Source: Escherichia phage YX22
Sequence record: OR776998
Length of the DNA: 64,000 nucleotides
Direction: 5' to 3' (one strand)
Shown: piece by piece, positions 1-64,000 of the stretch
Numbering within the stretch: the stretch's first letter is position 1
How the letters are laid out: the number at the start of each line of letters is the position of its first letter
Position numbers and translations under genes: made by a program
Notes under the pieces: model-generated
What the model was told of the DNA's origin: nothing
Seen by the model: only the letters and a program-made list of their open reading frames with translations
Database searches by the model: none

Positions 1-2
1 CA

Positions 3-311
3 GGTCAATTTATCACAGGCACCCCAGTTTATCTGACACAGCTGGCGTCAGACAAGAACTTACCATCGGAGCCGCGATTTGTCCCCCTTGGCTTGATGAC
101 AGGCCTGAAAGTTGGTCTGTATGTTGGCGTTGTGACGTTTGATAACGGCATCGAAGCGAAGGTTCTGCCATTCCAATTGAACAGCGAACAAATGCTGAAG
201 GATACGATCAGTGAACACCTGAACGCACAATGTCTGGCTTCTCTGGACAAATTGTTCGGTGTAGTAACTGATGAAGGCGAGGCCACCCCCGCCTATGTGA
301 ATCAAGATTAA
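3..311 (+). CDS. 3' end of a gene entering from upstream of the window; hypothetical protein
   Basis: Frame open from window edge to stop at 309-311; track ORF 93..311 is its tail; converges on uvsW. Confidence 0.35.
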   Translation, partial: GQFITGTPVYLTQLASDKNLPSEPRFVPLGLMTGLKVGLYVGVVTFDNGIEAKVLPFQLNSEQMLKDTISEHLNAQCLASLDKLFGVVTDEGEATPAYVNQD

Positions 312-1816
312 TCGTGATTACCCAGCGCCACCTTCATGAACTCCACAGGGTGGCGCTCTGCCAGGTAAAACTTGTAACGCTCGTGAGAGTGCCTAAGAGC
401 GTGGTTCGTGCTGGCGTTGTACGATGCATCATCCACTAAGTCCCATATCCACGCGACGTCCTTAGAGGAGTGCTGACGCATCAGACGACCCAATGTCTGT
501 ATGACGCGGATATATGACTTGCTCGGGTGTGCCAGTACAAGGTGGTGTAGCTTCTTGATCGACACTCCCTGCTGCATTGTCCCGTATGATGCCAACAGGG
601 TGATGTCCTCTCCATCCTCCATCGCTTTCTGTATGCGGCGGCGGTCTTCGATCTTTACTTCCCCGTTGATGACAAACACGTTGGGCTTGACCGCGCTCAG
701 CATATCATACACGACCATCATGTGACCATCAATACGTTCGAACATGATGGCCACGTTTCCTTTCAGATTCAGTGCCATCTTGGCGATCAGTTCGTTGCGG
801 GACTGGTGTGTGATAAGGTATTCTATTTCCTTGGAATAATCCCCGTCCAGACCAACAGCATCCGCCGGAGTGTGCTTCAGCTGGATCATCTTCACTTTGA
901 TGTCAGTGGCGTACCCGAGATTGATAAGATCGCGAGCCGTGATGATCTTATGGTACGCCCCGAAGTGAGCCACCACCTGAAGCCCGGCAACTTTGGTATT
1001 CGCCAGCGTACCTGTAACCCCCAGGCGCTGGTCGGCATAGATGCAGTTGTTTAGGATGTAAGACAGTTTCTCAGACTTGGAGGTGTGCACTTCATCCACC
1101 ACGATATCACCGAACTGGTGGAACCATTCCTTCGGCTGGTCTTGAATGCCTTGCCATGTACTGATGACGATTGGTTTGCTGATATCCTTTGTCGCGCCCT
1201 CAAAAATCAGCTGGGTGTTAACAACGGGCTTCCAATCACTGCCATGTGCATACTCTTCGAAGTTGTCGTACAGCTGAGTGACTAGGTGGATTGACGGCAC
1301 CACGATAAGCGTCTTCAGAGGACTTTCGAGAGCTTCTCTGCGCCGCCTGTAGTACCGCGCCATGACATACAGAATAAAGGACTTACCGGCACTCGTAGCC
1401 AGTTCACAGACGCATCTGGTTTGACGCATAGCCTTGGCGATGGTGTCGTACTGGTAGTCACGAGTCTCGGCATCGATATATTCGTGATTTTCGGTGCGGA
1501 TCTTTGGATGCAGACTGTCGATGAAGTCACGGATTTCTTCATCTGGGATGTCCTGAATGTACTTCAGTGCCGGATCCAGTTCAATGGTGTATCCGTTGTT
1601 CTTACAGAACTTAAATACCTCAAACAGCAGACCGATATCGATTAGACCAGATGACTTGGTAAATAGGCGGACAACCCCGTCCCATTTAGAAAAGGGGTTG
1701 GGAACGAAGTTCGGGTCTTCGAATTTGAAGTAGTCATTAAGTTCTTCCCTGATAGAAAGATCTGCGATGCAACGCATGCGGACTTCGTTAACCTTAACAA
1801 TCTGAATGTCTGCCAT
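308..1816 (-). CDS. uvsW: UvsW-like SF2 DNA helicase
   Basis: Walker A ATSAGKS, DEVH box, C-terminal KKLHHLVLAH..QTLGRLMRQ..WDLVDD block parallels T4 UvsW as recalled; start moved to ATG 1816 (GGGAGA SD) because track start 1909 is TTG and overlaps the promoter motif. Confidence 0.85.
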   Translation of the reverse strand: MADIQIVKVNEVRMRCIADLSIREELNDYFKFEDPNFVPNPFSKWDGVVRLFTKSSGLIDIGLLFEVFKFCKNNGYTIELDPALKYIQDIPDEEIRDFIDSLHPKIRTENHEYIDAETRDYQYDTIAKAMRQTRCVCELATSAGKSFILYVMARYYRRRREALESPLKTLIVVPSIHLVTQLYDNFEEYAHGSDWKPVVNTQLIFEGATKDISKPIVISTWQGIQDQPKEWFHQFGDIVVDEVHTSKSEKLSYILNNCIYADQRLGVTGTLANTKVAGLQVVAHFGAYHKIITARDLINLGYATDIKVKMIQLKHTPADAVGLDGDYSKEIEYLITHQSRNELIAKMALNLKGNVAIMFERIDGHMMVVYDMLSAVKPNVFVINGEVKIEDRRRIQKAMEDGEDITLLASYGTMQQGVSIKKLHHLVLAHPSKSYIRVIQTLGRLMRQHSSKDVAWIWDLVDDASYNASTNHALRHSHERYKFYLAERHPVEFMKVALGNHD

Positions 1817-1837
1817 ACAAAATCTCCCAAGGATTAT

Positions 1838-1848
1838 GGGGTATTTAG
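1838..1848 (-). promoter_or_regulatory. late-promoter-like motif CTAAATACCCC upstream of uvsW
   Basis: Minus strand GGATCACTAAATACCCC about 25 nt before ATG 1816. Confidence 0.45.
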
Positions 1849-2591
1849 TGATCCGGCCAGACTCCGTTTTGTTCTTTATCCATGCGATGATACAGACGAA
1901 CACGCTCAAACATCTTTGTCAGAATGTCATCACGGTTGAACTCAATGACGGTTGGTAGAGGGGAAGACTCGTTGGCGATCACGTTGATGAGGCGGGTGAT
2001 CTTGACGCCGAACATCTGCTGGAACATGACCGAATATAAGCATAGCTGGATACTGTAATCCTCGATCATGCCCCGCGTCTTCATGGTGTTCGATGTCTTG
2101 AAGTCGATGACAGCAGGTTTACCCTCATAAACCCCGATAAGGTCTACACGACCTGCAAGACCAAGCACCTCGCTATATAATGGGATCTCCTGAGCATAGA
2201 TCTTTGTCATCTTGTTCAGGTAAGGGAACAGCTGCTTGAACATGAACATGTATTCGCCAGCCGCTTCCAACACTTCTTTCATTGGGCGGTTCTTTAGATA
2301 CAGTTCACACGCAAGGTGCAGCTTCTCCCCTCGGTCAGCACAGCGCATGGTCTCAAGGTCAGCGGCCTCTGCGCCCAGCTTCTTCCTCCAAGACTCAAGC
2401 CATTCATGATCTCCAGTGCGTCCCAGCATAGTCGTGACGGATGTCAGTTTTACACCAGACGGTGAAACGTAATGACGACCATTCTCCGTCGTAACACACT
2501 CCAGTTCCTTGTAAGGAAGTTCGTATTGCTGGAATGTGTAATGACGGTTTTCGAAGTCGTTCAGCTTGCGTAGATCTTGGAGGGATGCCAT
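1845..2591 (-). CDS. PD-(D/E)xK nuclease, RecB/Cas4-like
   Basis: 248 aa; D..IDFKTS then QLCLY resembles nuclease motifs II/III and QxxxY; GAGGA SD before ATG 2591. Confidence 0.5.
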   Translation of the reverse strand: MASLQDLRKLNDFENRHYTFQQYELPYKELECVTTENGRHYVSPSGVKLTSVTTMLGRTGDHEWLESWRKKLGAEAADLETMRCADRGEKLHLACELYLKNRPMKEVLEAAGEYMFMFKQLFPYLNKMTKIYAQEIPLYSEVLGLAGRVDLIGVYEGKPAVIDFKTSNTMKTRGMIEDYSIQLCLYSVMFQQMFGVKITRLINVIANESSPLPTVIEFNRDDILTKMFERVRLYHRMDKEQNGVWPDH

Positions 2592-2606
2592 TATGTGTGA
2601 TCCTCG

Positions 2607-3059
2607 TTATACACCATCAATATATTTTCTCCACTCAATAGCATTTTTCACTTCGTATCCCAGTTTGTTCAGGCGATCCAAACAAGTCTCTATGAACTTG
2701 ACTTTTGCTTTTTGTTCTTGTAACAGAACAGACAACTCCACATAGTCATCGTCTGCTTTGACCCATGTATCTAGGTCAGACTTCAGGGGGCGAACCTTCA
2801 GGGGGCGCTCTGCGTAGATGTTAGGGGGTAACTCCCCTGCATAGTAGCGGCGCAGATAGAGATCGATCTGGCGGAAGCGCCCGTTGAGAAATTCAAGATA
2901 ACGCCCCTCGCGCAGATAATGCCGCTGTACAGCCATCCAAGAGCGCCCGATTTTCAGTGAGATCTGGTCAAGGTTCATGTCTTCTGGGTCCACTGTGATC
3001 AGCGGCTCCAGTTCGTTCATGATGTCCTCGGTAGCCATTGTCTGTAGTTGTTCTTTCAT
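2607..3059 (-). CDS. UvsY-like recombination mediator (tentative)
   Basis: 150 aa, adjacent to uvsW as in T4; loose similarity (RRYYAGE, C-terminal amphipathic region) to recalled T4 UvsY. Confidence 0.45.
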   Translation of the reverse strand: MKEQLQTMATEDIMNELEPLITVDPEDMNLDQISLKIGRSWMAVQRHYLREGRYLEFLNGRFRQIDLYLRRYYAGELPPNIYAERPLKVRPLKSDLDTWVKADDDYVELSVLLQEQKAKVKFIETCLDRLNKLGYEVKNAIEWRKYIDGV

Positions 3060-3089
3060 AAAATATCCCAGCTTGTCAATGTCATAGAA

Positions 3090-3602
3090 TTATACCGCAT
3101 TTCGCGGATTAGAATCAATCGCCTTCCCACCAGATAGTGGAACCAGCTGTTGGAACTTGAAGGTCACTGTCGTCACCAGCTGAGGTACAGCTGCGTCTAC
3201 GTCCACCAGTACGTTGTCCAAAGCAGTCGGGCGGGCTTCCTCCAGCACGAGAGTGAGGCCAATCGGTCGGTTGAGGTTATCCAGCAATTCAATGGTAATG
3301 TCCTTGCTGACAGGCAAATCCTTGCCGACGTTGCTGGTAATCCATTGGTGGATCTGTAACCATGATTTCCAGTCCTCGTCTATAACGAAAGTAAATACGA
3401 CGGGATCATAGGTTAAACGCTCTGAAGGTATAGAAACCAACACGTCACCAGGAGACGGACCATCGATGCCTTCGGAGTACACCCCTGGTATACTGAAGTC
3501 GTGGATGTTACGGGTTAGGAGTACAAGGTCTCCGATAGTCAGACGCCACTTATCGGACGCCGCGAAATTAGGGTTTTCGTTCTTAAATTGTACGTTGGAC
3601 AT
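3090..3602 (-). CDS. late protein of unknown function (virion protein candidate)
   Basis: 170 aa from internal ATG 3602 with AAGGTG SD; late-type motif CAAAATATCTCC upstream; track start 3905 would overlap a + strand gene. Confidence 0.45.
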   Translation of the reverse strand: MSNVQFKNENPNFAASDKWRLTIGDLVLLTRNIHDFSIPGVYSEGIDGPSPGDVLVSIPSERLTYDPVVFTFVIDEDWKSWLQIHQWITSNVGKDLPVSKDITIELLDNLNRPIGLTLVLEEARPTALDNVLVDVDAAVPQLVTTVTFKFQQLVPLSGGKAIDSNPRNAV

Positions 3603-3873
3603 AATAGCACCTTTGCTGTGGAGATATTTTGTGACCCTGATGCGCGGGATCAGTAGATTGTTGTTGGCATGCTCGATGCTCTTGTTTACGAGCTGTCGCA
3701 TCTTTGTCACGCCAATAATTTCTGTTTCCGAACTCTGGAACCCAGAAGTGCGCACTGTACCTGTGACGTTGTCGGCCAGCGTTCCCACTTGTAACAAGGG
3801 TATGCTGGACATCATCGTGCAAGAGTTCCAGCCCTTCCAGAAGCTCGTACCTTTAGGTTGCTTTGATGAGAAC

Positions 3874-4281
3874 ATGAGCACCCTCAAGCCATACTGGAAG
3901 ACCACAATTCCTCTCCTGCGGCATGGCGATGAAGGGAAGATTCCATACCTATCAGCAAGTATTTATTACTCTCAGAATAACAGCATCATTATCACTTTTA
4001 ATCCATCATTCCATGCCAAGCTGAAGCAACACATGGTTGGGCGACTGGATACAACATCAGATATAATCGTGACGTTCAAGATCATGAATGACTCAGATAA
4101 ACCAGTACGAATCGCAACTCAGGGTGTGTTCGTTAACAACGACGCGGTTGGAAATGGGATGAGTATCTTTGAAGTTAACCCAGGGGGAACGATCTTGATC
4201 AGACTGAGTAATGTGGGTGTGAACTCCCTGCTGTTGGATGGCATCGAACCAGTGGGAGTTCTTCCGGCGCGGGAGCACTGA
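3874..4281 (+). CDS. hypothetical protein, lone plus-strand gene inside the late block
   Basis: Sub-ORF of track ORF 3466..4281; fills 680 nt with no minus-strand ORF; no convincing SD, start uncertain. Confidence 0.3.
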   Translation: MSTLKPYWKTTIPLLRHGDEGKIPYLSASIYYSQNNSIIITFNPSFHAKLKQHMVGRLDTTSDIIVTFKIMNDSDKPVRIATQGVFVNNDAVGNGMSIFEVNPGGTILIRLSNVGVNSLLLDGIEPVGVLPAREH

Positions 4282-5010
4282 TTACTTCAGCGCGTTCTTC
4301 AGATTATCGGAACCAATGCTGTTGATGACACCTCCGGCGCAGATATCTTTCGCCCACTCTGATATCACGTTGGCAAAAGAGAAGTTAAGACACTTACCAA
4401 CCATGTCTTGGATATGGGCTAACTCTGCTGCAATACCGTTCGTGATGTCTTGAGCAATAGAGGCTACTGATGCGACAGCAGTGTCGATGGCTTGAGTAAC
4501 TTCAGCAGCCAGTGCCCGAATAGCATCAAGACCAGCACTGACACCCTGAGCTACCAACTCAGCCAGCTCATTCATCTTGTTTGTGATAGTTGTGAGAACA
4601 CTTTGCATGGTGTTGATCCACTGTTTGCCGAGGTTCTGAATAACCCCAAATGCATTATTGATCAGATCACAGTTGTTCGGTTCTCGACCTATAGACTTCA
4701 GGGCGGACTTATACGACACAGATGTACCGATGCGGGAATATGCCTCGTTCACTGACTGGTCGCCATAGTTGTTCAAAGTAGTGATGCTGTTGTTGGCTGA
4801 GTTGAACATTGCTGTAGATTCGTTGAGTTTGGCTGTAGTCAACCCACCTGCCGTCAGCGCTTCCTGAATCTGCGCATTTCCGGTGTTAGCCAGTGACGCT
4901 GTAGTCGCCTTACCACTGGTGATTAACCCCTGTGAGGCGCTGCTGAGGGACGGGAGAGGATTGGTAAAGGCGTTGCCCTGTGATAGGGCGTCATAGATCT
5001 GTGCGTTCAT
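4282..5010 (-). CDS. late Ser/Thr/Asn/Ala-rich protein (capsid decoration or tail candidate)
   Basis: 243 aa from ATG 5010; late motif CTAAATACCCCC about 25 nt upstream; track start 5052 lies upstream of that motif. Confidence 0.5.
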   Translation of the reverse strand: MNAQIYDALSQGNAFTNPLPSLSSASQGLITSGKATTASLANTGNAQIQEALTAGGLTTAKLNESTAMFNSANNSITTLNNYGDQSVNEAYSRIGTSVSYKSALKSIGREPNNCDLINNAFGVIQNLGKQWINTMQSVLTTITNKMNELAELVAQGVSAGLDAIRALAAEVTQAIDTAVASVASIAQDITNGIAAELAHIQDMVGKCLNFSFANVISEWAKDICAGGVINSIGSDNLKNALK

Positions 5011-5033
5011 AAGAAAATACCCCCATGGATGAT

Positions 5034-5046
5034 GGGGGTATTTAGG
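5034..5046 (-). promoter_or_regulatory. late-promoter-like motif with following inverted repeat
   Basis: Minus strand GATCCCTAAATACCCCCATCATCCATGGGGGTATTTTCTT then ATG 5010. Confidence 0.45.
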
Positions 5047-5048
5047 GA

Positions 5049-5219
5049 TCATGGTAGTTTGTAAACGAAGTTGGACCAGAACTTACGAACAAACTTCTTG
5101 ACATAAACCATTCGGTTGGCGTATTCCCCATCCTTCAGGTCATTGTAGGTCTCAATCCCTACCGCGCCCAAGAAGTACGCCGTGAAGATGTAACAGAACA
5201 GATTGATGACGACAAACAT
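5049..5219 (-). CDS. small single-pass membrane protein (56 aa), absent from ORF track
   Basis: ATG with GGAGAT SD; MFVVINLFCYIFTAYFLGAVGI hydrophobic helix; read by hand. Confidence 0.4.
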   Translation of the reverse strand: MFVVINLFCYIFTAYFLGAVGIETYNDLKDGEYANRMVYVKKFVRKFWSNFVYKLP

Positions 5220-5260
5220 GATGTATCTCCGCTGTGTATACTCAAATTATTTATGATATG

Positions 5261-5683
5261 TTACAAAAGGCGCTTGGTCTTCGGCTTACCCATTAGAGTG
5301 ATATCCACAGGGAGGCCAGCTTTCTTGCAACGGTTGATCATGTCCAGGGTGCCAGTGGACGAACCATCCCACATCGCAATCGGATACACTTCCAGCTTGG
5401 TCTGCCTGACGAGATCCAATGCCTTGTCTAACATGTCCTGATTGCGTTTGTTGCCCATCCCTTTCCCATACTTTTCATAATAGCTCGGAGGTATTGGCAT
5501 AGGAGTGATATGAACATAATTGATTTCAGCCCAGTCACGGCAAATCTTGTCCACACCAGAGGCTTCACCCTCAATCAGTGTATAGACCTCATGAGGATCG
5601 AGGAGTTCGTCCAGCTTGGCGAATACCTTATCCCGCTCGGTGATTGAGCGGGAACCCGTAATGAGAACGATATACTTCTTCAT
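5261..5683 (-). CDS. SLOG/DUF2493-like (DprA/LOG-fold) protein
   Basis: KKYIVLITGSRS..EGEASGVDK..W pattern recalls phage DUF2493/SLOG proteins; start at internal ATG 5683. Confidence 0.4.
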   Translation of the reverse strand: MKKYIVLITGSRSITERDKVFAKLDELLDPHEVYTLIEGEASGVDKICRDWAEINYVHITPMPIPPSYYEKYGKGMGNKRNQDMLDKALDLVRQTKLEVYPIAMWDGSSTGTLDMINRCKKAGLPVDITLMGKPKTKRLL

Positions 5684-5688
5684 AGAAC

Positions 5689-6033
5689 TCACAGCGCCCC
5701 AAGATTGCCGATTACGTACAGGGAGCACAGAGGAGTGCCTGACGAACGCGGTTCGATCGTCATCCCGCTCAGGCGGATCAGTTCCAGTAAGCCGTCAGTG
5801 GTCTGATACGCGCGTGTCGAACCGTTCGGTCGATATAGCTCCAGCTCAGTTCGCCCTTCCTTTATTGCATTTCGAATGCGAGTGAACACGCTGTGGTCGC
5901 CGAACTTCTGTTTCAGAAGATCCAGCTTGGTGACCAGGCGGCGCGTTTTGCGTGGCTTGCGCTCACTCGGCTTTTCGAATTTGACGATGTGGGGGATCTC
6001 CACGGATTTGTTCAGTTTGGTGTCTGCTGCCAT
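5689..6033 (-). CDS. hypothetical protein with basic N-terminus
   Basis: 114 aa; AGAGGA SD; early-type promoter and hairpin upstream. Confidence 0.5.
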   Translation of the reverse strand: MAADTKLNKSVEIPHIVKFEKPSERKPRKTRRLVTKLDLLKQKFGDHSVFTRIRNAIKEGRTELELYRPNGSTRAYQTTDGLLELIRLSGMTIEPRSSGTPLCSLYVIGNLGAL

Positions 6034-6181
6034 GGTAAAGTCCTCTATTTGTAGGGGATAGGGTATGCGGTTAACATACCCTGTTCAAAGGTTTAGAACA
6101 AATTGCTGCAATGTTACTTTGTAACGAGATTGGTGATAGTCCCTTCATTTCAGAGTCAGTGTTGTGCTGCTTATGGAATGA

Positions 6182-6210
6182 AGTATACGGGGTTTATTGA
6201 AGAATTAAAC
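6182..6210 (-). promoter_or_regulatory. T4-early-like promoter (GTTTAA -35, 17 nt, TATACT -10)
   Basis: Minus strand GTTTAA TTCTTCAATAAACCCCG TATACT; same spacer box. Confidence 0.35.
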
Positions 6211-6235
6211 CCCGTTTATTGAATAAATTTAAAAT

Positions 6236-6472
6236 TTATTTGAAGCGATCAGGAAGGGTGTCGTGAACCTCGGCGCTCAGCACCAGAAACTTACCATCCG
6301 TCGTTGGGAAGCAATAGTCTTTCTTGATGTGACGCAAGTGTTCAGCTACAGCTGCCACGCAGTCATCTGTCACGTCGGTCTTCTCACCAACCCACATGCT
6401 GGTTTTGGTGTTCAACCTGCCCTGGAATATAGTACCAGTGAGAGGACTTGCGCCGATCTTTTTGATAATCAT
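6236..6472 (-). CDS. hypothetical protein
   Basis: 78 aa ORF with GAGGT SD. Confidence 0.5.
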   Translation of the reverse strand: MIIKKIGASPLTGTIFQGRLNTKTSMWVGEKTDVTDDCVAAVAEHLRHIKKDYCFPTTDGKFLVLSAEVHDTLPDRFK

Positions 6473-6480
6473 GTTTAACC

Positions 6481-6924
6481 TCAGTTGTTAATGCGGAACA
6501 GTTGTGGATAACCACCTGGATGCCCTTCTCCGGTCACGAAGACCTCGTACCGGGCACCTTTAACCAAACCGGGCAAATTGCCTGAGTCGAGTAGATATCG
6601 GATTTTATCCATAGTGTCCATCCAGGACTTAGCAGGTTCAGCTTCAGCCTCTCCACGATTGAGGACGAGTTCACCTTCAGAATAATACTTCCCGCTGTCC
6701 TTCATGTAGTACAGCTTGATATGGATATACTGAGGGGATGGAACTTCTGTCCAACCCTCATCGTTCAAATCCTGGCGATCATTGTCGAAACTCTGAAAAT
6801 CAACATCACCACATGCCAGGCGATAATCTTTGAATTTACGGAAACCTTCCACCTTGTCCCCAACGGAGCTACGGAAGAACTGTTTCTTGGCGGGACTAAT
6901 GAAAATGAAATTCTTGTTACACAT
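6481..6924 (-). CDS. hypothetical protein
   Basis: 147 aa from ATG 6924 with AAGGAAGGA SD. Confidence 0.5.
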   Translation of the reverse strand: MCNKNFIFISPAKKQFFRSSVGDKVEGFRKFKDYRLACGDVDFQSFDNDRQDLNDEGWTEVPSPQYIHIKLYYMKDSGKYYSEGELVLNRGEAEAEPAKSWMDTMDKIRYLLDSGNLPGLVKGARYEVFVTGEGHPGGYPQLFRINN

Positions 6925-6941
6925 GATATAGATCCTTCCTT

Positions 6942-7166
6942 TCAAAGAATGTTGTGTTCGTCGATATCGGACTGCGTTGCAATCTCCCAGCGGACGACAT
7001 TTTCGGTTGTGACGAAATCACGGTTCAGGTGAGAGGCTGGCACATACACCATCGTGTCGACCATGAAGTAACACTGCTCATTGTTACAAGAATCAACGTA
7101 AACCTCGATGAGGCGCACCTCGGCAACACCGGCTTTCGGCTTCTTCACGATCTTTTTCAAGTACAT
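6942..7166 (-). CDS. hypothetical small protein
   Basis: 74 aa from ATG 7166, GAGGG SD, box-type promoter P5 upstream. Confidence 0.45.
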   Translation of the reverse strand: MYLKKIVKKPKAGVAEVRLIEVYVDSCNNEQCYFMVDTMVYVPASHLNRDFVTTENVVRWEIATQSDIDEHNIL

Positions 7167-7190
7167 GGTACAACCCTCGGATAGTAGACG

Positions 7191-7222
7191 GGGCAATAAT
7201 ACCTCTCACCCCGTTATTGAAA
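7191..7222 (-). promoter_or_regulatory. box-type promoter P5 (minus strand)
   Basis: Minus strand reads TTCAATAA CGGGGTGAGAGG TATTAT TGCCCCG, upstream of gene 6942..7166. Confidence 0.45.
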
Positions 7223-7226
7223 ACTG

Positions 7227-7427
7227 TTATCCTTCTTGTTCTTCCCAACCCCATTCATCTTCCCAAGACTGGCGAGGTGTCTTGCCCGCTTCGTAGTCAT
7301 CACGCCAGGCGTCGGCGTCGGCGGCTGAACCACCCTGGCTTTTCGCGACTTTACATAATACGTCGTGCCACTCACGGAAGGTGGAGTTGGCGACTGTGGT
7401 GTTTACAGAATCTTCTTTCAGGCTCAT
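7227..7427 (-). CDS. hypothetical small acidic Trp-rich protein
   Basis: 66 aa, GAGGAA SD, box-type promoter P6 upstream. Confidence 0.45.
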   Translation of the reverse strand: MSLKEDSVNTTVANSTFREWHDVLCKVAKSQGGSAADADAWRDDYEAGKTPRQSWEDEWGWEEQEG

Positions 7428-7456
7428 TGCGATTTCCTCGATTAATAGAGAGGGTA

Positions 7457-7482
7457 ATGATACCTTTCGCCCCGTTATTGAA
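7457..7482 (-). promoter_or_regulatory. box-type promoter P6 (minus strand)
   Basis: Minus strand reads TTCAATAA CGGGGCGAAAGG TATCAT, upstream of gene 7227..7427. Confidence 0.45.
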
Positions 7483-7490
7483 ATGTTCTT

Positions 7491-8963
7491 TTAGTTCAAG
7501 ACATATTTGATCAGTCCACAATTCCAAATCCTGACCAACCCGGCTTCGGTTGCTAATTGGCTTTCTGTTTTGCCTTCTACGTCATACCCCATGCGAGCAA
7601 ATGAACCTTTTCTGAAACCGAATTTGTGCTCACGCATAAATGTGCCAGGCTTGTGATATTTGTAGTCTGGCTTCTGTACTTCCTCTTCTACGAATCCGTG
7701 GGATAGGTAAATGTTGGACAACCTGCTTACAACACACCTATCCCCAAAGGAATAGATTTTGGTGCCGGTAAATTTTCTTCTGAAGTGTGAAAGAAGTTTA
7801 CTGAATGCCCCGTGGCAATCATTAGAGGCAAATCTGACTAATTCCAGGCCATCTTTCCTTTTAGTGAATAGCATCACGGCTTGTATGGCCCCACTCTTGT
7901 CAATTAACGACAAATGGTGGGTGGAAGAAACGGAACCTTGTATGTGGTGGTTGTCTAAAAACTCCCTCAAGCCGCTTATATTTCCCCAAACGACTTTGTG
8001 TTGGCGAGCATATGACGCAGGCGTTTTAATTCCAAGTTTAGCTTTCAGAAGAGATTTTACCACTTCCTGTTTCTCAACCCATTCATCTTCCCAGATGTGG
8101 ATCAACTGGATACCCTGAGTTTCACATATTTCAGTCTTTTCCAGGTGATAATGTTTCTCTTTAAAAACTTCTGAATGCCAGTACAGGCCATTAAATTCAA
8201 TCGCCAATTTGTGTTCAGGGCAATAGATATCCAGTTGTTTACCGGATAATATACTGTAATCAGAAACAGTGTTTACAACTCCCATTGATGTGAGAAACTC
8301 GGATATTTCCTTTTCATAAGAAGATTTCTTGTTCCTGATAGAACCATTGCTGAACAACGCACGTTTTAGTATGTTCGAATTTTTCATAGGGTTGTCAACA
8401 CCATAACGTTCTTGTAACGTTGCCAACGCCTTCTCCCTCACACCAGGTAATTGTAGTGTGGAGCAGCTTCCGTATTTGGATATATTCGAAGTCTCTATGG
8501 CTTTCCGACCAATCCCACCTTTACACATAGAAACCTGATAACATTCTTCAGAACAATATGTTCTGTAATCTTTATTATTGATGTAAAAGTTGGTTTCCTT
8601 GGAACACACCGGGCATATTTTCACGGTTCTATTGTACAGCCAAGCTGTGACTTTACAAGCCAAATCTTGTAGGGTGTTGTGGGTATTGGCGAACACTAAA
8701 AGGTCTACATTGATGTGCTTCATAAGCAGTTCAGATTTGCATTTTTGGATATCCAATTTGTTGTTCTTGGTAAACATATATTTGTAGAAAAATTGGCGAT
8801 ATGATTCCTCGTCAGACAATTCATTCACTGCTTCAAGGAAACCTTCCGGGAGGTTCTTTAGGGTGTTCGATGCGAAGGTCTTGCAAGCATCTGAACAAAA
8901 TTTCTTATCTTTCCTGGATGCTTTGAACTGTTCATGGCAGACACTACAGATTACCTGATACAT
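7491..8963 (-). CDS. Zn-ribbon plus endonuclease-like protein (free-standing homing endonuclease candidate)
   Basis: CxxC..CxxC pairs at N-terminus and mid-protein; LAIEFNGLYWH resembles Vsr/DUF559-type PD-(D/E)xK motif; start at ATG 8963 with GGAGGAG SD; sits where T4 has segD/hoc-type inserts. Confidence 0.4.
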   Translation of the reverse strand: MYQVICSVCHEQFKASRKDKKFCSDACKTFASNTLKNLPEGFLEAVNELSDEESYRQFFYKYMFTKNNKLDIQKCKSELLMKHINVDLLVFANTHNTLQDLACKVTAWLYNRTVKICPVCSKETNFYINNKDYRTYCSEECYQVSMCKGGIGRKAIETSNISKYGSCSTLQLPGVREKALATLQERYGVDNPMKNSNILKRALFSNGSIRNKKSSYEKEISEFLTSMGVVNTVSDYSILSGKQLDIYCPEHKLAIEFNGLYWHSEVFKEKHYHLEKTEICETQGIQLIHIWEDEWVEKQEVVKSLLKAKLGIKTPASYARQHKVVWGNISGLREFLDNHHIQGSVSSTHHLSLIDKSGAIQAVMLFTKRKDGLELVRFASNDCHGAFSKLLSHFRRKFTGTKIYSFGDRCVVSRLSNIYLSHGFVEEEVQKPDYKYHKPGTFMREHKFGFRKGSFARMGYDVEGKTESQLATEAGLVRIWNCGLIKYVLN

Positions 8964-9010
8964 AATTATTCTCCTCCATATGGTATCTAGTATAACCTGT
9001 TCGATAATAT

Positions 9011-9041
9011 GAACAAATAAAAACCCCGCCGAAGCGGGGTT
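9011..9041 (-). terminator. intrinsic terminator after major capsid gene
   Basis: Minus strand AACCCCGC-TTCG-GCGGGGTT then TTTTATTTG. Confidence 0.65.
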
Positions 9042-9067
9042 TGTCAGGGTTAAGGACAACTATTCGA

Positions 9068-10390
9068 TTAGAAAAGTCCTTTAATTAACCCTTTGCGGAA
9101 ATACACGTTGGTGTCCTTGGCGATACCATCCGCAGTCACATAGACCTGTGGATCCTGGTTCGCTGGGATCTGAACGAATGGGTTAGCACAAATCCCGTAG
9201 CGGGTCTTGAACGCCATACGTGGTGCGAAGGTGGTTTCACCCTGGGTGCGGTACATTTCCAGCGGTACATACGGTGCGAAGAAGATACCAGCATCCAGCG
9301 CGGTTGCGCCTTTGTATGCCAGGGTGATGTATTCTGCTACTGCATACGGGTCGATGTAGACACGCATACCGTTAGACAGCACACCAGCGAAGGTCTGGCC
9401 AGTCGGATCAATCGCCAGCTTGGTGTTTTCCTGCAGCGCCGGAGCATAATCCAGCATGCCGGACATCGCCAGAGCGGATGCTACGTTCGGGGAGCACAGA
9501 ACACGGTTGCCTTTACCACGACGGGTGTCAACACCGATGCCGTTCGCTTCGACTTCCAGCATGAAAGTCATGTACTTCCATTTTTCCAGCGCCCAACGAC
9601 CGGAGATGTCAGTGGAGATATCTACGATACCGTTGGTGCCGAATTTTTTGAAGCGTACTGCGCTGAAGTTCATGGTGCGGATAAACTCACGGTTCATCTC
9701 TGCCTGAATTTCAGTTACCATCACGTCGGACAGGATGCTGTCAACGTCTTCGCCGTGGATCGCCATCATGTCCTGGCGCAGTTCGTGGCTGTAGTCAGCG
9801 TACAGGCCGCGAGACTTCGCAGTCACGGTTGCTTTCTGAACGGTGATACCAACACGTGCCCATGGGTTGGTGGTGGTGCCCAGCAGTTCAGCGTCGGAGG
9901 TTGACATGCCTTTACCGATGGTGGTGGTAGCAGCGCCGGAACCTTCGATTTCAGTCTGGGAGAAGCCAGATGGGTCGCCAGCCTGTGCAGTATCGTCACC
10001 GGAGTAACCGGAGTTGGCTTCGTTCATGAACAGCTCAGCGCGGGACTGGGCAGTGTTGGAGCCGTCTGCAACGCCCTGGCGAGCACGCAGTGCGAAGATC
10101 TGACCGTCAGGACCAGACAGCGGCTGAACGCCGAAGAAGTCCATCGCGATGTTGACCGGAGCCAGACGTTTGGCCATGTCGATCAGGACTGGCTGCCATT
10201 TGCCCACAGAGGCGTTCACGGAGCCAGGAGCGTCGGATTCGCCCAGGTTTTTGGCGTTCCACTCAGCCTGGTTTTGCAGCAGACGGACGGCAACGTTTTC
10301 GGCAGAAAGCGGCTGGATGCTTTCAGATTCTTTCTGAAGAACTGGCAGCCACTGCTCGCGCATTTGTTCGGTAACAAGTTTCTTAGCCAT
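9068..10390 (-). CDS. gp23: major capsid protein, T4 gp23 family
   Basis: FGVQPLSGPDGQIFALRA, KSRGLYADYSHELRQD, KTRYGICANPF and C-terminal YFRKGLIKG align with recalled T4 gp23; start at second ATG (AAGGA SD). Confidence 0.9.
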   Translation of the reverse strand: MAKKLVTEQMREQWLPVLQKESESIQPLSAENVAVRLLQNQAEWNAKNLGESDAPGSVNASVGKWQPVLIDMAKRLAPVNIAMDFFGVQPLSGPDGQIFALRARQGVADGSNTAQSRAELFMNEANSGYSGDDTAQAGDPSGFSQTEIEGSGAATTTIGKGMSTSDAELLGTTTNPWARVGITVQKATVTAKSRGLYADYSHELRQDMMAIHGEDVDSILSDVMVTEIQAEMNREFIRTMNFSAVRFKKFGTNGIVDISTDISGRWALEKWKYMTFMLEVEANGIGVDTRRGKGNRVLCSPNVASALAMSGMLDYAPALQENTKLAIDPTGQTFAGVLSNGMRVYIDPYAVAEYITLAYKGATALDAGIFFAPYVPLEMYRTQGETTFAPRMAFKTRYGICANPFVQIPANQDPQVYVTADGIAKDTNVYFRKGLIKGLF

Positions 10391-10447
10391 GATGGTCATT
10401 CCTTACATTGATATTCAGTTAAGTTGAAATTACTTAGTAGTTCAAAA

Positions 10448-10472
10448 TCAAGCCCCCTTTCGAGGGCTGTGG
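10448..10472 (-). terminator. weak hairpin/terminator between scaffold and capsid genes
   Basis: Minus strand AGCCCTC-GAAA-GGGGGCT then TGATTTTG. Confidence 0.4.
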
Positions 10473-10481
10473 CTGCTAAAA

Positions 10482-11333
10482 TTAGCCGTTGATGCCGAAG
10501 CGACGATTATAGTCGGCCAACTGACGCTTGATAGATTCTTTCAGCTCTTTGTCTGTTTCATCTTCATCGTCATCTTCATCGCCTTCTTTCTTAGGCTTTT
10601 TGCCTTCGGCTTTAACATCTTTGTTGTCGTCATCGCCGTCTTTTCCGCCGACTTTGTCCTGGAAGTCATCGTCATCGTCATCGCCTTCTTTCTTCACGGA
10701 CTTACCTTCTACCAGGTTGCGGAAGGTGTGTACGCGGGAAGCGAATTCGCTTTCGGTGGTGAACTGCACCGCTTCCAGCAGATTGACAACCGTTGCTTTC
10801 TTGGTATCGACCATACCTTCACAGATACGGGCGATCACAGAGTCACGCAGAGTCGCATTCGCGGCTTCTTTGATTTGACGGTTTTCGCTTTCAGCAGCCG
10901 CAGCGCGTTGTTCTGCTTCGGCCAGGCGGGCAGTCAACGCAGCGATCTGGCCGTTTTCGTCGGTGGCAAAGTTAATACCAGCTTCTTTCAGAACACCAGT
11001 CAGGCCAGTCAGCAGGTTTTCAGCCGCTTCACGTTTGATCTGAGCATCGATTGCAGGAGCGTTCTTGTTAGCCCACTCTTCTACAACAGCATTCAGGAAG
11101 CCATCGACTTTCGTCGCGATTTCCATCAAGTGAGACTCTTTCAGCTGAGCAATCTCAGCCTGATGAGCTTCAACCAGACGCAGGCGCTCAATATTGGCAG
11201 CGTTTTCGGTTTCTTGAATAGCGGTCAGGCGAGCGGCTTCTACTTTAGATTCCAGCAGACCAGACACTTTATCCAAGAAGTCGGTGCTGAGGCCGTTAAC
11301 GCCCTCAAACAGTTTTTGCAATTCAGGTTTCAT
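10482..11333 (-). CDS. gp22: prohead core scaffold protein, gp22-like
   Basis: Coiled-coil-rich with acidic Asp/Glu low-complexity tail; between gp21 and gp23 as in T4. Confidence 0.7.
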   Translation of the reverse strand: MKPELQKLFEGVNGLSTDFLDKVSGLLESKVEAARLTAIQETENAANIERLRLVEAHQAEIAQLKESHLMEIATKVDGFLNAVVEEWANKNAPAIDAQIKREAAENLLTGLTGVLKEAGINFATDENGQIAALTARLAEAEQRAAAAESENRQIKEAANATLRDSVIARICEGMVDTKKATVVNLLEAVQFTTESEFASRVHTFRNLVEGKSVKKEGDDDDDDFQDKVGGKDGDDDNKDVKAEGKKPKKEGDEDDDEDETDKELKESIKRQLADYNRRFGING

Positions 11334-11378
11334 GATTGTTTCCTTCTGAACGATTTTCAGTATTTAGTGAGGCTGAAT

Positions 11379-12047
11379 TCAGCCCAGATGTTTCAATGCG
11401 ATATCGAGGCGGCGCAGGAAGTCGTCTTCTAACTGAATATTGGTTTTCACCAATGAATCGACCACATGCCCCTTAATGTCCTTAGGAACCCAAATTCCTG
11501 AAGATTCATCAAGCTGCCATTCCACAGATTCGCTCACAGCCTTTACATAACAAACTTGTCCAGAAGGACGGTCGACTGCATCAACAGCAGTGAGCATAAA
11601 GCCGGGTTGAACGTCATCATAGCCGTTCACTGACTTGGTCTCACCAAGGCCACGTGTAGACACGGCCAGGTTGAAGTCTGCTTCAGCCAGAGCACGAATG
11701 ATCTGACCTTTCGGTGTATTCAGGATCCGCGCTCGACCGATAGCGTTGGTGCCTTCCCAGCGCAAAGATTCGGTTTTGAGTGCAGCGTGTTCGATATCGG
11801 GGAAAGGATAATCCGGATGCTTGAGTTCACCGATTGCACGACGATCCTGGATATACTCTTTGTCGTATGCTTCGACAGCAGGGATACCCACCTTTTGGAG
11901 ATCGTAGTTGCGACCATTACGGTTCACCTGGTTACACATCACGAATGGACCTTCGATGTACATGGCCTTGCCGCCAGTAGCCGTGGCCGCTTCACCAATC
12001 TGAAGGTCTTTCCCTATCGCAGTGATCTCACGCAACAGTTTCATCAT
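11379..12047 (-). CDS. gp21: prohead core protease, gp21-like
   Basis: AIGELKHPDYP and VSTRGLGE match T4 gp21 ALGELNHP and VSSRGLGS; AAGGAG SD. Confidence 0.85.
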   Translation of the reverse strand: MMKLLREITAIGKDLQIGEAATATGGKAMYIEGPFVMCNQVNRNGRNYDLQKVGIPAVEAYDKEYIQDRRAIGELKHPDYPFPDIEHAALKTESLRWEGTNAIGRARILNTPKGQIIRALAEADFNLAVSTRGLGETKSVNGYDDVQPGFMLTAVDAVDRPSGQVCYVKAVSESVEWQLDESSGIWVPKDIKGHVVDSLVKTNIQLEDDFLRRLDIALKHLG

Positions 12048-12054
12048 TCGCTCC

Positions 12055-12360
12055 TTAACTCAGCCCCATCATACGACGGAACTTCATTGCTTTTTTCTTA
12101 CGACGCTCGATTTTGCGCTGGTATCCCATACCCATGCGTTTCTTGGCTCGGATCGCCTTGCGGTTGCCCAGCTTGCGAGTACGGCGCTCACTGGCGACCA
12201 TCACTTCACAACGGGAACCATCCGCAGACAGTTTGAAACCAGGAGCACACTGCAGACGGCGACGGCGTTTGCCTTTTGCGTTCACCTTGTCAATGACTTT
12301 CTGCTCATCCATGCGGGAAGCCAGGAAATCAGCGAACGTTGCAACTTCTTCGATTTCCAT
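12055..12360 (-). CDS. highly basic small protein (internal/core protein candidate)
   Basis: 101 aa, Arg/Lys-rich; position between portal and protease. Confidence 0.5.
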   Translation of the reverse strand: MEIEEVATFADFLASRMDEQKVIDKVNAKGKRRRRLQCAPGFKLSADGSRCEVMVASERRTRKLGNRKAIRAKKRMGMGYQRKIERRKKKAMKFRRMMGLS

Positions 12361-12372
12361 GATACATTCCTC

Positions 12373-12543
12373 TTACTGGTCGTCGCCGAAAGGACCCATG
12401 TCTTGGCTCAGGGAGTTCAAGACATATTCAGTACCCTGCTGGACCAGTTCTTGGGCGCGAGCGGATAGCTCCATTTCGCATTCAGCAGCAGCGGCATCAG
12501 TATCACCAGCGATGATTGCTTTTACCAGATCGATAGCGGCCAT
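12373..12543 (-). CDS. small prohead-core-like protein (gp67/68 position)
   Basis: 56 aa from ATG 12543 with AGAGGA SD; track start 12594 has anti-SD context. Confidence 0.4.
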   Translation of the reverse strand: MAAIDLVKAIIAGDTDAAAAECEMELSARAQELVQQGTEYVLNSLSQDMGPFGDDQ

Positions 12544-12580
12544 GTTCATATCCTCTAAATGTTTTCTATACTTAGTCGAA

Positions 12581-14275
12581 TTATTCTTCACCACCAGGAG
12601 GGTTAGTCGCTGGGATGACGTTAGGTCTGAATTTCAGTGGACTGACTTCCCCGCTGCCGAAGCCGCCGGACTCATCTGCCTGTACTTCAGGATATTTGCC
12701 TTCTTTCTTCTCTTTCGCGATCTTCTCTTGCTGGTCTTTGATGTCTTCATCAGACATGCGCAGCAGATTGCGTTGAGCAAAATCGATAGAGAAGAGAGTG
12801 CCGATATATGGTTCGATCTGACCGAGAGCCGCCATACGCTGCGACAAGATTTCGTTCTCTTGTTGTTCACGGATGAAGCTGTCAGAAGTGAATTCGAACT
12901 TGACGAACGGCTTGATCTTCTCATTCCAGTCAGCCTGGTCTGTAATGCCTTTTAATATCAGATGGCGACGCAGAAGTTCCAGGAAGATACCAGAAGAATA
13001 ACGACGGCGCAGGCTCGCACAGAACTTGTTGAAGCGCAATTCTTCCTGCGTAATTTCAGCAAGATTGGAACCACCGATGTTGATGGAACCTTCCTCTTGC
13101 AGGCGGCTCTTAGGGATCATCAGAGCCTCGTAGAGTTTCTCGCGGAAGTATACCACATGATCCATTTGACCCAGTTGGTCGCCACCGCCTACGTTGGAGA
13201 TCTCGGTTGCGTTCTGTCCTTCGCGACGTGGTAGCCAGTAGTCCTCAGCGATACCCATCAAATGAGTGTTACCAGCCACCTTACCAGTGGTGCGATCATA
13301 CGCCAGACGGTTCTTGAATTTGCCCATCATGGCTTGCATGTATTCTTCGGCCGACTTCTTACCCAGCGTACCCACGTCGAGATAGAACGCTCGCTTCTCA
13401 GGAGCACGTGTGATCGCATAGATCACCGTTGCATCTTCAGTTGTAACAAGGTTGTTCAGGGGACGGATAGCTGGGTTCAGCAGGCTTGGTACAACCCCAT
13501 TCGCCAGAGGCTCTTCACCACTGTCCAGATACACTATGCTCTCATCATCAAACACCAGCTCTTGCTGTGACGGTTGGAAGTTCTGAGACGTACCGGACTG
13601 GCCAGTGAATTGGTTGCGGTTGTAGTTCGGGTTGTAGTAGTATTGAAGTTTTACGTCATTGATGACTTCGATACCGTCGCGCATCGCTTTTTGAACGATG
13701 TACACTGGGCGGATACAGCGTGAGTCCATCATGATGAGTTTGGCGATACCCGCTTTCTTGTTCTTCGGGTCCACTACAACGTGGAATGCCTGACGGCCTT
13801 CAATATACCATTTGCGGATCTTCTGATACGCCGTGTTGTCAAAGTCAAGGAGATGCATGATCTCTTTGAATGCGTCAGTGATCTTCTCTTTGACTTCGTC
13901 TGTGATGCCATCTACCTTTTCCAGGTTGATGGTTACAGGAGTCTCTTCCTCTTCACAGGTGACGATGTCGTTGACAATGATATCCACAGCTTTACGAATC
14001 TCAGGCTGCTGAGCCATAGACTGGTACTCTTCGACCAGCTGTTTGACGTTGAGCAACTCATTCTCAACACCAACGAAATTGAATGTGTTCGCGCCGCCCT
14101 GGAGGATGATCGAGCCATCCTGAGAATCGTCCAGCGCAACAACAGTCGCTTTTGAAAGCAACTTCTCTTCTTGGTTCGTGACCATCTTGTCGGTATCAAT
14201 CGGCGCTTCTACTTTGCCGCCTCTACCGAACAGGCCGAAGAACCCATTTCCGAATGCACCATTTCCGAATGCCAT
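12581..14275 (-). CDS. gp20: portal protein, gp20-like
   Basis: 564 aa, positioned as T4 gene 20 between tube and core genes; GAGGA SD. Confidence 0.8.
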   Translation of the reverse strand: MAFGNGAFGNGFFGLFGRGGKVEAPIDTDKMVTNQEEKLLSKATVVALDDSQDGSIILQGGANTFNFVGVENELLNVKQLVEEYQSMAQQPEIRKAVDIIVNDIVTCEEEETPVTINLEKVDGITDEVKEKITDAFKEIMHLLDFDNTAYQKIRKWYIEGRQAFHVVVDPKNKKAGIAKLIMMDSRCIRPVYIVQKAMRDGIEVINDVKLQYYYNPNYNRNQFTGQSGTSQNFQPSQQELVFDDESIVYLDSGEEPLANGVVPSLLNPAIRPLNNLVTTEDATVIYAITRAPEKRAFYLDVGTLGKKSAEEYMQAMMGKFKNRLAYDRTTGKVAGNTHLMGIAEDYWLPRREGQNATEISNVGGGDQLGQMDHVVYFREKLYEALMIPKSRLQEEGSINIGGSNLAEITQEELRFNKFCASLRRRYSSGIFLELLRRHLILKGITDQADWNEKIKPFVKFEFTSDSFIREQQENEILSQRMAALGQIEPYIGTLFSIDFAQRNLLRMSDEDIKDQQEKIAKEKKEGKYPEVQADESGGFGSGEVSPLKFRPNVIPATNPPGGEE

Positions 14276-14340
14276 GATTAAGTCCTCAACATTTTCTTGT
14301 AATTAGTGAGGGGGAATAAGATCCCCCAGCACTGAGGACA

Positions 14341-14874
14341 TTAGAGAGACTTGTCTGAGATGGCCTGGAAGTAACGCAGGTCAACAGTGAACTGAGTATA
14401 AGAGTCCATTGCAGACATGTCCAGTTCCAGCTGACCGAGGTTCTGAGGCCAGGTGCCCTGAAGGGTCCAGGTCTTGGTGACGTTGTCATTCGCATCCAGC
14501 AGTTCCATGATTACATCACGGAAATAATCATCTGGGTTAGCAGACGCACGGTTGTTGTTGCTGCCGTTGATGTACTGCTGCCAGACTTCGAATGCGTTGT
14601 ACGGGGCGTTGTCCACGACGTTGATGAACGTCACAGGCAGCGCCTCGAAACGACGGTCACCTGGGAATGGAAGTTCACGACCACCCCATGGGACGAGTAT
14701 TTCTCCGAGCTGGCCTGTTGGGGTATTTGTGGTCACCGCCAACAGCGAAACATCACGGATAGTATCGCTTCCAGCCACGAAGGAAGGGAAGTTAACAGTC
14801 ACACGCCAACGGTGTTGGCGCTGAACGCCACCCCCGCGTGACATAGCTGCTCTGAATTCATTAACTGTAGCCAT
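14341..14874 (-). CDS. gp19: tail tube protein, gp19-like
   Basis: C-terminal LQGTWPQNLGQLELD..TQFTVDLRYF parallels T4 gp19 IKGLWPTNVGELQLD..QTFEVTLALDYWE. Confidence 0.8.
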   Translation of the reverse strand: MATVNEFRAAMSRGGGVQRQHRWRVTVNFPSFVAGSDTIRDVSLLAVTTNTPTGQLGEILVPWGGRELPFPGDRRFEALPVTFINVVDNAPYNAFEVWQQYINGSNNNRASANPDDYFRDVIMELLDANDNVTKTWTLQGTWPQNLGQLELDMSAMDSYTQFTVDLRYFQAISDKSL

Positions 14875-14894
14875 TATAGATTCTCCAGAAAGAG

Positions 14895-15608
14895 TTACAC
14901 AATTCTAATTAGCTGCCAACCCGTCGTGTTCAAACGCTCTGCGGTCGCAGTTTTCCTATGATACACAGACGGTGGTGGAACTGGAATACCCTTGTCGATG
15001 TAATCATAGAGTGCTGAATATTTAAGTCCCAACCTCTCCACATATTCACGACAGTTCCCGTGGATTTCGTGTTCTTCACCGGAAGGAGATACCAATTTGA
15101 ATCGCTTTGCATGACCGTTGTTCTTGCCCTTTCTGATTCCAGTTTCAATGCATTTTCGACTAAATGATAATTTACCTTCTTCTTTCCATTCAACCCCGAT
15201 CCGACAGCTAATGATTTCTCCTGTTTTCCACCGTGGATCATCGCAATCAACTAAACCGAGATGTTCACCAGTAGAAGTCAAAACTGCTCCGTGTTTATTG
15301 GAAAATGTGGACCCGTCTCCACCCCAGGTCTTGTTGTACCCTTTCTGAGTTGACATGTGGGTTCCGTGTTGCTTTATAAGAATGATTTCCAATTCTTTTA
15401 GATCTTCCAGGGATTTGGTCTGGGCTAACACTTGAACAGAAAAGGACTCTTCTCCGTACTTTCTTATTGCTTGGTGAATAAAGTAATCAGATCCCTTCTG
15501 AGCACTATTGCAGTGCTCCCACCACCTTTGCATAGGGTCTCTCGTCGTTATCCCAATATAGGCTTTCTGATTTACTAGATTTGTAATTTTGTAAACACTT
15601 CCGATCAT
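14895..15608 (-). CDS. GIY-YIG homing endonuclease inserted between sheath and tube genes
   Basis: N-terminal VYKITN..KAYIGIT GIY-YIG motif; 237 aa; interrupts conserved gp18-gp19 adjacency. Confidence 0.7.
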   Translation of the reverse strand: MIGSVYKITNLVNQKAYIGITTRDPMQRWWEHCNSAQKGSDYFIHQAIRKYGEESFSVQVLAQTKSLEDLKELEIILIKQHGTHMSTQKGYNKTWGGDGSTFSNKHGAVLTSTGEHLGLVDCDDPRWKTGEIISCRIGVEWKEEGKLSFSRKCIETGIRKGKNNGHAKRFKLVSPSGEEHEIHGNCREYVERLGLKYSALYDYIDKGIPVPPPSVYHRKTATAERLNTTGWQLIRIV

Positions 15609-15690
15609 TTCGATGCTCTCTCAGTAAAATCGTTCCATTTTAACCCGCGAGAGACCATTGAAATGCCCTCCGAAGAGGGCATGGGGTAAA

Positions 15691-17586
15691 TTAAGAAGCG
15701 GCTACGATACCACCACCGGATTCGATCTCACTGAATTCCATGTCTGGACGCACGGAAGCAAAATCAAGATACACCCAATTTATACTGTATTCTGGTTTCA
15801 GCCAGATACCCGCGACCATGGTGTTGGCTGCGATAACATCAGCGGTGTTGTTGTCCTCGTCACACTTCACCATCCCGTCATAGATCGCGCCCATGTTGGC
15901 CAACTGGCGGATATATGGGCGGACAGCGTTGCTGAACAACCCACGAGTGAATGCATCGTTGTTCTCACCAAGGTAGTATTTGGCGATGGCTGCGATGTTC
16001 TGCTCTGCCATAATGAACAGACCACGAACGTTGATGCGGTCGAACGCAGATGGGCGGGTCAGACCAGTCTTGTCGCCGTACAACACGATGCCTTCGTTGG
16101 AGAAGGTGACGATGCTGTTTATCTGGTTGCGATACAGCACAGCACGCTCATCAGAAGACGCAGACCACGCCATTCGATTATAGTTGTTGTATTTACCACG
16201 GTTGTGGAACGCCGGAGATTTGTAGATACCCGCGATTTCAATGCTTCGCGCCCAAACACCTGCGGTGCCACCACAAGCCGGAATCCAACGCATTTTGTCG
16301 TTGTACTTGTCGTACACATACGCCCAGTTGTCATCCATGAAGAAGTAGGAGGAGTCGCGAACAAGGCTTTCACGCCAGGCCACAACATCATCCATCTCAC
16401 GGCCACGGTTTCCGACGACCGTATCGCGAAGAGGAGACACGAAGGACACTGTGTCTTTACGCTCAGTGGACAGGTCGATCAGTGCCTGCTGCTCAATCAG
16501 TTCTTCACAGAAACCGAACACTGGCTTGGCATCATACGCTTCGGCGTTGTTCAGTGCCTGGATAGCCGCAACACGGTTCCCAGTGTAATCGTCTACACCA
16601 CCTTCGAGTTCAATCACACCAGCAGCCAGGGTAGTGGCGAAGGTGTACACCCAATTTGAGTTGCCGTTGATCACGTCTTTGAAGTACGCATTGGATCCAT
16701 CAGATTTCTTAGAACCCTGAGCGGTCTGCACCAGTTCATACTTCTCGATGATCGTACCGGAAGCACCAACAGTGGTGACGGCAGCGGTAGCAGTCAGACC
16801 ATTCGCGTCTGGAACAATCGCAGTCGCAGCCTGAGGACCGATTGCTTTGTGAGTGACGGTGACGGTGTTGGACTTCACGACAACAGAAGAATACACGTCA
16901 GTCAGAGCCGTCAACGCAGTGCCGATTTTGGTCGCCAGGGTGGCCGGGGTGTCAGTGTCAGTGTACGCCACGTCTTCGCCAGCAACAGAGATTGAGCCTG
17001 CACCAGTAGCCGTACCGGATACAGAGATACGATCAACCTGACCAACAGCACCGGAAGAATCTGTGATGCGACCTACTTTGTCAACGATGGCGATATGGTA
17101 CTCGCCATCCTGCGGAGCATATGCGAAGTTGTTACGGAATTCCCAGGTCGGGAACAGCGCAGCGTCACAGATGTTCACAGCAATGTCGTTACCCAGAGAG
17201 CCAGCATAGCGGCCTGTCCAGGTAATAGACGCAGATGGGGACGCAGTTTCGAAGTCTAGTTTGTTGCGGATAAGGATTGCAGTCTGACCTTTGGTTACAG
17301 CGTTGCGTGCCGCCGGACCGACCACACGGGTCACCCATGCAACAGAGCTGTAAGACAGGAAGTCAGCAATCACCAAGAAGTCGGTGGCAGTTGCATCGTT
17401 TGGCTTGAAGAATTTCTTCACCAGACCAGTTTCGCCACCAGTGACCAACACAGGGAGTTCTGCTTCACCCCATTGGAATTTGCCGACAGTCGCACCCTGA
17501 ACAACAACGGATGGAGACGTCTGAAGCGTGGCATCACGCTCAGTCCACTGTACGGACGGCGCAACGCTGAAGCTTTGAGTTGCCAT
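15691..17586 (-). CDS. gp18: tail sheath protein, gp18-like
   Basis: 631 aa from ATG 17586 (AAGGAA SD); size and position match T4 gp18; late motif upstream. Confidence 0.85.
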   Translation of the reverse strand: MATQSFSVAPSVQWTERDATLQTSPSVVVQGATVGKFQWGEAELPVLVTGGETGLVKKFFKPNDATATDFLVIADFLSYSSVAWVTRVVGPAARNAVTKGQTAILIRNKLDFETASPSASITWTGRYAGSLGNDIAVNICDAALFPTWEFRNNFAYAPQDGEYHIAIVDKVGRITDSSGAVGQVDRISVSGTATGAGSISVAGEDVAYTDTDTPATLATKIGTALTALTDVYSSVVVKSNTVTVTHKAIGPQAATAIVPDANGLTATAAVTTVGASGTIIEKYELVQTAQGSKKSDGSNAYFKDVINGNSNWVYTFATTLAAGVIELEGGVDDYTGNRVAAIQALNNAEAYDAKPVFGFCEELIEQQALIDLSTERKDTVSFVSPLRDTVVGNRGREMDDVVAWRESLVRDSSYFFMDDNWAYVYDKYNDKMRWIPACGGTAGVWARSIEIAGIYKSPAFHNRGKYNNYNRMAWSASSDERAVLYRNQINSIVTFSNEGIVLYGDKTGLTRPSAFDRINVRGLFIMAEQNIAAIAKYYLGENNDAFTRGLFSNAVRPYIRQLANMGAIYDGMVKCDEDNNTADVIAANTMVAGIWLKPEYSINWVYLDFASVRPDMEFSEIESGGGIVAAS

Positions 17587-17625
17587 AATCTTATTCCTTC
17601 TCTGTAGAGTTTCGCTCAATTTGAA

Positions 17626-17640
17626 AGATATTTAGTGATC
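17626..17640 (-). promoter_or_regulatory. late-promoter-like motif upstream of tail sheath gene
   Basis: Minus strand GATCACTAAATATC about 45 nt before ATG 17586. Confidence 0.45.
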
Positions 17641-19858
17641 ACCGTCTCAGCCATTCTTCCATAGACATACCAGAGCGTTCATCATAAACCTGAATTCCAC
17701 CGAACCCTGAGATGTTCTCCACAGAGTGAGGATCTGGCGTCGACATCATACCCCCAAATGGTAGCATCTGAGATTCTTCCATCGCAGACAACCGTCCTCT
17801 CATGTCCACAGAGATATTTGAATTGGTGAGATCACTAAACCATTCTTGTTTCACCGCCCATGCATACAACACGAGGGGCATTACACAGTCATCATGACAA
17901 CCATCATCGGCTTCATACCTTGTTCCAGTCCATACGAATGTACTGAGTTCATCTATCGTGTCCTGGTCATCTATCACCAGCATTTCACGTTCAATCAGGG
18001 CTTTCAGGTTGGCACAGCCGTTTGTGCGCACCTTCTTGTTGGTATTGATACCAGGTTCAGGGCGGCGACCACCGATTCTCTTGCCTGTACCCTTGGTATC
18101 TGTTGTGGTGAAGATGATCTCTGGATATTCAATTTCTTGGTATAGAATTGTGATTACCTGACCACCCACGTCGTTGTTGGTCTCGACTAGCATCGGGCAC
18201 GTTCCATACTTCTCACCCATATCGGCGATTGTGTACGCATACATCATTGGAGGTATCGTGTTATTTCGATACTTGGCTGCGATCTTGTGAGGATAGTCTG
18301 TGATGTCGATAATGGTCAGCACAGAATAATCCCCTTCGACACCCTTGCCTGTATCTGCGATACCCATATAGATGCGCTTAGGATCGTAGTCGTGATAAAT
18401 CTTGGTGAACTCGTTCGGCTCCTGATACAGCTTCGAGGTCATCTTGTCCAGACACTTGGCAGGTATCAGTGATCCCACAGAACCACGGAACTTAATGCCA
18501 AATTCTTGATCGAAACGTGCATCACCCAGCTTCGCCCTTTGTTTGGATTCCCAGTCTGGATCTTTGGTGTACGTTGGAACACGATACCATGGGACCTCGG
18601 TGAGTTTGAAGTCGTTGTATTGTGGGTGTTCTGGGTTCGCCTTGGTGACGATGTCGTAGAACAACCCGCGCTGACCTTTCGGCGTACTGGTCAGAATACA
18701 ACGTGAAGTCTCTGCAGATGCAATCGCCGGGAATGTAGACTCCCAGAATTCAAAGTCGTTTTCAATGAACGCCACTTCGTCCACATACAGGAGCGATACA
18801 GATCGACCACGGATGGAGTCGGAAGATGTCGCATAGGCGTAGATCTTTGATCCGTTTTCGAACTCTATCAGCGTGGAACCGAACTTCTCACAACCCTGTT
18901 GGAGGAAGAATGGCAAATCTTGATATGCTTTGCGAATACGATCTAGGATTTCAATCGCCTGCTTCTCTTTGTTCGCCAGTACTGCGATCTCTTTGTCGGA
19001 GTGGAACATCGCATACCAGAGCAGGAACGCTGCCACGACAGTCGTGTTGTGGCTGAGGAAGCCGTTGGTGTAGTAGCGCTGATCACTAGATTTCACCTGT
19101 AGGTCATACATGTGATGCGTCTCACCAGTCTGCCAAACCTCACGGATTTCTTCTGGACCTTCTGACGTCATGATGTATGACCCAGCATTCAGGTCTTTGG
19201 CAAATATCTCCTTCATTTCCGGAGTGAAGAATATATGTTCGTCGGCCACGTTAATTCGCCGCCCAGTAACAGTCACAATAACGAATTCCGCATATTTCTT
19301 CGTCTTATGCGCTGCGATAACCGGAACCCAGCCACTATCGGATTGCACAAAGTAACGTTTGCCGAAGCGGCTGTCCACGAACTTGTCATGGTTGCCAATG
19401 GTATTCAGCGGCACAGCGTGGTTGACGTCCTCGAAGCGGCTGTGAAGCTCCCCTATGGTCAGGAGCAACTGCTCTTGGCTGAGAGTATCGTAAACTGTGA
19501 CAAGCGTGTCACCTTTTACACATTTCCCAGACTGACGAGCCTGGACGACCGCATTGAATCGATAGTCCTGGAAGTCATGGAACAACTGCTTCTGGTAATC
19601 GTGCATGTCAAAGAGGATGAAGCCTTTATCGATGGTCGTGATCTTGTAGTAGTTGGCGGCGAAGTAATGGGCGTCCATCGCACACTCGACGAACTCCGAT
19701 TCTTGTTCGTCGGTTAGCATCAACTCCACACGAGGTGCACGCACAGACGGCTTGCGCATGAACGTTTGGTCCATACGCAGTCTGACGTCTTCTGTCTTAA
19801 ACCCCGTCTTGAGCGGGGCGTATTCTACATCACGCTTCTGATACGCCATTGTCTTCAC
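17639..19858 (-). CDS. gp17: terminase large subunit gp17-like, interrupted by an in-frame mini-intein
   Basis: Walker A reads QARQSGK then 159 aa then T; flanks align with T4 gp17 ATPase and nuclease regions. Confidence 0.9.
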   Translation of the reverse strand: MKTMAYQKRDVEYAPLKTGFKTEDVRLRMDQTFMRKPSVRAPRVELMLTDEQESEFVECAMDAHYFAANYYKITTIDKGFILFDMHDYQKQLFHDFQDYRFNAVVQARQSGKCVKGDTLVTVYDTLSQEQLLLTIGELHSRFEDVNHAVPLNTIGNHDKFVDSRFGKRYFVQSDSGWVPVIAAHKTKKYAEFVIVTVTGRRINVADEHIFFTPEMKEIFAKDLNAGSYIMTSEGPEEIREVWQTGETHHMYDLQVKSSDQRYYTNGFLSHNTTVVAAFLLWYAMFHSDKEIAVLANKEKQAIEILDRIRKAYQDLPFFLQQGCEKFGSTLIEFENGSKIYAYATSSDSIRGRSVSLLYVDEVAFIENDFEFWESTFPAIASAETSRCILTSTPKGQRGLFYDIVTKANPEHPQYNDFKLTEVPWYRVPTYTKDPDWESKQRAKLGDARFDQEFGIKFRGSVGSLIPAKCLDKMTSKLYQEPNEFTKIYHDYDPKRIYMGIADTGKGVEGDYSVLTIIDITDYPHKIAAKYRNNTIPPMMYAYTIADMGEKYGTCPMLVETNNDVGGQVITILYQEIEYPEIIFTTTDTKGTGKRIGGRRPEPGINTNKKVRTNGCANLKALIEREMLVIDDQDTIDELSTFVWTGTRYEADDGCHDDCVMPLVLYAWAVKQEWFSDLTNSNISVDMRGRLSAMEESQMLPFGGMMSTPDPHSVENISGFGGIQVYDERSGMSMEEWLRR
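19046..19522 (-). mobile_element. mini-intein (Hint domain, no endonuclease domain) inside TerL Walker A
   Basis: Starts Cys (CVKGDTLV), ends His-Asn followed by Thr that completes GK-T; 159 codons by arithmetic from ORF start. Confidence 0.75.
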
Positions 19859-20543
19859 CTTCTTCCTTCGGCTGCGGCTCGGCCTGAACGTCGATTACAT
19901 CTTCTTCGGGTTCAGGTCCTTTGGACGCAGCTTTCGCTGCAGCACGTTCTTCAGCACGTTTACGGGCGTCTTCGATGGTCTTCAGTAGATCACGGGAAGA
20001 CCTGGCCTGTTTACCGACGTTGACCGTGGTTGTGCCATCAGGGGACGTGGTGACCTCGACGGTTGTTTCATCTCCAGGAGGTGGCTCTCTGTCGCCCGTG
20101 ACCGCCTTGATAGTTTTCTGGTTCTCCATCAGGTCTTTGTTCAGGCCGCGCATGAGTTCACCCAACTCTTTGAAGACTGTAAAGGCACGGGGTGCTTCAG
20201 TCGTCGTCGCAAGTTTGGCTGCCTGTCCCATCATGAACATCGTGGCTTCCTGCATGGCATAAGTCGTGTCACGGATGCGTTTGTAGTCGGTGGTGGCATC
20301 AGTGTCTTCGAAGTCTGGAACCTTAGACTCCTTGGGCTTCAGCTCTTCTGGGTCCAATGAAGGAGGAAACACCACAGGCTCATACCCCGCAGGCTTTTCA
20401 CCCAACCATTCGCCTGTATCCGGATCGTAATCTTTTCCGGCCATAGGCGAGGTCTTCTCCATGACTTCTTGAGCGACCTCATCCCGCGCTTGGATAGCAC
20501 TGAGGGTGGATAATAGGCGTTCTGACATAGCACTCATAATCAA
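19830..20543 (-). CDS. gp16: terminase small subunit, gp16-like
   Basis: DTDATTDYKRIRDT..MFMMGQAAKLATT..LMENQKTIK resembles recalled T4 gp16 core; overlaps TerL start. Confidence 0.6.
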   Translation of the reverse strand: MIMSAMSERLLSTLSAIQARDEVAQEVMEKTSPMAGKDYDPDTGEWLGEKPAGYEPVVFPPSLDPEELKPKESKVPDFEDTDATTDYKRIRDTTYAMQEATMFMMGQAAKLATTTEAPRAFTVFKELGELMRGLNKDLMENQKTIKAVTGDREPPPGDETTVEVTTSPDGTTTVNVGKQARSSRDLLKTIEDARKRAEERAAAKAASKGPEPEEDVIDVQAEPQPKEEGEDNGVSEA

Positions 20544-21235
20544 TCTCCAGGATGATGTACACCGTCTTTGTCAACACGGAACCACTCCGGCAGTTCCGTC
20601 CACGGTGTTTTCAAATCATTAGACATTTCGATAATTATCTCTTTGATCCCGTTAGGATCCCCGCCTCCCTCGTTGTCCACCCAATAGTCATACCCGTAGA
20701 TGAAGCCGCTCAGCTGGAACATGAAGGAGCAGTCGACGTGTGGTGAATCAGAAGCATCCCCTTCCCAGTTATCGGACATCTGGTGGCTGACCAGTTGGAT
20801 CTTGATCTTCTGGTCTTGCTGTAGTGTATCGTTGTCCTTGATACCACAGTCTAGAGAGGGAGTGAATACCGAATAAACCTGCTCTAGCACCTGTAACATC
20901 TCAACTAATTTCTTGGTTCGGATATTGTACTCAAAATCGATAATCAGGGGGATTCGCTGCTTCGCCCCTGCTGTTGGTGTCGATTGTCGATTGTGGTACG
21001 TCTTCGTCACCTGTTTGTTGATCTCAAACTGACCAAAAGAGAAGGTCGCAAATGGAAGCATGTTGGACGGCACGTTCCTGTTGAGGTCATTGCGTCTCCC
21101 GATGGCCATGTGTAATGGGACTTCCATAAGACCACGCTCTGTGTTCACCTTCAGATCAGACATAATGGTGGCAAACAGATTGATGTATTTCATCAATGAA
21201 TCATGGTAGAAGTAATTTTCAAATGGTCTGGCCAT
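20540..21235 (-). CDS. tail completion/sheath stabiliser, gp15 position
   Basis: 231 aa between gp14 and gp16 homologues; assignment by synteny only. Confidence 0.5.
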   Translation of the reverse strand: MARPFENYFYHDSLMKYINLFATIMSDLKVNTERGLMEVPLHMAIGRRNDLNRNVPSNMLPFATFSFGQFEINKQVTKTYHNRQSTPTAGAKQRIPLIIDFEYNIRTKKLVEMLQVLEQVYSVFTPSLDCGIKDNDTLQQDQKIKIQLVSHQMSDNWEGDASDSPHVDCSFMFQLSGFIYGYDYWVDNEGGGDPNGIKEIIIEMSNDLKTPWTELPEWFRVDKDGVHHPGD

Positions 21236-21237
21236 GA

Positions 21238-21888
21238 TTATTCTCCAAAGTCGATCTTCATATCGTCTGTTGCAAGCCCCTTCTCAAGATCATCTGCTAA
21301 AGCATTGTCAGTCTGTAGAGAAGAATCCTTGTACACGTCCGGTTCGTTCTCTTCGTCCAAGATGGACAGACGTTTGTCGATATCGTCGATCTCCGGAACG
21401 CCCGTATCGAAGTTTTCGTTGCCGTACTGGAACAACGTGCACGGCAGAGAGAACGTATACCATTTGCCAAATTGCATGAAGTCTTCATCGTTGTTCGGGT
21501 TGTTGACCTTGAAGATCTTGTTCGCCAGTGGTAGATAGATCAGGTCACCTTCCTGAGGTTGTTGTTCAATCCCAACACCGTTGCCTATCACCTCGGCAAA
21601 TCGGCGGCGCGAGATAGAGAACGTCACTTCGTCTTGCAATTGGATACCCCCAAACTTCTCCCACATCTGGGTGTTGAAGCCCTGATAATCCTGCATGTAC
21701 GCTTCGATGTCGAACGCCTGGTCGAATCTGTGGTTAGCATCGTTGGTGATAGGAAATTTTTCAACGATGGAACGGGGTATATACTTGATGTCTATCCCGC
21801 GCAACTCAATCATTTCCTGTACCAAATCTTCAATCAGCTTCTGTGTGCCTTGGTGATTGGTGGCGTTGAAATATTTAGAAGTGGCCAT
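21238..21888 (-). CDS. gp14: neck protein, gp14-like
   Basis: EGDLIYLPLANKIFKVN matches T4 gp14 EGDLIYFPMDNSLFEIN; GAGGGTA SD; late motif upstream. Confidence 0.7.
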   Translation of the reverse strand: MATSKYFNATNHQGTQKLIEDLVQEMIELRGIDIKYIPRSIVEKFPITNDANHRFDQAFDIEAYMQDYQGFNTQMWEKFGGIQLQDEVTFSISRRRFAEVIGNGVGIEQQPQEGDLIYLPLANKIFKVNNPNNDEDFMQFGKWYTFSLPCTLFQYGNENFDTGVPEIDDIDKRLSILDEENEPDVYKDSSLQTDNALADDLEKGLATDDMKIDFGE

Positions 21889-21904
21889 ATCGATACCCTC
21901 AATT

Positions 21905-21917
21905 TTGAAGGTATTTA
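21905..21917 (-). promoter_or_regulatory. late-promoter-like motif upstream of gp14
   Basis: Minus strand CGACTAAATACC then GAGGGTA SD and ATG 21888. Confidence 0.4.
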
Positions 21918-21947
21918 GTCGAAGTTTATTCTTTTGAGGAATAGCTC

Positions 21948-22160
21948 ATGCAAGTGGAAGACATCAAAGAAGTTCGCAGCGGTCGTCGCGTCCGAATCAT
22001 CTGTGTGGACGCCAAGATTGGAGGTGGTGATTACGACATCGTCGGTCTGGTGAAAGAAGTAGATGGCACAGACTTCATTGAGTGGTGGAACTCCAAAGAT
22101 AAGACAGAAGACGGTCTGCTGCGTGGTAGTGGCGACGGAAACCTGGATTTGAAAATCTAA
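21948..22160 (+). CDS. small hypothetical protein on opposite strand between neck genes (moron-like)
   Basis: 70 aa, GAGGAA SD, followed by bidirectional terminator. Confidence 0.4.
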   Translation: MQVEDIKEVRSGRRVRIICVDAKIGGGDYDIVGLVKEVDGTDFIEWWNSKDKTEDGLLRGSGDGNLDLKI

Positions 22161-22162
22161 AA

Positions 22163-22190
22163 GAAGGGCGGGTAATCCCGCCTTTCCTTA
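22163..22190. terminator. bidirectional terminator between small + ORF and gp13
   Basis: GGGCGGG-TAAT-CCCGCC with T-runs on both strands. Confidence 0.55.
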
Positions 22191-22946
22191 TCCCATGTAG
22201 AAGTCGATAGGGTACTGCTGACCAGTACGCAATTCTTCCTCTAAACGCTCGATCTCCGCTTCAGCCTCACTGAACATACTATCGCCATCCAGCTCGATAC
22301 CGCCAGGGAGACGGATGCCTCTTGCCTTCTTGAGCACTTCTGCCCAGCGGCGCTTGACCAACGCAGTTGCATATGCCTTCAGCCACATATCATTCCATGC
22401 TTCTTCATTACCCTCAACCTCTGGGTCGATGTTCTGGAAGCATTTGAACGCCAACACCTCGTCCTTTGTCAGGGCGAATTGTGGGTAGAGTTTGCGCTGG
22501 AATTTCTTGTAAACGAAGGTGCGCTTCACGTTCAGCACACTGGTGATGTCAGACAAACGCTGTTGCATTGAAACATAGTCGACCAAGCGGATGGAAACGA
22601 GGGCGGCCTTTGGTACCAACATGGCTTGGGCCATCTGCCATTGAGGGGTTGCCCAGTTACCGATCGATTCAATCGGAGGGCCAACGATGACTTCAACCAC
22701 GTCGTCGATGTCTTTGGGGAATTCGATGTAACCGTTGGTGATAGTTTCTTCAGTCACCTGGTGAACAAAGAATGCGTCCTGACTGCCATCACGATGATAC
22801 TCCCAAAACTTCTGTAGAGCATCGTCTACAGCATCCGAAACTTGCGTTGGGTCAAGGTTGATCTGAATTACAGGTGCCCCCAATTTCTTGAGAATGTAAT
22901 TCATAAATCCTTTACGATCAACAATAGAATTAACGGCCATTGCCAT
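22188..22946 (-). CDS. gp13: neck protein, gp13-like
   Basis: ILKKLGAPVIQINLDPTQV..FWEYHRDG matches T4 gp13 ILRRLGAPIINVELTPDQI..YGEYHFDG. Confidence 0.75.
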   Translation of the reverse strand: MAMAVNSIVDRKGFMNYILKKLGAPVIQINLDPTQVSDAVDDALQKFWEYHRDGSQDAFFVHQVTEETITNGYIEFPKDIDDVVEVIVGPPIESIGNWATPQWQMAQAMLVPKAALVSIRLVDYVSMQQRLSDITSVLNVKRTFVYKKFQRKLYPQFALTKDEVLAFKCFQNIDPEVEGNEEAWNDMWLKAYATALVKRRWAEVLKKARGIRLPGGIELDGDSMFSEAEAEIERLEEELRTGQQYPIDFYMG

Positions 22947-23268
22947 TCCCCTTGTTGCTCTGGATATCAGCGACGGTGATACGTAAAGTGCGAACGTCGT
23001 CGGATAGACTGTTGCTATTGAGTTTCAACTCAGCAACGTTCTGCTTGACGTAGTTAACGTCTGTGTTTAACACAGCAATCTTCTCATTCATATCGTTCAC
23101 CTTGGTGAGGATTAGGTCGACCTTGTTGGAGTCACGCTCAACCACATCAAGGCGATTCTCAAATTTACCCATCATCCAAACAACCGAGCCAACAGAGACT
23201 ATCGTCGCCGTCAGCACCCCGGTGAGGATCGCTTTCACATCGATCATAGTGTCAGTTTGGGTTGCCAT
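22930..23268 (-). CDS. membrane-anchored coiled-coil protein
   Basis: 112 aa from ATG 23268 (AGGAGG SD); one TM helix then heptad-like C-terminus. Confidence 0.45.
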   Translation of the reverse strand: MATQTDTMIDVKAILTGVLTATIVSVGSVVWMMGKFENRLDVVERDSNKVDLILTKVNDMNEKIAVLNTDVNYVKQNVAELKLNSNSLSDDVRTLRITVADIQSNKGNGNGR

Positions 23269-23500
23269 CTTGGCCTCCTGACGGGAGTTCAATCCCGAGG
23301 TGTTCCGCCATGAGTTGTACCATCGCTGTTAGTTGATCTATTTGCGCTGCCTGCGCTGCAATAGTTCTGTCCTTTTCTTCCTGATTTCGACGAGCGTTCA
23401 GTGCTGCCAAACCGGCAGCATTGTCTGTGCAGATGATAGCCCCAGGGCAAGAGCTACTTCTCATCATCGATGCATGCCCTTGTACTTTTACACCACGCAT
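23252..23500 (-). CDS. hypothetical small protein
   Basis: 82 aa, AGAGGA SD. Confidence 0.45.
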   Translation of the reverse strand: MRGVKVQGHASMMRSSSCPGAIICTDNAAGLAALNARRNQEEKDRTIAAQAAQIDQLTAMVQLMAEHLGIELPSGGQDGNPN

Positions 23501-23549
23501 GATAATATCCTCTGTTAATGGCGGGGTTGCCCCGCCTTGTTAATACTAC

Positions 23550-26500
23550 TTATGCCAGAGCAATCAAACGGAAATCTTTGAATGACGGCGGTGCTATACG
23601 GTTGCCTCTGACCAGCAGGCGGATCTTCAGGCCAACGAAAGGATTGGTGCTGTCTACAGTCTTGTCATACTCATATTCGAAGAATGCAGAACCGTCATTG
23701 ACCAGAGGGGATGTCGGTGTCACAGTTTCCCATGCCACATTATCCATCTCCTGACCTGCGCGCAGCAGTTTAACCTGCACAGTCATTGAAGACTGAGAAG
23801 GTAGCATCGCGCCGAAGTATTGCTTCAGAGTGGTGCAAGGGTTATCGAATCCGATATCCTTGGTCACATAGCTGAACACATCTTCAAACGGATCCACACC
23901 GTAGGTGTTGAAGATGATAGTGAAATCATCACCGTCGATCATTGGAGCCGTGTAGACATTACTCTCGTTGCGAGTCATGGTTGCACGAACCTGGAAGTCG
24001 CCCACCTGACGATAGATACCTTCCGTCGGCAGAGACACGTCCGTATCGGATTCGAACTCAACCCAATCAGAGAATGAGTTGGAGGTCGCATCGCGATAGC
24101 GGTATTCCAGTTTCAACACAGATCCTTCCAGGGCTGAATTGGTGACGCTTGCGTAGAACATGTCTACCAAGTAGTTGCCTAGGAAAGAAGCCGCTTCACC
24201 ACCAATCTGACCGTCGGAGTCGGCGTTGGAACTCAGAACGAATTTGAACGTCGTGAACGTCGCATCAGTCACAGTGTGTTGAGCGTTCAGTTGCTCAGGA
24301 GTGAAACCGCAACCACCCGTCAGACCAGACAGAGTAACACTTTCGCCCGCAGTCAGGCCATGCCCCGGAGCGTACACAGTAACAGTTGAAGAACCATTGA
24401 CACATTTCACGGTGTTCAGACCCAGAGGGCGGATCTTCGGACCGACTTTAGCATCGAAGGTCACGATGTTTGAACCAGCGGAGAAGTTACAGCGATACAC
24501 ACGGAACTTCATATCGGCAGTCTGGTTTGGAGTCCAGGTCGTACCATTTGAAGATGTGAAGAACACGCCAGTGTACGGCTGTTTGGCAATGAACTCGTTG
24601 GTCAGCAAGTTCTTCTTGCCCATCTCTGCGATGTATGCGTTGTAGTCCTGAGTGTTGGCCAAGAGAACAATCGCGAACTCAGTCTGCGCCTGCAGATACA
24701 CAGGATAATCAAACTTGAACATCGTCGGCACAGAAGAGTCTGTGGAGACGGAAACTTCTGATGGATTCAAAGTCTTACGAGTGACGACAGTCGTCGCTGG
24801 CAGACCATTGCTCATCTCACGGATTTCCAAAGTGATTGGAATATCGCGAGACTTGGTAGAGAAGAACACTTCGATGCCTTCGATGTATTCGCCGCCGATA
24901 TTGGTGGCAACCATAAAGGACTGGGCGATAGGATCTTTCCACTTCGCGACTTCAACCGTCTCTGTTTTGTTTTCCGTAGACTTGGTCGCAGTGTATCCCA
25001 GGACGCGGGTGTTGACATAAGTCTTCTGGATGCCCTGTTTCTTACCGAAGGACTTATGAACAGCCTCAGCATTGGTCAGGGTATCATCAGCAGACTTGCT
25101 GTCCACAGGACTGTCAGTCAGACGGAAGACATTGTCACCCGTGTTAAACTTGATAGTCTCGTTCTGAGGAACCGCAAACACGCCTTTGATGTTGCCGTTG
25201 GCGTCAGTATTCAACGCACCACCCAGAGCGCCACCGTTTGGGGTACAGTACGCGCTCACATCACGCCCAGAGAAGAACGGATACACACGAGTGAACGGAC
25301 GCAGGCCTGTGGCTTCGAAGTTGATGTTCGTTTTGCGCATGTATGGGATTACCTGCGTTTCAACGATCTGCTCGCCAGTCAGGGTAGTGGTCGTCTTGTC
25401 GGTGTACGTGTACGTGGTGACGTCACGGGTAGACACAGTCGTGCGGTAGCGATAGCCCCACCATACACCACCTGCACCATGCGGTTCCCACACACGCTCA
25501 GACACGGACACAGTACGCCATGTGCCATACACAGAACCTTCTTTGATCGCACCACGGGTGTTGATCGTTTCGTTGATCACACGTGGAGTAACATAGTAGT
25601 TCTCAAACCAGTAATCAGTAGTTGGGTTCAGTTTCAGGAATCCTTCCCAGTTGAACACCGCATACGGGTTCACGTTGATGGTCGTGGTTGCATAGTCCTG
25701 GCGGACAGAGATCTCACGGGTGTAGTTGCATACAACCATGCCATCCTGAACGTTGTTCCAACCGACTGGCGTCAGGTCAATCGCGTTCTGCTGAACAAAC
25801 GGACGCAGACGACCATTATCAGTGTCGATTGAACCCACCCAGTCTGCAGACAAATCGTCGATCAGGCGGAAGTCTTTGAACGGGTCTGCTGCGATACCGT
25901 TCTTGAAGCGCGGGTTGCCAGTAATTGGATCGAACACCTGTTGTGACATCGCCGAGGATTCCAGCTGAGACAGTGAGGTGTAATATTCGACATTGGAGAT
26001 ACGGGTCTCCAGTTTACCGATATCGCGCATCGTGTAGCGGCGGTTGTCGATAGTACGAATCTGGATGTCGTCAATGTTGGCCGTGTAAGGCGGGATCATC
26101 AATTCATACAGGCGCATGCCGTTGTCTGGGATCGCAGGGGAAGCCAGGTTGTTGGAACTCACACCACGAGCAACGTTGAACACACCGTTGTCTGCCAGAT
26201 ACACAGCATCAATACGAGGCAGATAGTACTCTGCATCTAGGATGATCGCGGTGTTCGGGCGAACCATGTCCGTGTCAGACGCTCCGCTGGTGATCTTGGG
26301 ACGGAAGTCCAGACTGTCGGCCAACCCATACACAGTACCAGAACTGGATGAAACATAGTTCGGGATGTCTGGATAGTTGATGGACGAATAGGAGTCCGCT
26401 GTGAAGAAATCACCAGAGCTGTGAGCGAAATACTGATACACCACCGTGAACGTCCCTGAAATGGCTCCAGTGGACGATATGAGGTTAGAAAGGTAGTATG

Positions 26501-28388
26501 CCGCATCGCGTTGACCACCGTCCAGAGTGAAGTTAGAGGTGACGTCAGCGCCATTTGCGTTCTTCACGCTGATCAGCTTGTAACCATCATGGTTCCCAAG
26601 TTGTGCGCTGGCTGTCGCAGTAAACGTCACAGTCTCGGTGGCTTCGGTAACAGTCTTGGTCTTGATCGTCGCTGTGGTGCGGACCATCAATGCCAACAGG
26701 TTGATAGACTGGTTGGCGTACCCCGCGCCCAGGGAAATCTGCAGTGCTGAACCAACCGGAGTACCAGCCAGAGACAGTCCCGAAGAGATATCAAACTGAG
26801 CTGCAGTGCCATCTGCTTTCGCTGCGGAGTACAGTGAAAACTCAGGGCTGAAGCTGTAACCCAGAGGAGCAGAAATTGAGCCTGCACCAGCAGCGTTCAA
26901 CGTGATCTTGTTTGACCGCAGGACAGTGTAGTTGATGTCGATGGTGCCTGTAGGTGCTAGAGTCTTCACACCAAATACAGGCAGAGGGAAGATCAGGTCA
27001 ATTGCTGAACTCTGACTGAACTGATTGGACTCCAGTTCGCAGGAGAACATCGTTGTACCGCTTTCTTCATAAGCGACTTTGGTAACAGTACCCATGTCCC
27101 CAGTCACAACCAGGTCGCGCATATACAGACGGAATTCAGTACCAGAGCGCTCTGCCGAAATCAGCAGGGCGGTGGCCTGCACATCGCTGGATGCGTTCAG
27201 GAACTTGTAGCGGATTGTGCGGGAGACAACCGGAACCCCTTTGGAGTTCTTGGACACCAGATAGTTGCCAGTCGAAACAGCCACAGGGTTGTTGTTCAGG
27301 ATATCAGTGTCACGGGCTTTGTCAATTATGACCAGCTCTTCGCCGAGGTTTTCGATACGACGACCACGAACGTAGGAAATGCCTGGCTTCATAACCGCCA
27401 CGAATTTGCTTTCATCACCACCTTCAGCCGGAGTGTAAACGCCGCCGTTGTTGTTCTGTTTCAGATGTTCGCGCAGGTCGATCTGGTGAGTAGAGACGTT
27501 GTAGTCACCATTGGTCTCATAGGTACGCTGAGCCATGGCGTCTTCGAGGATGTTGTACGTTGACTGGGTGACCATGGACTGAACACGACCGTCTTTCACC
27601 TTCGCCAGTTCAACGAAGTCGGCCACTTCTTCATCATAACCGTAGCGAGACAACACGAGGTCGACGCGCAGGCGATGCGCACCAGGGGCTTTAGAGTTCG
27701 GAGTACCCTGAGCATTGGAGAACAGACTTTCATCTTCTGCTTCGGTCACGATTGTTTCTGTAACTTTGAAGCCAATGCGGTGAGATGTAGAGTTCGATGC
27801 GTTGTCTACGATCAGAGTGGCTGGTTCAACATCCAGGAACATACCACGAACGAAATAAACACCCTTTGTCATGCGAGCGACAATCGAACCGCCAACAGTA
27901 TCGGCCACACCATAGCCGACACGGATGAAGTTATCGTTCACGTCATAGGTGTTGAAATATAGATTGTCGCCAGCTTCGAAACCGTCTGAACTACCACTCT
28001 CAGTCATCTCTAAGATGGCATACATTGTATCTGGCTCAGCCGGATAACGTTCCAAGGACAGGACGCGTGCTTTCGCATTGTTGTCCTTGCCCAGAACATA
28101 GAGTTCGGAGATACCTTCCAGATCAGTGAACTCACTACCACCAGCCAGAGTGAACTTCATGGACACAGCAGTGTTGGTGATCGTTAGGCCGCCGGGGATA
28201 ACCATTGAACCGTCTTTGAACAGATGGTTGCCAAGTTTCTCCAGTTGATCCTGGAAGATGGTCTGCATCTGGTTCAGTTCACGCGTCTGAACTTTGATAG
28301 GTGCCGGACGGAATAGGATGCGCGAAAAACGCTTCTCTGGATTCCAGTCATCCCAATATGGGCGGCGGTTGAGGTTCATTTCTTGCAT
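23550..28388 (-). CDS. very large virion protein (1612 aa), baseplate/tail component candidate
   Basis: Single uninterrupted ORF; start at ATG 28388 with GGAGCA SD; late motif ACTAAATATC upstream; no recognisable motifs. Confidence 0.65.
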   Translation of the reverse strand: MQEMNLNRRPYWDDWNPEKRFSRILFRPAPIKVQTRELNQMQTIFQDQLEKLGNHLFKDGSMVIPGGLTITNTAVSMKFTLAGGSEFTDLEGISELYVLGKDNNAKARVLSLERYPAEPDTMYAILEMTESGSSDGFEAGDNLYFNTYDVNDNFIRVGYGVADTVGGSIVARMTKGVYFVRGMFLDVEPATLIVDNASNSTSHRIGFKVTETIVTEAEDESLFSNAQGTPNSKAPGAHRLRVDLVLSRYGYDEEVADFVELAKVKDGRVQSMVTQSTYNILEDAMAQRTYETNGDYNVSTHQIDLREHLKQNNNGGVYTPAEGGDESKFVAVMKPGISYVRGRRIENLGEELVIIDKARDTDILNNNPVAVSTGNYLVSKNSKGVPVVSRTIRYKFLNASSDVQATALLISAERSGTEFRLYMRDLVVTGDMGTVTKVAYEESGTTMFSCELESNQFSQSSAIDLIFPLPVFGVKTLAPTGTIDINYTVLRSNKITLNAAGAGSISAPLGYSFSPEFSLYSAAKADGTAAQFDISSGLSLAGTPVGSALQISLGAGYANQSINLLALMVRTTATIKTKTVTEATETVTFTATASAQLGNHDGYKLISVKNANGADVTSNFTLDGGQRDAAYYLSNLISSTGAISGTFTVVYQYFAHSSGDFFTADSYSSINYPDIPNYVSSSSGTVYGLADSLDFRPKITSGASDTDMVRPNTAIILDAEYYLPRIDAVYLADNGVFNVARGVSSNNLASPAIPDNGMRLYELMIPPYTANIDDIQIRTIDNRRYTMRDIGKLETRISNVEYYTSLSQLESSAMSQQVFDPITGNPRFKNGIAADPFKDFRLIDDLSADWVGSIDTDNGRLRPFVQQNAIDLTPVGWNNVQDGMVVCNYTREISVRQDYATTTINVNPYAVFNWEGFLKLNPTTDYWFENYYVTPRVINETINTRGAIKEGSVYGTWRTVSVSERVWEPHGAGGVWWGYRYRTTVSTRDVTTYTYTDKTTTTLTGEQIVETQVIPYMRKTNINFEATGLRPFTRVYPFFSGRDVSAYCTPNGGALGGALNTDANGNIKGVFAVPQNETIKFNTGDNVFRLTDSPVDSKSADDTLTNAEAVHKSFGKKQGIQKTYVNTRVLGYTATKSTENKTETVEVAKWKDPIAQSFMVATNIGGEYIEGIEVFFSTKSRDIPITLEIREMSNGLPATTVVTRKTLNPSEVSVSTDSSVPTMFKFDYPVYLQAQTEFAIVLLANTQDYNAYIAEMGKKNLLTNEFIAKQPYTGVFFTSSNGTTWTPNQTADMKFRVYRCNFSAGSNIVTFDAKVGPKIRPLGLNTVKCVNGSSTVTVYAPGHGLTAGESVTLSGLTGGCGFTPEQLNAQHTVTDATFTTFKFVLSSNADSDGQIGGEAASFLGNYLVDMFYASVTNSALEGSVLKLEYRYRDATSNSFSDWVEFESDTDVSLPTEGIYRQVGDFQVRATMTRNESNVYTAPMIDGDDFTIIFNTYGVDPFEDVFSYVTKDIGFDNPCTTLKQYFGAMLPSQSSMTVQVKLLRAGQEMDNVAWETVTPTSPLVNDGSAFFEYEYDKTVDSTNPFVGLKIRLLVRGNRIAPPSFKDFRLIALA

Positions 28389-28420
28389 TTTGATGCTCCA
28401 TCGATAGGTGCCATTATAGA

Positions 28421-28436
28421 GATATTTAGTATACAA
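28421..28436 (-). promoter_or_regulatory. late-promoter-like motif upstream of 1612-aa protein gene
   Basis: Minus strand TATACTAAATATCTC about 35 nt before ATG 28388. Confidence 0.45.
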
Positions 28437-28457
28437 CCAACCGAGGAATAGAAAGAA

Positions 28458-28482
28458 ATAAGCCCGAAGGGGCTTTGATTAT
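28458..28482 (-). terminator. hairpin terminator upstream of late promoter of the 1612-aa gene
   Basis: Minus strand AAGCCCC-TTCG-GGGCTT then ATTTCTTTCT. Confidence 0.5.
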
Positions 28483-28524
28483 CTTTCTGTGGTTATGGTC
28501 ATGGATTCGAGACCTCTGCCATTC

Positions 28525-28626
28525 ATGGTAGATGGTATTCAATTAGGTATGTTTAATATATCAGGTCAGACTATTACCTTAACTGCTGTATCGATTAGGG
28601 TAATGCAAACAGTAAACTCTATATAA
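28525..28626 (+). CDS. micro-ORF copy A (33 aa), antisense between tailspike 1 and the large virion protein
   Basis: MVDGIQLGMFNISGQTITLTAVSIRVMQTVNSI; differs from copy B almost only at third codon positions; no SD seen. Confidence 0.3.
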   Translation: MVDGIQLGMFNISGQTITLTAVSIRVMQTVNSI

Positions 28627-28650
28627 AAAGTATTATTAATAAGTAAAAAC
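28525..28650. repeat. ~126-nt direct repeat, copy 1 (about 94% identical to 33523..33648)
   Basis: Aligned by eye; 8 substitutions, 7 at codon position 3 of the plus-strand frame. Confidence 0.7.
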
Positions 28651-28680
28651 AACCCCATAGAAGTGGGGTTGTTTTTAAGT
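28651..28680. terminator. bidirectional terminator after tailspike 1
   Basis: AACAACCCCA-TAGAAG-TGGGGTTGTT with TTTTT (plus) and TTTAC (minus). Confidence 0.6.
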
Positions 28681-28689
28681 GATTATTAC

Positions 28690-30603
28690 TTACATAACAA
28701 CTGCGGCAGATATGTATCCTGAATCTTGATACGATCCAGAAAGGTCAAAAACTTCTAAGTTAAAAGAGTCAGGGGATGTACTTACGGCATTAATTACTAA
28801 TTTCCCTCCGCTAGTGGTATTGCCAACACTGCATAAAACAGCATAAGCAGAGGAGGGCATAGTATTAGATAGGTTGACGGTATATTTACCGGTCCCGGTT
28901 TTAGTTACAGTTGCTCCATCCGCATACACTAACGACCCCGAAATTCCATTAAAATTGATCATTGCCCGTGTACATGCACTCGACCTTTTTGCGACGGTAG
29001 ACCCAATAAATGCGTATTCTTGGGCCTTGTTAATATAAATCTTATTAACAGAAGTGTCAGGTACTTGTAAGACGTTGTCTATAACAACATTACAGGCTGT
29101 TGCTCCAGATACGGTAGAGCATCTATCTATCTCATAATTGTCGATATTAATAGCCCTTACAAAACCTATACCCCCAAATGCTGACCAGTTTTGTTTAACA
29201 AGAACACCGGAAATACCGGACAGGAAAATAAGATCGCCTGTCGTATCTTTGCTAAACGTGTTGTTGGTTATTGAAACAGAAGAAGAACGCGGTGAGTGAC
29301 TATCATCTGCAACATATACCCTGGCTAAAGAAGAAGCAGTATTCTCTTCAAAGTAGTTACCATCTACCAGTAACTGCTGTGCACCCCCGGCGACAACACC
29401 TACGTCATAGCCCGTGTTTGCTTCAAATAGAGAGTCTCTGACTATGAAATTTCGTACACTACTTGCAGTACCTGAGTCTCCGATAAGAACACCGTTAACA
29501 CCATCAAAGAAAGTACAATTATCAACTTTAACTACGTTGATATCTACCTTTGACGTTTTTACACCATTTGCACATTTAGCGAAATAGCATGAAGTTAGTT
29601 CAGCTACTCCGGAAAAATAGTCTGGGCTATCGTAATGTAAATAGACCCCATATCGAGCGTTTCTGACAACGCAATCTTGAAGTTTTAAATACCAAGCCCC
29701 ACCGAAATCAAAGCCATCAGATGATGAATCCTGGATATCCAGAAAAAGTCCAGAAATCTTAGCTCCTATCGCACCACCTTGAACCCGAATGGCGGGTGAC
29801 GCTAACCCGGTAAACTTAATTACTGAACCTGTTGTTTGGTCATTAACATGTCCAAAACTATTACCAACAATACATAGACTATCAGTGGCAGTTATGATTA
29901 AAGTAGAGCTTATAAGATAAATACCATCCGGTATGTATAAACTCTTTTTCGAATCTATTGCTGCCTGAAACGCGGCGGTATCATCGGTCACACCGTCGCC
30001 AACAGCCCCGAAGTCCTTGACTGACACCAGGTCTTTATTTTTATCATATAGTGTTCGCTTAATGGAGTTGGCCAGAGGTGACTTAAATCCGACCAGACCA
30101 GCGCCATCATCAGATGCAAGATTGATTCTCAAGGCTGCATCACCAACACTAACCCATTTGCCTAACCCAGTACCACCAGCACTTTCAGGAGTTGAGCCAG
30201 AAGAAACGGTTTTAGGTAACTCGCCATCCCAGCGATACTTACCTGTTGTATGGGTAAGCAATTCATTTTTAACATTAAGTGTAGCACCAGTGTCAAACGA
30301 CCCAGGCAATGTAACGTATTCTTCACGGGATACGGCTAATTCCCCAAGATCTATGGAACCAGCTGAATGTACAAGTACAGCATTAGTACCAAGACTTACA
30401 GCAGTAGTTCCTGCCGGAAGTACAGGTAATGAGTAAGCTCGTTGAGTAGTCTTATCGTAAATGACCTTGTAACCACCTAAGTCTACACCTACAGCAAAGT
30501 AGACTACTTCATTCTGCTTAACACCAAACTTACGGGCAATGGCTTGCTTATTGGTAAGAATACCAGTGGAGCCTTTACCACCTTGGGAGAACATCTCGTT
30601 CAT
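28690..30603 (-). CDS. tailspike 1 (637 aa)
   Basis: N-terminal module VVYF..GYKVIYD..TQRAYSLP..LGELAVSREEYVTLPGSFDTGATLNVKNELLTH shared with tailspikes 3 and 4; beta-helix-like C-terminus. Confidence 0.8.
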   Translation of the reverse strand: MNEMFSQGGKGSTGILTNKQAIARKFGVKQNEVVYFAVGVDLGGYKVIYDKTTQRAYSLPVLPAGTTAVSLGTNAVLVHSAGSIDLGELAVSREEYVTLPGSFDTGATLNVKNELLTHTTGKYRWDGELPKTVSSGSTPESAGGTGLGKWVSVGDAALRINLASDDGAGLVGFKSPLANSIKRTLYDKNKDLVSVKDFGAVGDGVTDDTAAFQAAIDSKKSLYIPDGIYLISSTLIITATDSLCIVGNSFGHVNDQTTGSVIKFTGLASPAIRVQGGAIGAKISGLFLDIQDSSSDGFDFGGAWYLKLQDCVVRNARYGVYLHYDSPDYFSGVAELTSCYFAKCANGVKTSKVDINVVKVDNCTFFDGVNGVLIGDSGTASSVRNFIVRDSLFEANTGYDVGVVAGGAQQLLVDGNYFEENTASSLARVYVADDSHSPRSSSVSITNNTFSKDTTGDLIFLSGISGVLVKQNWSAFGGIGFVRAINIDNYEIDRCSTVSGATACNVVIDNVLQVPDTSVNKIYINKAQEYAFIGSTVAKRSSACTRAMINFNGISGSLVYADGATVTKTGTGKYTVNLSNTMPSSAYAVLCSVGNTTSGGKLVINAVSTSPDSFNLEVFDLSGSYQDSGYISAAVVM

Positions 30604-30621
30604 AACAACCTCTTTGTTTTT

Positions 30622-30648
30622 CTAGTAAACCACCCCTTATGGGGGTGG
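30622..30648 (-). terminator. terminator after tailspike 2
   Basis: Minus strand CCACCCC-CATAA-GGGGTGG then TTT. Confidence 0.45.
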
Positions 30649-30660
30649 GGGAGTAGTTGA

Positions 30661-33324
30661 TTAGCTTAATGGTTTTACTTCCCATCGCTTGTCATAGTAA
30701 TGTGCAAAACCACAGTAGGATACAGACAGATGAACGATTGCATTTACTAGGCTTGCTGTAGGTAATGCAATTCTGACAAATGTTTTACCGTCACGTACCA
30801 GTTTAGTTACTGTTACCCCGGAAAGAGATTTATCACCAGCAATCATATTAGACCAGACTGCACCAGAGGCTACATTTTCCTGTGTGCTACCGGATAGCCC
30901 AAACAGAATACTGCCCCCTGATTCAGTACCAGCCAAACCATTTTTGTTAACTGGAATGATATCTGCACGCCCAGCAACGAAGCAACCATCTGGGATTTTA
31001 GTCTCTTCCCCTACAGCACAGAGAAATATATCCAAAGCCCTGTTCCATGGAACCAGTACAGTAGCTTCCTTGTGGTCAACACTCCGGAAGAACGAACTGC
31101 TATTAGAGTGAATTGCCGACAAAGTAGTGCCTGTATATGAGTTACGACCCTGTACAATATCTTCTCCATATACCCTGCCCCGGTAAAGGTTACCACGGTT
31201 ATATGTAGATATTGTGTAGGAACCATCGCTAACTTTTAAAAATTCAAAATTACTATTTAATGTAACACTACGCCCAATATACTGGTTACTTGGAGAAGTG
31301 GTATTCTCCATCAATTTGATAGCATAGTCAGAGTTAACGTAACCACTGTCAAAGATAATCCTACCAGCCTGGTACTCATTAGTAGGTAACTCAATAAAAT
31401 GAGTTACACCAGTATTCATTTTAGACTGAATCCAACAAGAAACATCTCTGAATACGATTGTTGTTTGTGCAGCAGGGGAAGCTAACTGTGAGAAGTCTAA
31501 TGCCACTGGCCCATTTATCCCTTCAATACCGAAGCCAGAGAATGAGAGGCTACGAATATCTCCATAAAATTTATGAGGTAAAATGCAACCATCTGCTGCA
31601 ATGTTGCTAGTAGCAACATACATGACAGGCAATCCATTACTGACTGGCTCATATGTAGTACGGTTAATGGCAGCTCCCCATAAAAAACCAATGTCACAAT
31701 GGTGTGCCCAAATAGATGACATATCCGTACTAGTGCTTCCATTGATACCAAAACCATAGGTACAGTCATATGCATACAAATTGGTCATAACACTAACAAA
31801 GCAAGCCATAGGCAAAGCGAACTTATAGTGGTAAAAGTCCACATCATGCACATTAAATGTCTTACCGCCACCACCTATGCCATTGCTTAAATCGAATGAA
31901 CTAATAACAAGAGGACTACCTACGTAATCAGAATCAGCATTTCGGAAAGAGAGGCGACCAATAGTAATATTGTGTCCCCATCTGGTAGAGATGAATCCAC
32001 CCTTACCTGATGTATAAATAATACTTTGTCTCTGACCAAGACCCGTAATGGATAGAGATCTGCCAGTCCAACGCTGATTGCTAATATCAATCTGTGTATC
32101 ACCAATATACATTGGTTGGGTAATTTTGATATTCAACCCATTAGCTACAGCATATGAATAGGTTGCTAACAAAGCATCCCCATCATTGTGCACACCAGTC
32201 AGGTCAGCAGCCCCCATACTTGGTGCTTTAGGATACGGACCGCCCTGAATGGTGCTGCCGTCGATATATGGGGCGTCCATCCACGCACCAAACATAGATG
32301 GGGTAACTTCGGTGCTACCACGTAAATCACGTACCCAACGTTTGCCGGATGCAGTAACAATAGTCATACCATTATCATCTGCTGATGTAACAGATGGTTT
32401 ATATACAAAATACCCGCCACCTAAATCACCGGCATTGGTTGCAATCATACCGTCAGTATGGGCTTCTACGTAAATACGTTGTTCAGCATAGGTAGGCTCA
32501 ATTGTTCGCAGTACTGCAATATTGGGGCATGTACCAATCAGCTTACTACCATCAGGCTTGCTCAGGTCTTCTCTGAGACTAGCACCAGAATTTGGGACTT
32601 CCATCAAATCTACGGTAATGTTACCTGGACTGTAGGTTAACTGACCATTAGACACAGAACTAATATAGACATTGGTCGGTAATGAAGGCAGGCCATAAAT
32701 TTTCTGAGCAGCTGCATCGAAGATAACTTTCTTGTTATCGAGTACTTGAGATGTATCCGTATTAAGAATTACCTCAGAATCTTTTACATTAGCTGAACGA
32801 GCGATTTCTTGAATACTTCGGTCAAACAACGGACTGATATTCGGTTGTTTAACAGACATTTCAGCGACTACCCAAACGCCTGCAGTCAGCGCAGTTTGTA
32901 AAGACACTTTCCCTGTCGTGCTGTCATAGGAATATTCAATTTCTGGTGTTTTGTACTCACCACCGATATAAAGAGATTGGACTCCATAAGATGTGTAATC
33001 AGGAGTGAACTCGGTTTCACCTCCTATAGCCTGAAACTTATAGATTCGAATCCCGGTTTTATAATCTTCTGGAGACAGAATCTTATCAAACAGACAGAAC
33101 ACAACGTCACCTTTGGATAATGCACACCCGAGATTCAACGTATTTCCATCGATTTCAAAGTTGTCTAACGGAACTTGCATACCACCGTTGATTGTGACTA
33201 TACCCGTGACAGGGTAGAAAGGGAGGGAGATAAACTTCTCTCCGCCCGTTGCTGTGTAAGTGTATGGAATCTGGTGCGGAGCTGTTACGACCGCTCCAAA
33301 GATGCTCTCGACGTTTCTGGTCAT
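30661..33324 (-). CDS. tailspike 2 (887 aa)
   Basis: Start at second ATG with GGGG SD; own late motif and terminator; long N-terminal region then repetitive beta-rich domain. Confidence 0.75.
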   Translation of the reverse strand: MTRNVESIFGAVVTAPHQIPYTYTATGGEKFISLPFYPVTGIVTINGGMQVPLDNFEIDGNTLNLGCALSKGDVVFCLFDKILSPEDYKTGIRIYKFQAIGGETEFTPDYTSYGVQSLYIGGEYKTPEIEYSYDSTTGKVSLQTALTAGVWVVAEMSVKQPNISPLFDRSIQEIARSANVKDSEVILNTDTSQVLDNKKVIFDAAAQKIYGLPSLPTNVYISSVSNGQLTYSPGNITVDLMEVPNSGASLREDLSKPDGSKLIGTCPNIAVLRTIEPTYAEQRIYVEAHTDGMIATNAGDLGGGYFVYKPSVTSADDNGMTIVTASGKRWVRDLRGSTEVTPSMFGAWMDAPYIDGSTIQGGPYPKAPSMGAADLTGVHNDGDALLATYSYAVANGLNIKITQPMYIGDTQIDISNQRWTGRSLSITGLGQRQSIIYTSGKGGFISTRWGHNITIGRLSFRNADSDYVGSPLVISSFDLSNGIGGGGKTFNVHDVDFYHYKFALPMACFVSVMTNLYAYDCTYGFGINGSTSTDMSSIWAHHCDIGFLWGAAINRTTYEPVSNGLPVMYVATSNIAADGCILPHKFYGDIRSLSFSGFGIEGINGPVALDFSQLASPAAQTTIVFRDVSCWIQSKMNTGVTHFIELPTNEYQAGRIIFDSGYVNSDYAIKLMENTTSPSNQYIGRSVTLNSNFEFLKVSDGSYTISTYNRGNLYRGRVYGEDIVQGRNSYTGTTLSAIHSNSSSFFRSVDHKEATVLVPWNRALDIFLCAVGEETKIPDGCFVAGRADIIPVNKNGLAGTESGGSILFGLSGSTQENVASGAVWSNMIAGDKSLSGVTVTKLVRDGKTFVRIALPTASLVNAIVHLSVSYCGFAHYYDKRWEVKPLS

Positions 33325-33339
33325 TTGAAGATACCCCAT

Positions 33340-33400
33340 AGAGGATTTGCCAATATGGGGTATTTAGTCTGAACTAATAAATTTATGAACAAAGGTATAA
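33340..33400. repeat. conserved tailspike promoter/leader cassette, copy 1 (matches 36710..36780)
   Basis: CTTGTTATACCTTTGTTCATAAATTTATTAGTTCAG..CTAAATACCCCATATTGG..TATGGGGTAT shared. Confidence 0.6.
33352..33367 (-). promoter_or_regulatory. late-promoter-like motif upstream of tailspike 2
   Basis: Minus strand GACTAAATACCCCATATTGG then TATGGGGTAT SD region. Confidence 0.5.
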
Positions 33401-33522
33401 CAAGGAGAACCAATGGAACTACAATAGTAGGTTCAGATGCCAGTACCAAAGTTCAGGGTGTAGATATAGCCAACAGGGATAACGTTTTAGCTACTTACAC
33501 ACTAGGTTCAGCAGACCCTTTC

Positions 33523-33624
33523 ATGGTGGATGGTATACAGTTAGGTATGTTCAACATATCAGGTCAGACTATTACCTTAACTGCTGTATCAGTAAGGGTA
33601 ATGCAAACAGTAAACTCTATATAA
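33523..33624 (+). CDS. micro-ORF copy B (C-terminal 33 codons of track ORF 33385..33624)
   Basis: Same peptide with I to V change; 6 of 7 differing codons synonymous. Confidence 0.3.
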   Translation: MVDGIQLGMFNISGQTITLTAVSVRVMQTVNSI

Positions 33625-33648
33625 AAAGTATTATTAATAAGTAAAAAC
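33523..33648. repeat. ~126-nt direct repeat, copy 2
   Basis: See copy 1. Confidence 0.7.
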
Positions 33649-33672
33649 TAACCCCGCCGAAGCGGGGTTTTG
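33640..33672 (-). terminator. terminator after tailspike 3
   Basis: Minus strand AACCCCGC-TTCG-GCGGGGTT then AGTTTTTACTT. Confidence 0.55.
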
Positions 33673-33676
33673 TTTA

Positions 33677-36600
33677 TTACTTCTGTTCAAGAGCAGAAAG
33701 TCTGGCTTCGATTCTTTCCAGTTTTCTTCGCTGATAAGCAGCTTCAGCAAAGAAAATTCCGTCAGGCCGCACGCCCCACTCCTCACCCTCTTCGTGAATA
33801 ACCACCTCAGTGAATACAGGCTCTTCCGTGGTGGTGACATTACCCTCCTCGTCAGTGTGTTCAACGATTTCATTGTGCGAAAATACCATATCGGTCATCC
33901 GTGGATACTTGTCATAGCACAGAACGGCATAACGACAATCCGTACTGTTTTCGTCCATCAGACCATGTGCAATGAATACATCACGAATTTGCTGAGCAAT
34001 AACCCCGAAGTGAATACGAGCTTCATTGCCTTTCAGTTGAACAGCATCTAACCACTGGTACATGATGTAGTGAACGTCACCCCAGGCATCCAGGAAAGCA
34101 TCATCAAAAACTACCGGCTCCGTTTTCTTCTCTCCGTTAGAAGTAACAATAGGGTTGCTTCCGAGGTATGCAGTGGTGAAACGGTTGCTGGGCCCACCAA
34201 GAGCAATAGCGTTATCGTTATAAGGCTTAACATCAGCAGTCTGGAACAGGTGCTCAGCTCCGTTGTAAACTATCCTGCGAGAAGCTGTGTTATTCGCACC
34301 GTAAAGCGTAATCTGTGCACCAGTAGAAGAACTGGTTCCTTCTCCACCGCAAAATATGGTGCGCTGTCCTGCTGGGTTATTAGTAGGTACAGATTTCCCA
34401 ATAAACCCATACTCGCCTTCCAGTAGCATTTCAGAGCGAATGTTATTACTGGTGCTGGCCCTAAGGGTCACATGACCTAAACCCAAATCTCCTGTAAATT
34501 CCATTGGCGCAGGGACAGTGCGAACCCCATTCGTATCAAAAAACACGGGAACAGCTCTGTCAGGTACAGCACCATATCTGAAATCCCTGGAAACACGATT
34601 GTCTGGGCCAATCTTCATTTTGTAGCAATACAAATCTGAGGGATGACCATCTGATTTGAATGGGTCTTTCGCTGAGTTATCTCCATATGTCCAGGGGTTC
34701 AGATGGTCTTCCCCACCGAACATGTAATAGATATAACTATCCTTAACAACCACTGAGCCAACACCGACTCCAGAGTTGACAATACCGCCCTGATAAATCT
34801 GGTCAGTGATATTCACCCACTGAGTATTATCCAGGTTCCAGGTGTCTAGGTTCACTCGCGTGTAGAACGTTCGTGGATAAGAAGTAAAGTATCGTTGATC
34901 AGGTACATTGGCTTCCCATTCGTTATCAGCACGCTCTGTGGCGAAAATGATTAGTTCATTACCGACTTTAGCGAACGGCAACGTAGAGTGGTGAACATTA
35001 TTAGGAAATCTGAGTGATTCCCAAGTCATGCCCAAATCATGACTACGATGCAACGAACTCCCCAAACGATCTGAACGAGTACCACGAGTTAAGACATAAA
35101 GAACGCCATCAAAATATTTAACGCAAGGCTCTGCCGCATCAGGTTCATAATCAGCAGGAATACGACGTTTTTGGTATAAACCCGGGTTATTAAACGCATC
35201 CGGGAAATACAACATGCCAACTTCACGAGGAGCAACATCACCTTGGTGATACCCCATCATGAATGAATCATTATTGATGGCGGTAAAACTATGAACTTCA
35301 GTCACCATTGGGATTAACCCAAGGCTGGTTTTACGCCACGGCGACTCATGGAACGATGTACCCATATGCCAACGGCTGGTAGAATTATTTTGGTCAAACG
35401 CCTGTTGATTTGGCGTGGTAACTGTGAAAGTGTTGCGGTCAATAACTGAAGTTACAGTCATATTCCCTGAAACTCCAGTCACCCCAGAGTTTGAGAAGTT
35501 AACAAAATCCCCAGCAAAAAGACCGTGTTCAGGGATAGTAATTACAGCCACAGGCTGGTTGGCGGCTTTAGTGATACCGCCTGTCGGATGGTAGTTACGG
35601 GACATGGGGCGATCCCACAACTCACAGGTTACCAGTGCGTTAGATGCCAATGTACGGGTCTCAATCATCGCAAAGAGACGATTACGCATCACCCCCATAC
35701 TCATGCAGTGGTAGTTAACTGTCGGATAGTCAGGATGTAGGTCGGTTAACCACTCCGGGGTTGTCCAGGTCTGTCCGTCATCCCCTGAACGAACCCAGGA
35801 TACATGCAGCCTGCTAACCCCATGTCTATCACTAGCCATGAACGGACAGTAAATAACATCGTCGTAAACGAACGCTTTATCTTGTGGCCACGCATTGTAA
35901 TAAGGGGTGTCCGTTATTTTGAACAGCTCGCCCTGAACAAATTCTTCAGAGGCATAATAAAGCGGCTGACCAGGAATACGCTCATAAACAAAACGAGTGT
36001 TGACGAATCGACTAATGTCAGGCAAGGATGTGACCTTATATGTCTTCCCATTGCCATTAATTTTCTGACCAACTGGTGCGGCGTTTAATACGCCATTAAG
36101 CGCTGAGGTGTCATCGGTGACCCCATCACCTTTTGCATTCCACCCGCGCGGGTCGAATGTGTCTCTCCATCTTGCGATCTGCAAATCTGGATATTTTGTT
36201 GCGCCATCAGGGTCAGAAAGCTGGCTTCTTAATGAAGCATCACCAACACTAACCCATGCACCAGTTCCAGTGCCACCAGTACTCCCAGGAGTTGAACCAG
36301 CTGGAACTGTTTTAGGGAATTCACCCTCCCAACGATACTTACCCGCTACATGAGTAAGGAGTTCATTTTTAACATTAAGTGTAGCACCAGTATCAAACGA
36401 CCCAGGTAAAGTCACATATTCTTCGCGACTTACGGCTAACTCCCCAAGGTCTACAGAACCAGCCGAATGAGCGAGGATTGCCTGTTCGTTCAGACTAACA
36501 GCAGTCGTTCCTGAAACAATACCTGAAGGAAGAGAATAAGCCCGTTGGGTAGACTCATCATAAATTACTTTAAATCCACTGAGATCAATACCAGCAGTGA

Positions 36601-36703
36601 AATAAACGACTTCGTCTTCTTTGACACCGAAATTTCGAGCGATAGATTGTTTGTTAACTTCTATGGAAGTGGAGCCGCGTGGTTGATTGAATTGAGAAAT
36701 CAT
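33677..36703 (-). CDS. tailspike 3 (1008 aa)
   Basis: Shares the ~150-aa N-terminal module with tailspike 1 at near identity; own late motif. Confidence 0.8.
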   Translation of the reverse strand: MISQFNQPRGSTSIEVNKQSIARNFGVKEDEVVYFTAGIDLSGFKVIYDESTQRAYSLPSGIVSGTTAVSLNEQAILAHSAGSVDLGELAVSREEYVTLPGSFDTGATLNVKNELLTHVAGKYRWEGEFPKTVPAGSTPGSTGGTGTGAWVSVGDASLRSQLSDPDGATKYPDLQIARWRDTFDPRGWNAKGDGVTDDTSALNGVLNAAPVGQKINGNGKTYKVTSLPDISRFVNTRFVYERIPGQPLYYASEEFVQGELFKITDTPYYNAWPQDKAFVYDDVIYCPFMASDRHGVSRLHVSWVRSGDDGQTWTTPEWLTDLHPDYPTVNYHCMSMGVMRNRLFAMIETRTLASNALVTCELWDRPMSRNYHPTGGITKAANQPVAVITIPEHGLFAGDFVNFSNSGVTGVSGNMTVTSVIDRNTFTVTTPNQQAFDQNNSTSRWHMGTSFHESPWRKTSLGLIPMVTEVHSFTAINNDSFMMGYHQGDVAPREVGMLYFPDAFNNPGLYQKRRIPADYEPDAAEPCVKYFDGVLYVLTRGTRSDRLGSSLHRSHDLGMTWESLRFPNNVHHSTLPFAKVGNELIIFATERADNEWEANVPDQRYFTSYPRTFYTRVNLDTWNLDNTQWVNITDQIYQGGIVNSGVGVGSVVVKDSYIYYMFGGEDHLNPWTYGDNSAKDPFKSDGHPSDLYCYKMKIGPDNRVSRDFRYGAVPDRAVPVFFDTNGVRTVPAPMEFTGDLGLGHVTLRASTSNNIRSEMLLEGEYGFIGKSVPTNNPAGQRTIFCGGEGTSSSTGAQITLYGANNTASRRIVYNGAEHLFQTADVKPYNDNAIALGGPSNRFTTAYLGSNPIVTSNGEKKTEPVVFDDAFLDAWGDVHYIMYQWLDAVQLKGNEARIHFGVIAQQIRDVFIAHGLMDENSTDCRYAVLCYDKYPRMTDMVFSHNEIVEHTDEEGNVTTTEEPVFTEVVIHEEGEEWGVRPDGIFFAEAAYQRRKLERIEARLSALEQK

Positions 36704-36709
36704 GATAAT

Positions 36710-36780
36710 ACCCCATAAAGGATGACCAATATGGGGTATTTAGGCTGAACTAATAAATTTATGAACAAAGGTATAACAAG
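36710..36780. repeat. conserved tailspike promoter/leader cassette, copy 2
   Basis: See copy 1. Confidence 0.6.
36734..36748 (-). promoter_or_regulatory. late-promoter-like motif upstream of tailspike 3
   Basis: Minus strand AGCCTAAATACCCCATATTGG..TATGGGGTATTATC ATG. Confidence 0.5.
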
Positions 36781-36805
36781 AACCCTGCCGAAGAGGGGGT
36801 TAGTT

Positions 36806-39787
36806 TTACGGGTAAGCACTCTCGAACTTACAGAACCAAGTCGTTCCTCCATCAGTTGTTGACAACCTAAAAACTTGTGTTCCAGCTGCTGTCAAAGATG
36901 GGGTACTACTTGCTAATATAACATTTGCACCAAATGTTATTGTTTTAGATGTTGTTGAATAGACAGCCAAAAGAACCTCAACATAACCAATTAGTGTATT
37001 TGTTAATACTGCTGGAGTTATTGTTACATCTCCTGTAACTGTAGCTGCGATGTAAGATGCGTCTGAAAAGTCAGGCGCATAACTTGCTGTTGGCGTCTCG
37101 AACTTTGGATTTCTTACCAATACAGGAACTCCAACATTTTTCCTGAAAATTGTACTATTGCAAACCATATCATACTCTATACCAACAAAATTCTTAGCTG
37201 CGAGTATGTTAGTAAATGTCTGGTCCGCAGAGTAAATATGAGTTATCAGCCTTGCCACCCATGCTGGTGAGTTTGAGTTTTCACACTCAATGAATGAGCA
37301 GTTGGTACTACCAACAGCGAATGGCATTAATGATGCCGTATATGAAGATAGCCCTGCGTCATTGAATGCATTCATATTCACAAAAGTCTGGCATTGAGAG
37401 AACGTATTACCGGTGGCTCCACCATCAATAAAAAAGCCAATCCCGCCGTTAATATAACCATCTACAGGATCTAAATTAGCTTTCGTGTAGTCCCATTTTG
37501 ATGGAGAATCTGCAAAACATTGATTGAAGGAATTGTTTATTGAGTTCTGTACAACAAAGCAGCATTTCATCCTTGAGTTCTGGTCAGTGACTGTATCGTC
37601 ATACATGCCCCAGTTGTGCACCTTACCAATTCTGTTATTACCACCACCACGAACCCAGGTACCAAATCGGAAATAACGACCTTCACCCATGCTAACCTGA
37701 TGATCGCTACCTTCAACAATGTGGGCTGTGCTGAGCGGATTAGTTGGTTTTAATACACCAACAGCATAAAACTTCAATAGGTGCACACCCATACCGCCAG
37801 CAATATGGATGCCATGACCATCAACGTTGGCTACGTAAATGCCTTCTAACTTGTTAGCATAGCCATCGGATATCTTAAACCCATTAACAGTTTTTGCACG
37901 GGCATCAATTAATAAGTTGCTGATATGCCCAGCGTATTGATTACCCGTCCCTTTATCGCATTTAACAGCATAGCCAGAGGAGTCTGCAACGAAGTCATCG
38001 GTGAGGTACACCCCACCGAAACCAGCATCAATGCTAACATCTCCGTGAATGTGTAGTGTCGTACTGATAGGATATTTCTTCCCATTCAGCCTGATAACTT
38101 TGCTTACAGTGTTAGGTTGTAGCCAGTCAGGATGGTTAGCAGCACTACTTGGTGCATGTTCTAAACCTGTTAAAGCTGCCGCAGCATCAATCGCATCCTG
38201 TAATGATGGATACATATCCGGGTTGACATTTATAATTTTCTTAAGCGCATTGCCAACAGTACCAGTTTCGTAATCAATTGACTTATCAAAACCTGAAAAA
38301 CCTGCTCCTGTAGGTTTAGCCAATTCTGACTTCAATGAAGCATCACCAACACTAATCCATGCGCCAACACCAACGCCGCCTGTTGTCATAAGAGTTGAGC
38401 CAGGAGCAACGGTTTTAGGAAGTGTACCATCCCAACGATACTTTCCATCAGTATGGGTGAGTAATTCATTTTTAACATTGATGACAGCACCAGAATCAAA
38501 TGTCCCAGACAATGTAACATATTCTTCACGAGATACAGCCAATTCCCCGAGATCTACAGAACCCGCTGAATGCACAAGTACAGCGGAAGAACTAAGACTG
38601 ACAGCAGTAGTACCAGGGACAATATCAGCAGGCAAGGGATAAGCCCTTTGCGTCTCCTTGTCATAAATAACTTTATACCCACTTAACGCAGCACCAACAC
38701 TAAAATAAACGACCTCTGTATCTTTAACATTGGTTACACGAGCAACTTCCCGCAAAGTATAATCAATTTGATTATAGATGTTTGGTGTTCCATTGATAAT
38801 TACAACAACTTCATCCTCTGGTTCCAGTTCTTGCGCAAGAGTGATTTTACTGGTTAATGGATCGAATGTGAATCCCAGATTTTTATACTGGCGACTTCCG
38901 TTTATATCAATGGCCGGAACATCATCAACAACGACGTCCAACGTGATTTCGGTTTCACCGCCAATCGCTGAACCCCCATTATAGACCCAGGTAATCGTAG
39001 AAGAACTAGAACCACCGCCATTACCCAATTGAATAGGAGTATATTCAATCACCTGAAGTTCTGTGTTGGCTGGCAAAGAAGGGCTGAAAGTGATTACATT
39101 CCCATCTAGTGAATATTTGGATTCCGCAAGACGTTTTCCGTCAGCATACACGTCCACGATTGTTGGTGGGGTATTGAGAGCGACAGTACTTGTTTCAGAC
39201 GCCAAAATTTTTGTAAAGATTTCACGACTGTAGACGCGACCTTGGCCAAGACCGACGCCGGATGTAATAATCCAACCTTGTTCAGGTCCAGACCAAGTGA
39301 ACGTTGCTGATACGTTATCAGTTGTTATAGCCATGTCTTCAGTGGAGCCATACAAATTATTTCCAGAAGGAGACACAGTCAATGGGTAAGTGGCAAATTT
39401 CCCATAAGCATCACAAATAGTAACGGAATCCCCAATACGCGTAGGGGAAGGGAGAACCACTGTAGATGCCCCTGTGGTATTATTAATGAGATAGCCTCGC
39501 CCTTCAGTGAGCGTTGCCGTAGAGGCATGCGGAAGGACTTCCCAGCGGATACCACCGCCACCCAGCGGCAACCATCCACCATTTTCATAGAAGCCCTCAA
39601 ATTCGTCGGAGTCGGCATTGTAGCGAACGGAAGACGGGAGTCCTGCGCTGGCATTACCCTCGGGTAAAGTCAGGACAGCATCTGGTCCATGCTCAATCGT
39701 ACCCGTGTTGAGGAGACCAGCCAAAGTAGACTGCTCTTCAGCCGCCAGACCGAGAGGGAAAACAGGCTGTGTTGGTTTATTAGCCAT
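36806..39787 (-). CDS. tailspike 4 (993 aa) with ~340-aa N-terminal extension
   Basis: Conserved module is internal (after residue ~350); start at ATG 39787; own late motif. Confidence 0.8.
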   Translation of the reverse strand: MANKPTQPVFPLGLAAEEQSTLAGLLNTGTIEHGPDAVLTLPEGNASAGLPSSVRYNADSDEFEGFYENGGWLPLGGGGIRWEVLPHASTATLTEGRGYLINNTTGASTVVLPSPTRIGDSVTICDAYGKFATYPLTVSPSGNNLYGSTEDMAITTDNVSATFTWSGPEQGWIITSGVGLGQGRVYSREIFTKILASETSTVALNTPPTIVDVYADGKRLAESKYSLDGNVITFSPSLPANTELQVIEYTPIQLGNGGGSSSSTITWVYNGGSAIGGETEITLDVVVDDVPAIDINGSRQYKNLGFTFDPLTSKITLAQELEPEDEVVVIINGTPNIYNQIDYTLREVARVTNVKDTEVVYFSVGAALSGYKVIYDKETQRAYPLPADIVPGTTAVSLSSSAVLVHSAGSVDLGELAVSREEYVTLSGTFDSGAVINVKNELLTHTDGKYRWDGTLPKTVAPGSTLMTTGGVGVGAWISVGDASLKSELAKPTGAGFSGFDKSIDYETGTVGNALKKIINVNPDMYPSLQDAIDAAAALTGLEHAPSSAANHPDWLQPNTVSKVIRLNGKKYPISTTLHIHGDVSIDAGFGGVYLTDDFVADSSGYAVKCDKGTGNQYAGHISNLLIDARAKTVNGFKISDGYANKLEGIYVANVDGHGIHIAGGMGVHLLKFYAVGVLKPTNPLSTAHIVEGSDHQVSMGEGRYFRFGTWVRGGGNNRIGKVHNWGMYDDTVTDQNSRMKCCFVVQNSINNSFNQCFADSPSKWDYTKANLDPVDGYINGGIGFFIDGGATGNTFSQCQTFVNMNAFNDAGLSSYTASLMPFAVGSTNCSFIECENSNSPAWVARLITHIYSADQTFTNILAAKNFVGIEYDMVCNSTIFRKNVGVPVLVRNPKFETPTASYAPDFSDASYIAATVTGDVTITPAVLTNTLIGYVEVLLAVYSTTSKTITFGANVILASSTPSLTAAGTQVFRLSTTDGGTTWFCKFESAYP

Positions 39788-39820
39788 TTCAAATACCCCT
39801 AAATGTGTTCGTTTCATCTA

Positions 39821-39835
39821 GGGGTATTTAGTTTT
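39821..39835 (-). promoter_or_regulatory. late-promoter-like motif upstream of tailspike 4
   Basis: Minus strand AACTAAATACCCCTAGATG..TAGGGGTATTTGAA ATG. Confidence 0.5.
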
Positions 39836-39839
39836 CACT

Positions 39840-41030
39840 TTAGAAAGAAGCTACAATAGAATAATCGACCGAACAAGCAGTTGTTGTATTCGCATTAACA
39901 ACGGAAATTCTCAATTTACCGCCCACCACAGCCCCTGTGAACGTCACTGTACCGCTCGTACTTTTCTGAACCAACAACTCCGATTTGATCGTTCCGTCGC
40001 GAGTTATAGTTACTCGATATGTATCAACAACGTCACCTGTTCCCCATTGCGCGGTCACCAGTATTTGACAAAGGTTCACCAAATCAAAATCTGGAAGAGC
40101 CGTCGTCCCAGAAGCCGAAACCGTGTAAGAAGACAAATTCGTTTTGGTACGATAAACGGCGTTCCCTAAACTATTGTCGACAGAGGTCATCTTGGCATTA
40201 TACGTTGATACATTAACTTTATCACTGGAAAGAGAACTGATGCTGTTATCCAGAGATGTCATCTTCGTGTTGTACGTGCTGACCTCGACTTTATTACCCA
40301 GAGACGTATTGATATTGGAGATACTCAAATCCAACGATGCCATCTTAGTGTTGTAAGTCGATGTGTTGACTTTCCCGTTCAACGACGTGTTGATGCCATT
40401 AATCTGGGACTCTAGACTCAGCATATCTGCGTCATACGCTGTCGTTGTCACATATCCACCAAATCGGTTATCTGCAAACAACGCATCAAAAAATGCAGTC
40501 ATTGTCCAATAACGCGCTCCAGAATCTGTTTGTACTGGAATTGAAGTCGGCAGTGTTGATCCGGTATACGCAGACAATCTGGTGAAGTCCAAATTGAATT
40601 TGTAATATCCGGATGCCAACAACTCCCCAGCCAAACCAGAACCAGGTGGGGTAGTGTCTTCACTGACACCATGCTTTCTCAGCATGCTCAGGTTAACACC
40701 ATCTGTCGCTACCACAGGCTCATCCACGATAGACAGTTTCTTTCCAGCCGGAACAGTCAGGCCGCCGTTGGCTGTCAACAACGCAGCAAAAGTCTTGTTC
40801 CCGTTGATCGTTTGTTCACCACCGTCGGTGCGGATCACTTTGTTTTCCAGTGTGTCGTAGATATTATCCACAGAACGCTTCAGCTCGTATGTCAAATGAG
40901 CTGAAGGAGGGAACAACGGATCATCAACAGCGAAATCGTTGACAACATCAGTCTTGCTTATTTTATCGTCAACAGAAGAAAGGATTGCATCAATCTGCTG
41001 ACCTGTGTATCGACTCAGAAAATCGGCCAT
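39840..41030 (-). CDS. tail fibre protein with tandem peptide repeats
   Basis: 396 aa; repeats of about 25 aa (SLDxSISNINTSLGNKVxVSTYNTKMT); AAGGAG SD. Confidence 0.65.
   Translation of the reverse strand: MADFLSRYTGQQIDAILSSVDDKISKTDVVNDFAVDDPLFPPSAHLTYELKRSVDNIYDTLENKVIRTDGGEQTINGNKTFAALLTANGGLTVPAGKKLSIVDEPVVATDGVNLSMLRKHGVSEDTTPPGSGLAGELLASGYYKFNLDFTRLSAYTGSTLPTSIPVQTDSGARYWTMTAFFDALFADNRFGGYVTTTAYDADMLSLESQINGINTSLNGKVNTSTYNTKMASLDLSISNINTSLGNKVEVSTYNTKMTSLDNSISSLSSDKVNVSTYNAKMTSVDNSLGNAVYRTKTNLSSYTVSASGTTALPDFDLVNLCQILVTAQWGTGDVVDTYRVTITRDGTIKSELLVQKSTSGTVTFTGAVVGGKLRISVVNANTTTACSVDYSIVASF
40170..40440. repeat. in-frame tandem repeats (about 75 nt unit, 3-4 copies) inside tail fibre gene
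   Basis: catcttNgtgttgta(a/c)gt..gacNt.. units giving repeated STYNTKMTSLDNSIS peptide. Confidence 0.5.
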
Positions 41031-41032
41031 TT

Positions 41033-41887
41033 TTAACTCCTTGAACTTTCTAGGAATACAGTAAACCCAGCAGGATGGAAATGCTGACGGAAGACGCGGT
41101 CAAACACACCTTCAAAATCAGATACGTTGCCAGGAACTCTTATCACATACGTGAATTCATCATAGTAGTAATCGTCACGCATTCCTGTCGCGCCGTCACA
41201 TTCAAAGTTGTCATCCAGGCCACCAATTGCTTCCTTGGGATAATACACACTCACTGGGCAACCAAAGTAAATCCAGAAGAACAATTCAATCGCTTTCTTC
41301 GTCCCGCGAATGCGATAAATGTGTTTAAGTAACTTCAACCAGCGTACATGGTCCAGTGTCCGGCGTTCAGTTCCCTCGACATACACAGAGAGTGTGTCTC
41401 CGTCTGAAGTCACCAAACTGTCCGAACCAACTGGCACAAACTTCCCGAACTCCAGGAAGGACTTATCAACCGTTCTCTGGAATCCAAAATCAGCATACCA
41501 ATCGTCGATGCGTTCGTTCTTGTCTTCCATTGAGATTAATGGTCGACCGTCCACGTCCAGCAAATCTTCGAAGTCTAGCGCCATCATGTTCTCAAACGTG
41601 CGCGTCAGGAACTTGTCTTCCAAGAAGTCTTTGGCCTCAGTACCTGGCGTCTTGCGCTTCTTGATGTCAATCAACTGCTCAATAGGAGACTGATCCGTAT
41701 TTGGGTTCACCCAACCACCAGTGTCTGCCAGATACGCCAAGATCTCCTCTTCGGTGAATCCCTGCTGGCGATACAACCAGTTGAAGAACGTATCCATAAA
41801 CTCGATGAATACTGGGAATTCATTCTGGTAAAACAATGGGGTTTCATATTTCACCCCATTGTGTCCGTTATTAAGATCTTTGGACAT
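41033..41887 (-). CDS. baseplate-associated protein (by position)
   Basis: 284 aa between gp6 homologue and tail fibre; GGAGGTG SD. Confidence 0.45.
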   Translation of the reverse strand: MSKDLNNGHNGVKYETPLFYQNEFPVFIEFMDTFFNWLYRQQGFTEEEILAYLADTGGWVNPNTDQSPIEQLIDIKKRKTPGTEAKDFLEDKFLTRTFENMMALDFEDLLDVDGRPLISMEDKNERIDDWYADFGFQRTVDKSFLEFGKFVPVGSDSLVTSDGDTLSVYVEGTERRTLDHVRWLKLLKHIYRIRGTKKAIELFFWIYFGCPVSVYYPKEAIGGLDDNFECDGATGMRDDYYYDEFTYVIRVPGNVSDFEGVFDRVFRQHFHPAGFTVFLESSRS

Positions 41888-43649
41888 AACGCACCTCCGG
41901 CTCCACAGTTACAGCACCGATGCGGAGCACCTGATTCTGTGTGGCCTGAATGTTCTGGTCAAGACCGTCTGGAGACACAATTATTGTCACACCCTCAGTG
42001 TTGTAGTTGGATACTATGATACGCTGGAGTTCAACAACGCCAGTCGCATAATCAACCTTTCCAACAGCTTGTACCAGATATTCCTTGGTCGTGTCTGTTG
42101 TACTCACCTTGTACATATTCAGGACACCACTGACGTCGCGTATGTAGTAAGTGAATTCGACCTCGGCCGGAAGCGGCTTAAACCCACTGATACGCACAGA
42201 ACCAGACGCAATCGAGCGCCCATAATCGAACGTGAAGCTGTCCAGTACCCCATAGTCTGGCTTGAAATGGCGCTTATACTTCACAGAAGTGATGTTTGAC
42301 ACTATCGATCTGTCCATGTCGGTGATTGCCGACTGTAACTGCTCTTTATCGAACAGTTCGTCGAATCCTTCTAGATTCCCCAAGCCCCAGTTGACAACAC
42401 CGTTCTTCACGACTGTCTTCAACTGCTCTTCGGTATAGGACGTGGAAGTCGGATCCCAGAACACGCGGGTGATGACATCAACATAAGTCAGTTCAGCGTC
42501 GACAATCTTGGGTGTGATCGTGCCCACATTGTACTTGTCTAACGTCGCCACGATATCTGCCTTCTCAGCGTCCGAGAGCGCCTCACCAACAGAAGGTATC
42601 ACAGCAATGTAAACGTATCCGGAGTCGGGCGGAGAGAGCGTGTCGCCGCCATATGCTTTGGCGCGGGAGACGTTAGAGAACAGACGCTCGGTCAACACAG
42701 CATAATCGACTTCGGCCACTGCCGCACCCTCAGCCTGATAAGCCAGCGGAGCAAGACGCTTGATGTCCTCAATGCTCTCTGGGTCCTTACCACCGGAAGA
42801 ACGTTCTGACACCAGCTCAACATCTACAAGGTTGAATCCCCCGATGGAAGACGCGGAGGACAAGGCAGTGATGTCATTGCCGTCTGCACCAGCTGTCTCC
42901 AGATACTGGAGGTACACGATGTTCCCGTCTTCTACTCGCTTACAGATATACCCATCACCGAATTCGAACGTGTACATCCCGTCCAACCCCAGCTCAACGA
43001 AGTAGAGTTGCGCATACTGGCTCAAATCGAACGGGCTGACATATCGTGAGAAGGTAGACCGCACGTCAGATGTCTCAGATTCCTGCACCTGCACCACCAT
43101 ATGGTCGATGTCCACGGAAGAAGATGGGATCACATAGGTAGAGATCGCGCTGCCTTCCACATCATAGGACTTGTACAGCCAGTTACCCTGTATGAGTTTG
43201 ATGTTCTCGAACTTGTAAGAGCCGTCTACAAGAGAGGCACTCACAGGTTGGTCAACCGTGAAGTTATAGGATTTTCCATCCTTCACCCCAATGAACATCG
43301 CGCGGCGATCCATCACAATCGTGTCTGGAGCCGTGCTGGCGTCATATGGAGTGACTGTGACGTTTGCGTACAGGTACGCTGCCTGGTAGTTGTGAGGGGT
43401 GTAAGATAAGAACCCCGCCGCCAGACCGACATTAGAACGCTGTTGAGCAGAGTGAAGATGGCTTTCGCCATTCAACATGTTCTGCATGAACCCGATAGAG
43501 TTGGCATCCGAGGCCAAGATACGCACGATTGCACTGAGACCAGAACCTTCAAAGTCATAATCCTTGAAAGTTGGATCAGCTTTCATGCGCTTCTTGATAA
43601 GATACTCGAAAGCCCTGACATCGAGTGAAGGGACTGTTTGCGTGGCCAT
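41871..43649 (-). CDS. gp6: baseplate wedge protein, gp6-like
   Basis: FKDYDFEGSGLSAIVRILA and GGKDPESIEDIKRLAP match T4 gp6 FLDYDFEGSRLNVLCDLLA and GGGDPEDIERIRELG; start at ATG 43649. Confidence 0.75.
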   Translation of the reverse strand: MATQTVPSLDVRAFEYLIKKRMKADPTFKDYDFEGSGLSAIVRILASDANSIGFMQNMLNGESHLHSAQQRSNVGLAAGFLSYTPHNYQAAYLYANVTVTPYDASTAPDTIVMDRRAMFIGVKDGKSYNFTVDQPVSASLVDGSYKFENIKLIQGNWLYKSYDVEGSAISTYVIPSSSVDIDHMVVQVQESETSDVRSTFSRYVSPFDLSQYAQLYFVELGLDGMYTFEFGDGYICKRVEDGNIVYLQYLETAGADGNDITALSSASSIGGFNLVDVELVSERSSGGKDPESIEDIKRLAPLAYQAEGAAVAEVDYAVLTERLFSNVSRAKAYGGDTLSPPDSGYVYIAVIPSVGEALSDAEKADIVATLDKYNVGTITPKIVDAELTYVDVITRVFWDPTSTSYTEEQLKTVVKNGVVNWGLGNLEGFDELFDKEQLQSAITDMDRSIVSNITSVKYKRHFKPDYGVLDSFTFDYGRSIASGSVRISGFKPLPAEVEFTYYIRDVSGVLNMYKVSTTDTTKEYLVQAVGKVDYATGVVELQRIIVSNYNTEGVTIIVSPDGLDQNIQATQNQVLRIGAVTVEPEVRYVQRS

Positions 43650-43686
43650 GATAATCTCCATCACCTGAGTTTGAATATGGTGTTGA

Positions 43687-43698
43687 AGATATTTAGCC
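43687..43698 (-). promoter_or_regulatory. late-promoter-like motif upstream of gp6
   Basis: Minus strand TGGCTAAATATC about 40 nt before ATG 43649. Confidence 0.4.
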
Positions 43699-43952
43699 AA
43701 CGGGAATCAAAACGCTCGCGCGCGTTTAATTTATTCGAATATAACTCGCAAGGGGGCTGACGCCCTCGCTCGTAACACCGCCCTATGCGGGCAGCACCAT
43801 TCCACAGCCATGGAGGCTGCTTCTCGTTGTTCGTTAACACTCACAACTCGAAGGGCACTGCGTTAGGATACAGTTTCTTGATGTTGTAGAAAAGTAGTTT
43901 TTGCCTATTAATAATCACTGTCATTGTTTTATTGGCCATTCCTGTGTTTATA

Positions 43953-43978
43953 TTCAATAAACATACTCCCAATATAAT
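43953..43978 (+). promoter_or_regulatory. box-type promoter P1: TTCAATAA-N12-TATAAT
   Basis: Box about 43953-43960, TATAAT about 43973-43978, upstream of gene 44015. Confidence 0.45.
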
Positions 43979-44014
43979 AACGGAGACATTTAATCAATCC
44001 AGTGAGGCTCCGGA

Positions 44015-44584
44015 ATGCACATTAACACAGCAATCATGAAACACATTATTCCTTTGTTAGCAAAATACGAAGGGGAACGCGCCACGAAAATCCCTTTTGG
44101 AACAATCACCGATGAAGTGAAACGCCTGACAGGTAAAAGTATCAATTTCCGTCGCGTTATTGAATCTGCGTTAGAGTTGGCCCGTTCTGATTTACGAAAT
44201 CCAACATTTTCATTTAATATTGACATAACTTCTTCACTTCGACAAGAAATGGAAGAATCATCACAAGCGCGGCGCAATCGTTTCCGTCATTTATATGTTC
44301 GTAACGAATTCTCTGAAGGTCGTGTTGGTATGAAACTGGAGTCTATTCGTTCTGACATTTGCTTCACTGTCAACTATGTTTTAGAGCCAGAAAGCGGGCG
44401 CATTTATTTTGGTGCGATTATCGGTTTCTATGGGAACTCTATTAATGGTTGGGCAGAACGTGTTGGATTAAAAGAAACCCAGAACACTCATTCCACACCT
44501 TCTACCCATTATATGACGCATGAAGCTGCTGGCGAATATGTTTACCTTCTGCGTCGTATTGTGAAGTTAGAAGTGTTAAAATAA
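44015..44584 (+). CDS. hypothetical protein, first gene of plus-strand block
   Basis: 189 aa, GAGG SD, box-type promoter P1 upstream. Confidence 0.55.
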   Translation: MHINTAIMKHIIPLLAKYEGERATKIPFGTITDEVKRLTGKSINFRRVIESALELARSDLRNPTFSFNIDITSSLRQEMEESSQARRNRFRHLYVRNEFSEGRVGMKLESIRSDICFTVNYVLEPESGRIYFGAIIGFYGNSINGWAERVGLKETQNTHSTPSTHYMTHEAAGEYVYLLRRIVKLEVLK

Positions 44585-44641
44585 CGCTTTATTCAATAAA
44601 GAATTGCAGTAAAGTTAGTTGCATGGAAGGGAGGGAACACT

Positions 44642-44788
44642 ATGTTTTACATGATGTTACTCCTCATCCTCCTGATCGGGATTACCTTTACTCTCCTGGG
44701 TCTACCCGATCAGTCTGGTAAACAGACGCCCACTTCGGCGCATCCGGTTTTGAGTGAAGGTTCGTCCGCACTGCTGTGGGCAGTGTAG
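44642..44788 (+). CDS. small hydrophobic peptide (48 aa), absent from ORF track
   Basis: Strong SD GGAAGGGAGGG 7 nt before ATG; MFYMMLLLILLIGITFTLLGL helix. Confidence 0.4.
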   Translation: MFYMMLLLILLIGITFTLLGLPDQSGKQTPTSAHPVLSEGSSALLWAV

Positions 44789-45765
44789 CTCAAAGAGGAG
44801 AGGATTTTTCAAATTAGCTGGGCTGTAGTAAAGTATTAAACACGAGGCGAATAGCGCGGTGGTAGTAGGGCTGGAACCCGAAACCAGGAAAGCCCAGTCT
44901 CAGGGCACCGTGACGAATAGAGGCGTAATATCAACCTCGCTGGTGTCGGTGGACGCACTGACCGTCGGAGAACGAAACCCCCTGTTGTAGCGTGATTAGC
45001 TCAGATGCTTGAGAGCGCCCCGTTGGCGAGTCGACACCAACATATAGGGGAGGACGGATCTGCCAGGTTCCATCACGCCGACAACATTATGAGTCTTCGT
45101 AGAGGGTTCATAATGTTGCGTCAAAGGGCAACACAGGCTCCTGTTGGTAGAATTAACTTGATTCATAGTTCCTGCTGATCTTCCCGGATTCGAAGGAGCA
45201 CCAACAGGCGAGGCCGGATGCGTAAGTTCCGGCAAAACGATGGTGGCACCCTCGCCAACAAAATAAAAGGTTTTATCAATAACGGGTTACAAAGTATAGT
45301 TAACCCACTGAACGGCAAGCTGTTTGAGTCCTGGTCACTCATAGCGTTGTGAACTAAGACAGGTACGTTTAGGACTCAAACAGGTTTTCGTTGTGCGTGA
45401 CTTTGCGGGTTTTTAGAAACTGACCAAGCAAATAAATGCTAATGATTCCGAAGTTCTGATGGCGGCGTAATAGCCTATAAGTCAGCGGGGTATTCCAGTT
45501 CCCTGTAACAGAATCTGGCGCATCGCGGCCCTGAGATGTGATTAATAAGTCAGGGCATACAATGACAATTCATTCACATGATAACTTGTCAGCAATCTGT
45601 GAAATTGTTTGTAGGCATACGAACAAGAGGTAATTCGAGGGAGAATCGGCTCCTACCGTGTAACAGACCAAGTGACGTACCACTAAACCGTCCCGGGCGG
45701 TCGAAATGTGGGGAGATGAGAGTGGTCCCCTGAAGTTATCAGTTGAATGAATTGTTAAATAAAAT

Positions 45766-45891
45766 GCCGTTACATCTGACTGTCCAAAGGGGATAATCTC
45801 CTGAGTAAGCAGAGGTGGGTTGCCTAAGTCAGATGGGATGTAAGGTCAACGCTGGCCGAACATTTGGGTTCGACTCCCTAAAACGGCACCA
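45766..45891 (+). ncRNA. tRNA-like small RNA candidate (T-arm, 3' acceptor strand and encoded CCA, about 125 nt)
   Basis: TTGGG-TTCGACT-CCCTA T-arm followed by AAACGGC-A-CCA; 5' partner GCCGTTA about 120 nt upstream; internal 9-bp stem CATCTGACT/AGTCAGATG; too long for a canonical tRNA. Confidence 0.25.
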
Positions 45892-46772
45892 CATCTTTGA
45901 GGATATTCTCACGAGTATCTTGAAAGATGTGAGCGAAGTCTTGCCATCAGCCCTGATCCCTGGCAGGTGAAGGGCACACAAATCGAAGTGCCTTGACAAT
46001 TTATCTTAAACCCAAAGGTTGATCTACAAATTGGGCGGCCAATCCGGTGGACGATAACAGCATATTGGGCCATACTGTTGAGTCAGGGCACTTCGATTTG
46101 TGAACTTGAGAGAGCATTGGGTGAAATAGACCATGCCTTGCAGATTGCGATGCCTACACATTCCGGACACTGGTGGGCACCAAGAAGAACTCAGTAGCAG
46201 ACGAGCCATCAGGGTTAGCTACCCGGCGCGGCGAGGACTGGGAGGCCGAACTAAGGGGAAACCCGAGACAGGCGTAGTATTCTCAAGTTCACAAAATGAA
46301 GAGCATTTAAAGAGTTCGATTCTCTTTCAGGCCATTCGTGGTGTGATGTGAGTCATGAATGTTCTTCATCTTTGGGTGATTTTATGTTGCCGGGCTATCA
46401 ACCCATGCTTGCTGGAGCAACCAGCGGCTCTGAATCAACCAGCCAGCCTCGTTTGGTCCGAGCGTTAGAGGACAAGTTGCTTCTACATAGAAGCTGCGAG
46501 TTTTAACATTTGGTTGCAACTTTGATGGCTCTGGATTTTATAAACCATGTCTATGGGTGACGCGGGATCTTTAGTACCAGAGCTATCAAAGTTGTGTCCA
46601 ACCCGATCTTGCAAGCCCGTATCCCTGTATGGTTAAGACTTGCAAGTGGAAAGCCCTGGAAAAATAAACGCCTGTGGCGAGGCTATGGTGCAAGCCAAAG
46701 ACCCACAGAAGCGCATGCCGTGAGGCGCACAAACAGGCATGCATGAACTGATCATGCACAAACGGGATAAAG

Positions 46773-46801
46773 GGTTGACAGTCCTTGGTTGGTCACAATA
46801 A
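46773..46801 (+). promoter_or_regulatory. sigma70-like promoter for tRNA operon
   Basis: TTGACA, 16-nt spacer, AATAAT, ending a few nt before tRNA-Met. Confidence 0.45.
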
Positions 46802-46804
46802 TTT

Positions 46805-46878
46805 GGTCCTGTAGCTCAGTCGGTTAGAGCAGTGAACTCATAATTCATTGGTCGTTGGTTCAAATCCAACCAGGATCA
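46805..46878 (+). tRNA. tRNA-Met (anticodon CAU; initiator, elongator or Ile2-type not resolved)
   Basis: Cloverleaf read by hand: acceptor GGTCCTG/CAGGATC, D-arm GCTC..GAGC, anticodon loop CTCATAA, T-arm GTTGG-TTCAAAT-CCAAC, CCA encoded. Confidence 0.8.
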
Positions 46879-47134
46879 CCATGTTAAGGGGTGTGAAACA
46901 TAACACTCCGACAAACACAGTAAGCGTTGCAGCCAGCTGTGTATAAAATGGGGATGACTCCGCATCGGAAACGATGCCCCAACTTCCAGAAATGGTCGGG
47001 CGCAAAGCCTGTAAAGTTCCAGGAGATCGAACCAGAAGGCACTGGTCGCCAGTTAACCAATCGGCGCTGAGAAGCGCGGGGAGTTGGGCTACGGCAGATC
47101 AAATGCTCAATCGGGTGTGAAGCCCGTCCAAATT

Positions 47135-47220
47135 GGAAGGTTGCCCGAGAGGTTTAAGGGACTCGACTGCTAATCGAGTGGGGCTTTTAGCCCCCGAAGG
47201 TTCGAATCCTTCACCTTCCG
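47135..47220 (+). tRNA. tRNA-Ser (anticodon GCU)
   Basis: Acceptor GGAAGGT/ACCTTCC, anticodon stem CTCGA/TCGAG with loop CTGCTAA, long variable arm, T-arm GAAGG-TTCGAAT-CCTTC, CCA encoded. Confidence 0.8.
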
Positions 47221-47443
47221 CCAAATTACGGGCGTGACTTCCTGAAGAGTTAGAAGATGTGCATGTCGACTCTCTCTCGTAATCGGGGTGTTTAGGAAGT
47301 TAAGAAAATCGCGGCGAGGATAGTGAAATGCAAATAGCTTTCTCTACGTCGACGACTTCAGGTTCGACTCCTGACGCGCTCTCCCATAGGGTAGTACCAG
47401 TGCAAGCGTGTAGTCTTTCAACCCATCCCATCGATGTGGTGTA

Positions 47444-47476
47444 GCCGGATATCCTATCCGGCTTTCTTTTTATCCC
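47444..47476 (+). terminator. terminator closing the tRNA/RNA operon
   Basis: GCCGGATA..TATCCGGC stem then TTTCTTTTTAT. Confidence 0.6.
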
Positions 47477-47596
47477 TGTCTTATTATCTTCTTATCGACC
47501 CAAGCATGTTCTCCTTTATCGTAGTTTGTTCAATGATACAAAGGGGGTTTAAAATTTAACCGTTAACCCCCCTATCATAGATTTGAGGATACACTA

Positions 47597-48259
47597 ATGC
47601 GTAATGTTTCTATCTGGGAATTGAACGAAGTGATTTCCCATGACACCCCTCCAATTGTCAGACTCTTCCAATACAAGGGTGTCAAGCGCACTCTGAATGA
47701 GTTCCTGTCGCCTGTTTACGTCTACCGTGATGGCGGGTTCTTCCGCCGCGATAAAAACATCCCGAACCTTGGTATGACGTTTGATTTGAGTATCAAAGGC
47801 CAGGTTGTATTGATGGGTTATGGTAGCCTAGAACAATCTGAGAAAGGCCAGGGCGCTCCACTTATGGTCTTCGGTTCGTTTGAACAAGCCGTGCACTGGC
47901 TGATCAGAAACGGATATGATTTCTATGGCGAAGAAAGCGCCAATTGGCGTCGTCGCAAGGTCAAGTCTGTTAATCTGGTGGATTTGAATCTGATGTACCA
48001 GGCCATGGCTCGCGAGTACGAAAAGAATCTCGTCAAGCCTGTCGCCCAGGAGAACAATAACAATGTTGTTAACGACGCAACTGAGTCTTCTCATCATGAC
48101 GTGAACATCGTTCCAGCCTGTGAAACGAAAGCGCCGACACCGCCCACTCCTCCGGCCAGTCGTGTTCTGAATGATCAGGGCGCTCCGGTAAAACAAAAGG
48201 TCAAGAAGCCGACTTTCATGGAAAACATGATGAAGTTCCTTCGTCTGTTCAAGAAATAA
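47597..48259 (+). CDS. hypothetical protein
   Basis: 220 aa, GAGGA SD; follows tRNA operon terminator. Confidence 0.6.
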   Translation: MRNVSIWELNEVISHDTPPIVRLFQYKGVKRTLNEFLSPVYVYRDGGFFRRDKNIPNLGMTFDLSIKGQVVLMGYGSLEQSEKGQGAPLMVFGSFEQAVHWLIRNGYDFYGEESANWRRRKVKSVNLVDLNLMYQAMAREYEKNLVKPVAQENNNNVVNDATESSHHDVNIVPACETKAPTPPTPPASRVLNDQGAPVKQKVKKPTFMENMMKFLRLFKK

Positions 48260-48328
48260 GCCGAGATTCTCCTTTTCTATATTCCTGTAGATACGCTATG
48301 ATAAGCCAATGTCTACAGGAGAAATAGA

Positions 48329-49522
48329 ATGAACAAGACCATCTTCGATATCCTTTCCCTCGACCGCAACCTGGTCCATTGGGAAGATTATCTCTACAAG
48401 CACACCCCGTGCGAACTTGTCGTCAACCCAGAAACCAACCAGCAGGTCTGGTTCAAGCGTGAAGATTATTTTGCGCCGCTGTCTAACTATGCCAACGCCA
48501 AGCAGGGCATCAATGGCAGCAAACTCCGCCAGGCCATCTGGTTGATGGTTGAGCACCTCAAGGCCGGAGGCTCCCCTGACATCATCCATGGTACTGTCGT
48601 TGGTAGTCCGCAGTCCCCTATGGCGACGGCAGTCTCTCGGCACTTCGGCGGCAAGACAACCACTGTACTCGGAGCGACCAAACCCACCACCTGTATGAAC
48701 CACGACATGGTGGCAATGTCAGCCTGGTTTGGTAGTGAGTTCAACTTCGTCGGCTCGGGTTACAACAGCACGATCCAGCCGCGCTGTAAGAAGTTGATCG
48801 AACAACAGAATCCAAAGGCGTATTATCTGGAATATGGTATCACCCTCGACCATACAGCGCATTCTCCTGAGCGCATCGCTGGCTTCCATATGCTGGGTGG
48901 CGAGCAGGTTGCCAACATCCCTGACCATATTACCGATCTGATTATCCCAGCCGGATCGTGCAACTCTTGCACAAGTATCCTGACCGGGCTGGCAATGCAT
49001 CCGAAGCCTAATCTGAAGCGTGTGTATCTGATTGGCATCGGTCCGAACCGCCTGGACTTTATCGAGAGCCGTCTGCGCATCATCGGCAAACATGCCAATC
49101 TGCCGCACATTGTCGACTTCACCCGTCGCTATCACGACAACCCAGACTATGTACACGGCAAGAAGGAGCTTCAGCATGCCTCTAAGAGCGTTTCGCTGGC
49201 TGGCCTCCTGAGTGGTATCAGACATAAGGAAGAGCCAGAGGTCGTGCTTCCTCGCTTTGAGGTACACCATTGGGATCTTCATACCACTAATTGGGTTCGT
49301 TACAATGACCTGATGGAATATCAGTGGGGTGATATTGAGTTGCACCCTCGCTATGAAGGCAAGGTCATGACCTGGATCCAGCAGAACAAGCCAGAGGTGC
49401 TCAATGAGAACACTCTGTTCTGGATTGTGGGTAGCAAGCCATACATCGATCCGATGAAGGCAGCATGCCCTGAGCTGGCTATCCCTGAAACAGTTCCTGT
49501 AAACGAATTCACCCCTTCCTGA
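48329..49522 (+). CDS. PLP-dependent fold-type II enzyme (ACC deaminase/D-cysteine desulfhydrase-like); DNA-modification candidate
   Basis: HTP, KREDY and GSKLRQ resemble AcdS-family KRED..GGNKTRKLE lysine motif. Confidence 0.55.
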   Translation: MNKTIFDILSLDRNLVHWEDYLYKHTPCELVVNPETNQQVWFKREDYFAPLSNYANAKQGINGSKLRQAIWLMVEHLKAGGSPDIIHGTVVGSPQSPMATAVSRHFGGKTTTVLGATKPTTCMNHDMVAMSAWFGSEFNFVGSGYNSTIQPRCKKLIEQQNPKAYYLEYGITLDHTAHSPERIAGFHMLGGEQVANIPDHITDLIIPAGSCNSCTSILTGLAMHPKPNLKRVYLIGIGPNRLDFIESRLRIIGKHANLPHIVDFTRRYHDNPDYVHGKKELQHASKSVSLAGLLSGIRHKEEPEVVLPRFEVHHWDLHTTNWVRYNDLMEYQWGDIELHPRYEGKVMTWIQQNKPEVLNENTLFWIVGSKPYIDPMKAACPELAIPETVPVNEFTPS

Positions 49523-49657
49523 CCCTCCTGAACACCCCATACAATCCGTGTGGGGTATCTATGAAAACCTTCCTCCAATATTTCCGAGAGGCGTCCTGTA
49601 CAAACCAGACCTGGCACCTAAATACCCCCATATGGCTAACCCACTGAGGAACCCAAC

Positions 49658-50116
49658 ATGCCAACCTCCAAATTGTTTGAATCAGAATACACCAATGACA
49701 TCCCTGTATGGACTGGTGTTCAAGACGGTATCACGATTGAGCTGTTTGATCGTGAAGAGACAGGCGCGGAAGAGATCTATGCAGGCGTTGAAGGCACTGA
49801 TGTTGTCCGCGCCGCCGTAGCACTTGCCACCTTCCTGGAAGATGCACCGATTGATGGCGTGCCGTTCGAGGCGCACGTAGATCCTAAGGATCCGACCTCT
49901 ATCATCATTACAGTGAATGGGGTGCCATACACTTCGTACAGCATCGAGACGGACGAAGAGGGCAGCGGAGCGCTGTATATTGCCACCGACCTGCAGCTGG
50001 AAGACGATGAGATGGATTATCTGATTCAGAACGGGGTGCTGCCACCGTTTACCGATGAAGAACTGGACACGGAACTGGCTGCTGTCGGGGACGACGAAGA
50101 CTTCTGGGAAGAATAA
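49658..50116 (+). CDS. highly acidic protein (about 39 Asp/Glu vs 5 Lys/Arg/His); DNA-mimic or inhibitor candidate
   Basis: 152 aa, GAGGAA SD, acidic C-terminal tail DDEDFWEE. Confidence 0.6.
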   Translation: MPTSKLFESEYTNDIPVWTGVQDGITIELFDREETGAEEIYAGVEGTDVVRAAVALATFLEDAPIDGVPFEAHVDPKDPTSIIITVNGVPYTSYSIETDEEGSGALYIATDLQLEDDEMDYLIQNGVLPPFTDEELDTELAAVGDDEDFWEE

Positions 50117-50141
50117 GAAAAGGGGCGTTAAGCCCCTTTCT

Positions 50142-50693
50142 TCATTTCACCTTGCGAGTTGGATATTGGTTAAAGAGTTTGCCCAGCTTAGACACGTTGA
50201 TGATCGTCTGGGTCTTCCAGCGCTGGATCCCTTCCGGGGTAGTCACGGTCAGGATTGAATGCCCCCAAATGTGAGAACCGTCCAGCACAGCCGCGCTGTG
50301 GCTACCAATCTTGTCTTCCAGTTTGCAAATGAAAGATTCATACTGATGGGCAGCGTTGCAACGGGCTTCTTTGATGAACAGACGCTGGCGCTCTGGATCA
50401 GACTTGACGATGTTAGGCGCACCCACTTGATAAGAGCGGTTCGGCGGGTTATTGTCGGCGGTCAGGCTCATATACAAAGACTGCTTTGCCTTCATGTGTT
50501 GGTAATCGTGGTGATCCATTCTGATGCCAACAGTTGATGGCCAAGGAGCGCACTTCTGAATATCCCAGCCGTTGGCGGCTAGATCGTCCATCACGTTCTT
50601 GATGATTTTGTTCGCGTACTGCTCGGCAGCTTCTTCGGCTTGCGACAACAGAGGCTCAACAGCGATACGGACAGCAGTTTTTGGTATTGTCAT
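50142..50693 (-). CDS. hypothetical protein
   Basis: 184 aa from ATG 50693 with GAAGGG SD; hairpin upstream. Confidence 0.5.
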   Translation of the reverse strand: MTIPKTAVRIAVEPLLSQAEEAAEQYANKIIKNVMDDLAANGWDIQKCAPWPSTVGIRMDHHDYQHMKAKQSLYMSLTADNNPPNRSYQVGAPNIVKSDPERQRLFIKEARCNAAHQYESFICKLEDKIGSHSAAVLDGSHIWGHSILTVTTPEGIQRWKTQTIINVSKLGKLFNQYPTRKVK

Positions 50694-50739
50694 GATATAG
50701 CCCTTCAGTTCAAAGTAAGCCCCCGGAGGGGCTTTGTAA

Positions 50740-51048
50740 TTAGACAAAGATGAATTTAGAATCTTTGAATGTCAAGCGGGAGCAAACTTCTTCAACCGCG
50801 TCAACCACCATAAAATCGTTGAATGCTTTGTGTAGGGCTTTCAGGAAGGAAGCCGGAACCAGCCCACACGCTGGGTTGTCAAACAAAGCCGAAGAGACGA
50901 CAGAGTTGAAAGTTGAGTCTGGAGTACAAGACTGGGCAATCATAAGCGCTTCTGCGTTTCTCACTGCGTGGAACTTAAAGGTAGCAACAACGGTTTCTTT
51001 GTTATATTTAGCCAGTTGTGCTTCAAATTGTTCTTTTGTGATTGCCAT
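50740..51048 (-). CDS. hypothetical protein
   Basis: 102 aa from ATG 51048 with AGAAGGAAA SD; early-type promoter upstream. Confidence 0.5.
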   Translation of the reverse strand: MAITKEQFEAQLAKYNKETVVATFKFHAVRNAEALMIAQSCTPDSTFNSVVSSALFDNPACGLVPASFLKALHKAFNDFMVVDAVEEVCSRLTFKDSKFIFV

Positions 51049-51097
51049 GATGTATTTCCTTCTCTTCAGATTGTTGTTTGTTCGTACTACAATTAGA

Positions 51098-51126
51098 AGT
51101 ATACGCCAGTTATTGAAGAAGTAAAC
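51098..51126 (-). promoter_or_regulatory. T4-early-like promoter (GTTTAC -35, 17 nt, TATACT -10)
   Basis: Minus strand GTTTAC TTCTTCAATAACTGGCG TATACT; spacer contains the TTCAATAA box. Confidence 0.4.
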
Positions 51127-51143
51127 TTTATTCAATAAATATT

Positions 51144-51356
51144 TTAATAAATTTTGAACTCTGCTCCTTTATACACAGCCGACCCTCGTTCTATGAGACC
51201 GTCAGGGACAATTACCTTTGTTGGCCAACCACCATCTGGAGCCTTAACAGTCAGGCGCGTCTTATGATCGCCCAGCTGTGTTTGTTCATATATCCTTCCG
51301 CGCACTATCGTCGCCCCGCCTTGGGTGACGAGCAATCTCTTGTTTACCACATTCAT
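51144..51356 (-). CDS. hypothetical small protein
   Basis: 70 aa, TAGGGA SD, follows terminator. Confidence 0.5.
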   Translation of the reverse strand: MNVVNKRLLVTQGGATIVRGRIYEQTQLGDHKTRLTVKAPDGGWPTKVIVPDGLIERGSAVYKGAEFKIY

Positions 51357-51370
51357 TCCCTAAACACCAA

Positions 51371-51396
51371 AAGAAAGGGGAGTTTCCTCCCCTTGA
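51371..51396 (-). terminator. terminator after membrane protein gene
   Basis: Minus strand GGGGAG-GAAA-CTCCCC then TTTCTTTTGG. Confidence 0.6.
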
Positions 51397-51398
51397 AC

Positions 51399-51971
51399 TT
51401 ATTTCTTCAGATCAGGCCACGCACCAGAGGTCGCAGTAGACCCAGCTGGGGGAGCAGACTCAAGATCGGGAGAACCCGACTGAGTAACAACAGTGGGATC
51501 TTTCTGTACGACCCGAACCCCAAATTGCTTGAGAGCATCCATAGCTTGGGCTTTTCGCCTGTTGCTTTTGTAGTGGTTGTAGCCTTTGATACCGAATGAT
51601 GCACTAATTGCTGTCAATAACGAATAGGTATACCATTCAGGTGCGGTATCTAGTGCCTGAAGGCCACCGATTACTGCTTTGATGAAATCCCCTTTATGAT
51701 ACTCACCAGGGAACAGAATCAGTTCCACAACCGGAGCAGTCATGACGAGGATGGCGGGTATGGCCAACACGATAGTCCAGAATTCGTCTTTCCAAGACCC
51801 GCCGACTTCGGTAATCTTAGACAGCTCCCAATCTGAGGAGGACTTGATGGCCTCCAGCTTGACGTCGTGTTTGGCCTGTACAACTTCCCGCTTATATTGG
51901 ATCAAATCAGTCCCGAGGTTCCAGAGTTGCTTGAGCACCCCTGGGATCATACCAACGAGGGGGATTGCCAT
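51399..51971 (-). CDS. membrane protein
   Basis: 190 aa from ATG 51971 (AAGGAG SD); two hydrophobic segments. Confidence 0.5.
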   Translation of the reverse strand: MAIPLVGMIPGVLKQLWNLGTDLIQYKREVVQAKHDVKLEAIKSSSDWELSKITEVGGSWKDEFWTIVLAIPAILVMTAPVVELILFPGEYHKGDFIKAVIGGLQALDTAPEWYTYSLLTAISASFGIKGYNHYKSNRRKAQAMDALKQFGVRVVQKDPTVVTQSGSPDLESAPPAGSTATSGAWPDLKK

Positions 51972-52050
51972 AATAAACTCCTTGGTCAATGAATGGCTCT
52001 ATGGTTAAATATGCCCACGTGCTAACGGCACGGATAACCTGGAGAATTAC

Positions 52051-55050
52051 ATGACCGTTTTCTATACGAACGTTGCCCGCAGGGGCAATGACCTGTTGAT
52101 TCGAATTGCAGATGACATGGGTAATCGCCGTCTGTTGAAAAAGAAATTCGAACCCACTCTCTATTTACCCACGGCTGACTATTCAAATGTTGAAAAGGTC
52201 GGCCTTCTCAATGAACCCCTGGTAGCCAAGCAGTTCCCTTCCATGCGTGACGCTGATAACTATCTTGAAGAGTACAAGGAAGTCCAGGGTGCTGCCATTT
52301 ACGGGCAGACCGATTATGCATACCAGTTCATTGCCCATAGCTTTCCTGGAAAGATTGAGCCGGATTATTCCAACATCCATATTGCTAACCTCGATATCGA
52401 AGTGTTCTCCGCCGGGTGGAAAGATGGAAAGATGACCAAAGGTCCATTCCCTCACCCAACCATTGAGCAGCAGACGTTCAAAGGAAATGAGGCGCGCATT
52501 CGCCGCTTCCATAAACAAGTGCTGGCCAACCATGACTTCATCCGTGAGCACTTCCCTGGTTCTTTCATCAGCAACAACGTCACTGATCAGTTCCCTATCA
52601 TTGACAGCAACGGCAAGATCACCCAAGACATGAATGCGGCGTTCCCTATCACGCTTATCCAGCTTCAGGACATGGCGACCAATAAGTTCATGGTGTGGGG
52701 TATGCCGTGCGCGAAGGATCGTGCGAAGTTCAGATACGATCCAGAAGACGCGGAGATCGGTGGACTTGAGGTTGTCTATCAGGAGTTCACTACTGAACAA
52801 GATCTGCTGCGCTCTTTCCTGGACTTCTGGTCGGAGCGTCAGTTTGATGGCTGGACAGGCTGGAACATTGAAACGTTCGATAGCCCGTATCTTGTTGAGC
52901 GCATGAATCAGGTTCTGGGTGAGGCTGAAACGTCGCGCCTCAGTCCTTGGGGTATCATTAAGAAGCGTATCATTCGCGATAAGAAGGGCGATATCACGAC
53001 GTATCAGTTCGTGGGTTGCCCTATGCTCGATTATATGCAGATCTACAAGAAACACACGTACACCACCCGTGAACGCTACTCTCTTGACTGGATTGCGTAT
53101 TGTGAGCTGGGTGAGAAGAAGATGGACTACAGTGAGAGCAAGTCACTCTTTGATCTGTACTTCAACGACTACTGCAAACACACCCGATATGGTATCAAAG
53201 ACGTTAAGCTGGTATGGCGACTTGAACAGAAGCTGCGCCTGCTCCAGCTGATGTTCGTCCTGGCCTACCGCACCAAGTCCAACTATGAAGACGGTCTGGG
53301 CACTGTGGCTCCGTGGCTGGCCATGTGCTACTATCGTCTGTATGAGAAGGGGATAGTGCCTAAGATCCAGCGTGTATACGATGGTCCGACCGACTTTGAG
53401 GGTGCATACGTCATGGATGTGACACCAGGAATCTACTTCTGGGTCTTCTCGGAAGATTTGAACTCCCTGTATCCTCACATCATTCAGCAGTACAACCTCG
53501 GTCCAGAGACTATCGTTGGCGACAAACACCAGCGCCGTGAGATTATTGAGGCTATGTGTGAAGAGCTGGCTGCTCAGATGAATAACATGGCAACGCCGAT
53601 GCACAAACGTCGGTTGATGAAAGCCCTTCACGACAAGCTGTTGCGTGCGGTTGACGAACGCCTGCAGGTTGTTGATGAGTTGGTTGCCCTGGGTGAGTTC
53701 CACTTTGAAACCCTGCGCCGTTACAACGTGTCGTTCACGCCGAACGTTCAATTCTTCAGCAACGAGAAGATGTCGTTCCTGTCTGAAATCATGCGCGGTA
53801 TCTACAGCGACCGTAAAGTAGAGAAGGCCAAGGGTCTGAAGTATGAGCAGTGGGCTGGCTGGTGTAAAGAGATGTCGAAGGGTGACTTCCATCTTGAGTC
53901 TGCCATGAAGTCTCGCTACTATGACCCAGAGTGGTATGAAGAGCACAAGAACATTGATCTTGATGCCCTGACCGAAGTGATGAAGAAGTGGGAAGACCTG
54001 GGCGTCGCTCAAGATACCCTACAGCAAGGTCTGAAGATCTTGATGAACGCAGGTTATGGCGCTATCTCGAACGTCTGGTTCAAAGAGTACTTCAACCTCA
54101 ACATTGCCGAAGCCATCACCACATCCGGTCAGCTGATCAACAAGTGGAATAAGCGTTACACTGATGACTATCTGAACAAGCTGTGTGGTACAACAGGCCA
54201 GGACTTCGTCATCGCAGGGGATACCGACTCCAACTACATCTGCATTGAGCGTCTTGTCAAGCAGTTGTGGCCTGATGTTACTGACCATCATGCTATGGTT
54301 GATAATATCGACCAATGGATCAAAGACAACTACCAGCCGAAGACCAATGAGTGGGCACAGCTTCTGTGTAACACCATGAACGGATTTGAACAGCGCATGG
54401 TGTGGGAGCGTGAGGTCATTGCGTCAGCCGCTGTCTGGCGAGCCAAGAAGATGTATGCCATGGCCGTGTACGACAGTGAGGGTATCAAGTACGAGAAGCC
54501 GAAGATCAAGTTCAAAGGTCTGGAAGCCCGCAAGTCCACCACGCCGGAATGGTGTCGTGAACGCCTTGTCAAGTGCTATGAGAAGATCCTACTCGGCACC
54601 GAAGAGGAAGTACAGACGCTCATCTCCCAGTACAAAGAGGAGTACATGAAACTCTCTGTAGACGATATCGCCAAGGCTTCCGGCGTGTCCGACATAGAGA
54701 AGTGTGTGGCTGCTGACGGATCGTTCATCTCTGGTGCTCATTTTGCTGCAAAGGCTTGTGTGGGTTACAACCGTCTGGTTGAGAAGAACGAAGATCTGGG
54801 TCTACCGATGATCGAGTCGGGTGATAAGGTACAGATGGTGTTGTTGAAGCCAGGCAACCCATTCGGCCAGAATTACTTTGCATATCCTGAGTTCTTCCCC
54901 GAGGAGCTTGGTCTGGGTAAATGGGTGGATTATCAGGCGGCCTTTGAGAAGTCCTTCATTGATCCGATTCAGTCTATCCTCGACGTGGTCGGCTGGTCAC
55001 ACAAGCGCCGTGTGAACCTTCTTGCCATGATGCAAAAGAAGAAAGGTTGA
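52051..55050 (+). CDS. gp43: family B DNA polymerase, T4 gp43-like
   Basis: N-terminus MTVFYTNVARRGNDLL.. matches T4 MKEFYISIETVGNNIV..; SYSLDWIAYCELGEKK, VAGDTDS and KKMYA motifs; GGAGAA SD. Confidence 0.9.
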   Translation: MTVFYTNVARRGNDLLIRIADDMGNRRLLKKKFEPTLYLPTADYSNVEKVGLLNEPLVAKQFPSMRDADNYLEEYKEVQGAAIYGQTDYAYQFIAHSFPGKIEPDYSNIHIANLDIEVFSAGWKDGKMTKGPFPHPTIEQQTFKGNEARIRRFHKQVLANHDFIREHFPGSFISNNVTDQFPIIDSNGKITQDMNAAFPITLIQLQDMATNKFMVWGMPCAKDRAKFRYDPEDAEIGGLEVVYQEFTTEQDLLRSFLDFWSERQFDGWTGWNIETFDSPYLVERMNQVLGEAETSRLSPWGIIKKRIIRDKKGDITTYQFVGCPMLDYMQIYKKHTYTTRERYSLDWIAYCELGEKKMDYSESKSLFDLYFNDYCKHTRYGIKDVKLVWRLEQKLRLLQLMFVLAYRTKSNYEDGLGTVAPWLAMCYYRLYEKGIVPKIQRVYDGPTDFEGAYVMDVTPGIYFWVFSEDLNSLYPHIIQQYNLGPETIVGDKHQRREIIEAMCEELAAQMNNMATPMHKRRLMKALHDKLLRAVDERLQVVDELVALGEFHFETLRRYNVSFTPNVQFFSNEKMSFLSEIMRGIYSDRKVEKAKGLKYEQWAGWCKEMSKGDFHLESAMKSRYYDPEWYEEHKNIDLDALTEVMKKWEDLGVAQDTLQQGLKILMNAGYGAISNVWFKEYFNLNIAEAITTSGQLINKWNKRYTDDYLNKLCGTTGQDFVIAGDTDSNYICIERLVKQLWPDVTDHHAMVDNIDQWIKDNYQPKTNEWAQLLCNTMNGFEQRMVWEREVIASAAVWRAKKMYAMAVYDSEGIKYEKPKIKFKGLEARKSTTPEWCRERLVKCYEKILLGTEEEVQTLISQYKEEYMKLSVDDIAKASGVSDIEKCVAADGSFISGAHFAAKACVGYNRLVEKNEDLGLPMIESGDKVQMVLLKPGNPFGQNYFAYPEFFPEELGLGKWVDYQAAFEKSFIDPIQSILDVVGWSHKRRVNLLAMMQKKKG

Positions 55051-55082
55051 TTCAATAAACCAAAGGGGGATATAATTCCCCC
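55051..55082 (+). promoter_or_regulatory. box-type promoter P2 with -10 hexamer in hairpin loop
   Basis: TTCAATAA ACCAAAGGGGGA TATAAT TCCCCC directly after polymerase stop. Confidence 0.45.
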
Positions 55083-55112
55083 TGTTAACCCTTTGACAAA
55101 CAGGTGATTGAA

Positions 55113-55454
55113 ATGAAACTCAATAAGATTCTTCTGGTGTGCGCTCTGGCTTTCTCTACCACTGCGTGCTCCACCCTTCTGGACGTTGCGTCTACTGTAG
55201 ACCTTGACGCGCCGACGTTCACCAATGAGCAGGCTGTGTCCAAGATGGAAGACACCATCAAGGCGCATGCGGCGTTGGATAACGCCACCCCAGGTCCGCT
55301 CCAAACTGTCTGCAACTATGACGATTCCATCCAGGAAGACGAAACTTACCACTGCATCACCTACGTGAAGCAGGCCTCCGTCGTTCTGTATGCAGATTGT
55401 ACCGAAGAACAGTGTGTTGCTACAGGCTACGATAAAGTTGAGGAAGACAAATGA
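55113..55454 (+). CDS. small secreted or lipoprotein
   Basis: Signal peptide MKLNKILLVCALAFSTTAC; start at ATG 55113 with AGGTGA SD (track start 55104 is GTG). Confidence 0.5.
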   Translation: MKLNKILLVCALAFSTTACSTLLDVASTVDLDAPTFTNEQAVSKMEDTIKAHAALDNATPGPLQTVCNYDDSIQEDETYHCITYVKQASVVLYADCTEEQCVATGYDKVEEDK

Positions 55455-56230
55455 ACAACCTGGTTTGTATCTATGATATGAAATCAAAGGTCGGTGGTCT
55501 GTATCGCGTCCTCGTGGATGTTGACCTGACGTTGGTCGACAGCCTCTCCCCTTGGGTGCAGTGGTTCAATGAAGAGAACATCGCCGCCGCTGCTATCGCT
55601 ACGGGGGAACATAAGTCATACCAGTTCCAGCCGATTACTAAAGAGTGTTATATGTCCCATGCTGGCGACCTGGCTATTCTGATGCGTGAACGTGCGCATC
55701 CGGCGTGGCTATACCATGAAGTCCAATTGGGGATGCACAAACAACGTGTGCCAAGCGGTAACGATCCTATGGACTGGTGGCGTCGCCCTGACTTGTACGC
55801 CAAGATGAACCCGCTCCCCGGCGCTTACGAGTTCCTGGTAAATCTGAAGGATATCTTGCTTGAAGATTTCGACAATGTTGAATTCATCGCGGTGTCGAAG
55901 TGCGAGCCGGAACACGAGCGCAGCAAGCGCCAGTTTGTCTATGACAAGTTCCCTGGTATCTTCAACGGGTTTGTCAGCACCGACGAAAAGCATCTGCTGG
56001 CTGGCGATGTCCTGATTGATGACAATCCGAAGTATGTCGAGCCATGCGGCCTGAACAACATCTTTGTCATCTTTGTTCCTCAGGGCAATTATGAAAAACT
56101 GGATCTTTCGAACTCGGAAGATATGCTTTATATTAAACCAGTAGAAGGCCAGAACCACTTCGACTTCCTGAATCACAATATTATTGAAGTGGTCAATCGC
56201 CTGATTAGTCATTATCAATACGTCCGATAG
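55451..56230 (+). CDS. HAD-superfamily phosphatase (nucleotidase candidate)
   Basis: Motif I VDVDLTLVD (DxDxT), later FIAVSK and GDVLIDDNPK. Confidence 0.5.
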   Translation: MNNLVCIYDMKSKVGGLYRVLVDVDLTLVDSLSPWVQWFNEENIAAAAIATGEHKSYQFQPITKECYMSHAGDLAILMRERAHPAWLYHEVQLGMHKQRVPSGNDPMDWWRRPDLYAKMNPLPGAYEFLVNLKDILLEDFDNVEFIAVSKCEPEHERSKRQFVYDKFPGIFNGFVSTDEKHLLAGDVLIDDNPKYVEPCGLNNIFVIFVPQGNYEKLDLSNSEDMLYIKPVEGQNHFDFLNHNIIEVVNRLISHYQYVR

Positions 56231-56239
56231 GAGGACATC

Positions 56240-56545
56240 GTGCAAGAACAATCCAAGTTTGGGGAAACCCCAGACAAGCGTTCCGGTGATAGCGACATGG
56301 ATAGCGTGATTAACCATGTGAACAACTTCATTCGTCAGCAGGAGACTCCAACTCCTATCGGTGCAGCCAAGGCTCTTCATGATGTACTGGTGAAGATCGG
56401 CCAGCGCTCTGAAGCGGATGAAATCTTCTATAACTTTGAAGACCAGTATAAAGTGAAGTTTGAAGAAAACGGTCGTCCGCAGGTTGCTGTGTTCTGGGCA
56501 CCTTGGCTGGGCGGCGTGAGCTGGCGTATTGAGGATGCTGTGTGA
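56240..56545 (+). CDS. hypothetical protein
   Basis: 101 aa ORF, overlaps next gene start. Confidence 0.5.
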   Translation: MQEQSKFGETPDKRSGDSDMDSVINHVNNFIRQQETPTPIGAAKALHDVLVKIGQRSEADEIFYNFEDQYKVKFEENGRPQVAVFWAPWLGGVSWRIEDAV

Positions 56546-58143
56546 TGTCTCGCTACCATTACACATATAGGATAACCCATGTCCCAACTGGTAGATTCTA
56601 CGTCGGGATTCGGTCTTGTTCATGCACCCCCGAACAAGATCCCTATATGGGTTCTGGTGTGATCATCAAAAGGTTGTTGGAATCTCACCCCGCTTCTGAA
56701 TTCTTAAAGACGATAATAGAAAAGTTTGAAACCAGGTTGGAAGCATCCGACCTGGAGTCTATTATTGTTACGGAAGAGTTACTGTTGGACCCATTATGCC
56801 TGAACCTGAAATTGGGAGGAGACAATTCTATCATCCCAAACCAATTTAAGGCGGCGTTGGCTAGGACTGGCAAGAAATACAAATCTGGTATAAATCCTTG
56901 GGATGATCCAGAATACCGGGAACGTGTAATAAAATCAATAAAGGAGAACAGGGGTAATTCTCCCTACCCATTCATGGTTTCAAATGGTTATTGGTGGGTT
57001 TGGAAGGACGCCTGTAGGATCTATGATAGATGGGTGAACAACGGTGGTACTGTGAATCCTACCTGTATGCCAAAACGAGGATGTGGTTACAAATCTATCG
57101 GATTGTGGTATTCTAAACTACTGGACACAGAGTATCGTAATCTAAAGGGCGATGAGAGCGTCTTTCGTAATATGATCGCCATGTTTAAAGATGGTTGGAT
57201 TCCCAAAGAGGACAAACGTTTTATGACTATGATAAATTCTAGCGTGACGCCGGGTATTGTCGTTATTCGCGGGACAAGTGGAACGGGAAAGGGGACTCGT
57301 GTCGTTCAATTCCTTGAGTGGTTGAGAACCAAATATGAGCCAGAACTCATAGAATACGAATTCGACAAGAAGATGATCCAGGTTGGGTTTTGGTTCAAGG
57401 AAATCAATCTGGTGTTCATCGGCAAGTATACAGTGTCCAACAAATCAGGTCTAGCATCATGGACTTCCATGGATTTCATACACTCCACTCTCAAGTCTTC
57501 TGAGATGGCCAATTCGTTGTTGAAGTATCTCAAAATAAAGTTCAAAGATGCAACTATCATCTTGGAGGGGGAACCTATGATGCAGAGCCATCGTTGGCGT
57601 CCCGAGTTCGTACACCAGGACTTGGGGTTCAACAACATGGCATTCATCTCCTTTATTTACCAAGCGCGGGAAGATTACGACAAACGTATCATCGGTCGTT
57701 CTGGTAAGGCGGCGAAGGACACTGGCTGGGGAAGAAATGAACAATACACCAAGGATCACGTCAAGATCATGGGTGAGTACGCTTCCATCGGATACGAACT
57801 TGAACCAGACTCTCAGAATGAGTTGTTCATTGCAAAGGCAGCGAATGAAAATGGTGTAAAGGCAGTTGGTTGGAATATACTGAAATTCTTCGATGCCCCT
57901 CTCCACTTTATTGGTAGTTTTATTATAGATTTTGTTGGATTGAGAGGGTTGTCCAAAGAAGAGTTTCAAAAATATTGCGACACCACACCAATGTTGCGCA
58001 AGATTAAGGGTAGCAACCCTTTGGCGCACAGAGTCCCTGAGAAGCCGCAGAAGGCATCCAAAACTAAAACCAAGGCGAGCGCCCAGCCAGAAGCAACGAA
58101 GGCAGCGTCGCGCTCTCTCCTTGACCTGATGAAGAAGGGGTGA
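56542..58143 (+). CDS. GIY-YIG endonuclease domain in frame with a P-loop NMP-kinase-like domain (fusion, or two genes with kinase start near 57223)
   Basis: N-terminus YHYTYRITHVPTGRFYVGI..YMGSG; downstream GTSGTGKGT Walker A; internal ATG 57223 preceded by AGAGGA. Confidence 0.55.
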   Translation: MMSRYHYTYRITHVPTGRFYVGIRSCSCTPEQDPYMGSGVIIKRLLESHPASEFLKTIIEKFETRLEASDLESIIVTEELLLDPLCLNLKLGGDNSIIPNQFKAALARTGKKYKSGINPWDDPEYRERVIKSIKENRGNSPYPFMVSNGYWWVWKDACRIYDRWVNNGGTVNPTCMPKRGCGYKSIGLWYSKLLDTEYRNLKGDESVFRNMIAMFKDGWIPKEDKRFMTMINSSVTPGIVVIRGTSGTGKGTRVVQFLEWLRTKYEPELIEYEFDKKMIQVGFWFKEINLVFIGKYTVSNKSGLASWTSMDFIHSTLKSSEMANSLLKYLKIKFKDATIILEGEPMMQSHRWRPEFVHQDLGFNNMAFISFIYQAREDYDKRIIGRSGKAAKDTGWGRNEQYTKDHVKIMGEYASIGYELEPDSQNELFIAKAANENGVKAVGWNILKFFDAPLHFIGSFIIDFVGLRGLSKEEFQKYCDTTPMLRKIKGSNPLAHRVPEKPQKASKTKTKASAQPEATKAASRSLLDLMKKG

Positions 58144-58343
58144 TCATGAAACGGTTGTCTAATTATCTGTTGTTCATTGGTCTGGTTATGGCAGCCGTTT
58201 CAATGTGTACTGCCCTAGCCTATCATTTCACCCCTCTGGACTTAACAACCTCAGAGAAGTTGAACGTGACTGTGATGTACTGTATTGGCGCGGTGATGTC
58301 TATCGGCGCTGCTGGTTACAAAATATTCAAGGAACCAAAATGA
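58140..58343 (+). CDS. small two-helix membrane protein
   Basis: 67 aa, GAAGGGG SD, overlaps neighbours. Confidence 0.45.
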   Translation: MIMKRLSNYLLFIGLVMAAVSMCTALAYHFTPLDLTTSEKLNVTVMYCIGAVMSIGAAGYKIFKEPK

Positions 58344-58717
58344 AAATTCAAATCCCTCGCGATGCTGTGGCTGTTGCGATTGACTACACCGGAAACGCCA
58401 AGCACATTACTGCCGTGCGCCTGATTCCTGAAAAGAACTGCGTCATCCCTCAGTTCCAGCTGAATGCTAATCCGTCGTCCAAAGACTTCGGCAAGTGGTT
58501 GCAGGCTGCTCCGTTCCGTACCCAGACGAATGCTCAGATGTTCATCTCGGGTAAGACCCAAACTGCAGCCCGTCTGTGGTTCGTGACCGCTGACCGTCGC
58601 TTTGTCGATATGTGGGAACGTCCGATGGGGTTCGTGAAGCCGGAAGATATTCAGCTGGATCCTGAGCCTGAAGCTGTGGCTCCTGAAGAGGAAGCGAAAG
58701 ATGCATCATTTATCTAA
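58340..58717 (+). CDS. hypothetical protein
   Basis: 125 aa from ATG 58340 with AAGGAACC SD. Confidence 0.5.
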   Translation: MKIQIPRDAVAVAIDYTGNAKHITAVRLIPEKNCVIPQFQLNANPSSKDFGKWLQAAPFRTQTNAQMFISGKTQTAARLWFVTADRRFVDMWERPMGFVKPEDIQLDPEPEAVAPEEEAKDASFI

Positions 58718-59936
58718 AATGCCGACGGGCTATACGCCTCCGGCTGAATGGAAGTACCCGATTGACCTGGCTGTTGATTATCGCAAGCCTGAGAATCGCA
58801 TGTACCTGCTCAAGGCTTGGGTGGAGGCGCTGTCCTACACAGAAGAGCACAACCAGCAGATGCGTCTGATGGACTATGCGATCGAAGTCACTGAAGGCAT
58901 CAGCCTCGAACAGAAAGTCGAGCGCAAGATCTGGATGGCATTCCTGTGGGGTTGTTGCTATAACGCTGTCGGACCGTGGACAATCTACAGTGAGTTCCCT
59001 GTACCACCCCAGTCCAAAGAAGAGATGCAGCGCTTCTCAGACTGGTACAACCTGAACTTTGAACGCATGCGATTCGATACCGACTGTCGCTACCGCAAGT
59101 CCAAGATGATTCCGTGTGTTCAGTCCTATATTGACTGGCTGGCTGGCCGTACTCAATATGACGCTTTCCGTGGGATGTTGGTGTGCATCGATAAGACAGA
59201 ACAATTCACCCAGCTGTGGGACACGGCGATGTCCTGGAAATACTTCGGTCGCCTGAGCGCCTGGAACTTCCTGGAAGCCCTGAACATGGTCTTCGGGAAC
59301 GAATACACCATTGACGTCCCTGGGTTCATGTTGCGTGACCGTGATGGAAGCGAGTCCAACCGTAATGGCGCGGCGTTCTTGTCCAACCGTGACGATTGGG
59401 TGACTAAACACGGGAAGAAAAAGATCAACGGTTGTCCTATCACGGATGAAGAGTGTGACATCCTTGAGGCCGACCTTGAGCAGGCGTTCCAGGATTGTGT
59501 GGCTGAGTTCGGGCACCTGACGTTCATCAACCGCCTGAACTTTGAAACCTCCGGTGCTTGTTGGCTGAAGAAATTCTTCCGACTGAAGAATACCCGTTAC
59601 ATCGGGTGGGACGCAGAGCGTACCTGGGATGAGATAGACTACATGGAACGCGTCTGGCCTGAATACTCCTGCGCAGCGCTCTGGGAAGCCCGTTCTCTCT
59701 GGCTGCCAGATACCCTGTTGTGTGAAAAGGCTCCTGCAGGGCACGTTCCAGGCGTCCAGAAGTGGAAGATGCCTGTGTTCTTTGAGACTGGTGTTCCTCT
59801 GCATATCTGGCACCTGCAAAGGGGTACGCGCTGGGAACCGTCCGAGGTATGTACGAACCTGAAGATGCCTGTGCGCAAGGTTGAGGACAAGCCGAAGTCC
59901 AGCAGCGTCAACCTCATGACACTCTTGAAACGCTGA
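58701..59936 (+). CDS. hypothetical 411-aa protein (DNA-modification enzyme candidate by context only)
   Basis: Long ORF overlapping upstream gene; Trp/Cys-rich; no motif recognised. Confidence 0.5.
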   Translation: MHHLSKMPTGYTPPAEWKYPIDLAVDYRKPENRMYLLKAWVEALSYTEEHNQQMRLMDYAIEVTEGISLEQKVERKIWMAFLWGCCYNAVGPWTIYSEFPVPPQSKEEMQRFSDWYNLNFERMRFDTDCRYRKSKMIPCVQSYIDWLAGRTQYDAFRGMLVCIDKTEQFTQLWDTAMSWKYFGRLSAWNFLEALNMVFGNEYTIDVPGFMLRDRDGSESNRNGAAFLSNRDDWVTKHGKKKINGCPITDEECDILEADLEQAFQDCVAEFGHLTFINRLNFETSGACWLKKFFRLKNTRYIGWDAERTWDEIDYMERVWPEYSCAALWEARSLWLPDTLLCEKAPAGHVPGVQKWKMPVFFETGVPLHIWHLQRGTRWEPSEVCTNLKMPVRKVEDKPKSSSVNLMTLLKR

Positions 59937-59972
59937 TATAAATATCCTCGCCTATAAAGCGAGGATATTATC

Positions 59973-60140
59973 ATGTTACAAGATCTGCTGGTTTATGCGC
60001 TTCCTGGCGCGGTTGTCGGCTTCATCGCTGGTGCTCTGGTCTTCCGTAAACACGCGCAAGATGGTGAAGTGATTGTTCAGAAAGGCAAAGAGATTCTGGA
60101 CCAGATCGAAGCCAAACTGGAAGAGCTGAAGAAAAAGTAA
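59973..60140 (+). CDS. small single-pass membrane protein (55 aa), absent from ORF track
   Basis: GAGGA SD lies inside the 3' arm of a 10-bp hairpin; LLVYALPGAVVGFIAGALVF helix. Confidence 0.4.
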   Translation: MLQDLLVYALPGAVVGFIAGALVFRKHAQDGEVIVQKGKEILDQIEAKLEELKKK

Positions 60141-60159
60141 TCTGACTGGGGTTGCTTCC

Positions 60160-60207
60160 TTCAATAAAGGGGAATGGGTTATTATTAGCCCGTTCCCCTT
60201 TCTTTTT
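60160..60207 (+). promoter_or_regulatory. box-type promoter P3 overlapping an intrinsic terminator
   Basis: TTCAATAA AGGGGAATGGGT TATTAT TAGCCCGTTCCCC TTTCTTTTT. Confidence 0.5.
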
Positions 60208-60308
60208 GCAAGAATATACATCATGGCAATGCAACGAATTGAAGATATGTCTCTACTCAACATGGAAGCGACTTTTGGCGCTTCCGTTATCGTCATGGGA
60301 GAATCCAA

Positions 60309-60527
60309 ATGATCAAGAATACCCGAACAATGAAGCGCGCAATCGCTCACTGTGTCCATTCAGTGGCAACTATTATGTTCCGCCACCACATCACATTTGA
60401 TGAAGCACTGGACCCACAGTACCATGAAGAGCGTTGGGATTTGTTGTTAAAGAACGGTGCCAATCCTGAGCATAAAGATCAACTCCTTGGGATGACCAAG
60501 GCGCAGCTCGTCGGTGAATCCAAATGA
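60309..60527 (+). CDS. hypothetical small protein
   Basis: 72 aa, GGGAGAA SD. Confidence 0.45.
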   Translation: MIKNTRTMKRAIAHCVHSVATIMFRHHITFDEALDPQYHEERWDLLLKNGANPEHKDQLLGMTKAQLVGESK

Positions 60528-61636
60528 TCTACCTCCTGTTTGGTGTGCCATTGGTACTGGCTATCCTGTTTGTGATCTACCACCGCAAGACCCATGAGCC
60601 GAAAGAGACTCTGATAGCGACCGCGATTGTAGTGGTGCTATCCTGTCTGATTCAGGCGGGGACTTATGCTGCGTTCTCCCTTGGCAGTTCAGGGGATGTT
60701 GAGATCCTGAACGGGTACGTCACTGCAAAGGAGCGGAATGAGGTGAGCTGTGAGCATTCATATGAATGCAACTGTTACTACACCACATCGTGCTCCGGCT
60801 CCGGCAGCAGCAAGTCCTGTACCCGCACTCGCCATTGCAGTACATGTTATGAGCATTCATATGACGTGGACTGGGATGTGTTGACGACTGTCGGTAATCT
60901 GACGATTGACCGCATTGATCGTCGCGGCCTTGGTCAGCCCCCGCGCTGGGCGCAGGTTCAGATCGGCGAACCCGCAGCCCGTGAGCATTCCTACATGAAC
61001 TATGTGCTGGGTAACAAGGACTCTCTGTTCTCTCGTTCAGACCAGCAGTTTGCTGAGCGCTTCAAAGACAAGATTCCGAAGTATCCCGAAGTCTATGACT
61101 ACTATCGCGTCACTCGTGTACTGAATGTGTCTGGTCTGGCGTTACCGACCACATACTGGAACGATTATCTGAACAATACTCTGAAAACATTAGGTGCTTC
61201 ACGTCAGGTCAATATCGTCTGGGTTGTGACATCCGGTCAGCCAGTTGAATACTTCCAGGGCTTGGTCTATGCTTGGGATGGTGGTAAAAAGAACGACGTT
61301 ATCGTCGTGACCGACATCAGCAAAGATCTGAAGATCAACTGGGGTAAGAGCACTTCGTTCGCTGATGGTATGCATAACCGTGAACTCCATTCTCGTAATG
61401 GCATGGCTCTCACAGGTCACGACATGGGCGTCGGTGTCATGGCTGATGTTGTCGCTAACATCACCAAAGGCTACAACCGCGTTGAGATGAAGGAAATGGA
61501 GTACCTGAAGTGGCGGGAACTCAAGACCTGGGAAGTTGTGGTTGTTGTTCTGCTGGGCTGCTTACCATTCACCGCAATTTTCATATTGCAGCGAATGGAG
61601 TACAATGGTGGTCGTCGTTATCCGTTTAATTTTTAA
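60524..61636 (+). CDS. Cys-rich membrane protein
   Basis: 370 aa; N-terminal and C-terminal hydrophobic helices; CEHSYECNCYY..CSTCYEHSYD cluster. Confidence 0.55.
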   Translation: MIYLLFGVPLVLAILFVIYHRKTHEPKETLIATAIVVVLSCLIQAGTYAAFSLGSSGDVEILNGYVTAKERNEVSCEHSYECNCYYTTSCSGSGSSKSCTRTRHCSTCYEHSYDVDWDVLTTVGNLTIDRIDRRGLGQPPRWAQVQIGEPAAREHSYMNYVLGNKDSLFSRSDQQFAERFKDKIPKYPEVYDYYRVTRVLNVSGLALPTTYWNDYLNNTLKTLGASRQVNIVWVVTSGQPVEYFQGLVYAWDGGKKNDVIVVTDISKDLKINWGKSTSFADGMHNRELHSRNGMALTGHDMGVGVMADVVANITKGYNRVEMKEMEYLKWRELKTWEVVVVVLLGCLPFTAIFILQRMEYNGGRRYPFNF

Positions 61637-61654
61637 TCAAAAGAGGAAGTAAGA

Positions 61655-62224
61655 ATGTCTCAATCTAAGGGTATTGCAACAGGTTGGATAGTTGGTTTGG
61701 CTTTGCTGGGTGTAGTGATTCTCGGCATCGGTACAGTCATCAGCTACTTCAACGACTTCAACCGCACTGAGCAGCAGGTCAAGAAGTTCAACAAAGACTC
61801 CGAGAACTACCTGAGCAACTACACGCTCAAAGTTCAAGAGACGGCGCAGATTCCTGACATGTATAAAGACGGCCTGAAGGAAGTGATCAAAGGCACGTTC
61901 GAAGGACGTTATGGCGCTGATGGTTCCAAGGCCGTCATGCAGTGGATCCAAGAGCAGAATATTCAGTTCGATTCCAGCCTGTACAAAGAGATCCAGGTGG
62001 TGATCAGTTCTGGGCGTGATGAATTCCGCATCAGCCAGACCAAGAAGCTGGATATCTGCACAATATACGAAACCAAGCTGGCTCAGTTCCCTGGTTCGTT
62101 GATTGCTGGCATGTTCGGCTACCCGCGTATCGACCTTGACAAGACCTGTCAGGTGGTGAGTGATACCCGTACCCAGGCCGCGTTCGACGCTGGTATTCAG
62201 AAACCGATTAACTTCAAAGGCTGA
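61655..62224 (+). CDS. membrane-anchored protein
   Basis: 189 aa with N-terminal TM helix. Confidence 0.5.
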   Translation: MSQSKGIATGWIVGLALLGVVILGIGTVISYFNDFNRTEQQVKKFNKDSENYLSNYTLKVQETAQIPDMYKDGLKEVIKGTFEGRYGADGSKAVMQWIQEQNIQFDSSLYKEIQVVISSGRDEFRISQTKKLDICTIYETKLAQFPGSLIAGMFGYPRIDLDKTCQVVSDTRTQAAFDAGIQKPINFKG

Positions 62225-62228
62225 TGTC

Positions 62229-62642
62229 ATGAGCGTGAAACTCACTGAATCCCTGACACTGGACCAACAGCAGGCTCTGTTGGATGAAGTAGTGATCTCT
62301 GCTATCAAGCAAGGGATTATCAAAGACGACTTGTTGATTGACCGCCCCGAGATGATCCATCATCTGGTGGTGTGCCTGGGTGAGGCCAGCAACCCTCGCA
62401 AGAAGATCGTGCTGTTTACTGATGGTGTGATCCTTCCGAGCGGGAAATGTGCGTTCTTGGATGTGGTTGAACATCCGAACACGAAAGGCAAAGAGGTCAA
62501 GACTTCTGTTCCGGTGACTCCATACACCGAGGGTGTTGACCAGCTGTCTTGGTTTGAGACAATCAACACCATTTATGTGATGACACCGGACGGTAAACCA
62601 GTTCGGGATCTACGAGGCGGCAAAGTAGAATCTGAAGACTAA
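62229..62642 (+). CDS. hypothetical protein
   Basis: 137 aa from ATG 62229 with AAAGG SD. Confidence 0.5.
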   Translation: MSVKLTESLTLDQQQALLDEVVISAIKQGIIKDDLLIDRPEMIHHLVVCLGEASNPRKKIVLFTDGVILPSGKCAFLDVVEHPNTKGKEVKTSVPVTPYTEGVDQLSWFETINTIYVMTPDGKPVRDLRGGKVESED

Positions 62643-62648
62643 TCGTTC

Positions 62649-62690
62649 TTCAATAAAAGGGGATAGGGTATTATTGCTCTATCCCCTTTT
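62649..62690 (+). promoter_or_regulatory. box-type promoter P4 overlapping an intrinsic terminator
   Basis: TTCAATAA AAGGGGATAGGG TATTAT TGCTCTATCCCC TTTT. Confidence 0.5.
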
Positions 62691-62753
62691 CATGGACAGG
62701 AACATGACAGACAAGCCAAGAAAGATGAAGAACAAACGCCGGAGCAAACGCTG

Positions 62754-63209
62754 ATGACTACCAAACCAACTTATGAAGAACTGGCACAGACCGTTCTGAC
62801 CTTTGACAGCACCCTGAAGAATCTTTACAAGGTGCTGGGAAATAACCCGACTTCAGAGTCAGGAGAAACAGTTAATCTTCTGTTACTGATGAACCCTCTG
62901 TGGGATATTGATGCCACTGTTGCTGCCCTGAAAGATCCTGAGGCACAGGAGCCGGAGCCAACCCCTGTATCCACTGGGATTCAGAAATACCTGGAGAACT
63001 TTGACGAGTACTCCTTCACCGATCTGCTCCTGCGTGATATGATCAACGCAGAACGCCGTCGCCAGGGGAAGAACTGTCCTGTGGTCCAGTCTGATGAAGA
63101 AATCGAGCAGAGTGTTCGAGAAGATCTGAACAACACCTACTCGCCGATCGATCTGGCTGTAATGATTGTTCAGGCGCTGTCCTATGCTGCCAAGGGGGAA
63201 ACGAAATGA
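62754..63209 (+). CDS. hypothetical protein
   Basis: 151 aa, GGAGCA SD, box-type promoter P4 upstream. Confidence 0.5.
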   Translation: MTTKPTYEELAQTVLTFDSTLKNLYKVLGNNPTSESGETVNLLLLMNPLWDIDATVAALKDPEAQEPEPTPVSTGIQKYLENFDEYSFTDLLLRDMINAERRRQGKNCPVVQSDEEIEQSVREDLNNTYSPIDLAVMIVQALSYAAKGETK

Positions 63210-63406
63210 AGAAATCATCTGCGGCTGTTGCTGCTATGCTAGCGCTGTCAGAAATGGAAATCGTCGCCGCGCATCGTGGTGATGACATGTGGGGGCGTCG
63301 TTACACTCAGGGTGGCACACCCGGCGAACCGGGACATGGTCGCCCGTCTGTAACCCGCAAGAAGAAGGCGAAGACCAATGGAAAGAACAAGCGCAAACGT
63401 AAGTGA
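63206..63406 (+). CDS. hypothetical small protein with Lys/Arg-rich tail
   Basis: 66 aa, overlapping start. Confidence 0.45.
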   Translation: MKKSSAAVAAMLALSEMEIVAAHRGDDMWGRRYTQGGTPGEPGHGRPSVTRKKKAKTNGKNKRKRK

Positions 63407-63465
63407 GGAGTGCCTGAAGGATCTTTCTGCAGGCACTCCAAAGTTGGCCAGATCATGGGTGATGT

Positions 63466-63894
63466 TTGATGACCGACGAGATAATCTTCCTTCGAGCAGA
63501 GGTCGCTCGATTAAGTAAAACCGAACCCAAAAGTAGAGGATATGTTATGAGTTCTATTGAACAGCTGATCACCCCACAGTATGTGTACTCCAACATTGTT
63601 GAGCACCTGCGCTCACAGTTGAACGTGGGAACCCTGAGCAGCACTGACCTGAAAGATCTACAAATCGTTGAAGTCGAAGTGGCGGCCTTTGGTTCTCGCT
63701 ATCACTTCAATGTGGAATACACGCGTGTAGAAGAGCAGCAGTCCTCTATCATCGCGCTGGCTACTCCAGTCAACCCACGCAAAGAGCCTGTGTCGGTCAC
63801 TCGCACCATCATCGGCTATCTGGAAGAGAAGTTGGAACCTGGTGCCCAGCGCCCAACATTCGACTTCCAGGCGCGATTTGCCACCGAAGATTGA
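63466..63894 (+). CDS. hypothetical protein
   Basis: 142 aa ORF followed by strong terminator; start may be ATG near 63547. Confidence 0.45.
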   Translation: MMTDEIIFLRAEVARLSKTEPKSRGYVMSSIEQLITPQYVYSNIVEHLRSQLNVGTLSSTDLKDLQIVEVEVAAFGSRYHFNVEYTRVEEQQSSIIALATPVNPRKEPVSVTRTIIGYLEEKLEPGAQRPTFDFQARFATED

Positions 63895-63902
63895 TCTGAA
63901 CA

Positions 63903-63926
63903 AAGCCCTCAGTCGAGGGCTTTTTC
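63903..63926 (+). terminator. terminator after gene 63466..63894
   Basis: GCCCTC-AGTC-GAGGGC then TTTTT. Confidence 0.65.
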
Positions 63927-64000
63927 AATTGAAGACACCCACCGTATTATACCCACTCAACCAATATGTTTCCCTTTGACATTGATAGGATTTCTATACT

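What the first reader, a model, noticed from the sequence alone, without database searches (positions are those of the whole stretch)
1838..43698. Late-promoter-like motif CTAAATACCCC, often paired with a complementary GGGGTAT leader
An A/C-CTAAATA-C/T-C motif lies 25-45 nt upstream of at least ten minus-strand starts (uvsW, genes at 3602 and 5010, sheath, gp14, the 1612-aa gene, tailspikes 2/3/4, gp6). It resembles the T4 late promoter TATAAATA. In several cases the motif's AAATACCCC is followed 10-20 nt later by its complement (T)ATGGGGTAT(TT) just before the ATG, where it doubles as the SD, so promoter and leader are one palindromic unit. GATC immediately precedes the motif in three cases.
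Basis: partly seen in the sequence, partly recalled or inferred. Interest (0 to 1): 0.55.

Follow-up and report, generated by a model that had tools for sequence, protein, structure and literature searches.

The report
Late promoters embedded in ribosome-site-masking hairpins
In this ViI-like (Ackermannviridae) phage the already-published late-promoter-like box CTAAATAcCcc often sits inside one arm of a hairpin whose other arm is the ribosome binding site of the next gene, the same trick phage T4 uses to keep its lysozyme gene silent until late in infection.

Summary
CTAAATAYC occurs 10 times in the window against 0.49 expected. Eleven of the 13 CTAAATA copies lie 24-43 nt before a gene start.

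The window is an Ackermannviridae phage, 98.4% identical to Escherichia phage RPN242. That relative encodes gp55-like and gp33-like proteins and a sliding clamp.

The motif itself is not new. CTAAATAcCcc is published as a regulatory motif of this family, and the LIMEstone1 GenBank record marks these boxes as putative late promoters.

The palindrome is also real. At six window sites the bases from TAAATA onward pair with the Shine-Dalgarno region (-10 to -21 kcal/mol; z -4.5 to -8.1). The gp6 leader does so more weakly.

By T4 promoter geometry (box at -13 to -6), late RNA should start just after CCCC and so lack the 5' arm. Read-through RNA would keep the arm and mask the ribosome site. T4 genes e, soc, 49 and I-TevI work this way, and the T4 e leader has almost the same arms.

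In the relative, 9 of 30 such boxes carry a strong hairpin, including the endolysin and resolvase genes.

No transcript ends have been mapped, so the mechanism is inferred. Verdict: a new member of a known kind, of modest interest.

The parts
39785..39831 (-). Late-promoter box CTAAATACCCC (39831-39821), hairpin and SD GGGGT for the tailspike-4-type gene (ATG 39787). Arms are TAAATACCCCTAGATG / CATTTAGGGGTATTTG.
   Evidence: -21 kcal/mol, z -8.1. The predicted late RNA folds at -0.9. Conserved in Kuttervirus, Limestonevirus, Klebsiella, Serratia and Erwinia phages, with substitutions mostly in the loop.
36701..36743 (-). Box, hairpin and SD for the tailspike-3-type gene (ATG 36703). Arms are AATACCCCATA / TATGGGGTATT.
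   Evidence: -19.6 kcal/mol, z -5.9. The same leader, 95% identical, stands before an unrelated ORF in Erwinia phage Bue1.
33322..33367 (-). Box, hairpin and SD for the tailspike-2-type gene (ATG 33324).
   Evidence: -16.3 kcal/mol, z -5.2. A bidirectional terminator lies upstream at 33650-33669.
5008..5045 (-). Box, hairpin and SD for the 242-aa gene (ATG 5010). The arms are 12 bp, the loop 5 nt, and the tail T-rich.
   Evidence: -17.2 kcal/mol, z -4.9. The upstream small genes are co-oriented behind early-type promoters at 7196-7221 and 7457-7482, and only one weak terminator-like site (6825-6804) lies between.
21886..21918 (-). Box CTAAATACCTT, hairpin and SD GAGGGT for neck protein gp14 (ATG 21888).
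   Evidence: -10.2 kcal/mol, z -4.5. Conserved in LIMEstone1, Klebsiella and Serratia phages.
43647..43696 (-). Box CTAAATATCTT, weaker hairpin and SD GGAG for baseplate wedge gp6 (ATG 43649).
   Evidence: -11.6 kcal/mol, z -2.7. Compensatory U-A to A-U change in Bue1 and U.G to C-G in Klebsiella/Serratia phages.
1816..1848 (-). Box CTAAATACCCC before uvsW (ATG 1816). Only a weak, imperfect pairing with GGGAGATTT. The TAA of the box is the stop codon of the upstream nuclease gene.
   Evidence: -5.9 kcal/mol, not significant.
11333..11367 (-). Box CTAAATACTGA before the prohead core gene. No SD-masking hairpin.
17586..17635 (-). Box CTAAATATCTT before the tail sheath gene. No significant hairpin.
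   Evidence: Annotated as a putative late promoter at the orthologous LIMEstone1 site.
28386..28429 (-). Box CTAAATATCTC before the 1612-aa VriC-like gene. No significant hairpin. Terminators lie just upstream.
49618..49660 (+). Box CTAAATACCCCC before a 152-aa plus-strand gene (ATG 49658). No hairpin.
59937..59975 (+). Perfect T4 consensus TATAAATA, hairpin (AATATCCTCGC / GCGAGGATATT) and SD before a 55-aa gene.
   Evidence: (-15.9 kcal/mol, z -6.3).

Best explanation
The NCTAAATA boxes are the -10-type promoters read by host RNA polymerase carrying the phage's gp55-like late sigma factor.

At roughly a third to a half of them, the pyrimidine-rich bases just after the box act as an anti-Shine-Dalgarno mimic. 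These bases are usually CCCC, but also CCTT, TCTT or TCCTC. Together with the AAATA of the box they pair with the purine-rich ribosome binding site of the downstream gene (GGGGTATTT and its variants).

RNA that enters the gene from upstream contains both arms. It folds into a -10 to -21 kcal/mol hairpin that hides the ribosome binding site, so it is poorly translated. At two sites with short loops and T-rich tails it may also be partly terminated.

RNA started at the embedded late promoter begins about 6 nt after the box, after CCCC. It lacks the 5' arm and has a free ribosome binding site. Each such gene is therefore expressed only from its own late promoter.

Shown here: the motif, its placement, the hairpins, their conservation, and the presence of the late-transcription proteins in a near-identical relative.

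Inferred: the start-site position, the existence of read-through RNA, and the effect on translation.
For: Motif enrichment and placement.
- Window.
- Genome-wide in the 98.4%-identical relative RPN242: 16 of 20 CTAAATA copies lie 24-43 nt before annotated starts, although 92% of the genome is coding.

Late-transcription proteins in that relative.
- gp55-like (phrog_234, 3e-52) and gp33-like (phrog_254, 3e-20) proteins.
- The sliding clamp.

Promoter geometry.
- The T4 late box occupies -13 to -6 (PMC2988020). This places CCCC at -5 to -2, with the 5' arm upstream of +1.

Hairpins.
- Six window leaders (5045, 21918, 33367, 36743, 39831, 59938) fold with z -4.5 to -8.1.
- Removing the first 13 nt collapses the fold to between 0 and -5.7 kcal/mol.
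- The 3' arm carries the only SD-like element, 7-9 nt before the ATG.

Association across the genome.
- Strong SD-masking hairpins occur at 9 of 16 CTAAATA leaders against 17 of 178 other genes (Fisher p = 2e-5).
- Several of those 17 have TTAAATA, ATAAATA or TATAAATA boxes in the 5' arm. They include the endolysin and the RuvC-like resolvase.

Site-specific complementarity.
- Mean ddG is -6.1 against -3.3 +/- 0.5 when 5' arms are swapped between sites. None of 300 permutations reached the observed value.
- The arm extensions differ between sites (CCCCATA/TATGGGG, CCCCTAG/CTAGGGG, CCCCCAT/ATGGGGG) and are always complementary.
- G.U pairs occur in the stems.

Conservation.
- Hairpins are kept in Kuttervirus, Limestonevirus, Taipeivirus and Erwinia phage Bue1.
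- There is one compensatory change and one wobble-to-Watson-Crick change.
- Leaders are 85-96% identical where third codon positions are 53-63% identical.

Precedent.
- T4 genes e, soc, 49 and I-TevI work this way (PMC3014915).
- The T4 e leader TATAAATACCTTC...GGAGGTATTATG gives -13.3 against -2.8 kcal/mol in the same pipeline.

Read-through context.
- Co-oriented upstream genes abut the box with no predicted terminator at 39831 and 36743.
- At 5045, early-type promoters lie upstream at 7196-7221 and 7457-7482, with only one weak terminator-like site (6825-6804) between them and the box.
Against: - No 5' ends or expression timing are available for any Ackermannviridae phage in the searched library. 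The start-site position is extrapolated from T4.
- T4 late promoters are AT-rich just downstream of the box, whereas these have CCCC. The promoter may therefore behave differently.
- CTAAATACCCC also occurs without a usable partner (49618, weakly 1848). CCCC is therefore not explained by pairing alone.
- Tailspike 2 has a strong terminator upstream and gp6 follows a divergent region. Read-through may be rare there, yet the hairpins persist.
- The tailspike genes lie downstream of other late genes, so the T4 rationale of blocking premature early expression does not obviously apply to them.
- True covariation within orthologous families is thin, at one double change, because the leaders are almost invariant.
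- Sense and antisense folds are similarly stable (-16.4 against -14.4), so strand specificity is only weakly supported.
Confidence: 0.58

Rival explanations
1. The hairpins are mainly intrinsic terminators, or 3'-end stabilisers, for the upstream transcription unit. The next promoter is packed into the terminator stem only for economy of space.
For: The 5045 site has a 7-bp GC-rich core, a 5-nt loop and the tail TATTTTCTT. The endolysin site of the relative has a comparable stem, also with a 5-nt loop and the tail TATTTTCTT. In both, A-tract / stem / T-tract symmetry resembles bidirectional terminators.
Against: Most loops are 13-19 nt and the tails are T-poor (TATTATCA, TATCTTCA). The terminator scan flags none of these hairpins, yet it finds classical terminators elsewhere in the same regions. 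The 3' arm is always the SD at correct spacing, which a terminator does not need. The T4 e homologue of this design is known to act on translation.
Confidence: 0.15
2. Transcription starts upstream of the 5' arm, or the box is not the -10 element. The hairpin is then part of the late mRNA leader, where it stabilises the RNA or makes translation depend on a factor or on temperature.
For: No start sites are mapped. The CCCC tract departs from the AT-rich T4 pattern. Loops as well as stems are strongly conserved, which would suit a factor-binding leader.
Against: The box matches gp55-type consensus sequences. Its spacing to gene starts is tight at 24-43 nt. There is no other conserved element upstream. 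A -17 to -21 kcal/mol hairpin over the SD of abundant virion proteins would be costly. The near-identical T4 e arrangement has mapped late 5' ends inside the structure.
Confidence: 0.12
3. The inverted repeat works at the DNA level. It would be either a binding site for a dimeric regulator or a recombination junction for swapping tailspike cassettes.
For: A 55-nt direct repeat including the box precedes both tailspike 2 and 3. The same leader stands before unrelated ORFs in different genera.
Against: Arm spacing varies from 4 to 19 nt, which is incompatible with a fixed dimer site. Stems contain G.U pairs. The same design occurs at non-tailspike genes such as neck, endolysin and resolvase.
Confidence: 0.08
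4. The pairing is a by-product. The promoter happens to prefer CCCC and ribosome sites happen to be G-rich, so complementarity arises without selection.
For: CCCC occurs at boxes without hairpins (49618, 1848). Swapped arms still give a mean ddG of -3.3.
Against: The observed ddG exceeds all 300 swaps. The arms extend 3-6 bp beyond CCCC/GGGG with site-specific complementary sequences. GGGGT is an unusual SD used at these sites instead of GGAG. There is a compensatory change in Bue1.
Confidence: 0.05

Closest known systems
Phage T4 gene e (lysozyme) leader, and likewise soc, 49 and I-TevI: a late promoter inside the 5' strand of an SD-sequestering hairpin (PMC3014915)
   Same: A TAAATA-type box is followed at once by a pyrimidine tract that pairs with the SD. 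T4 e has TATAAATACCTTC...GGAGGTATTATG, and here the arms are CTAAATACCCC...GGGGTATT..ATG and CTAAATACCTTC...GAGGGTAT..ATG. The hairpin is lost from RNA started at the box. In the relative the same design precedes the endolysin, a junction resolvase and an intron-type homing endonuclease, which are the functional counterparts of T4 e, 49 and I-TevI.
   Different: It is much more frequent here: about 9 of 30 candidate boxes, against 4 named cases among about 50 T4 late promoters. It is used on tailspike, neck and baseplate genes that follow other late genes. C replaces A at -12, and CCCC/GGGG replaces the CCTTC/GGAGG arms. Loops are longer. Nothing has been tested experimentally.
Published Ackermannviridae ('Viunalikevirus') regulatory motif CTAAATAcCcc and the LIMEstone1 'putative late promoter' annotations
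   Same: The string is identical. PMC7283392 lists CTAAATAcCcc as one of two family motifs. The LIMEstone1 GenBank -10 signals coincide with the TAAATA of orthologous sites.
   Different: Those sources, as far as I could read them, give the motif only. They do not describe the complementary SD arm or its consequence. The original genus paper (Adriaenssens et al. 2012) was not available to check.
gp55-dependent late promoters of T4-related phages (TATAAATA; Aeh1 variant (a/g)CTAAATA)
   Same: An 8-bp -10-type box with no -35 element, gp55/gp33/clamp homologues present, and a position before virion genes.
   Different: The segment downstream of the box is GC-rich instead of the AT-rich segment described for T4.

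Membership tests
gp55-type (T4-like) late promoter | 8-bp TATAAATA-like box in the -10 position | tested here: met
   NCTAAATA matches 6 of 8 positions and equals the Aeh1 variant consensus. One window site (59937) is a perfect TATAAATA.
gp55-type (T4-like) late promoter | No conserved -35 element | tested here: met
   Information content is at most 0.6 bit at every position upstream of -12 in the 11 window sites.
gp55-type (T4-like) late promoter | Genome encodes gp55, gp33 and sliding-clamp homologues | tested here: met
   These are not in the window itself. In the 98.4%-identical RPN242 genome they are gp095 (phrog_234, 3e-52), gp060 (phrog_254, 3e-20) and gp126, the sliding clamp.
gp55-type (T4-like) late promoter | AT-rich segment immediately downstream of the box | tested here: not met
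   CCCC or C/T-rich bases occupy -5 to -2 at most sites. T4 description from PMC2988020.
gp55-type (T4-like) late promoter | Late, replication-coupled RNA 5' ends about 6 nt downstream of the box | not testable with these tools
   No start-site or RNA-seq study of this family was found.
T4 e/soc/49/I-TevI-type translational gating | Stable hairpin whose 3' strand contains the SD and/or AUG | tested here: met
   Six window leaders fold with z -4.5 to -8.1. Mean SD unpaired probability is 0.28 against 0.52 for other genes (p = 2e-4).
T4 e/soc/49/I-TevI-type translational gating | Late promoter lies in the DNA encoding the 5' strand, so late RNA lacks it | tested here: met
   The 5' arm spans AAATA plus the next 4-8 nt. 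With the box at -13 to -6, at most 2-4 arm bases are transcribed. Predicted late RNA folds at 0 to -5.7 kcal/mol. The geometry is met, but the start site itself is inferred.
T4 e/soc/49/I-TevI-type translational gating | Longer transcripts from upstream promoters run into the gene | tested here: inconclusive
   Co-oriented abutting genes with no predicted terminator stand at 39831 and 36743. At 5045 only one weak terminator-like site (6825-6804) lies between the early-type promoters and the box. Terminators or a divergent region lie upstream of 33367 and 43696. No RNA data.
T4 e/soc/49/I-TevI-type translational gating | Translation is repressed on long RNA and active on late RNA | not testable with these tools
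   Needs reporter or toeprint experiments.
Ackermannviridae motif CTAAATAcCcc | Exact motif string in an Ackermannviridae genome | tested here: met
   Six exact copies. Family assignment. Motif source is.
Intrinsic (rho-independent) terminator | GC-rich stem, 3-8 nt loop, and a T-run directly after the stem | tested here: not met
   None of the promoter hairpins is reported by the scan. Loops are mostly 13-19 nt. Only 5045 comes close.

The most novel reading that the evidence does not exclude
The promoter, anti-SD arm, loop and SD form a portable expression-and-insulation cassette that is nearly invariant. It is kept at 85-96% identity across genera, even in front of unrelated ORFs, for example the tailspike-3-type leader in Erwinia phage Bue1. 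On this reading it has two roles. It makes every receptor-binding gene an autonomous unit expressed only from its own promoter. It also supplies the homology at which tailspike modules are exchanged between phages. The conserved loops might additionally bind a phage regulator.
Probability: 0.15. Interest if true: 0.55.

Novelty: new member of a known kind. Interest (0 to 1): 0.3.

Why it matters
The result gives a concrete, testable rule for late gene expression in Ackermannviridae. This phage family is used in biocontrol and therapy, and its transcription signals were described as unidentified or only listed as motifs. Genes carrying the hairpin should be silent on read-through RNA and expressed only from their own late promoter.

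For engineering, for example swapping tailspikes to change host range, the 40-50 nt leader would have to move with the gene.

Biologically, it shows that the T4 gene-e device is not a peculiarity of a few T4 genes. It is a widely used design in a distant branch of T4-related phages. That remains an extension of a known principle, not a new one.

Tried and rejected
- Literature. Searches for the motif with 'late promoter' mostly returned poxvirus and primer hits. The CBA120 paper says the late signal was unidentified in 2011. The AG3 paper used TATAAATA with one mismatch. The genus paper that I recall as the origin of CTAAATAcCcc could not be opened. No start-site study of the family was found.\n- Covariation. 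RNAalifold on orthologous leaders gave little, because the leaders are almost invariant and MAFFT misaligned the Bue1 3' arm. Comparison between paralogous sites and a swap test were more informative.\n- Terminator reading. It was tested with the consensus scan and largely rejected.\n- Strand specificity. The sense versus antisense fold comparison was only weakly discriminating.\n- Rfam. It found only two tRNAs.\n- PDB. A sequence search with the gp55-like protein found nothing.\n- Distant relative. Vibrio phage D533 keeps CTAAATA before some structural genes but has no CCCC or hairpin.

Full report
**What the window is.** The tailspike region and the first 24 kb match ViI-like phages. The best match is Escherichia phage vB_EcoM-RPN242 (Ackermannviridae, Aglimvirinae), at 98.4% identity over 100% of the 24-kb query. 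Its annotation gives the gene names used here. I fetched the whole RPN242 genome as a stand-in for the parts of the phage outside the window.

**The motif.**
- CTAAATAYC occurs 10 times against 0.49 expected, and the exact CTAAATACCCC occurs six times.
- Of the 13 CTAAATA copies in the window, 11 have their last A 24-43 nt before a start codon and two are intragenic.
- It misses the prohead core gene (11367) and a plus-strand gene (49618).
- It wrongly includes 3602. The box there has a mismatch, and the ATG is internal to the tail-completion gene.
- In RPN242, 16 of 20 CTAAATA copies precede annotated starts by 24-43 nt, although 92% of the genome is coding.
- There is no conserved -35 region.

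**Is it a late promoter, and is that new?**
- T4 late promoters are an 8-bp TATAAATA box at -13 to -6 with no -35 element. An (a/g)CTAAATA variant has been reported for Aeromonas phage Aeh1 (PMC2988020).
- RPN242 encodes a gp55-like late sigma factor (phrog_234, 3e-52), a gp33-like co-activator (phrog_254, 3e-20) and a sliding clamp.
- The promoter reading is therefore well supported by context, but it is not new.
- PMC7283392 lists 'TTCAAT[N14]TATAAT and CTAAATAcCcc' as the two regulatory motifs of this family.
- The LIMEstone1 GenBank record marks the TAAATA of the orthologous sites as 'putative late promoter'.
- From memory, the motif comes from the 2012 'Viunalikevirus' genus paper, which I could not open.
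- Earlier papers said the signal was unidentified (CBA120) or searched with TATAAATA plus one mismatch (AG3).
- One difference from T4 stands out. T4 has an AT-rich segment after the box, whereas here it is CCCC or another pyrimidine tract.

**The palindrome.**
- The folds are -10.2 to -21 kcal/mol, with z -4.5 to -8.1 and none of 200 dinucleotide shuffles as stable.
- The gp6 leader is weaker (-11.6 kcal/mol, z -2.7).
- The leaders at 1848, 11367, 17635, 28429 and 49618 have no significant hairpin.
- The 3' arm holds the only Shine-Dalgarno-like element (GGGGT, GAGGGT or GGAG), 7-9 nt from the ATG.
- The arms extend beyond CCCC/GGGG with different but always complementary sequences: CCCCATA/TATGGGG, CCCCTAG/CTAGGGG and CCCCCAT/ATGGGGG.

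**Statistics across the relative's genome.**
- Strong SD-masking hairpins occur at 9 of 16 CTAAATA leaders against 17 of 178 other genes (Fisher p = 2e-5).
- Several of those 17 turn out to have TTAAATA, ATAAATA or TATAAATA boxes in the 5' arm. They include the endolysin, a RuvC-like resolvase, gp2 and the head completion protein.
- Counting every NTAAATA box 15-50 nt before a start gives 30 sites. Nine of them lose at least 8 kcal/mol when the first 13 nt are removed.
- The mean loss is 6.1 kcal/mol, against 3.3 +/- 0.5 when 5' arms are swapped among sites. None of 300 swaps reached the observed value.

**Conservation.**
- The same leaders and hairpins are present in twelve IMG/VR contigs, in LIMEstone1, in a Klebsiella phage, in Serratia phage IME250 and in Erwinia phage Bue1.
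- In the tailspike-4 leader, substitutions fall mostly in the loop.
- In the gp6 leader, Bue1 has a compensatory U-A to A-U change. The Klebsiella and Serratia phages turn a U.G pair into C-G.
- Leaders are 85-96% identical where third codon positions of the gene behind them are 53-63% identical. Bue1 carries the tailspike-3-type leader at 95% identity in front of an unrelated ORF.
- The distant Vibrio phage D533 keeps CTAAATA before some structural genes, but without CCCC or a hairpin.

**Mechanism.**
- With the box at -13 to -6, CCCC is at -5 to -2 and transcription should begin just after it. Late RNA therefore lacks nearly all of the 5' arm, and its predicted fold is 0 to -5.7 kcal/mol.
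- RNA arriving from upstream keeps both arms and masks the ribosome site.
- This is the documented T4 mechanism for genes e, soc, 49 and I-TevI. [quoted passage not shown]
- As a positive control I folded the T4 e leader, TATAAATACCTTCTATAAATACTTAGGAGGTATTATG. It gives -13.3 against -2.8 kcal/mol, with arms (AATACCTTCTA / TAGGAGGTATT) almost the same as those here.
- The relative uses the design on its endolysin, on a junction resolvase and, in LIMEstone1, on an intron-type homing endonuclease inside the DNA polymerase gene. These mirror T4 e, 49 and I-TevI.
- For 5045 the T4 logic fits well. Co-oriented small genes behind early-type promoters (7196-7221 and 7457-7482) run into it, with only one weak terminator-like site (6825-6804) between them.
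- For the tailspike genes the upstream RNA is itself late. The purpose there would be insulation of each gene rather than timing, and this part is speculative.

**Rivals.**
- A terminator role is plausible only for 5045 and the endolysin site, which have short loops and a TATTTTCTT tail. The other loops are 13-19 nt, and the scan flags none of the hairpins.
- A hairpin inside the late leader would require a start site upstream of the box, against the known geometry.
- A DNA-level dimer site is unlikely given variable arm spacing and G.U pairs.
- Pure coincidence is excluded by the swap test.

**Limits.**
- No transcript ends or expression data exist for this family in the searched literature. 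Start site, read-through and translational effect are all inferred.
- Within-family covariation is thin.
- CCCC also occurs at boxes without a partner, so it may have a promoter role of its own.

**Verdict.** The motif is already published. The palindromic promoter-leader unit is, as far as I could find, undescribed for Ackermannviridae, but it is a clear further instance of the T4 gene-e device, used here much more widely. It is a new member of a known kind, of modest interest.

Noticed in passing
window 43953-43978 (+), 55051-55076 (+); one-mismatch copies at 7196-7221 (-), 7457-7482 (-), 15637-15662 (-), 51092-51117 (-), 60160-60185 (+), 62649-62674 (+): The second published family motif, TTCAAT-N14-TATAAT (early-type promoter), is enriched: 17 matches with up to 2 mismatches against 5.6 expected. 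The copy at 15637-15662 lies in the 5' arm of an SD-masking hairpin before the GIY-YIG homing endonuclease gene. The promoter-in-hairpin design is therefore not limited to late boxes.
   Followed up: partly
window 1850-1853, 5047-5050, 17637-17640 (minus strand): GATC sits at exactly -17 to -14 (GATC-N-CTAAATA) in 3 of 11 sites, against a per-position GATC frequency of 0.0044. In relatives another promoter has GATC three bases further upstream. At 5045 and 17635 it overlaps the TGA stop of the upstream gene. Its meaning is unknown (a Dam site?).
   Followed up: partly
window 33350-33404 and 36726-36780; 28519-28656 and 33517-33654: A 55-nt direct repeat (98% identical) includes the late box upstream of tailspikes 2 and 3. 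A 138-nt repeat (92% identical) lies in the non-coding stretches after tailspike 1 and tailspike 3. These are possible recombination junctions for tailspike exchange.
   Followed up: partly
window 33385-33624 (+), truncated copy 28489-28626 (+): A 79-aa ORF lies on the opposite strand between tailspike 3 and tailspike 2. It matches only the C-terminal third of phrog_17779 (unknown function, 3e-36). A 45-aa copy shares its last ~33 residues apart from one V/I difference. This is probably a gene remnant. It is not annotated in RPN242.
   Followed up: partly
window 10399-10470, 14275-14320, 14874-14920 (minus strand, upstream of the major capsid, portal and tail tube genes): These late genes lack CTAAATA but have CTAAGTA (capsid) or CTAATTA (portal, tube) about 30-40 nt before the ATG. 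These may be variant late boxes. The Vibrio phage gp6 gene also has CTAAGTA upstream.
   Followed up: no
window 1845-1847 (minus strand): The TAA inside CTAAATA is the stop codon of the upstream nuclease gene, so gene end and next promoter overlap. The same overlap occurs at one further box in RPN242.
   Followed up: yes
window 30129-30411, 36229-36511, 38332-38614: A 283-nt repeat (78% identical) lies inside the coding regions of three tailspike genes. It presumably encodes shared N-terminal or linker domains.
   Followed up: no
window 52005-52011 (+) and 5248-5254 (-): TTAAATATGCCC stands 39 nt before the DNA polymerase gene, and the orthologous LIMEstone1 site is annotated as a putative late promoter. 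CATAAATAATTT stands before a 56-aa gene. Neither has an SD-masking hairpin.
   Followed up: partly
window 46805-46878 and 47135-47220 (+): Two tRNA genes lie in the divergent region upstream of gp6. They were the only Rfam matches in the window.
   Followed up: no

What the first reader, a model, noticed from the sequence alone, without database searches (positions are those of the whole stretch)
14895..15608. Homing endonuclease gene inserted between tail sheath and tail tube genes
A 237-aa GIY-YIG ORF interrupts the otherwise T4-like gp18-gp19 adjacency. Together with the endonuclease-like ORF after gp23, the GIY-YIG domain at 56542 and the TerL intein, the window carries at least four selfish-element signatures.
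Basis: partly seen in the sequence, partly recalled or inferred. Interest (0 to 1): 0.45.

Follow-up and report, generated by a model that had tools for sequence, protein, structure and literature searches.

The report
Free-standing GIY-YIG homing endonuclease gene
A selfish, mobile nuclease gene sits between the tail sheath and tail tube genes of this Vi1-like (Ackermannviridae) phage; it is real and looks functional, but it is an ordinary, already annotated kind of element.

Summary
Window 14895-15608 (minus strand) is an intact 237-aa ORF with a GIY-YIG nuclease domain. It lies between the tail sheath (15691-17586) and tail tube (14341-14874) genes of an Ackermannviridae phage that is 98.4% identical to Escherichia phage vB_EcoM-RPN242. 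In RPN242 the same gene is already annotated as "GIY-YIG endonuclease".

The gene is not universal at this site. Related phages have an empty 81-84 nt spacer, this gene, a shorter 152-aa paralogue, both in tandem, a small-ORF cassette, or (LIMEstone1) an unrelated Hef-like endonuclease next to a 39-aa remnant of this gene.

The roughly 740-bp cassette sits exactly between the sheath terminator hairpin and the tube gene's late-promoter motif, and the ORF ends inside that motif. GC content is 43% against 53% in the flanks. dN/dS is 0.03-0.3, and the catalytic residues never vary. The allele is a mosaic of three lineages. In HEG+ genomes the last ~130-160 nt of the sheath gene differ from otherwise ~100% identical HEG-less relatives, which looks like a co-conversion tract. 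[quoted passage not shown]

Best reading: a Seg-like free-standing homing endonuclease that spreads by intronless homing. Cleavage activity and target site are untested. Interest is low.

The parts
14895..15608 (-). Homing endonuclease ORF, 237 aa. It has an N-terminal GIY-YIG catalytic domain (about aa 1-98, nt 15315-15608), a variable linker (about aa 100-165) and a conserved C-terminal putative DNA-binding domain (about aa 165-237, nt 14898-15116).
   Evidence: The ORF is. Family matches are Pfam, PHROG and NCBIfam. The I-TevI alignment shows Y6, Y17, R28, H32, E74 and N92, and these are invariant in 19-25 homologues. The AF2 model has pLDDT 82.7, and its best PDB matches are I-TevI 1mk0/1ln0, with I-HmuI 1u3e fourth. 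dN/dS is 0.03-0.3.
15606..15665 (-). Predicted leader hairpin. CAUUUCAAUGGUCUCUC pairs with GAGAGAGCAUCGAAAUG, which sequesters the Shine-Dalgarno sequence (15616-15622) and the AUG (15606-15608).
   Evidence: Fold energy is -22.1 kcal/mol with z=-3.2, and z=-3.0 in the wider context. The outer stem is identical in 13 loci and is kept in the D5lw-type variant with a deleted loop and in the LIMEstone1 remnant. The 7-sequence alignment shows no covariation, so the structure is predicted, not proven.
15663..15682 (-). Terminator-like hairpin after the sheath gene (AUGCCCUC-UUCG-GAGGGCAU). It is native to Agtrevirus-type empty sites and travels with the cassette into other genera.
   Evidence: LIMEstone1 carries both its own terminator (CCCCGCTTTGGCGGGG) and this hairpin next to the endonuclease remnant. 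The simple terminator scan did not call it, because the U-tract is weak.
14913..15655 (-). Extent of the inserted cassette relative to empty sites (about 740 bp). The left junction follows TTTCAATG. The right junction precedes (GGCAG)CTAATTAG and is ambiguous by about 5 nt.
   Evidence: Alignment of the intergenic regions of 15 phages and coordinates.
14905..14912 (-). Late-promoter-like motif CTAATTAG for the tube gene. It is native intergenic sequence, and the endonuclease ORF's last six codons and stop (CTA ATT AGA ATT GTG TAA) overlap it.
   Evidence: The motif CTAAWTAB occurs 18 times against 6.8 +/- 2.9 expected, and no shuffle out of 100 reached 18. It lies within about 10-40 nt upstream of the start codons of about a dozen structural genes. 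It is conserved in empty, long-HEG and short-HEG sites. Its promoter function is inferred by analogy with T4-type late promoters.
15691..15850 (-). The 3' end of the sheath gene, a mosaic segment that looks like a co-conversion tract. The protein is conserved here while the nucleotides are shuffled between lineages.
   Evidence: The window is about 100% identical to AV101 down to about 15850, then 77-87%. HEG+ ChubbyThor is 100% identical to HEG- Ag3 and P46FS4 down to about 15820, then 73-90% to the stop codon, while the tube side is 100% identical from the junction onwards.
15691..17586 (-). Tail sheath gene (gp18 homologue), 631 aa.
14341..14874 (-). Tail tube gene (gp19 homologue), 177 aa.

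Best explanation
The ORF is a free-standing GIY-YIG homing endonuclease gene of the Seg / I-TevI type, carried on a cassette of about 740 bp. The cassette sits in the sheath-tube spacer, exactly between the sheath terminator hairpin and the tube gene's late promoter, so neither flanking gene is disturbed.

Inferred mechanism: during mixed infection with a related phage that lacks the cassette, the two-part enzyme (an N-terminal nuclease tethered to a C-terminal DNA-binding domain) cuts the cassette-less allele at or just upstream of the insertion point, probably in the last ~150 nt of the sheath gene or at the terminator. Recombinational repair from the cassette-bearing genome then copies the gene, together with the adjacent sheath 3' end and terminator, into the cut genome (intronless homing with co-conversion). 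Expression is probably low and late: read-through from the sheath late promoter, with translation throttled by a hairpin that hides the ribosome-binding site and start codon.

Shown here: the domain identity, the exact position of the insertion, the presence/absence and replacement polymorphism, the mosaic flanks, and purifying selection.

Inferred only: cleavage activity, the target site, the role of the hairpin and the promoter function of the motif.
For: Domain and fold:
- GIY-YIG profile matches.
- I-TevI catalytic residues are conserved (Y6, Y17, R28, H32, E74, N92) and invariant across the family.
- The AF2 model matches the I-TevI catalytic domain (TM 0.83). The whole-chain model's fourth-ranked match is the HNH homing endonuclease I-HmuI (prob 0.99, E=0.013); which part of the model it aligns to was not printed, so assigning it to the C-terminal half is my inference.

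Mobility signatures:
- Related phages have empty sites; the spacer is 81-84 nt in the four read.
- The same junctions are used in all carriers.
- At least six occupancy states exist for this one spacer.
- GC is 42.7% against 53% in the flanks.
- Gene and flanks disagree phylogenetically. AV101 has tube 100% and sheath 98.6% identical but the endonuclease only 81%. Kuttervirus KE27 has sheath 91.9% but the endonuclease 90.8%.
- The allele is a domain-level mosaic: the N-terminus resembles ChubbyThor, the linker KE27 and the C-terminus AV101.
- The foreign tract is one-sided, covering the last ~130-160 nt of the sheath gene in HEG+ genomes compared with HEG- Agtrevirus genomes.

Function retained:
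- dN/dS is 0.03-0.3 in both domains.

HEG life cycle:
- LIMEstone1 keeps a 39-aa internally deleted remnant with its leader, beside a different endonuclease.

Regulation and known precedent:
- The leader hairpin is conserved.
- Embedded downstream promoters, RBS-sequestering hairpins and cleavage sites distant from the gene are all documented features of T4 seg/mob genes (PMC2988022).
Against: - No biochemical or genetic test of cleavage or homing exists for this protein or any close homologue that I could find.
- The target site is unknown.
- The C-terminal domain matches no Pfam model. Its DNA-binding role rests on a weak structural match, analogy and conservation.
- The hairpin stem is invariant, so it shows no covariation.
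- The one-sided divergent tract could also reflect ordinary recombination at a variable spacer rather than repair of an endonuclease-made break.
- Most family members carry some insert here, so few naive targets may remain in nature.
Confidence: 0.85

Rival explanations
1. The gene is a retained or domesticated nuclease that no longer homes. On this reading it persists because the tube gene's promoter is embedded in its 3' end, or because it benefits the phage, for example by excluding competitor genomes or by regulating the tube promoter.
For: The ORF overlaps the tube late-promoter motif. The T4 review notes that this arrangement favours retention. Most relatives already have an occupant at the site, so targets are scarce. 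Purifying selection is strong.
Against: The mosaic alleles, the gene/flank incongruence, the tandem 'super-invasion' states and the transfer of the Agtrevirus-type terminator into Kuttervirus and Limestonevirus all indicate recent movement. The promoter motif is native sequence that empty sites keep without the gene, so deleting the gene need not remove it.
Confidence: 0.1
2. It is an intron-encoded endonuclease, as the NCBIfam and JGI name 'group I intron endonuclease' suggests.
For: It matches TIGR01453 just above the cut-off. One database source names a homologue this way.
Against: The ORF lies between two complete, separate genes. The sheath and tube proteins are full length with their own stop, start and promoter. 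No group I intron, and no RNA family other than two distant tRNAs, reaches Rfam thresholds anywhere in the window. The TIGR01453 match covers only the nuclease domain (residues 3-96).
Confidence: 0.01
3. It is a housekeeping phage nuclease (for example host-DNA degradation or repair) that happens to have a GIY-YIG fold and is vertically inherited.
For: GIY-YIG domains also occur in non-mobile enzymes (general knowledge; PMC1564403 is listed). The ORF is intact and conserved.
Against: It is absent from several close relatives that are viable phages. In the same species it is replaceable by an unrelated Hef-like gene (XF4 versus LIMEstone1). Only 69 phage records in the collection hold a full-length homologue, against about 264 records with >=80% identical sheath-tube flanks. 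GC is atypical and the history is mosaic.
Confidence: 0.04

Closest known systems
RPN242_gp149 'GIY-YIG endonuclease' of Escherichia phage vB_EcoM-RPN242 (OL656110), and its orthologues annotated in Ackermannviridae (for example 'putative homing endonuclease F-LimII' in Dickeya phage XF4, ChubbyThor gp196, SKML-39 G178_gp014)
   Same: The RPN242 protein is 99.6% identical, at the same position and in the same orientation. The orthologues are 75-91% identical, have the same junctions and share the same leader.
   Different: Nothing of substance differs. This allele combines an N-terminal domain like ChubbyThor, a linker like KE27 and a C-terminus like AV101.
T4 Seg proteins (SegA-G), the free-standing GIY-YIG homing endonucleases that mediate intronless homing and marker exclusion
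   Same: The gene is free-standing and intergenic. It has a GIY-YIG N-terminal domain and a separate C-terminal domain. A downstream gene's promoter is embedded in or adjacent to the ORF. An RBS-sequestering hairpin is present, as reported for segB. Flanking sequence shows co-conversion-like tracts (features listed in PMC2988022).
   Different: No seg gene is listed between genes 18 and 19 in the T4 table of PMC2988022 (only partly shown; otherwise my own knowledge). Sequence similarity is confined to the nuclease domain (SegE_GIY-YIG 17.3 bits, below the cut-off). Activity has not been tested here.
I-TevI (T4 td intron endonuclease; PDB 1mk0, 1ln0)
   Same: The catalytic domain fold and all catalytic residues match. 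The architecture, a nuclease joined to a DNA-binding domain by a linker, looks modular in the same way.
   Different: This gene is not in an intron. No zinc-finger linker is recognisable, since there are only 2-3 Cys in the linker. The C-terminal domain has no Pfam NUMOD or HTH match.
Short GIY-YIG endonuclease of Salmonella phage Vi01 (Vi01_159c, 152 aa; PHROG 5123), the commonest occupant of the same spacer
   Same: It is 44% identical over residues 5-132, including the linker motif TSTGEH-GLV..DPRW. It has the same orientation and also ends in the tube promoter motif.
   Different: It lacks the roughly 100-aa C-terminal domain. It can sit in tandem downstream of the long gene (D5lw, ECML-4). 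It may be an internally deleted derivative; that is an inference from weak 3'-end similarity.

Membership tests
GIY-YIG nuclease superfamily | Significant match to the GIY-YIG domain profile | tested here: met
   PF01541 at 36.7 bits against a cut-off of 22.6, E=5.4e-9. TIGR01453 at 56.8 bits against 56.05.
GIY-YIG nuclease superfamily | Catalytic residues: the two Tyr of GIY/YIG, plus Arg, His, Glu and Asn (I-TevI Y6, Y17, R27, H31, E75, N90) | tested here: met
   Y6, Y17, R28, H32, E74 and N92 align to I-TevI. They are invariant in alignments of 19 and 25 homologues.
GIY-YIG nuclease superfamily | The alpha/beta GIY-YIG fold | tested here: met
   The AF2 model has pLDDT of about 90 in residues 1-98. 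Its top Foldseek hits are I-TevI 1mk0/1ln0, with TM 0.83 and rmsd 1.8-2.4 A.
GIY-YIG nuclease superfamily | Mg-dependent DNA cleavage | not testable with these tools
   This needs purified protein.
Free-standing homing endonuclease gene (Seg-like, intronless homing) | Located between genes, not within an intron or intein | tested here: met
   The flanking genes are complete, and the cassette lies between the terminator hairpin and the tube promoter motif. There is no intron RNA family hit.
Free-standing homing endonuclease gene (Seg-like, intronless homing) | Presence/absence polymorphism at the same site among related genomes | tested here: met
   Sites are empty in P46FS4, Ag3, MK-13, Gloob, EspM4VN, phiEa2809 and the Vibrio relatives. 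All carriers use identical junctions.
Free-standing homing endonuclease gene (Seg-like, intronless homing) | Evolutionary history of the gene independent of its flanks, with co-converted flanking sequence | tested here: met
   The identity tables and sliding-window mosaics show this. The Agtrevirus-type terminator is carried into other genera.
Free-standing homing endonuclease gene (Seg-like, intronless homing) | Site-specific cleavage of the gene-less allele, with the gene-bearing allele resistant | not testable with these tools
   The target site is unknown. I only infer that it lies near the sheath 3' end or the insertion point.
Free-standing homing endonuclease gene (Seg-like, intronless homing) | Preferential inheritance of the gene and nearby markers in mixed infection | not testable with these tools
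   This needs phage crosses.
Group I intron-encoded endonuclease | The ORF is embedded in a self-splicing intron that interrupts a host gene | tested here: not met
   Rfam finds only two tRNAs in the window. The sheath and tube are separate, complete genes.

The most novel reading that the evidence does not exclude
The most novel reading that my evidence does not exclude has three linked parts.

(1) The enzyme's conserved C-terminal domain recognises the invariant tube-gene late-promoter element (CTAATTAGAATTGTGTAAC) that abuts the insertion point, and the tethered nuclease cuts upstream of it.

(2) In carrier genomes the same binding would make the protein a regulator of tube-gene transcription, a dual endonuclease/repressor role like I-TevI autorepression.

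(3) The domain-level shuffling seen between alleles (nuclease, linker and binding modules from three lineages), together with the tandem and replacement states, would then reflect an ongoing contest among several endonuclease families for one 80-nt spacer, with new linker/nuclease combinations re-opening already occupied sites.
Probability: 0.1. Interest if true: 0.5.

Novelty: already known. Interest (0 to 1): 0.22.

Why it matters
It matters little as a discovery. The gene is already annotated in a near-identical phage, and homing endonucleases were already catalogued in this phage group in 2012 (LIMEstone1 paper, PMC3296691).

It has three modest uses:
- It marks a recombination hotspot that shuffles the 3' end of the sheath gene between genera. 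This matters when sheath sequences are used for Ackermannviridae phylogeny or taxonomy.
- The sheath-tube spacer shows many stages of the homing-endonuclease life cycle in sequenced isolates: empty, invaded, stacked, replaced and decayed. It would therefore make a convenient natural system for studying competition between endonuclease families.
- These phages are used for biocontrol of Salmonella, E. coli and Dickeya, so cocktail designers may want to know that mixed infections could exchange this region.

Tried and rejected
- Late promoter inside the hairpin loop. I looked for the T4 I-TevI/segB arrangement, in which a late transcript would start inside the hairpin and free the RBS. The window's loop (GGGTTAAAATGGAACG) does not match the local late motif CTAAWTA. 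The D5lw-type leader lacks the loop entirely. Only the LIMEstone1 remnant has AATAAATACCC there. I rejected this for the window.\n- Empty Agtrevirus sites as deletion scars. I first thought the 17 nt of ORF 3' end kept in P46FS4 was a scar. The same element is present in every state, including EspM4VN and phiEa2809, and it matches the late-promoter motif. It is native sequence that the ORF reads into, so I rejected the scar idea.\n- Covariation support for the hairpin. None is available because the stem is invariant.\n- Pfam scan of the C-terminal 131 aa at E<=10. It gave no hit.\n- IMG/VR search for more diverse loci. They found nothing specific.\n- The sigma-70 promoter scan was uninformative.

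Full report
**1. Observation**

The minus strand of the window carries an intact ATG-to-TAA ORF of 237 aa at 14895-15608, exactly as reported. It matches:
- Pfam GIY-YIG (E=5.4e-9, above the gathering score)
- NCBIfam TIGR01453 (56.8 bits against a 56.05 cut-off, nuclease domain only)
- PHROG 314 'homing endonuclease' over its whole length (E=8.7e-39)

The same-strand neighbours are the large terminase (17639-19849), tail sheath (15691-17586), tail tube (14341-14874), portal (12581-14275) and prohead protease (11379-12047). The gene order is therefore T4-like apart from the extra ORF. GC content falls to 42.7% in the ORF, against 53.0% and 53.2% in the sheath and tube genes.

**2. What genome this is**

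The region is 98.4% identical over 3.35 kb to Escherichia phage vB_EcoM-RPN242 (Ackermannviridae, Aglimvirinae). In that phage the same ORF (99.6% aa identity) is annotated 'GIY-YIG endonuclease'. A near-identical protein (listed as 100% but differing by at least one residue, K22 for T22) is also on a 153.6-kb contig filed under Salmonella enterica.

Full-length homologues form a small family: 26 clusters at 45-100% identity, each 225-246 aa. In the phage collection, 69 records hold a full-length homologue, while about 264 records have sheath-tube flanks at 80% identity or more.

**3. The site in relatives**

I fetched 16 related loci and aligned the sheath-stop to tube-start spacer. At least six states exist:

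| State | Examples |
|---|---|
| (a) Empty, 81-84 nt | Agtrevirus P46FS4, Ag3 and EspM4VN; Erwinia phiEa2809. MK-13, Gloob (one unbroken match to the empty site) and the Vibrio relatives (short span) also lack an insert; their spacers were not read |
| (b) This 'long' gene | RPN242, AV101, ChubbyThor, SKML-39, XF4, KE27 and others |
| (c) A 152-aa 'short' GIY-YIG paralogue, the commonest state in the sampled listings | Vi01, Marshall, CBA120 |
| (d) Long and short genes in tandem | D5lw, ECML-4 |
| (e) A 100-aa ORF cassette, with the short gene or with another small ORF | Magnus, LHE287 |
| (f) An unrelated 596-aa Hef-like endonuclease on the opposite strand, plus a 39-aa internally deleted remnant of the long gene that keeps its leader | LIMEstone1 |

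XF4 and LIMEstone1 belong to the same species yet carry different occupants. The gene is therefore not universal here, and the outgroups indicate that the empty state is ancestral.

**4. Anatomy of the insertion**

Empty sites read: sheath stop, terminator-like hairpin, AATTTCATTGAAGGCA, CTAATTAGAATTGTGTAAC, Shine-Dalgarno sequence, tube ATG. The cassette of about 740 bp (window about 14913-15655) lies between TTTCAATG and CTAATTAG.

The ORF's last six codons and its stop are native spacer sequence. That sequence contains the motif CTAATTAG at 14905-14912. The motif CTAAWTAB is over-represented in the window (18 hits against 6.8 +/- 2.9 expected) and lies within about 10-40 nt upstream of the start codons of about a dozen structural genes. 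I infer that it is the family's late promoter, equivalent to T4's TATAAATA. The cassette thus leaves both the sheath terminator and the tube promoter intact. This arrangement, including promoters embedded in endonuclease ORFs, is documented for T4 seg and mob genes (PMC2988022).

**5. The protein**

Alignment to I-TevI places Y6, Y17, R28, H32, E74 and N92 on the catalytic residues, and these are invariant in the family. An AlphaFold model (mean pLDDT 82.7) shows:
- a confident N-terminal domain that superposes on the I-TevI catalytic domain (TM 0.83)
- a low-confidence linker
- a confident C-terminal beta/helical domain

The whole-chain model also gives a weaker match to the homing endonuclease I-HmuI (prob 0.99, E=0.013). 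I assign that match to the C-terminal part of the model by inference, because the aligned residues were not printed. The C-terminal half has no Pfam match. dN/dS against eight homologues is 0.03-0.3 in both domains, so the protein is under purifying selection.

**6. Signs of mobility and gene conversion**

- **Gene versus flanks.** AV101 has a tube protein 100% identical and a sheath protein 98.6% identical to the window, but its endonuclease is only 81% identical. Kuttervirus KE27 has a sheath 91.9% identical and an endonuclease 90.8% identical.
- **Mosaic allele.** Sliding-window comparison shows that the window matches AV101 at about 100% down to about 15850. Identity then falls to 37-87% until about 15120 and returns to 97-100%. 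Inside the divergent block, 15640-15400 is 95-100% like ChubbyThor, and 15225-15130 is 90-94% like KE27. The allele is a three-way mosaic whose breakpoints roughly follow the domain boundaries.
- **One-sided foreign tract.** Within Agtrevirus, HEG+ ChubbyThor is about 100% identical to HEG- Ag3 and P46FS4 through the sheath gene. Identity drops over the last ~130 nt (73-90%). On the tube side it is 100% from the junction onwards. The sheath protein is conserved across this tract while codons are swapped, for example AGT/TCA/TCC/AGC at one serine.
- **Terminator travels with the gene.** The Agtrevirus-type terminator hairpin accompanies the long gene into Kuttervirus and Limestonevirus, whose own terminators differ.

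Together these fit repeated double-strand-break repair that copies the gene plus upstream sequence. That is the expected result when the cut lies at or upstream of the insertion point, as for T4 free-standing endonucleases. Nuclease genes at recombination boundaries have also been described in other phages (PMC10055350, listed).

**7. Expression (inferred)**

Immediately after the terminator hairpin, CAUUUCAAUGGUCUCUC pairs with GAGAGAGCAUCGAAAUG, enclosing the Shine-Dalgarno sequence and the start codon (-22.1 kcal/mol, z=-3.2). The stem sequence is identical in 13 loci. The same outer stem forms in the D5lw-type leader, which lacks 23 nt of loop and has one compensatory C-G to A-U change, and in the LIMEstone1 remnant. 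Because the stem does not vary, there is no covariation evidence.

I found no late-promoter motif inside the loop in the window. The gene is therefore probably transcribed by read-through from the sheath late promoter (17628-17635) and translated poorly. RBS-sequestering hairpins are known for I-TevI, segB and mobE.

**8. Comparison with what is known, and novelty**

This is a Seg-like free-standing GIY-YIG homing endonuclease gene. Every sequence-level defining feature I could test was met. Cleavage and preferential inheritance cannot be tested here.

It is not intron-encoded: there is no intron RNA and the flanking genes are complete. The LIMEstone1 paper (PMC3296691) already listed 14 putative homing endonucleases in that phage, including the occupant of this spacer. 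GenBank records already annotate the present gene. I found no paper describing the spacer as a multi-family hotspot, but that is an incremental observation.

**9.

- **ORF after gp23 (7491-8963).** It is a Hef-like endonuclease homologue (PHROG 3339, E=2.7e-156). It is 42% identical to LIMEstone1 F-LimVIII, the gene that occupies the sheath-tube spacer in that phage.
- **TerL intein.** TerL carries a 159-aa insert, C110 to N268, that splits the Walker A motif (ARQSGK|C...SHN|TTVV). The intein HMM hits are below threshold, so a mini-intein is likely.
- **'GIY-YIG domain at 56542'.** This is the N-terminal 235 aa of a 532-aa 5-hmdU DNA kinase ORF. It is GIY-YIG-like (PHROG 314, E=2e-24; 23% identity to the endonuclease) but lacks the catalytic Arg and His. 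It is a degenerate, fused domain rather than a free endonuclease gene.

Noticed in passing
window 56545-58143 (+): A 532-aa ORF fuses an N-terminal ~235-aa GIY-YIG-like domain (YRI...YVG) to a 5-hmdU DNA kinase (Pfam HMUD2, E=3.8e-156). The N-terminal domain matches PHROG 314 (E=2e-24) and PHROG 15209 (E=7e-130), and is 23% identical to the sheath-tube endonuclease. It lacks the catalytic Arg and His. A degenerate homing-endonuclease domain attached to a thymidine-hypermodification enzyme may be a domesticated DNA-binding module.
   Followed up: partly
window 19046-19522 (-), inside the TerL gene 17639-19849: A probable 159-aa mini-intein splits the terminase Walker A motif (ARQSGK | CVKGDT...GFLSHN | TTVV). 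Pfam Intein_splicing gives 28.8 bits and TIGR01445 gives 19.3 bits, both below their cut-offs. TerL is the same length (736 aa) in RPN242, P46FS4 and LHE287, so the insert looks fixed in this group.
   Followed up: partly
window 7491-8963 (-): A 490-aa Hef-like homing endonuclease homologue lies just downstream of the major capsid gene (9068-10399). It matches PHROG 3339 (E=2.7e-156) and gives weak Vsr/DUF559/MTES_1575 hits. It is 42% identical to LIMEstone1 F-LimVIII, which occupies the sheath-tube spacer in that phage.
   Followed up: partly
L020 4321-4440 (-) (Dickeya phage LIMEstone1): An unannotated 39-aa mini-ORF (MITNSHIDSGPIPEVGIYQRKRATDLRLKTTGWQLIRIV) is an internally deleted remnant of the long GIY-YIG endonuclease. 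It still has the cassette's terminator hairpin and leader hairpin, and it sits next to the Hef-like F-LimVIII gene.
   Followed up: yes
L005 2830-3288 (-) (Vi01) and equivalents: The commonest occupant of the spacer is a 152-aa GIY-YIG protein, 44% identical to residues 5-132 of the long gene but without the C-terminal domain. Its 3' end reads RLKD*RLIRIV in another frame, which resembles the long gene's C-terminus. It may be an internally deleted, frame-shifted derivative.
   Followed up: partly
L003 4482-4784 (-) and 3993-4349 (-) (LHE287); L008 3354-3656 (-) (Magnus): A 100-aa ORF of unknown function (no Pfam or PHROG hit) occupies the same insertion point directly after the terminator hairpin. 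It is followed by a 118-aa PHROG 13016 protein in LHE287 and by the short endonuclease in Magnus. LHE287 is otherwise about 97% identical to the window here.
   Followed up: partly
window, minus strand: 1841, 11360, 14299, 14905, 17628, 21911, 28422, 33360, 36736, 39824, 43689 (start positions): The motif CTAAATAC/T (variant CTAATTA) recurs within about 10-40 nt upstream of structural genes. It occurs 18 times against 6.8 expected and is probably the late promoter of this phage group.
   Followed up: partly
window 46805-46878 (+) and 47135-47220 (+): Two tRNA genes are the only Rfam matches at gathering threshold in the window.
   Followed up: no
window 17587-17619 (-): The ORF lister extends the sheath gene to a TTG at 17619. 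All relatives start at the ATG at 17586 (MATQSFSV), and the late-promoter motif at 17628-17635 fits that start.
   Followed up: yes

Follow-up and report, generated by a model that had tools for sequence, protein, structure and literature searches.

The gene for the large terminase subunit (TerL, gp17-like) was located on the minus strand of the analysed window, a stretch of 64,000 nt from Escherichia phage YX22 (OR776998). The longest TerL reading frame in the ORF list extends from 17639 to 19858 and encodes 739 aa from a GTG codon. In LHE287, a 99.5% identical phage, the TerL start was annotated at the ATG equivalent to position 19849, 9 nt downstream of the GTG, and an AAGGTGA motif is located 6 nt upstream of this ATG. 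When this start is used, the precursor CDS (17639..19849, minus strand) encodes 736 aa and the predicted spliced product has 577 aa. The two termini of the ORF correspond to the Pfam domains Terminase_6N and Terminase_6C. The small terminase gene TerS (gp16-like, 19830..20531, minus strand), identified by the Pfam domain DNA_Packaging and by the LHE287 annotation, overlaps the TerL start by 20 nt in an operon context, and the gene order gp13-gp14-gp15-TerS-TerL-sheath-tube-portal is T4-like. An ORF for a GIY-YIG endonuclease is located ~2 kb further downstream than TerL, and the antisense strand across TerL contains a 160-aa ORF (19235..19717). The TerL gene was 99.5% identical to that of LHE287, 98–99% identical to those of RPN242, A221, AV101 and others, and ~87.5% identical to that of Shigella phage Ag3. 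Based on these identities, the window was taken to derive from an Agtrevirus-like phage of the family Ackermannviridae (ViI-like phages).

The TerL frame is interrupted in its Walker A motif by an in-frame segment of 477 nt (19046..19522, minus strand; ORF residues 113–271), which encodes 159 aa. The first-pass annotation had placed this segment between the Lys and the Thr of the motif, and both its coordinates and its sequence proved exact: QARQSGK is followed by CVKGDTLV...YYTNGFLSHN and then by TTVV. The N-extein (19523..19849, minus strand; 109 aa from the ATG) terminates with the first Walker A half, QARQSGK, and its last residue is Lys-1 (codon 19523–19525, minus strand). The C-extein (17642..19045, minus strand; 468 aa) opens with Thr+1 (19043–19045), which serves both as the second Walker A half (GK|TT) and as the predicted second nucleophile. 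Cys1 (19520..19522, minus strand; block A) is the predicted first nucleophile and the only Cys of the insert; this position is Cys or Ser in 12/12 aligned family members. Block B, A93-D94-E95-H96 (19235..19246, minus strand), contains a His96 that is invariant in the alignments, while the Thr of the TxxH motif is replaced by Ala across the Ackermannviridae members and by Ser in Campylobacter phage CP21. Blocks F and G, H137-M-Y-D140-L...Y-Y-T152-N-G154-F-L-S157-H158-N159 (19046..19114, minus strand), were delimited by the invariant columns of a nine-member alignment. They contain the penultimate His and the terminal Asn and represent the stretch that aligns best to the inteins VidaL, gp41-1 and CatC. 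The spacing between His96 of block B and His137 of block F is ~40 residues. Residues 24–57 (~30 residues) have no counterpart in gp41-1 or VidaL, sit exactly at the break point of naturally split relatives, and are extended by a further 20 residues in Vibrio phage VAP7. In the window TerL is a single uninterrupted reading frame, so that the intein is not of the naturally split kind.

Comparison with homologues showed that the insert is exactly missing from related terminases. When the exteins were joined in silico, the resulting TerL aligned to T4-type gp17 with an E value of 2e-78 and ungapped over the junction (ARQSGKTTVVAAFL versus SRQLGKTTVVAIFL). Without the insert, moreover, Terminase_6N scored 80.8 bits instead of 63.5, and the match then reached the start of the profile. 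A query of 150 aa across the in-silico splice point was found as one unbroken piece of 444–450 nt in >2000 T4-like phages, whereas in enterobacterial Ackermannviridae it was recovered as two pieces 477 nt apart, spanning 927 nt (450 + 477). The nearest intein-free TerL proteins, those of Vibrio phage K368 and Aeromonas phage phiA8-29, read RQSGK|TTVV(A/G)AF and leave a gap of exactly 159 residues; phiA8-29 is intein-free although it belongs to the Ackermannviridae (Tedavirus). These closest intein-free proteins have 566 and 580 aa, and the ORF of the window is 156–170 aa longer. The excess over T4 gp17, previously put at ~160 aa, had to be corrected to 126–129 aa, since T4-type gp17 has 610 aa.

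The identity of the insert as an intein was supported by profile searches. The insert alone matched the Pfam family Intein_splicing (PF14890) with an E value of 1.6e-8 and 35.0 bits, marginally below the gathering score of 35.8, and besides this family only a weak PT-HINT match was obtained. No homing endonuclease domain (LAGLIDADG, HNH or other) was detected by Pfam in the 159-aa insert, in agreement with the earlier proposal of an endonuclease-free element, and its length lies within the ~130–200 aa of mini-inteins. A single-sequence search of the PDB with the insert gave weak matches, all of them to inteins (CatC, Pho CDC21, VidaL, gp41-1 and Mxe GyrA). A family profile was then built from nine members, namely the inteins of the window, Mooltan, Ag3, May and 3M (Ackermannviridae), Vibrio VAP7, Delftia PhiW-14, Agrobacterium Atu_ph07 and Campylobacter CP21. 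Against the PDB this profile gave 11 matches, again all to inteins, with VidaL (5.8e-11), gp41-1 (2e-10) and CatC (3.2e-8) accompanied by Pho CDC21, Spl DnaX, Mxe GyrA and DnaE; Intein_splicing was matched by 8/9 of the members. The E values obtained with Pfam (1.6e-8) and with the family profile (down to 5.8e-11) place the signature well outside what chance would produce. A missing Hint-domain match and a native insertion domain in intein-free homologues, the two outcomes named in the first-pass annotation as refuting, were both contradicted by these data and by the comparison with homologues. A HINT fold is predicted for the insert from this profile homology to solved inteins. An AlphaFold2 model built from a 3-sequence alignment (two database homologues) reached a pLDDT of 40.8 and was set aside as low in confidence. 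When all six-frame segments of the window were searched with the family HMM, no HINT domain other than the TerL insert was found.

The distant family members share only 32–36% identity with the intein of the window and nevertheless keep Cys/Ser1, His96, His137, Leu141, Thr152, Gly154, Ser157, His158 and Asn159, while the +1 residue is Thr across the family except for Ser in CP21. The first nucleophile, the block B His, the C-terminal His-Asn and the +1 residue were thus present throughout the 12 aligned homologues, and the signature read in the first-pass annotation from the Cys start, the His-Asn end and the following Thr was borne out at the catalytic positions. Class 3 inteins lack the N-terminal nucleophile and carry a WCT triplet formed by a block B Trp, a block F Cys and a block G Thr (PMC5050341). 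This class was ruled out here, as Cys1 is present, the triplet is missing and the block F position 140 is Asp; since Cys1 is present and the Trp-Cys-Thr triplet is absent, the intein is of the canonical class 1 type. With the Pfam match, the profile matches to PDB inteins and the intein-free homologues all in favor of the mini-intein reading, we consider it very probable that the segment is a class 1 mini-intein of the canonical, cis-splicing kind, located in a T4-type TerL at the classic P-loop site, with its splicing chemistry predicted from that of related inteins.

In the 736-aa precursor the GK and T of the Walker A motif would be held apart by 159 residues. With the Lys and the Thr apart, the precursor is expected neither to bind nor to hydrolyse ATP and hence to lack packaging ATPase activity, and it is a sound inference that this activity depends on the predicted splicing. 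The intein would first fold as a HINT domain, in which Cys1 would attack the carbonyl of Lys-1 to form a thioester with the assistance of His96 of block B. Thr+1 would then attack the thioester to give a branched ester, after which Asn159, aided by His158 and block F, would cyclise and release the intein. A final O-to-N shift would generate the native Lys-Thr bond, so that TerL would have 577 aa and a complete QSGKTT P-loop, and the joined exteins would read ...ARQSGKTTVVAAF... over the splice junction. This chemistry, and the need for it in packaging, are suggested by the intein family and by the viability of lytic phages: splicing must presumably occur, since the ~300 phages that bear the insert in this essential P-loop are cultured lytic phages.

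The nucleotide identities of the intein and of its host gene were discordant. The exteins are 90.8% identical to those of Ag3 (Agtrevirus) and 80.1% to those of PhiSH19 (Kuttervirus), whereas the intein is 78.0% identical to that of Ag3 and 93.1% to that of PhiSH19. Database-wide, the intein DNA was 93% identical to 84 Kuttervirus records (CBA120, EP75, PhiSH19 and others) and ~78% identical to Agtrevirus and Limestonevirus records, while the adjoining 1146 nt of the C-extein were 90–92% identical to Agtrevirus, 89% to Limestonevirus and ~80% to Kuttervirus. Using the positions that separate Ag3 from PhiSH19 as informative sites, a Kuttervirus-like recombinant tract was delimited at approximately 19128..19592 (minus strand). 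Within the tract 105/120 informative sites were PhiSH19-like, against 303/407 Ag3-like sites in the rest of the gene (Fisher p 2e-47). In an otherwise Agtrevirus-like gene, the tract takes in ~45–65 nt at the end of the N-extein and ~390 nt at the start of the intein, and its 3' end falls within the intein, ahead of the conserved block F/G region.

Two alleles occur within Kuttervirus itself: between PhiSH19 and Mooltan the identity is 72.5% for the intein and 91.0% for the exteins, and ISTP3 is a patchwork of both. Between the alleles the dN of the intein was 16 to >100 times that of the exteins. Since the dN/dS of the intein stays at 0.03–0.2, indicating purifying selection, the alleles are old, constrained and exchanged rather than decaying. 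From these sequence patterns, intein alleles seem to have been swapped between the genera via short recombination tracts, whatever terminase they reside in and with the transfer possible in either direction, and the pattern resembles allelic gene conversion among intein-bearing phages during co-infection rather than homing into an empty site. Base composition was uninformative as to a foreign origin, the GC content of the intein (49.7%) and also its GC3 being within the range of the exteins (GC 48–52%). The GIY-YIG ORF was likewise considered as a driver of the intein-localised exchange, and this was unsupported: the intervening ~3.5 kb, including the C-extein, are Ag3-like, and because of this the ORF was not linked to the tract.

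The purifying selection on an element without an endonuclease bears on the possibility that a functional intein has been co-opted as a conditional switch which times the onset of packaging. In such a case the intein would be kept as a post-translational delay, the packaging ATPase/nuclease would be held inactive until splicing, and the splicing rate would respond to temperature, redox or TerS/portal assembly. This would explain near-fixation without a homing endonuclease, the intein being found in essentially all enterobacterial Ackermannviridae, and it has been argued that P-loop inteins are possibly selectively retained (PMC4760082). However, the positive evidence for such a role consists of near-fixation and purifying selection. 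An intein lacking an endonuclease should also become fixed when recombination finds no empty allele and exact deletions seldom arise, and purifying selection is likewise expected for a trapped element that lacks an empty allele. Moreover, the single Cys of the intein leaves no internal disulfide trap, and the intein-free phages phiA8-29, K368 and T4 package DNA. We therefore regard both the co-option and the retention of the intein as a delay as unlikely; the ordinary alternative is that the intein is a trapped selfish element.

Split relatives at the same site bear on whether this intein family splices at all. In Delftia phage PhiW-14 the N-terminal part of TerL, as far as ARQMGK, and the 43 intein residues after it (CVQGDTEIKL...) are encoded by an unannotated ORF (L007 2425-2892), and the annotated gp17 (2941-4698) starts within the intein and continues with ...GVASHN|TTTVAAF. 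The TerL of Atu_ph07 is likewise encoded by two ORFs, the first containing ...GRQLGK|SVHK... and the second ...GILSHN|TTVAAA. Both inteins are naturally split at the GK|T site, with the break ~42 residues after the junction (GK|C or GK|S); the same "atypical" break point was described for a metagenomic gp17-like terminase (PMC2677866). This break point was later put to use in the split TerL inteins AceL-TerL, GOS-TerL and Cat of this family, which trans-splice in vitro (PMC11766414). Since only trans-splicing rebuilds the P-loop of a split TerL, these genes provide indirect but strong evidence that the family is active.

The split homologues would have no P-loop unless trans-splicing took place, which argues against the segment being a degenerate, non-splicing HINT-derived domain that is retained in the mature TerL or that only cleaves to leave a two-chain TerL. 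Such a reading could draw on the marginally sub-threshold Pfam score, on the Ala in place of the block B Thr, on the name 'pretoxin HINT domain protein' given to the homologue in some GenBank records, and on the literature searched, in which neither a splicing experiment nor a junction-spanning peptide, and thus no direct splicing data, was found for any Ackermannviridae TerL. Yet the residues for all four splicing steps are kept across members that are only ~32% identical, a Lys and Thr separated within the P-loop are incompatible with a functional Walker A motif, close relatives lack exactly this insert, and the nearest solved relatives are active inteins. A non-splicing domain is therefore very improbable. 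An artefact, be it a chimeric assembly or a nucleic-acid element such as a group I intron mistaken for coding sequence, deserves practically no credence, as the frame is open throughout, the same insert of 477 nt recurs in ~300 phage genomes that were sequenced independently, the substitutions are codon-structured with dN/dS well below 1, and the GC content does not deviate from that of the exteins. A cis-splicing mini-intein remains the preferred reading.

The intein is already known from sister Salmonella phages, in which the orthologue is both described in the literature and annotated. In 2013 the large terminase of the Salmonella phages Maynard and Marshall was reported to be intein-interrupted, unlike that of T4, on the basis of InterPro Hint and splice-site signatures (PMC3868846, PMC3853055), and an orthologous 159-aa intein was described in Salmonella phage Mooltan in 2019 (PMC6486243). 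The GenBank record of Mooltan carries a mat_peptide 'intein' at the exact homologous 477 nt (L002 2501-2977), and YP_008772116.1, the RefSeq 'intein' mat_peptide of Maynard/Marshall, is 76% identical to the insert in amino acids over 159 aa. A Campylobacter phage TerL intein had been reported in 2012 (PMC3322345), the Lys|Thr position of the P-loop is a "classic" intein insertion site (PMC5050341), and terminases are listed among the common intein hosts (PMC4760082). The records of the window's own lineage lack the intein annotation. By tblastn the intein was present in 309 phage records; ~275 records had an extein identity of at least 80% and 278 an intein identity of at least 60%. Most of the ~300 records are labelled just 'terminase large subunit' and a few 'pretoxin HINT domain protein', and the word "intein" was absent from the Ackermannviridae papers in the literature searched, including a 2024 review of the family. 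An intein without a homing endonuclease is thus essentially fixed in enterobacterial Ackermannviridae, and its extent among phages is under-appreciated.

The current understanding of inteins or terminases is not changed by these results. Their practical value is modest and concerns the ~300 affected Ackermannviridae records, among which are candidates for biocontrol and therapy. Because the gene is mostly labelled merely 'terminase large subunit', TerL phylogenies, protein clustering and size predictions take in, unnoticed, a mobile element whose history is separate. The residual interest lies in the discordant histories of the intein and the host gene and in how this cis intein is linked to TerL inteins that are naturally split. 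Since the host range covers E. coli and Salmonella, these phages would also offer a convenient natural system for testing the regulation of a host enzyme by a P-loop intein.

Compared with known systems, the intein is orthologous to that of Maynard, Marshall and Mooltan (Kuttervirus), with which it shares the TerL host, the GK|T site and the length of 159 aa; it differs from them in that the window has a CBA120/PhiSH19-type allele (93% nucleotide identity) in an Agtrevirus-type TerL. The Campylobacter phages IBB_35 and CP21 have homologous HINT domains, at ~32–34% identity, within the P-loop of their T4-like TerL (PMC3322345), but there the insertion point is three residues further upstream (PRQ|SSKS) and the +1 residue is Ser, and a second element as well as an endonuclease-like ORF further interrupt the TerL gene. 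The TerL1-a P-loop inteins of mycobacteriophages (Kelley et al. 2016, PMC5050341) likewise separate the invariant Lys of Walker A from its nucleophilic Thr. Their hosts are Terminase_1 proteins, whereas the host in the window belongs to Terminase_6, for which inteins were found only at the C-motif in that study (PMC5050341). Many mycobacteriophage terminase inteins carry endonucleases or are of class 3 (PMC5050341), and the intein of the window is neither. The nearest relatives with structures or biochemistry are AceL-TerL, GOS-TerL, VidaL and the consensus Cat (PDB 6dsl, 6vgv), and the gp17-like terminase split intein (Dassa et al. 2009) is grouped with these atypically split TerL inteins. 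They resemble the intein of the window in having a phage TerL as host and very similar blocks B, F and G (...YYTNG..SHN). In contrast to them, the intein of the window is contiguous and cis, has Thr and not Cys at +1, and retains a linker of ~30 residues (24–57) where they are broken; the atypically split TerL inteins, which serve in protein engineering, have a contiguous relative in the window.

Parts of the gene for the terminase large subunit (TerL), its intein included, appear to have been exchanged among related phages. In Salmonella phage ISTP3 (TerL at L012 2174-4384), the TerL 5' region and the intein mix PhiSH19-type and Mooltan-type alleles in a fine-scale patchwork, which indicates that this region has recombined repeatedly within Kuttervirus. 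Overlapping the intein and the N-extein on the antisense strand, the window also holds a 160-aa ORF with an ATG start (19235-19717, + strand), probably just a side effect of sense-strand codon bias.

Elsewhere in the window, a free-standing GIY-YIG homing-endonuclease ORF of 237 aa (14895-15608, - strand; Pfam PF01541, E 5.4e-9) sits between the genes for the tail sheath and the tail tube. In Escherichia phage LHE287, which is otherwise ~98% identical to the window, the DNA in the equivalent slot (L016 14441-15663) is unrelated and contains two short ORFs of hypothetical proteins, so the slot between sheath and tube is variable for mobile elements. The only other large block of the window diverging from LHE287 is the tailspike/tail-fibre module (~28500-38300), which gave no match or patches at only 80-93% identity. 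Such divergence fits the exchange of host-range modules already known from the Ackermannviridae.

Comparison with TerL genes of other phages revealed interrupted arrangements. In Delftia phage PhiW-14 (GQ357915), TerL is encoded by two ORFs separated by 48 nt (L007 2425-2892 and 2941-4698), and the break falls inside an intein that is homologous to the window's and shares its GK|C insertion site. GenBank leaves the N-terminal ORF, which comprises the N-extein and a 43-aa N-intein, unannotated, and the gp17 that it does annotate begins within the C-intein. PhiW-14, a cultured phage, thus carries a naturally and atypically split TerL intein. The jumbo Agrobacterium phage Atu_ph07 has the same split arrangement (L008 2483-2854 and 2851-4674); its intein begins with Ser and has Cys at the block F position where the window's intein has Asp. 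In Campylobacter phage CP21 (L006 2494-6339), a cis intein lies in the P-loop at a site three residues upstream (PRQ|SSKS), and TerL is broken a second time after GFSC|CLENT..., followed by a 421-aa ORF, with another TerL fragment beginning about 2.3 kb downstream; this locus is a 'fractured gene' arrangement.
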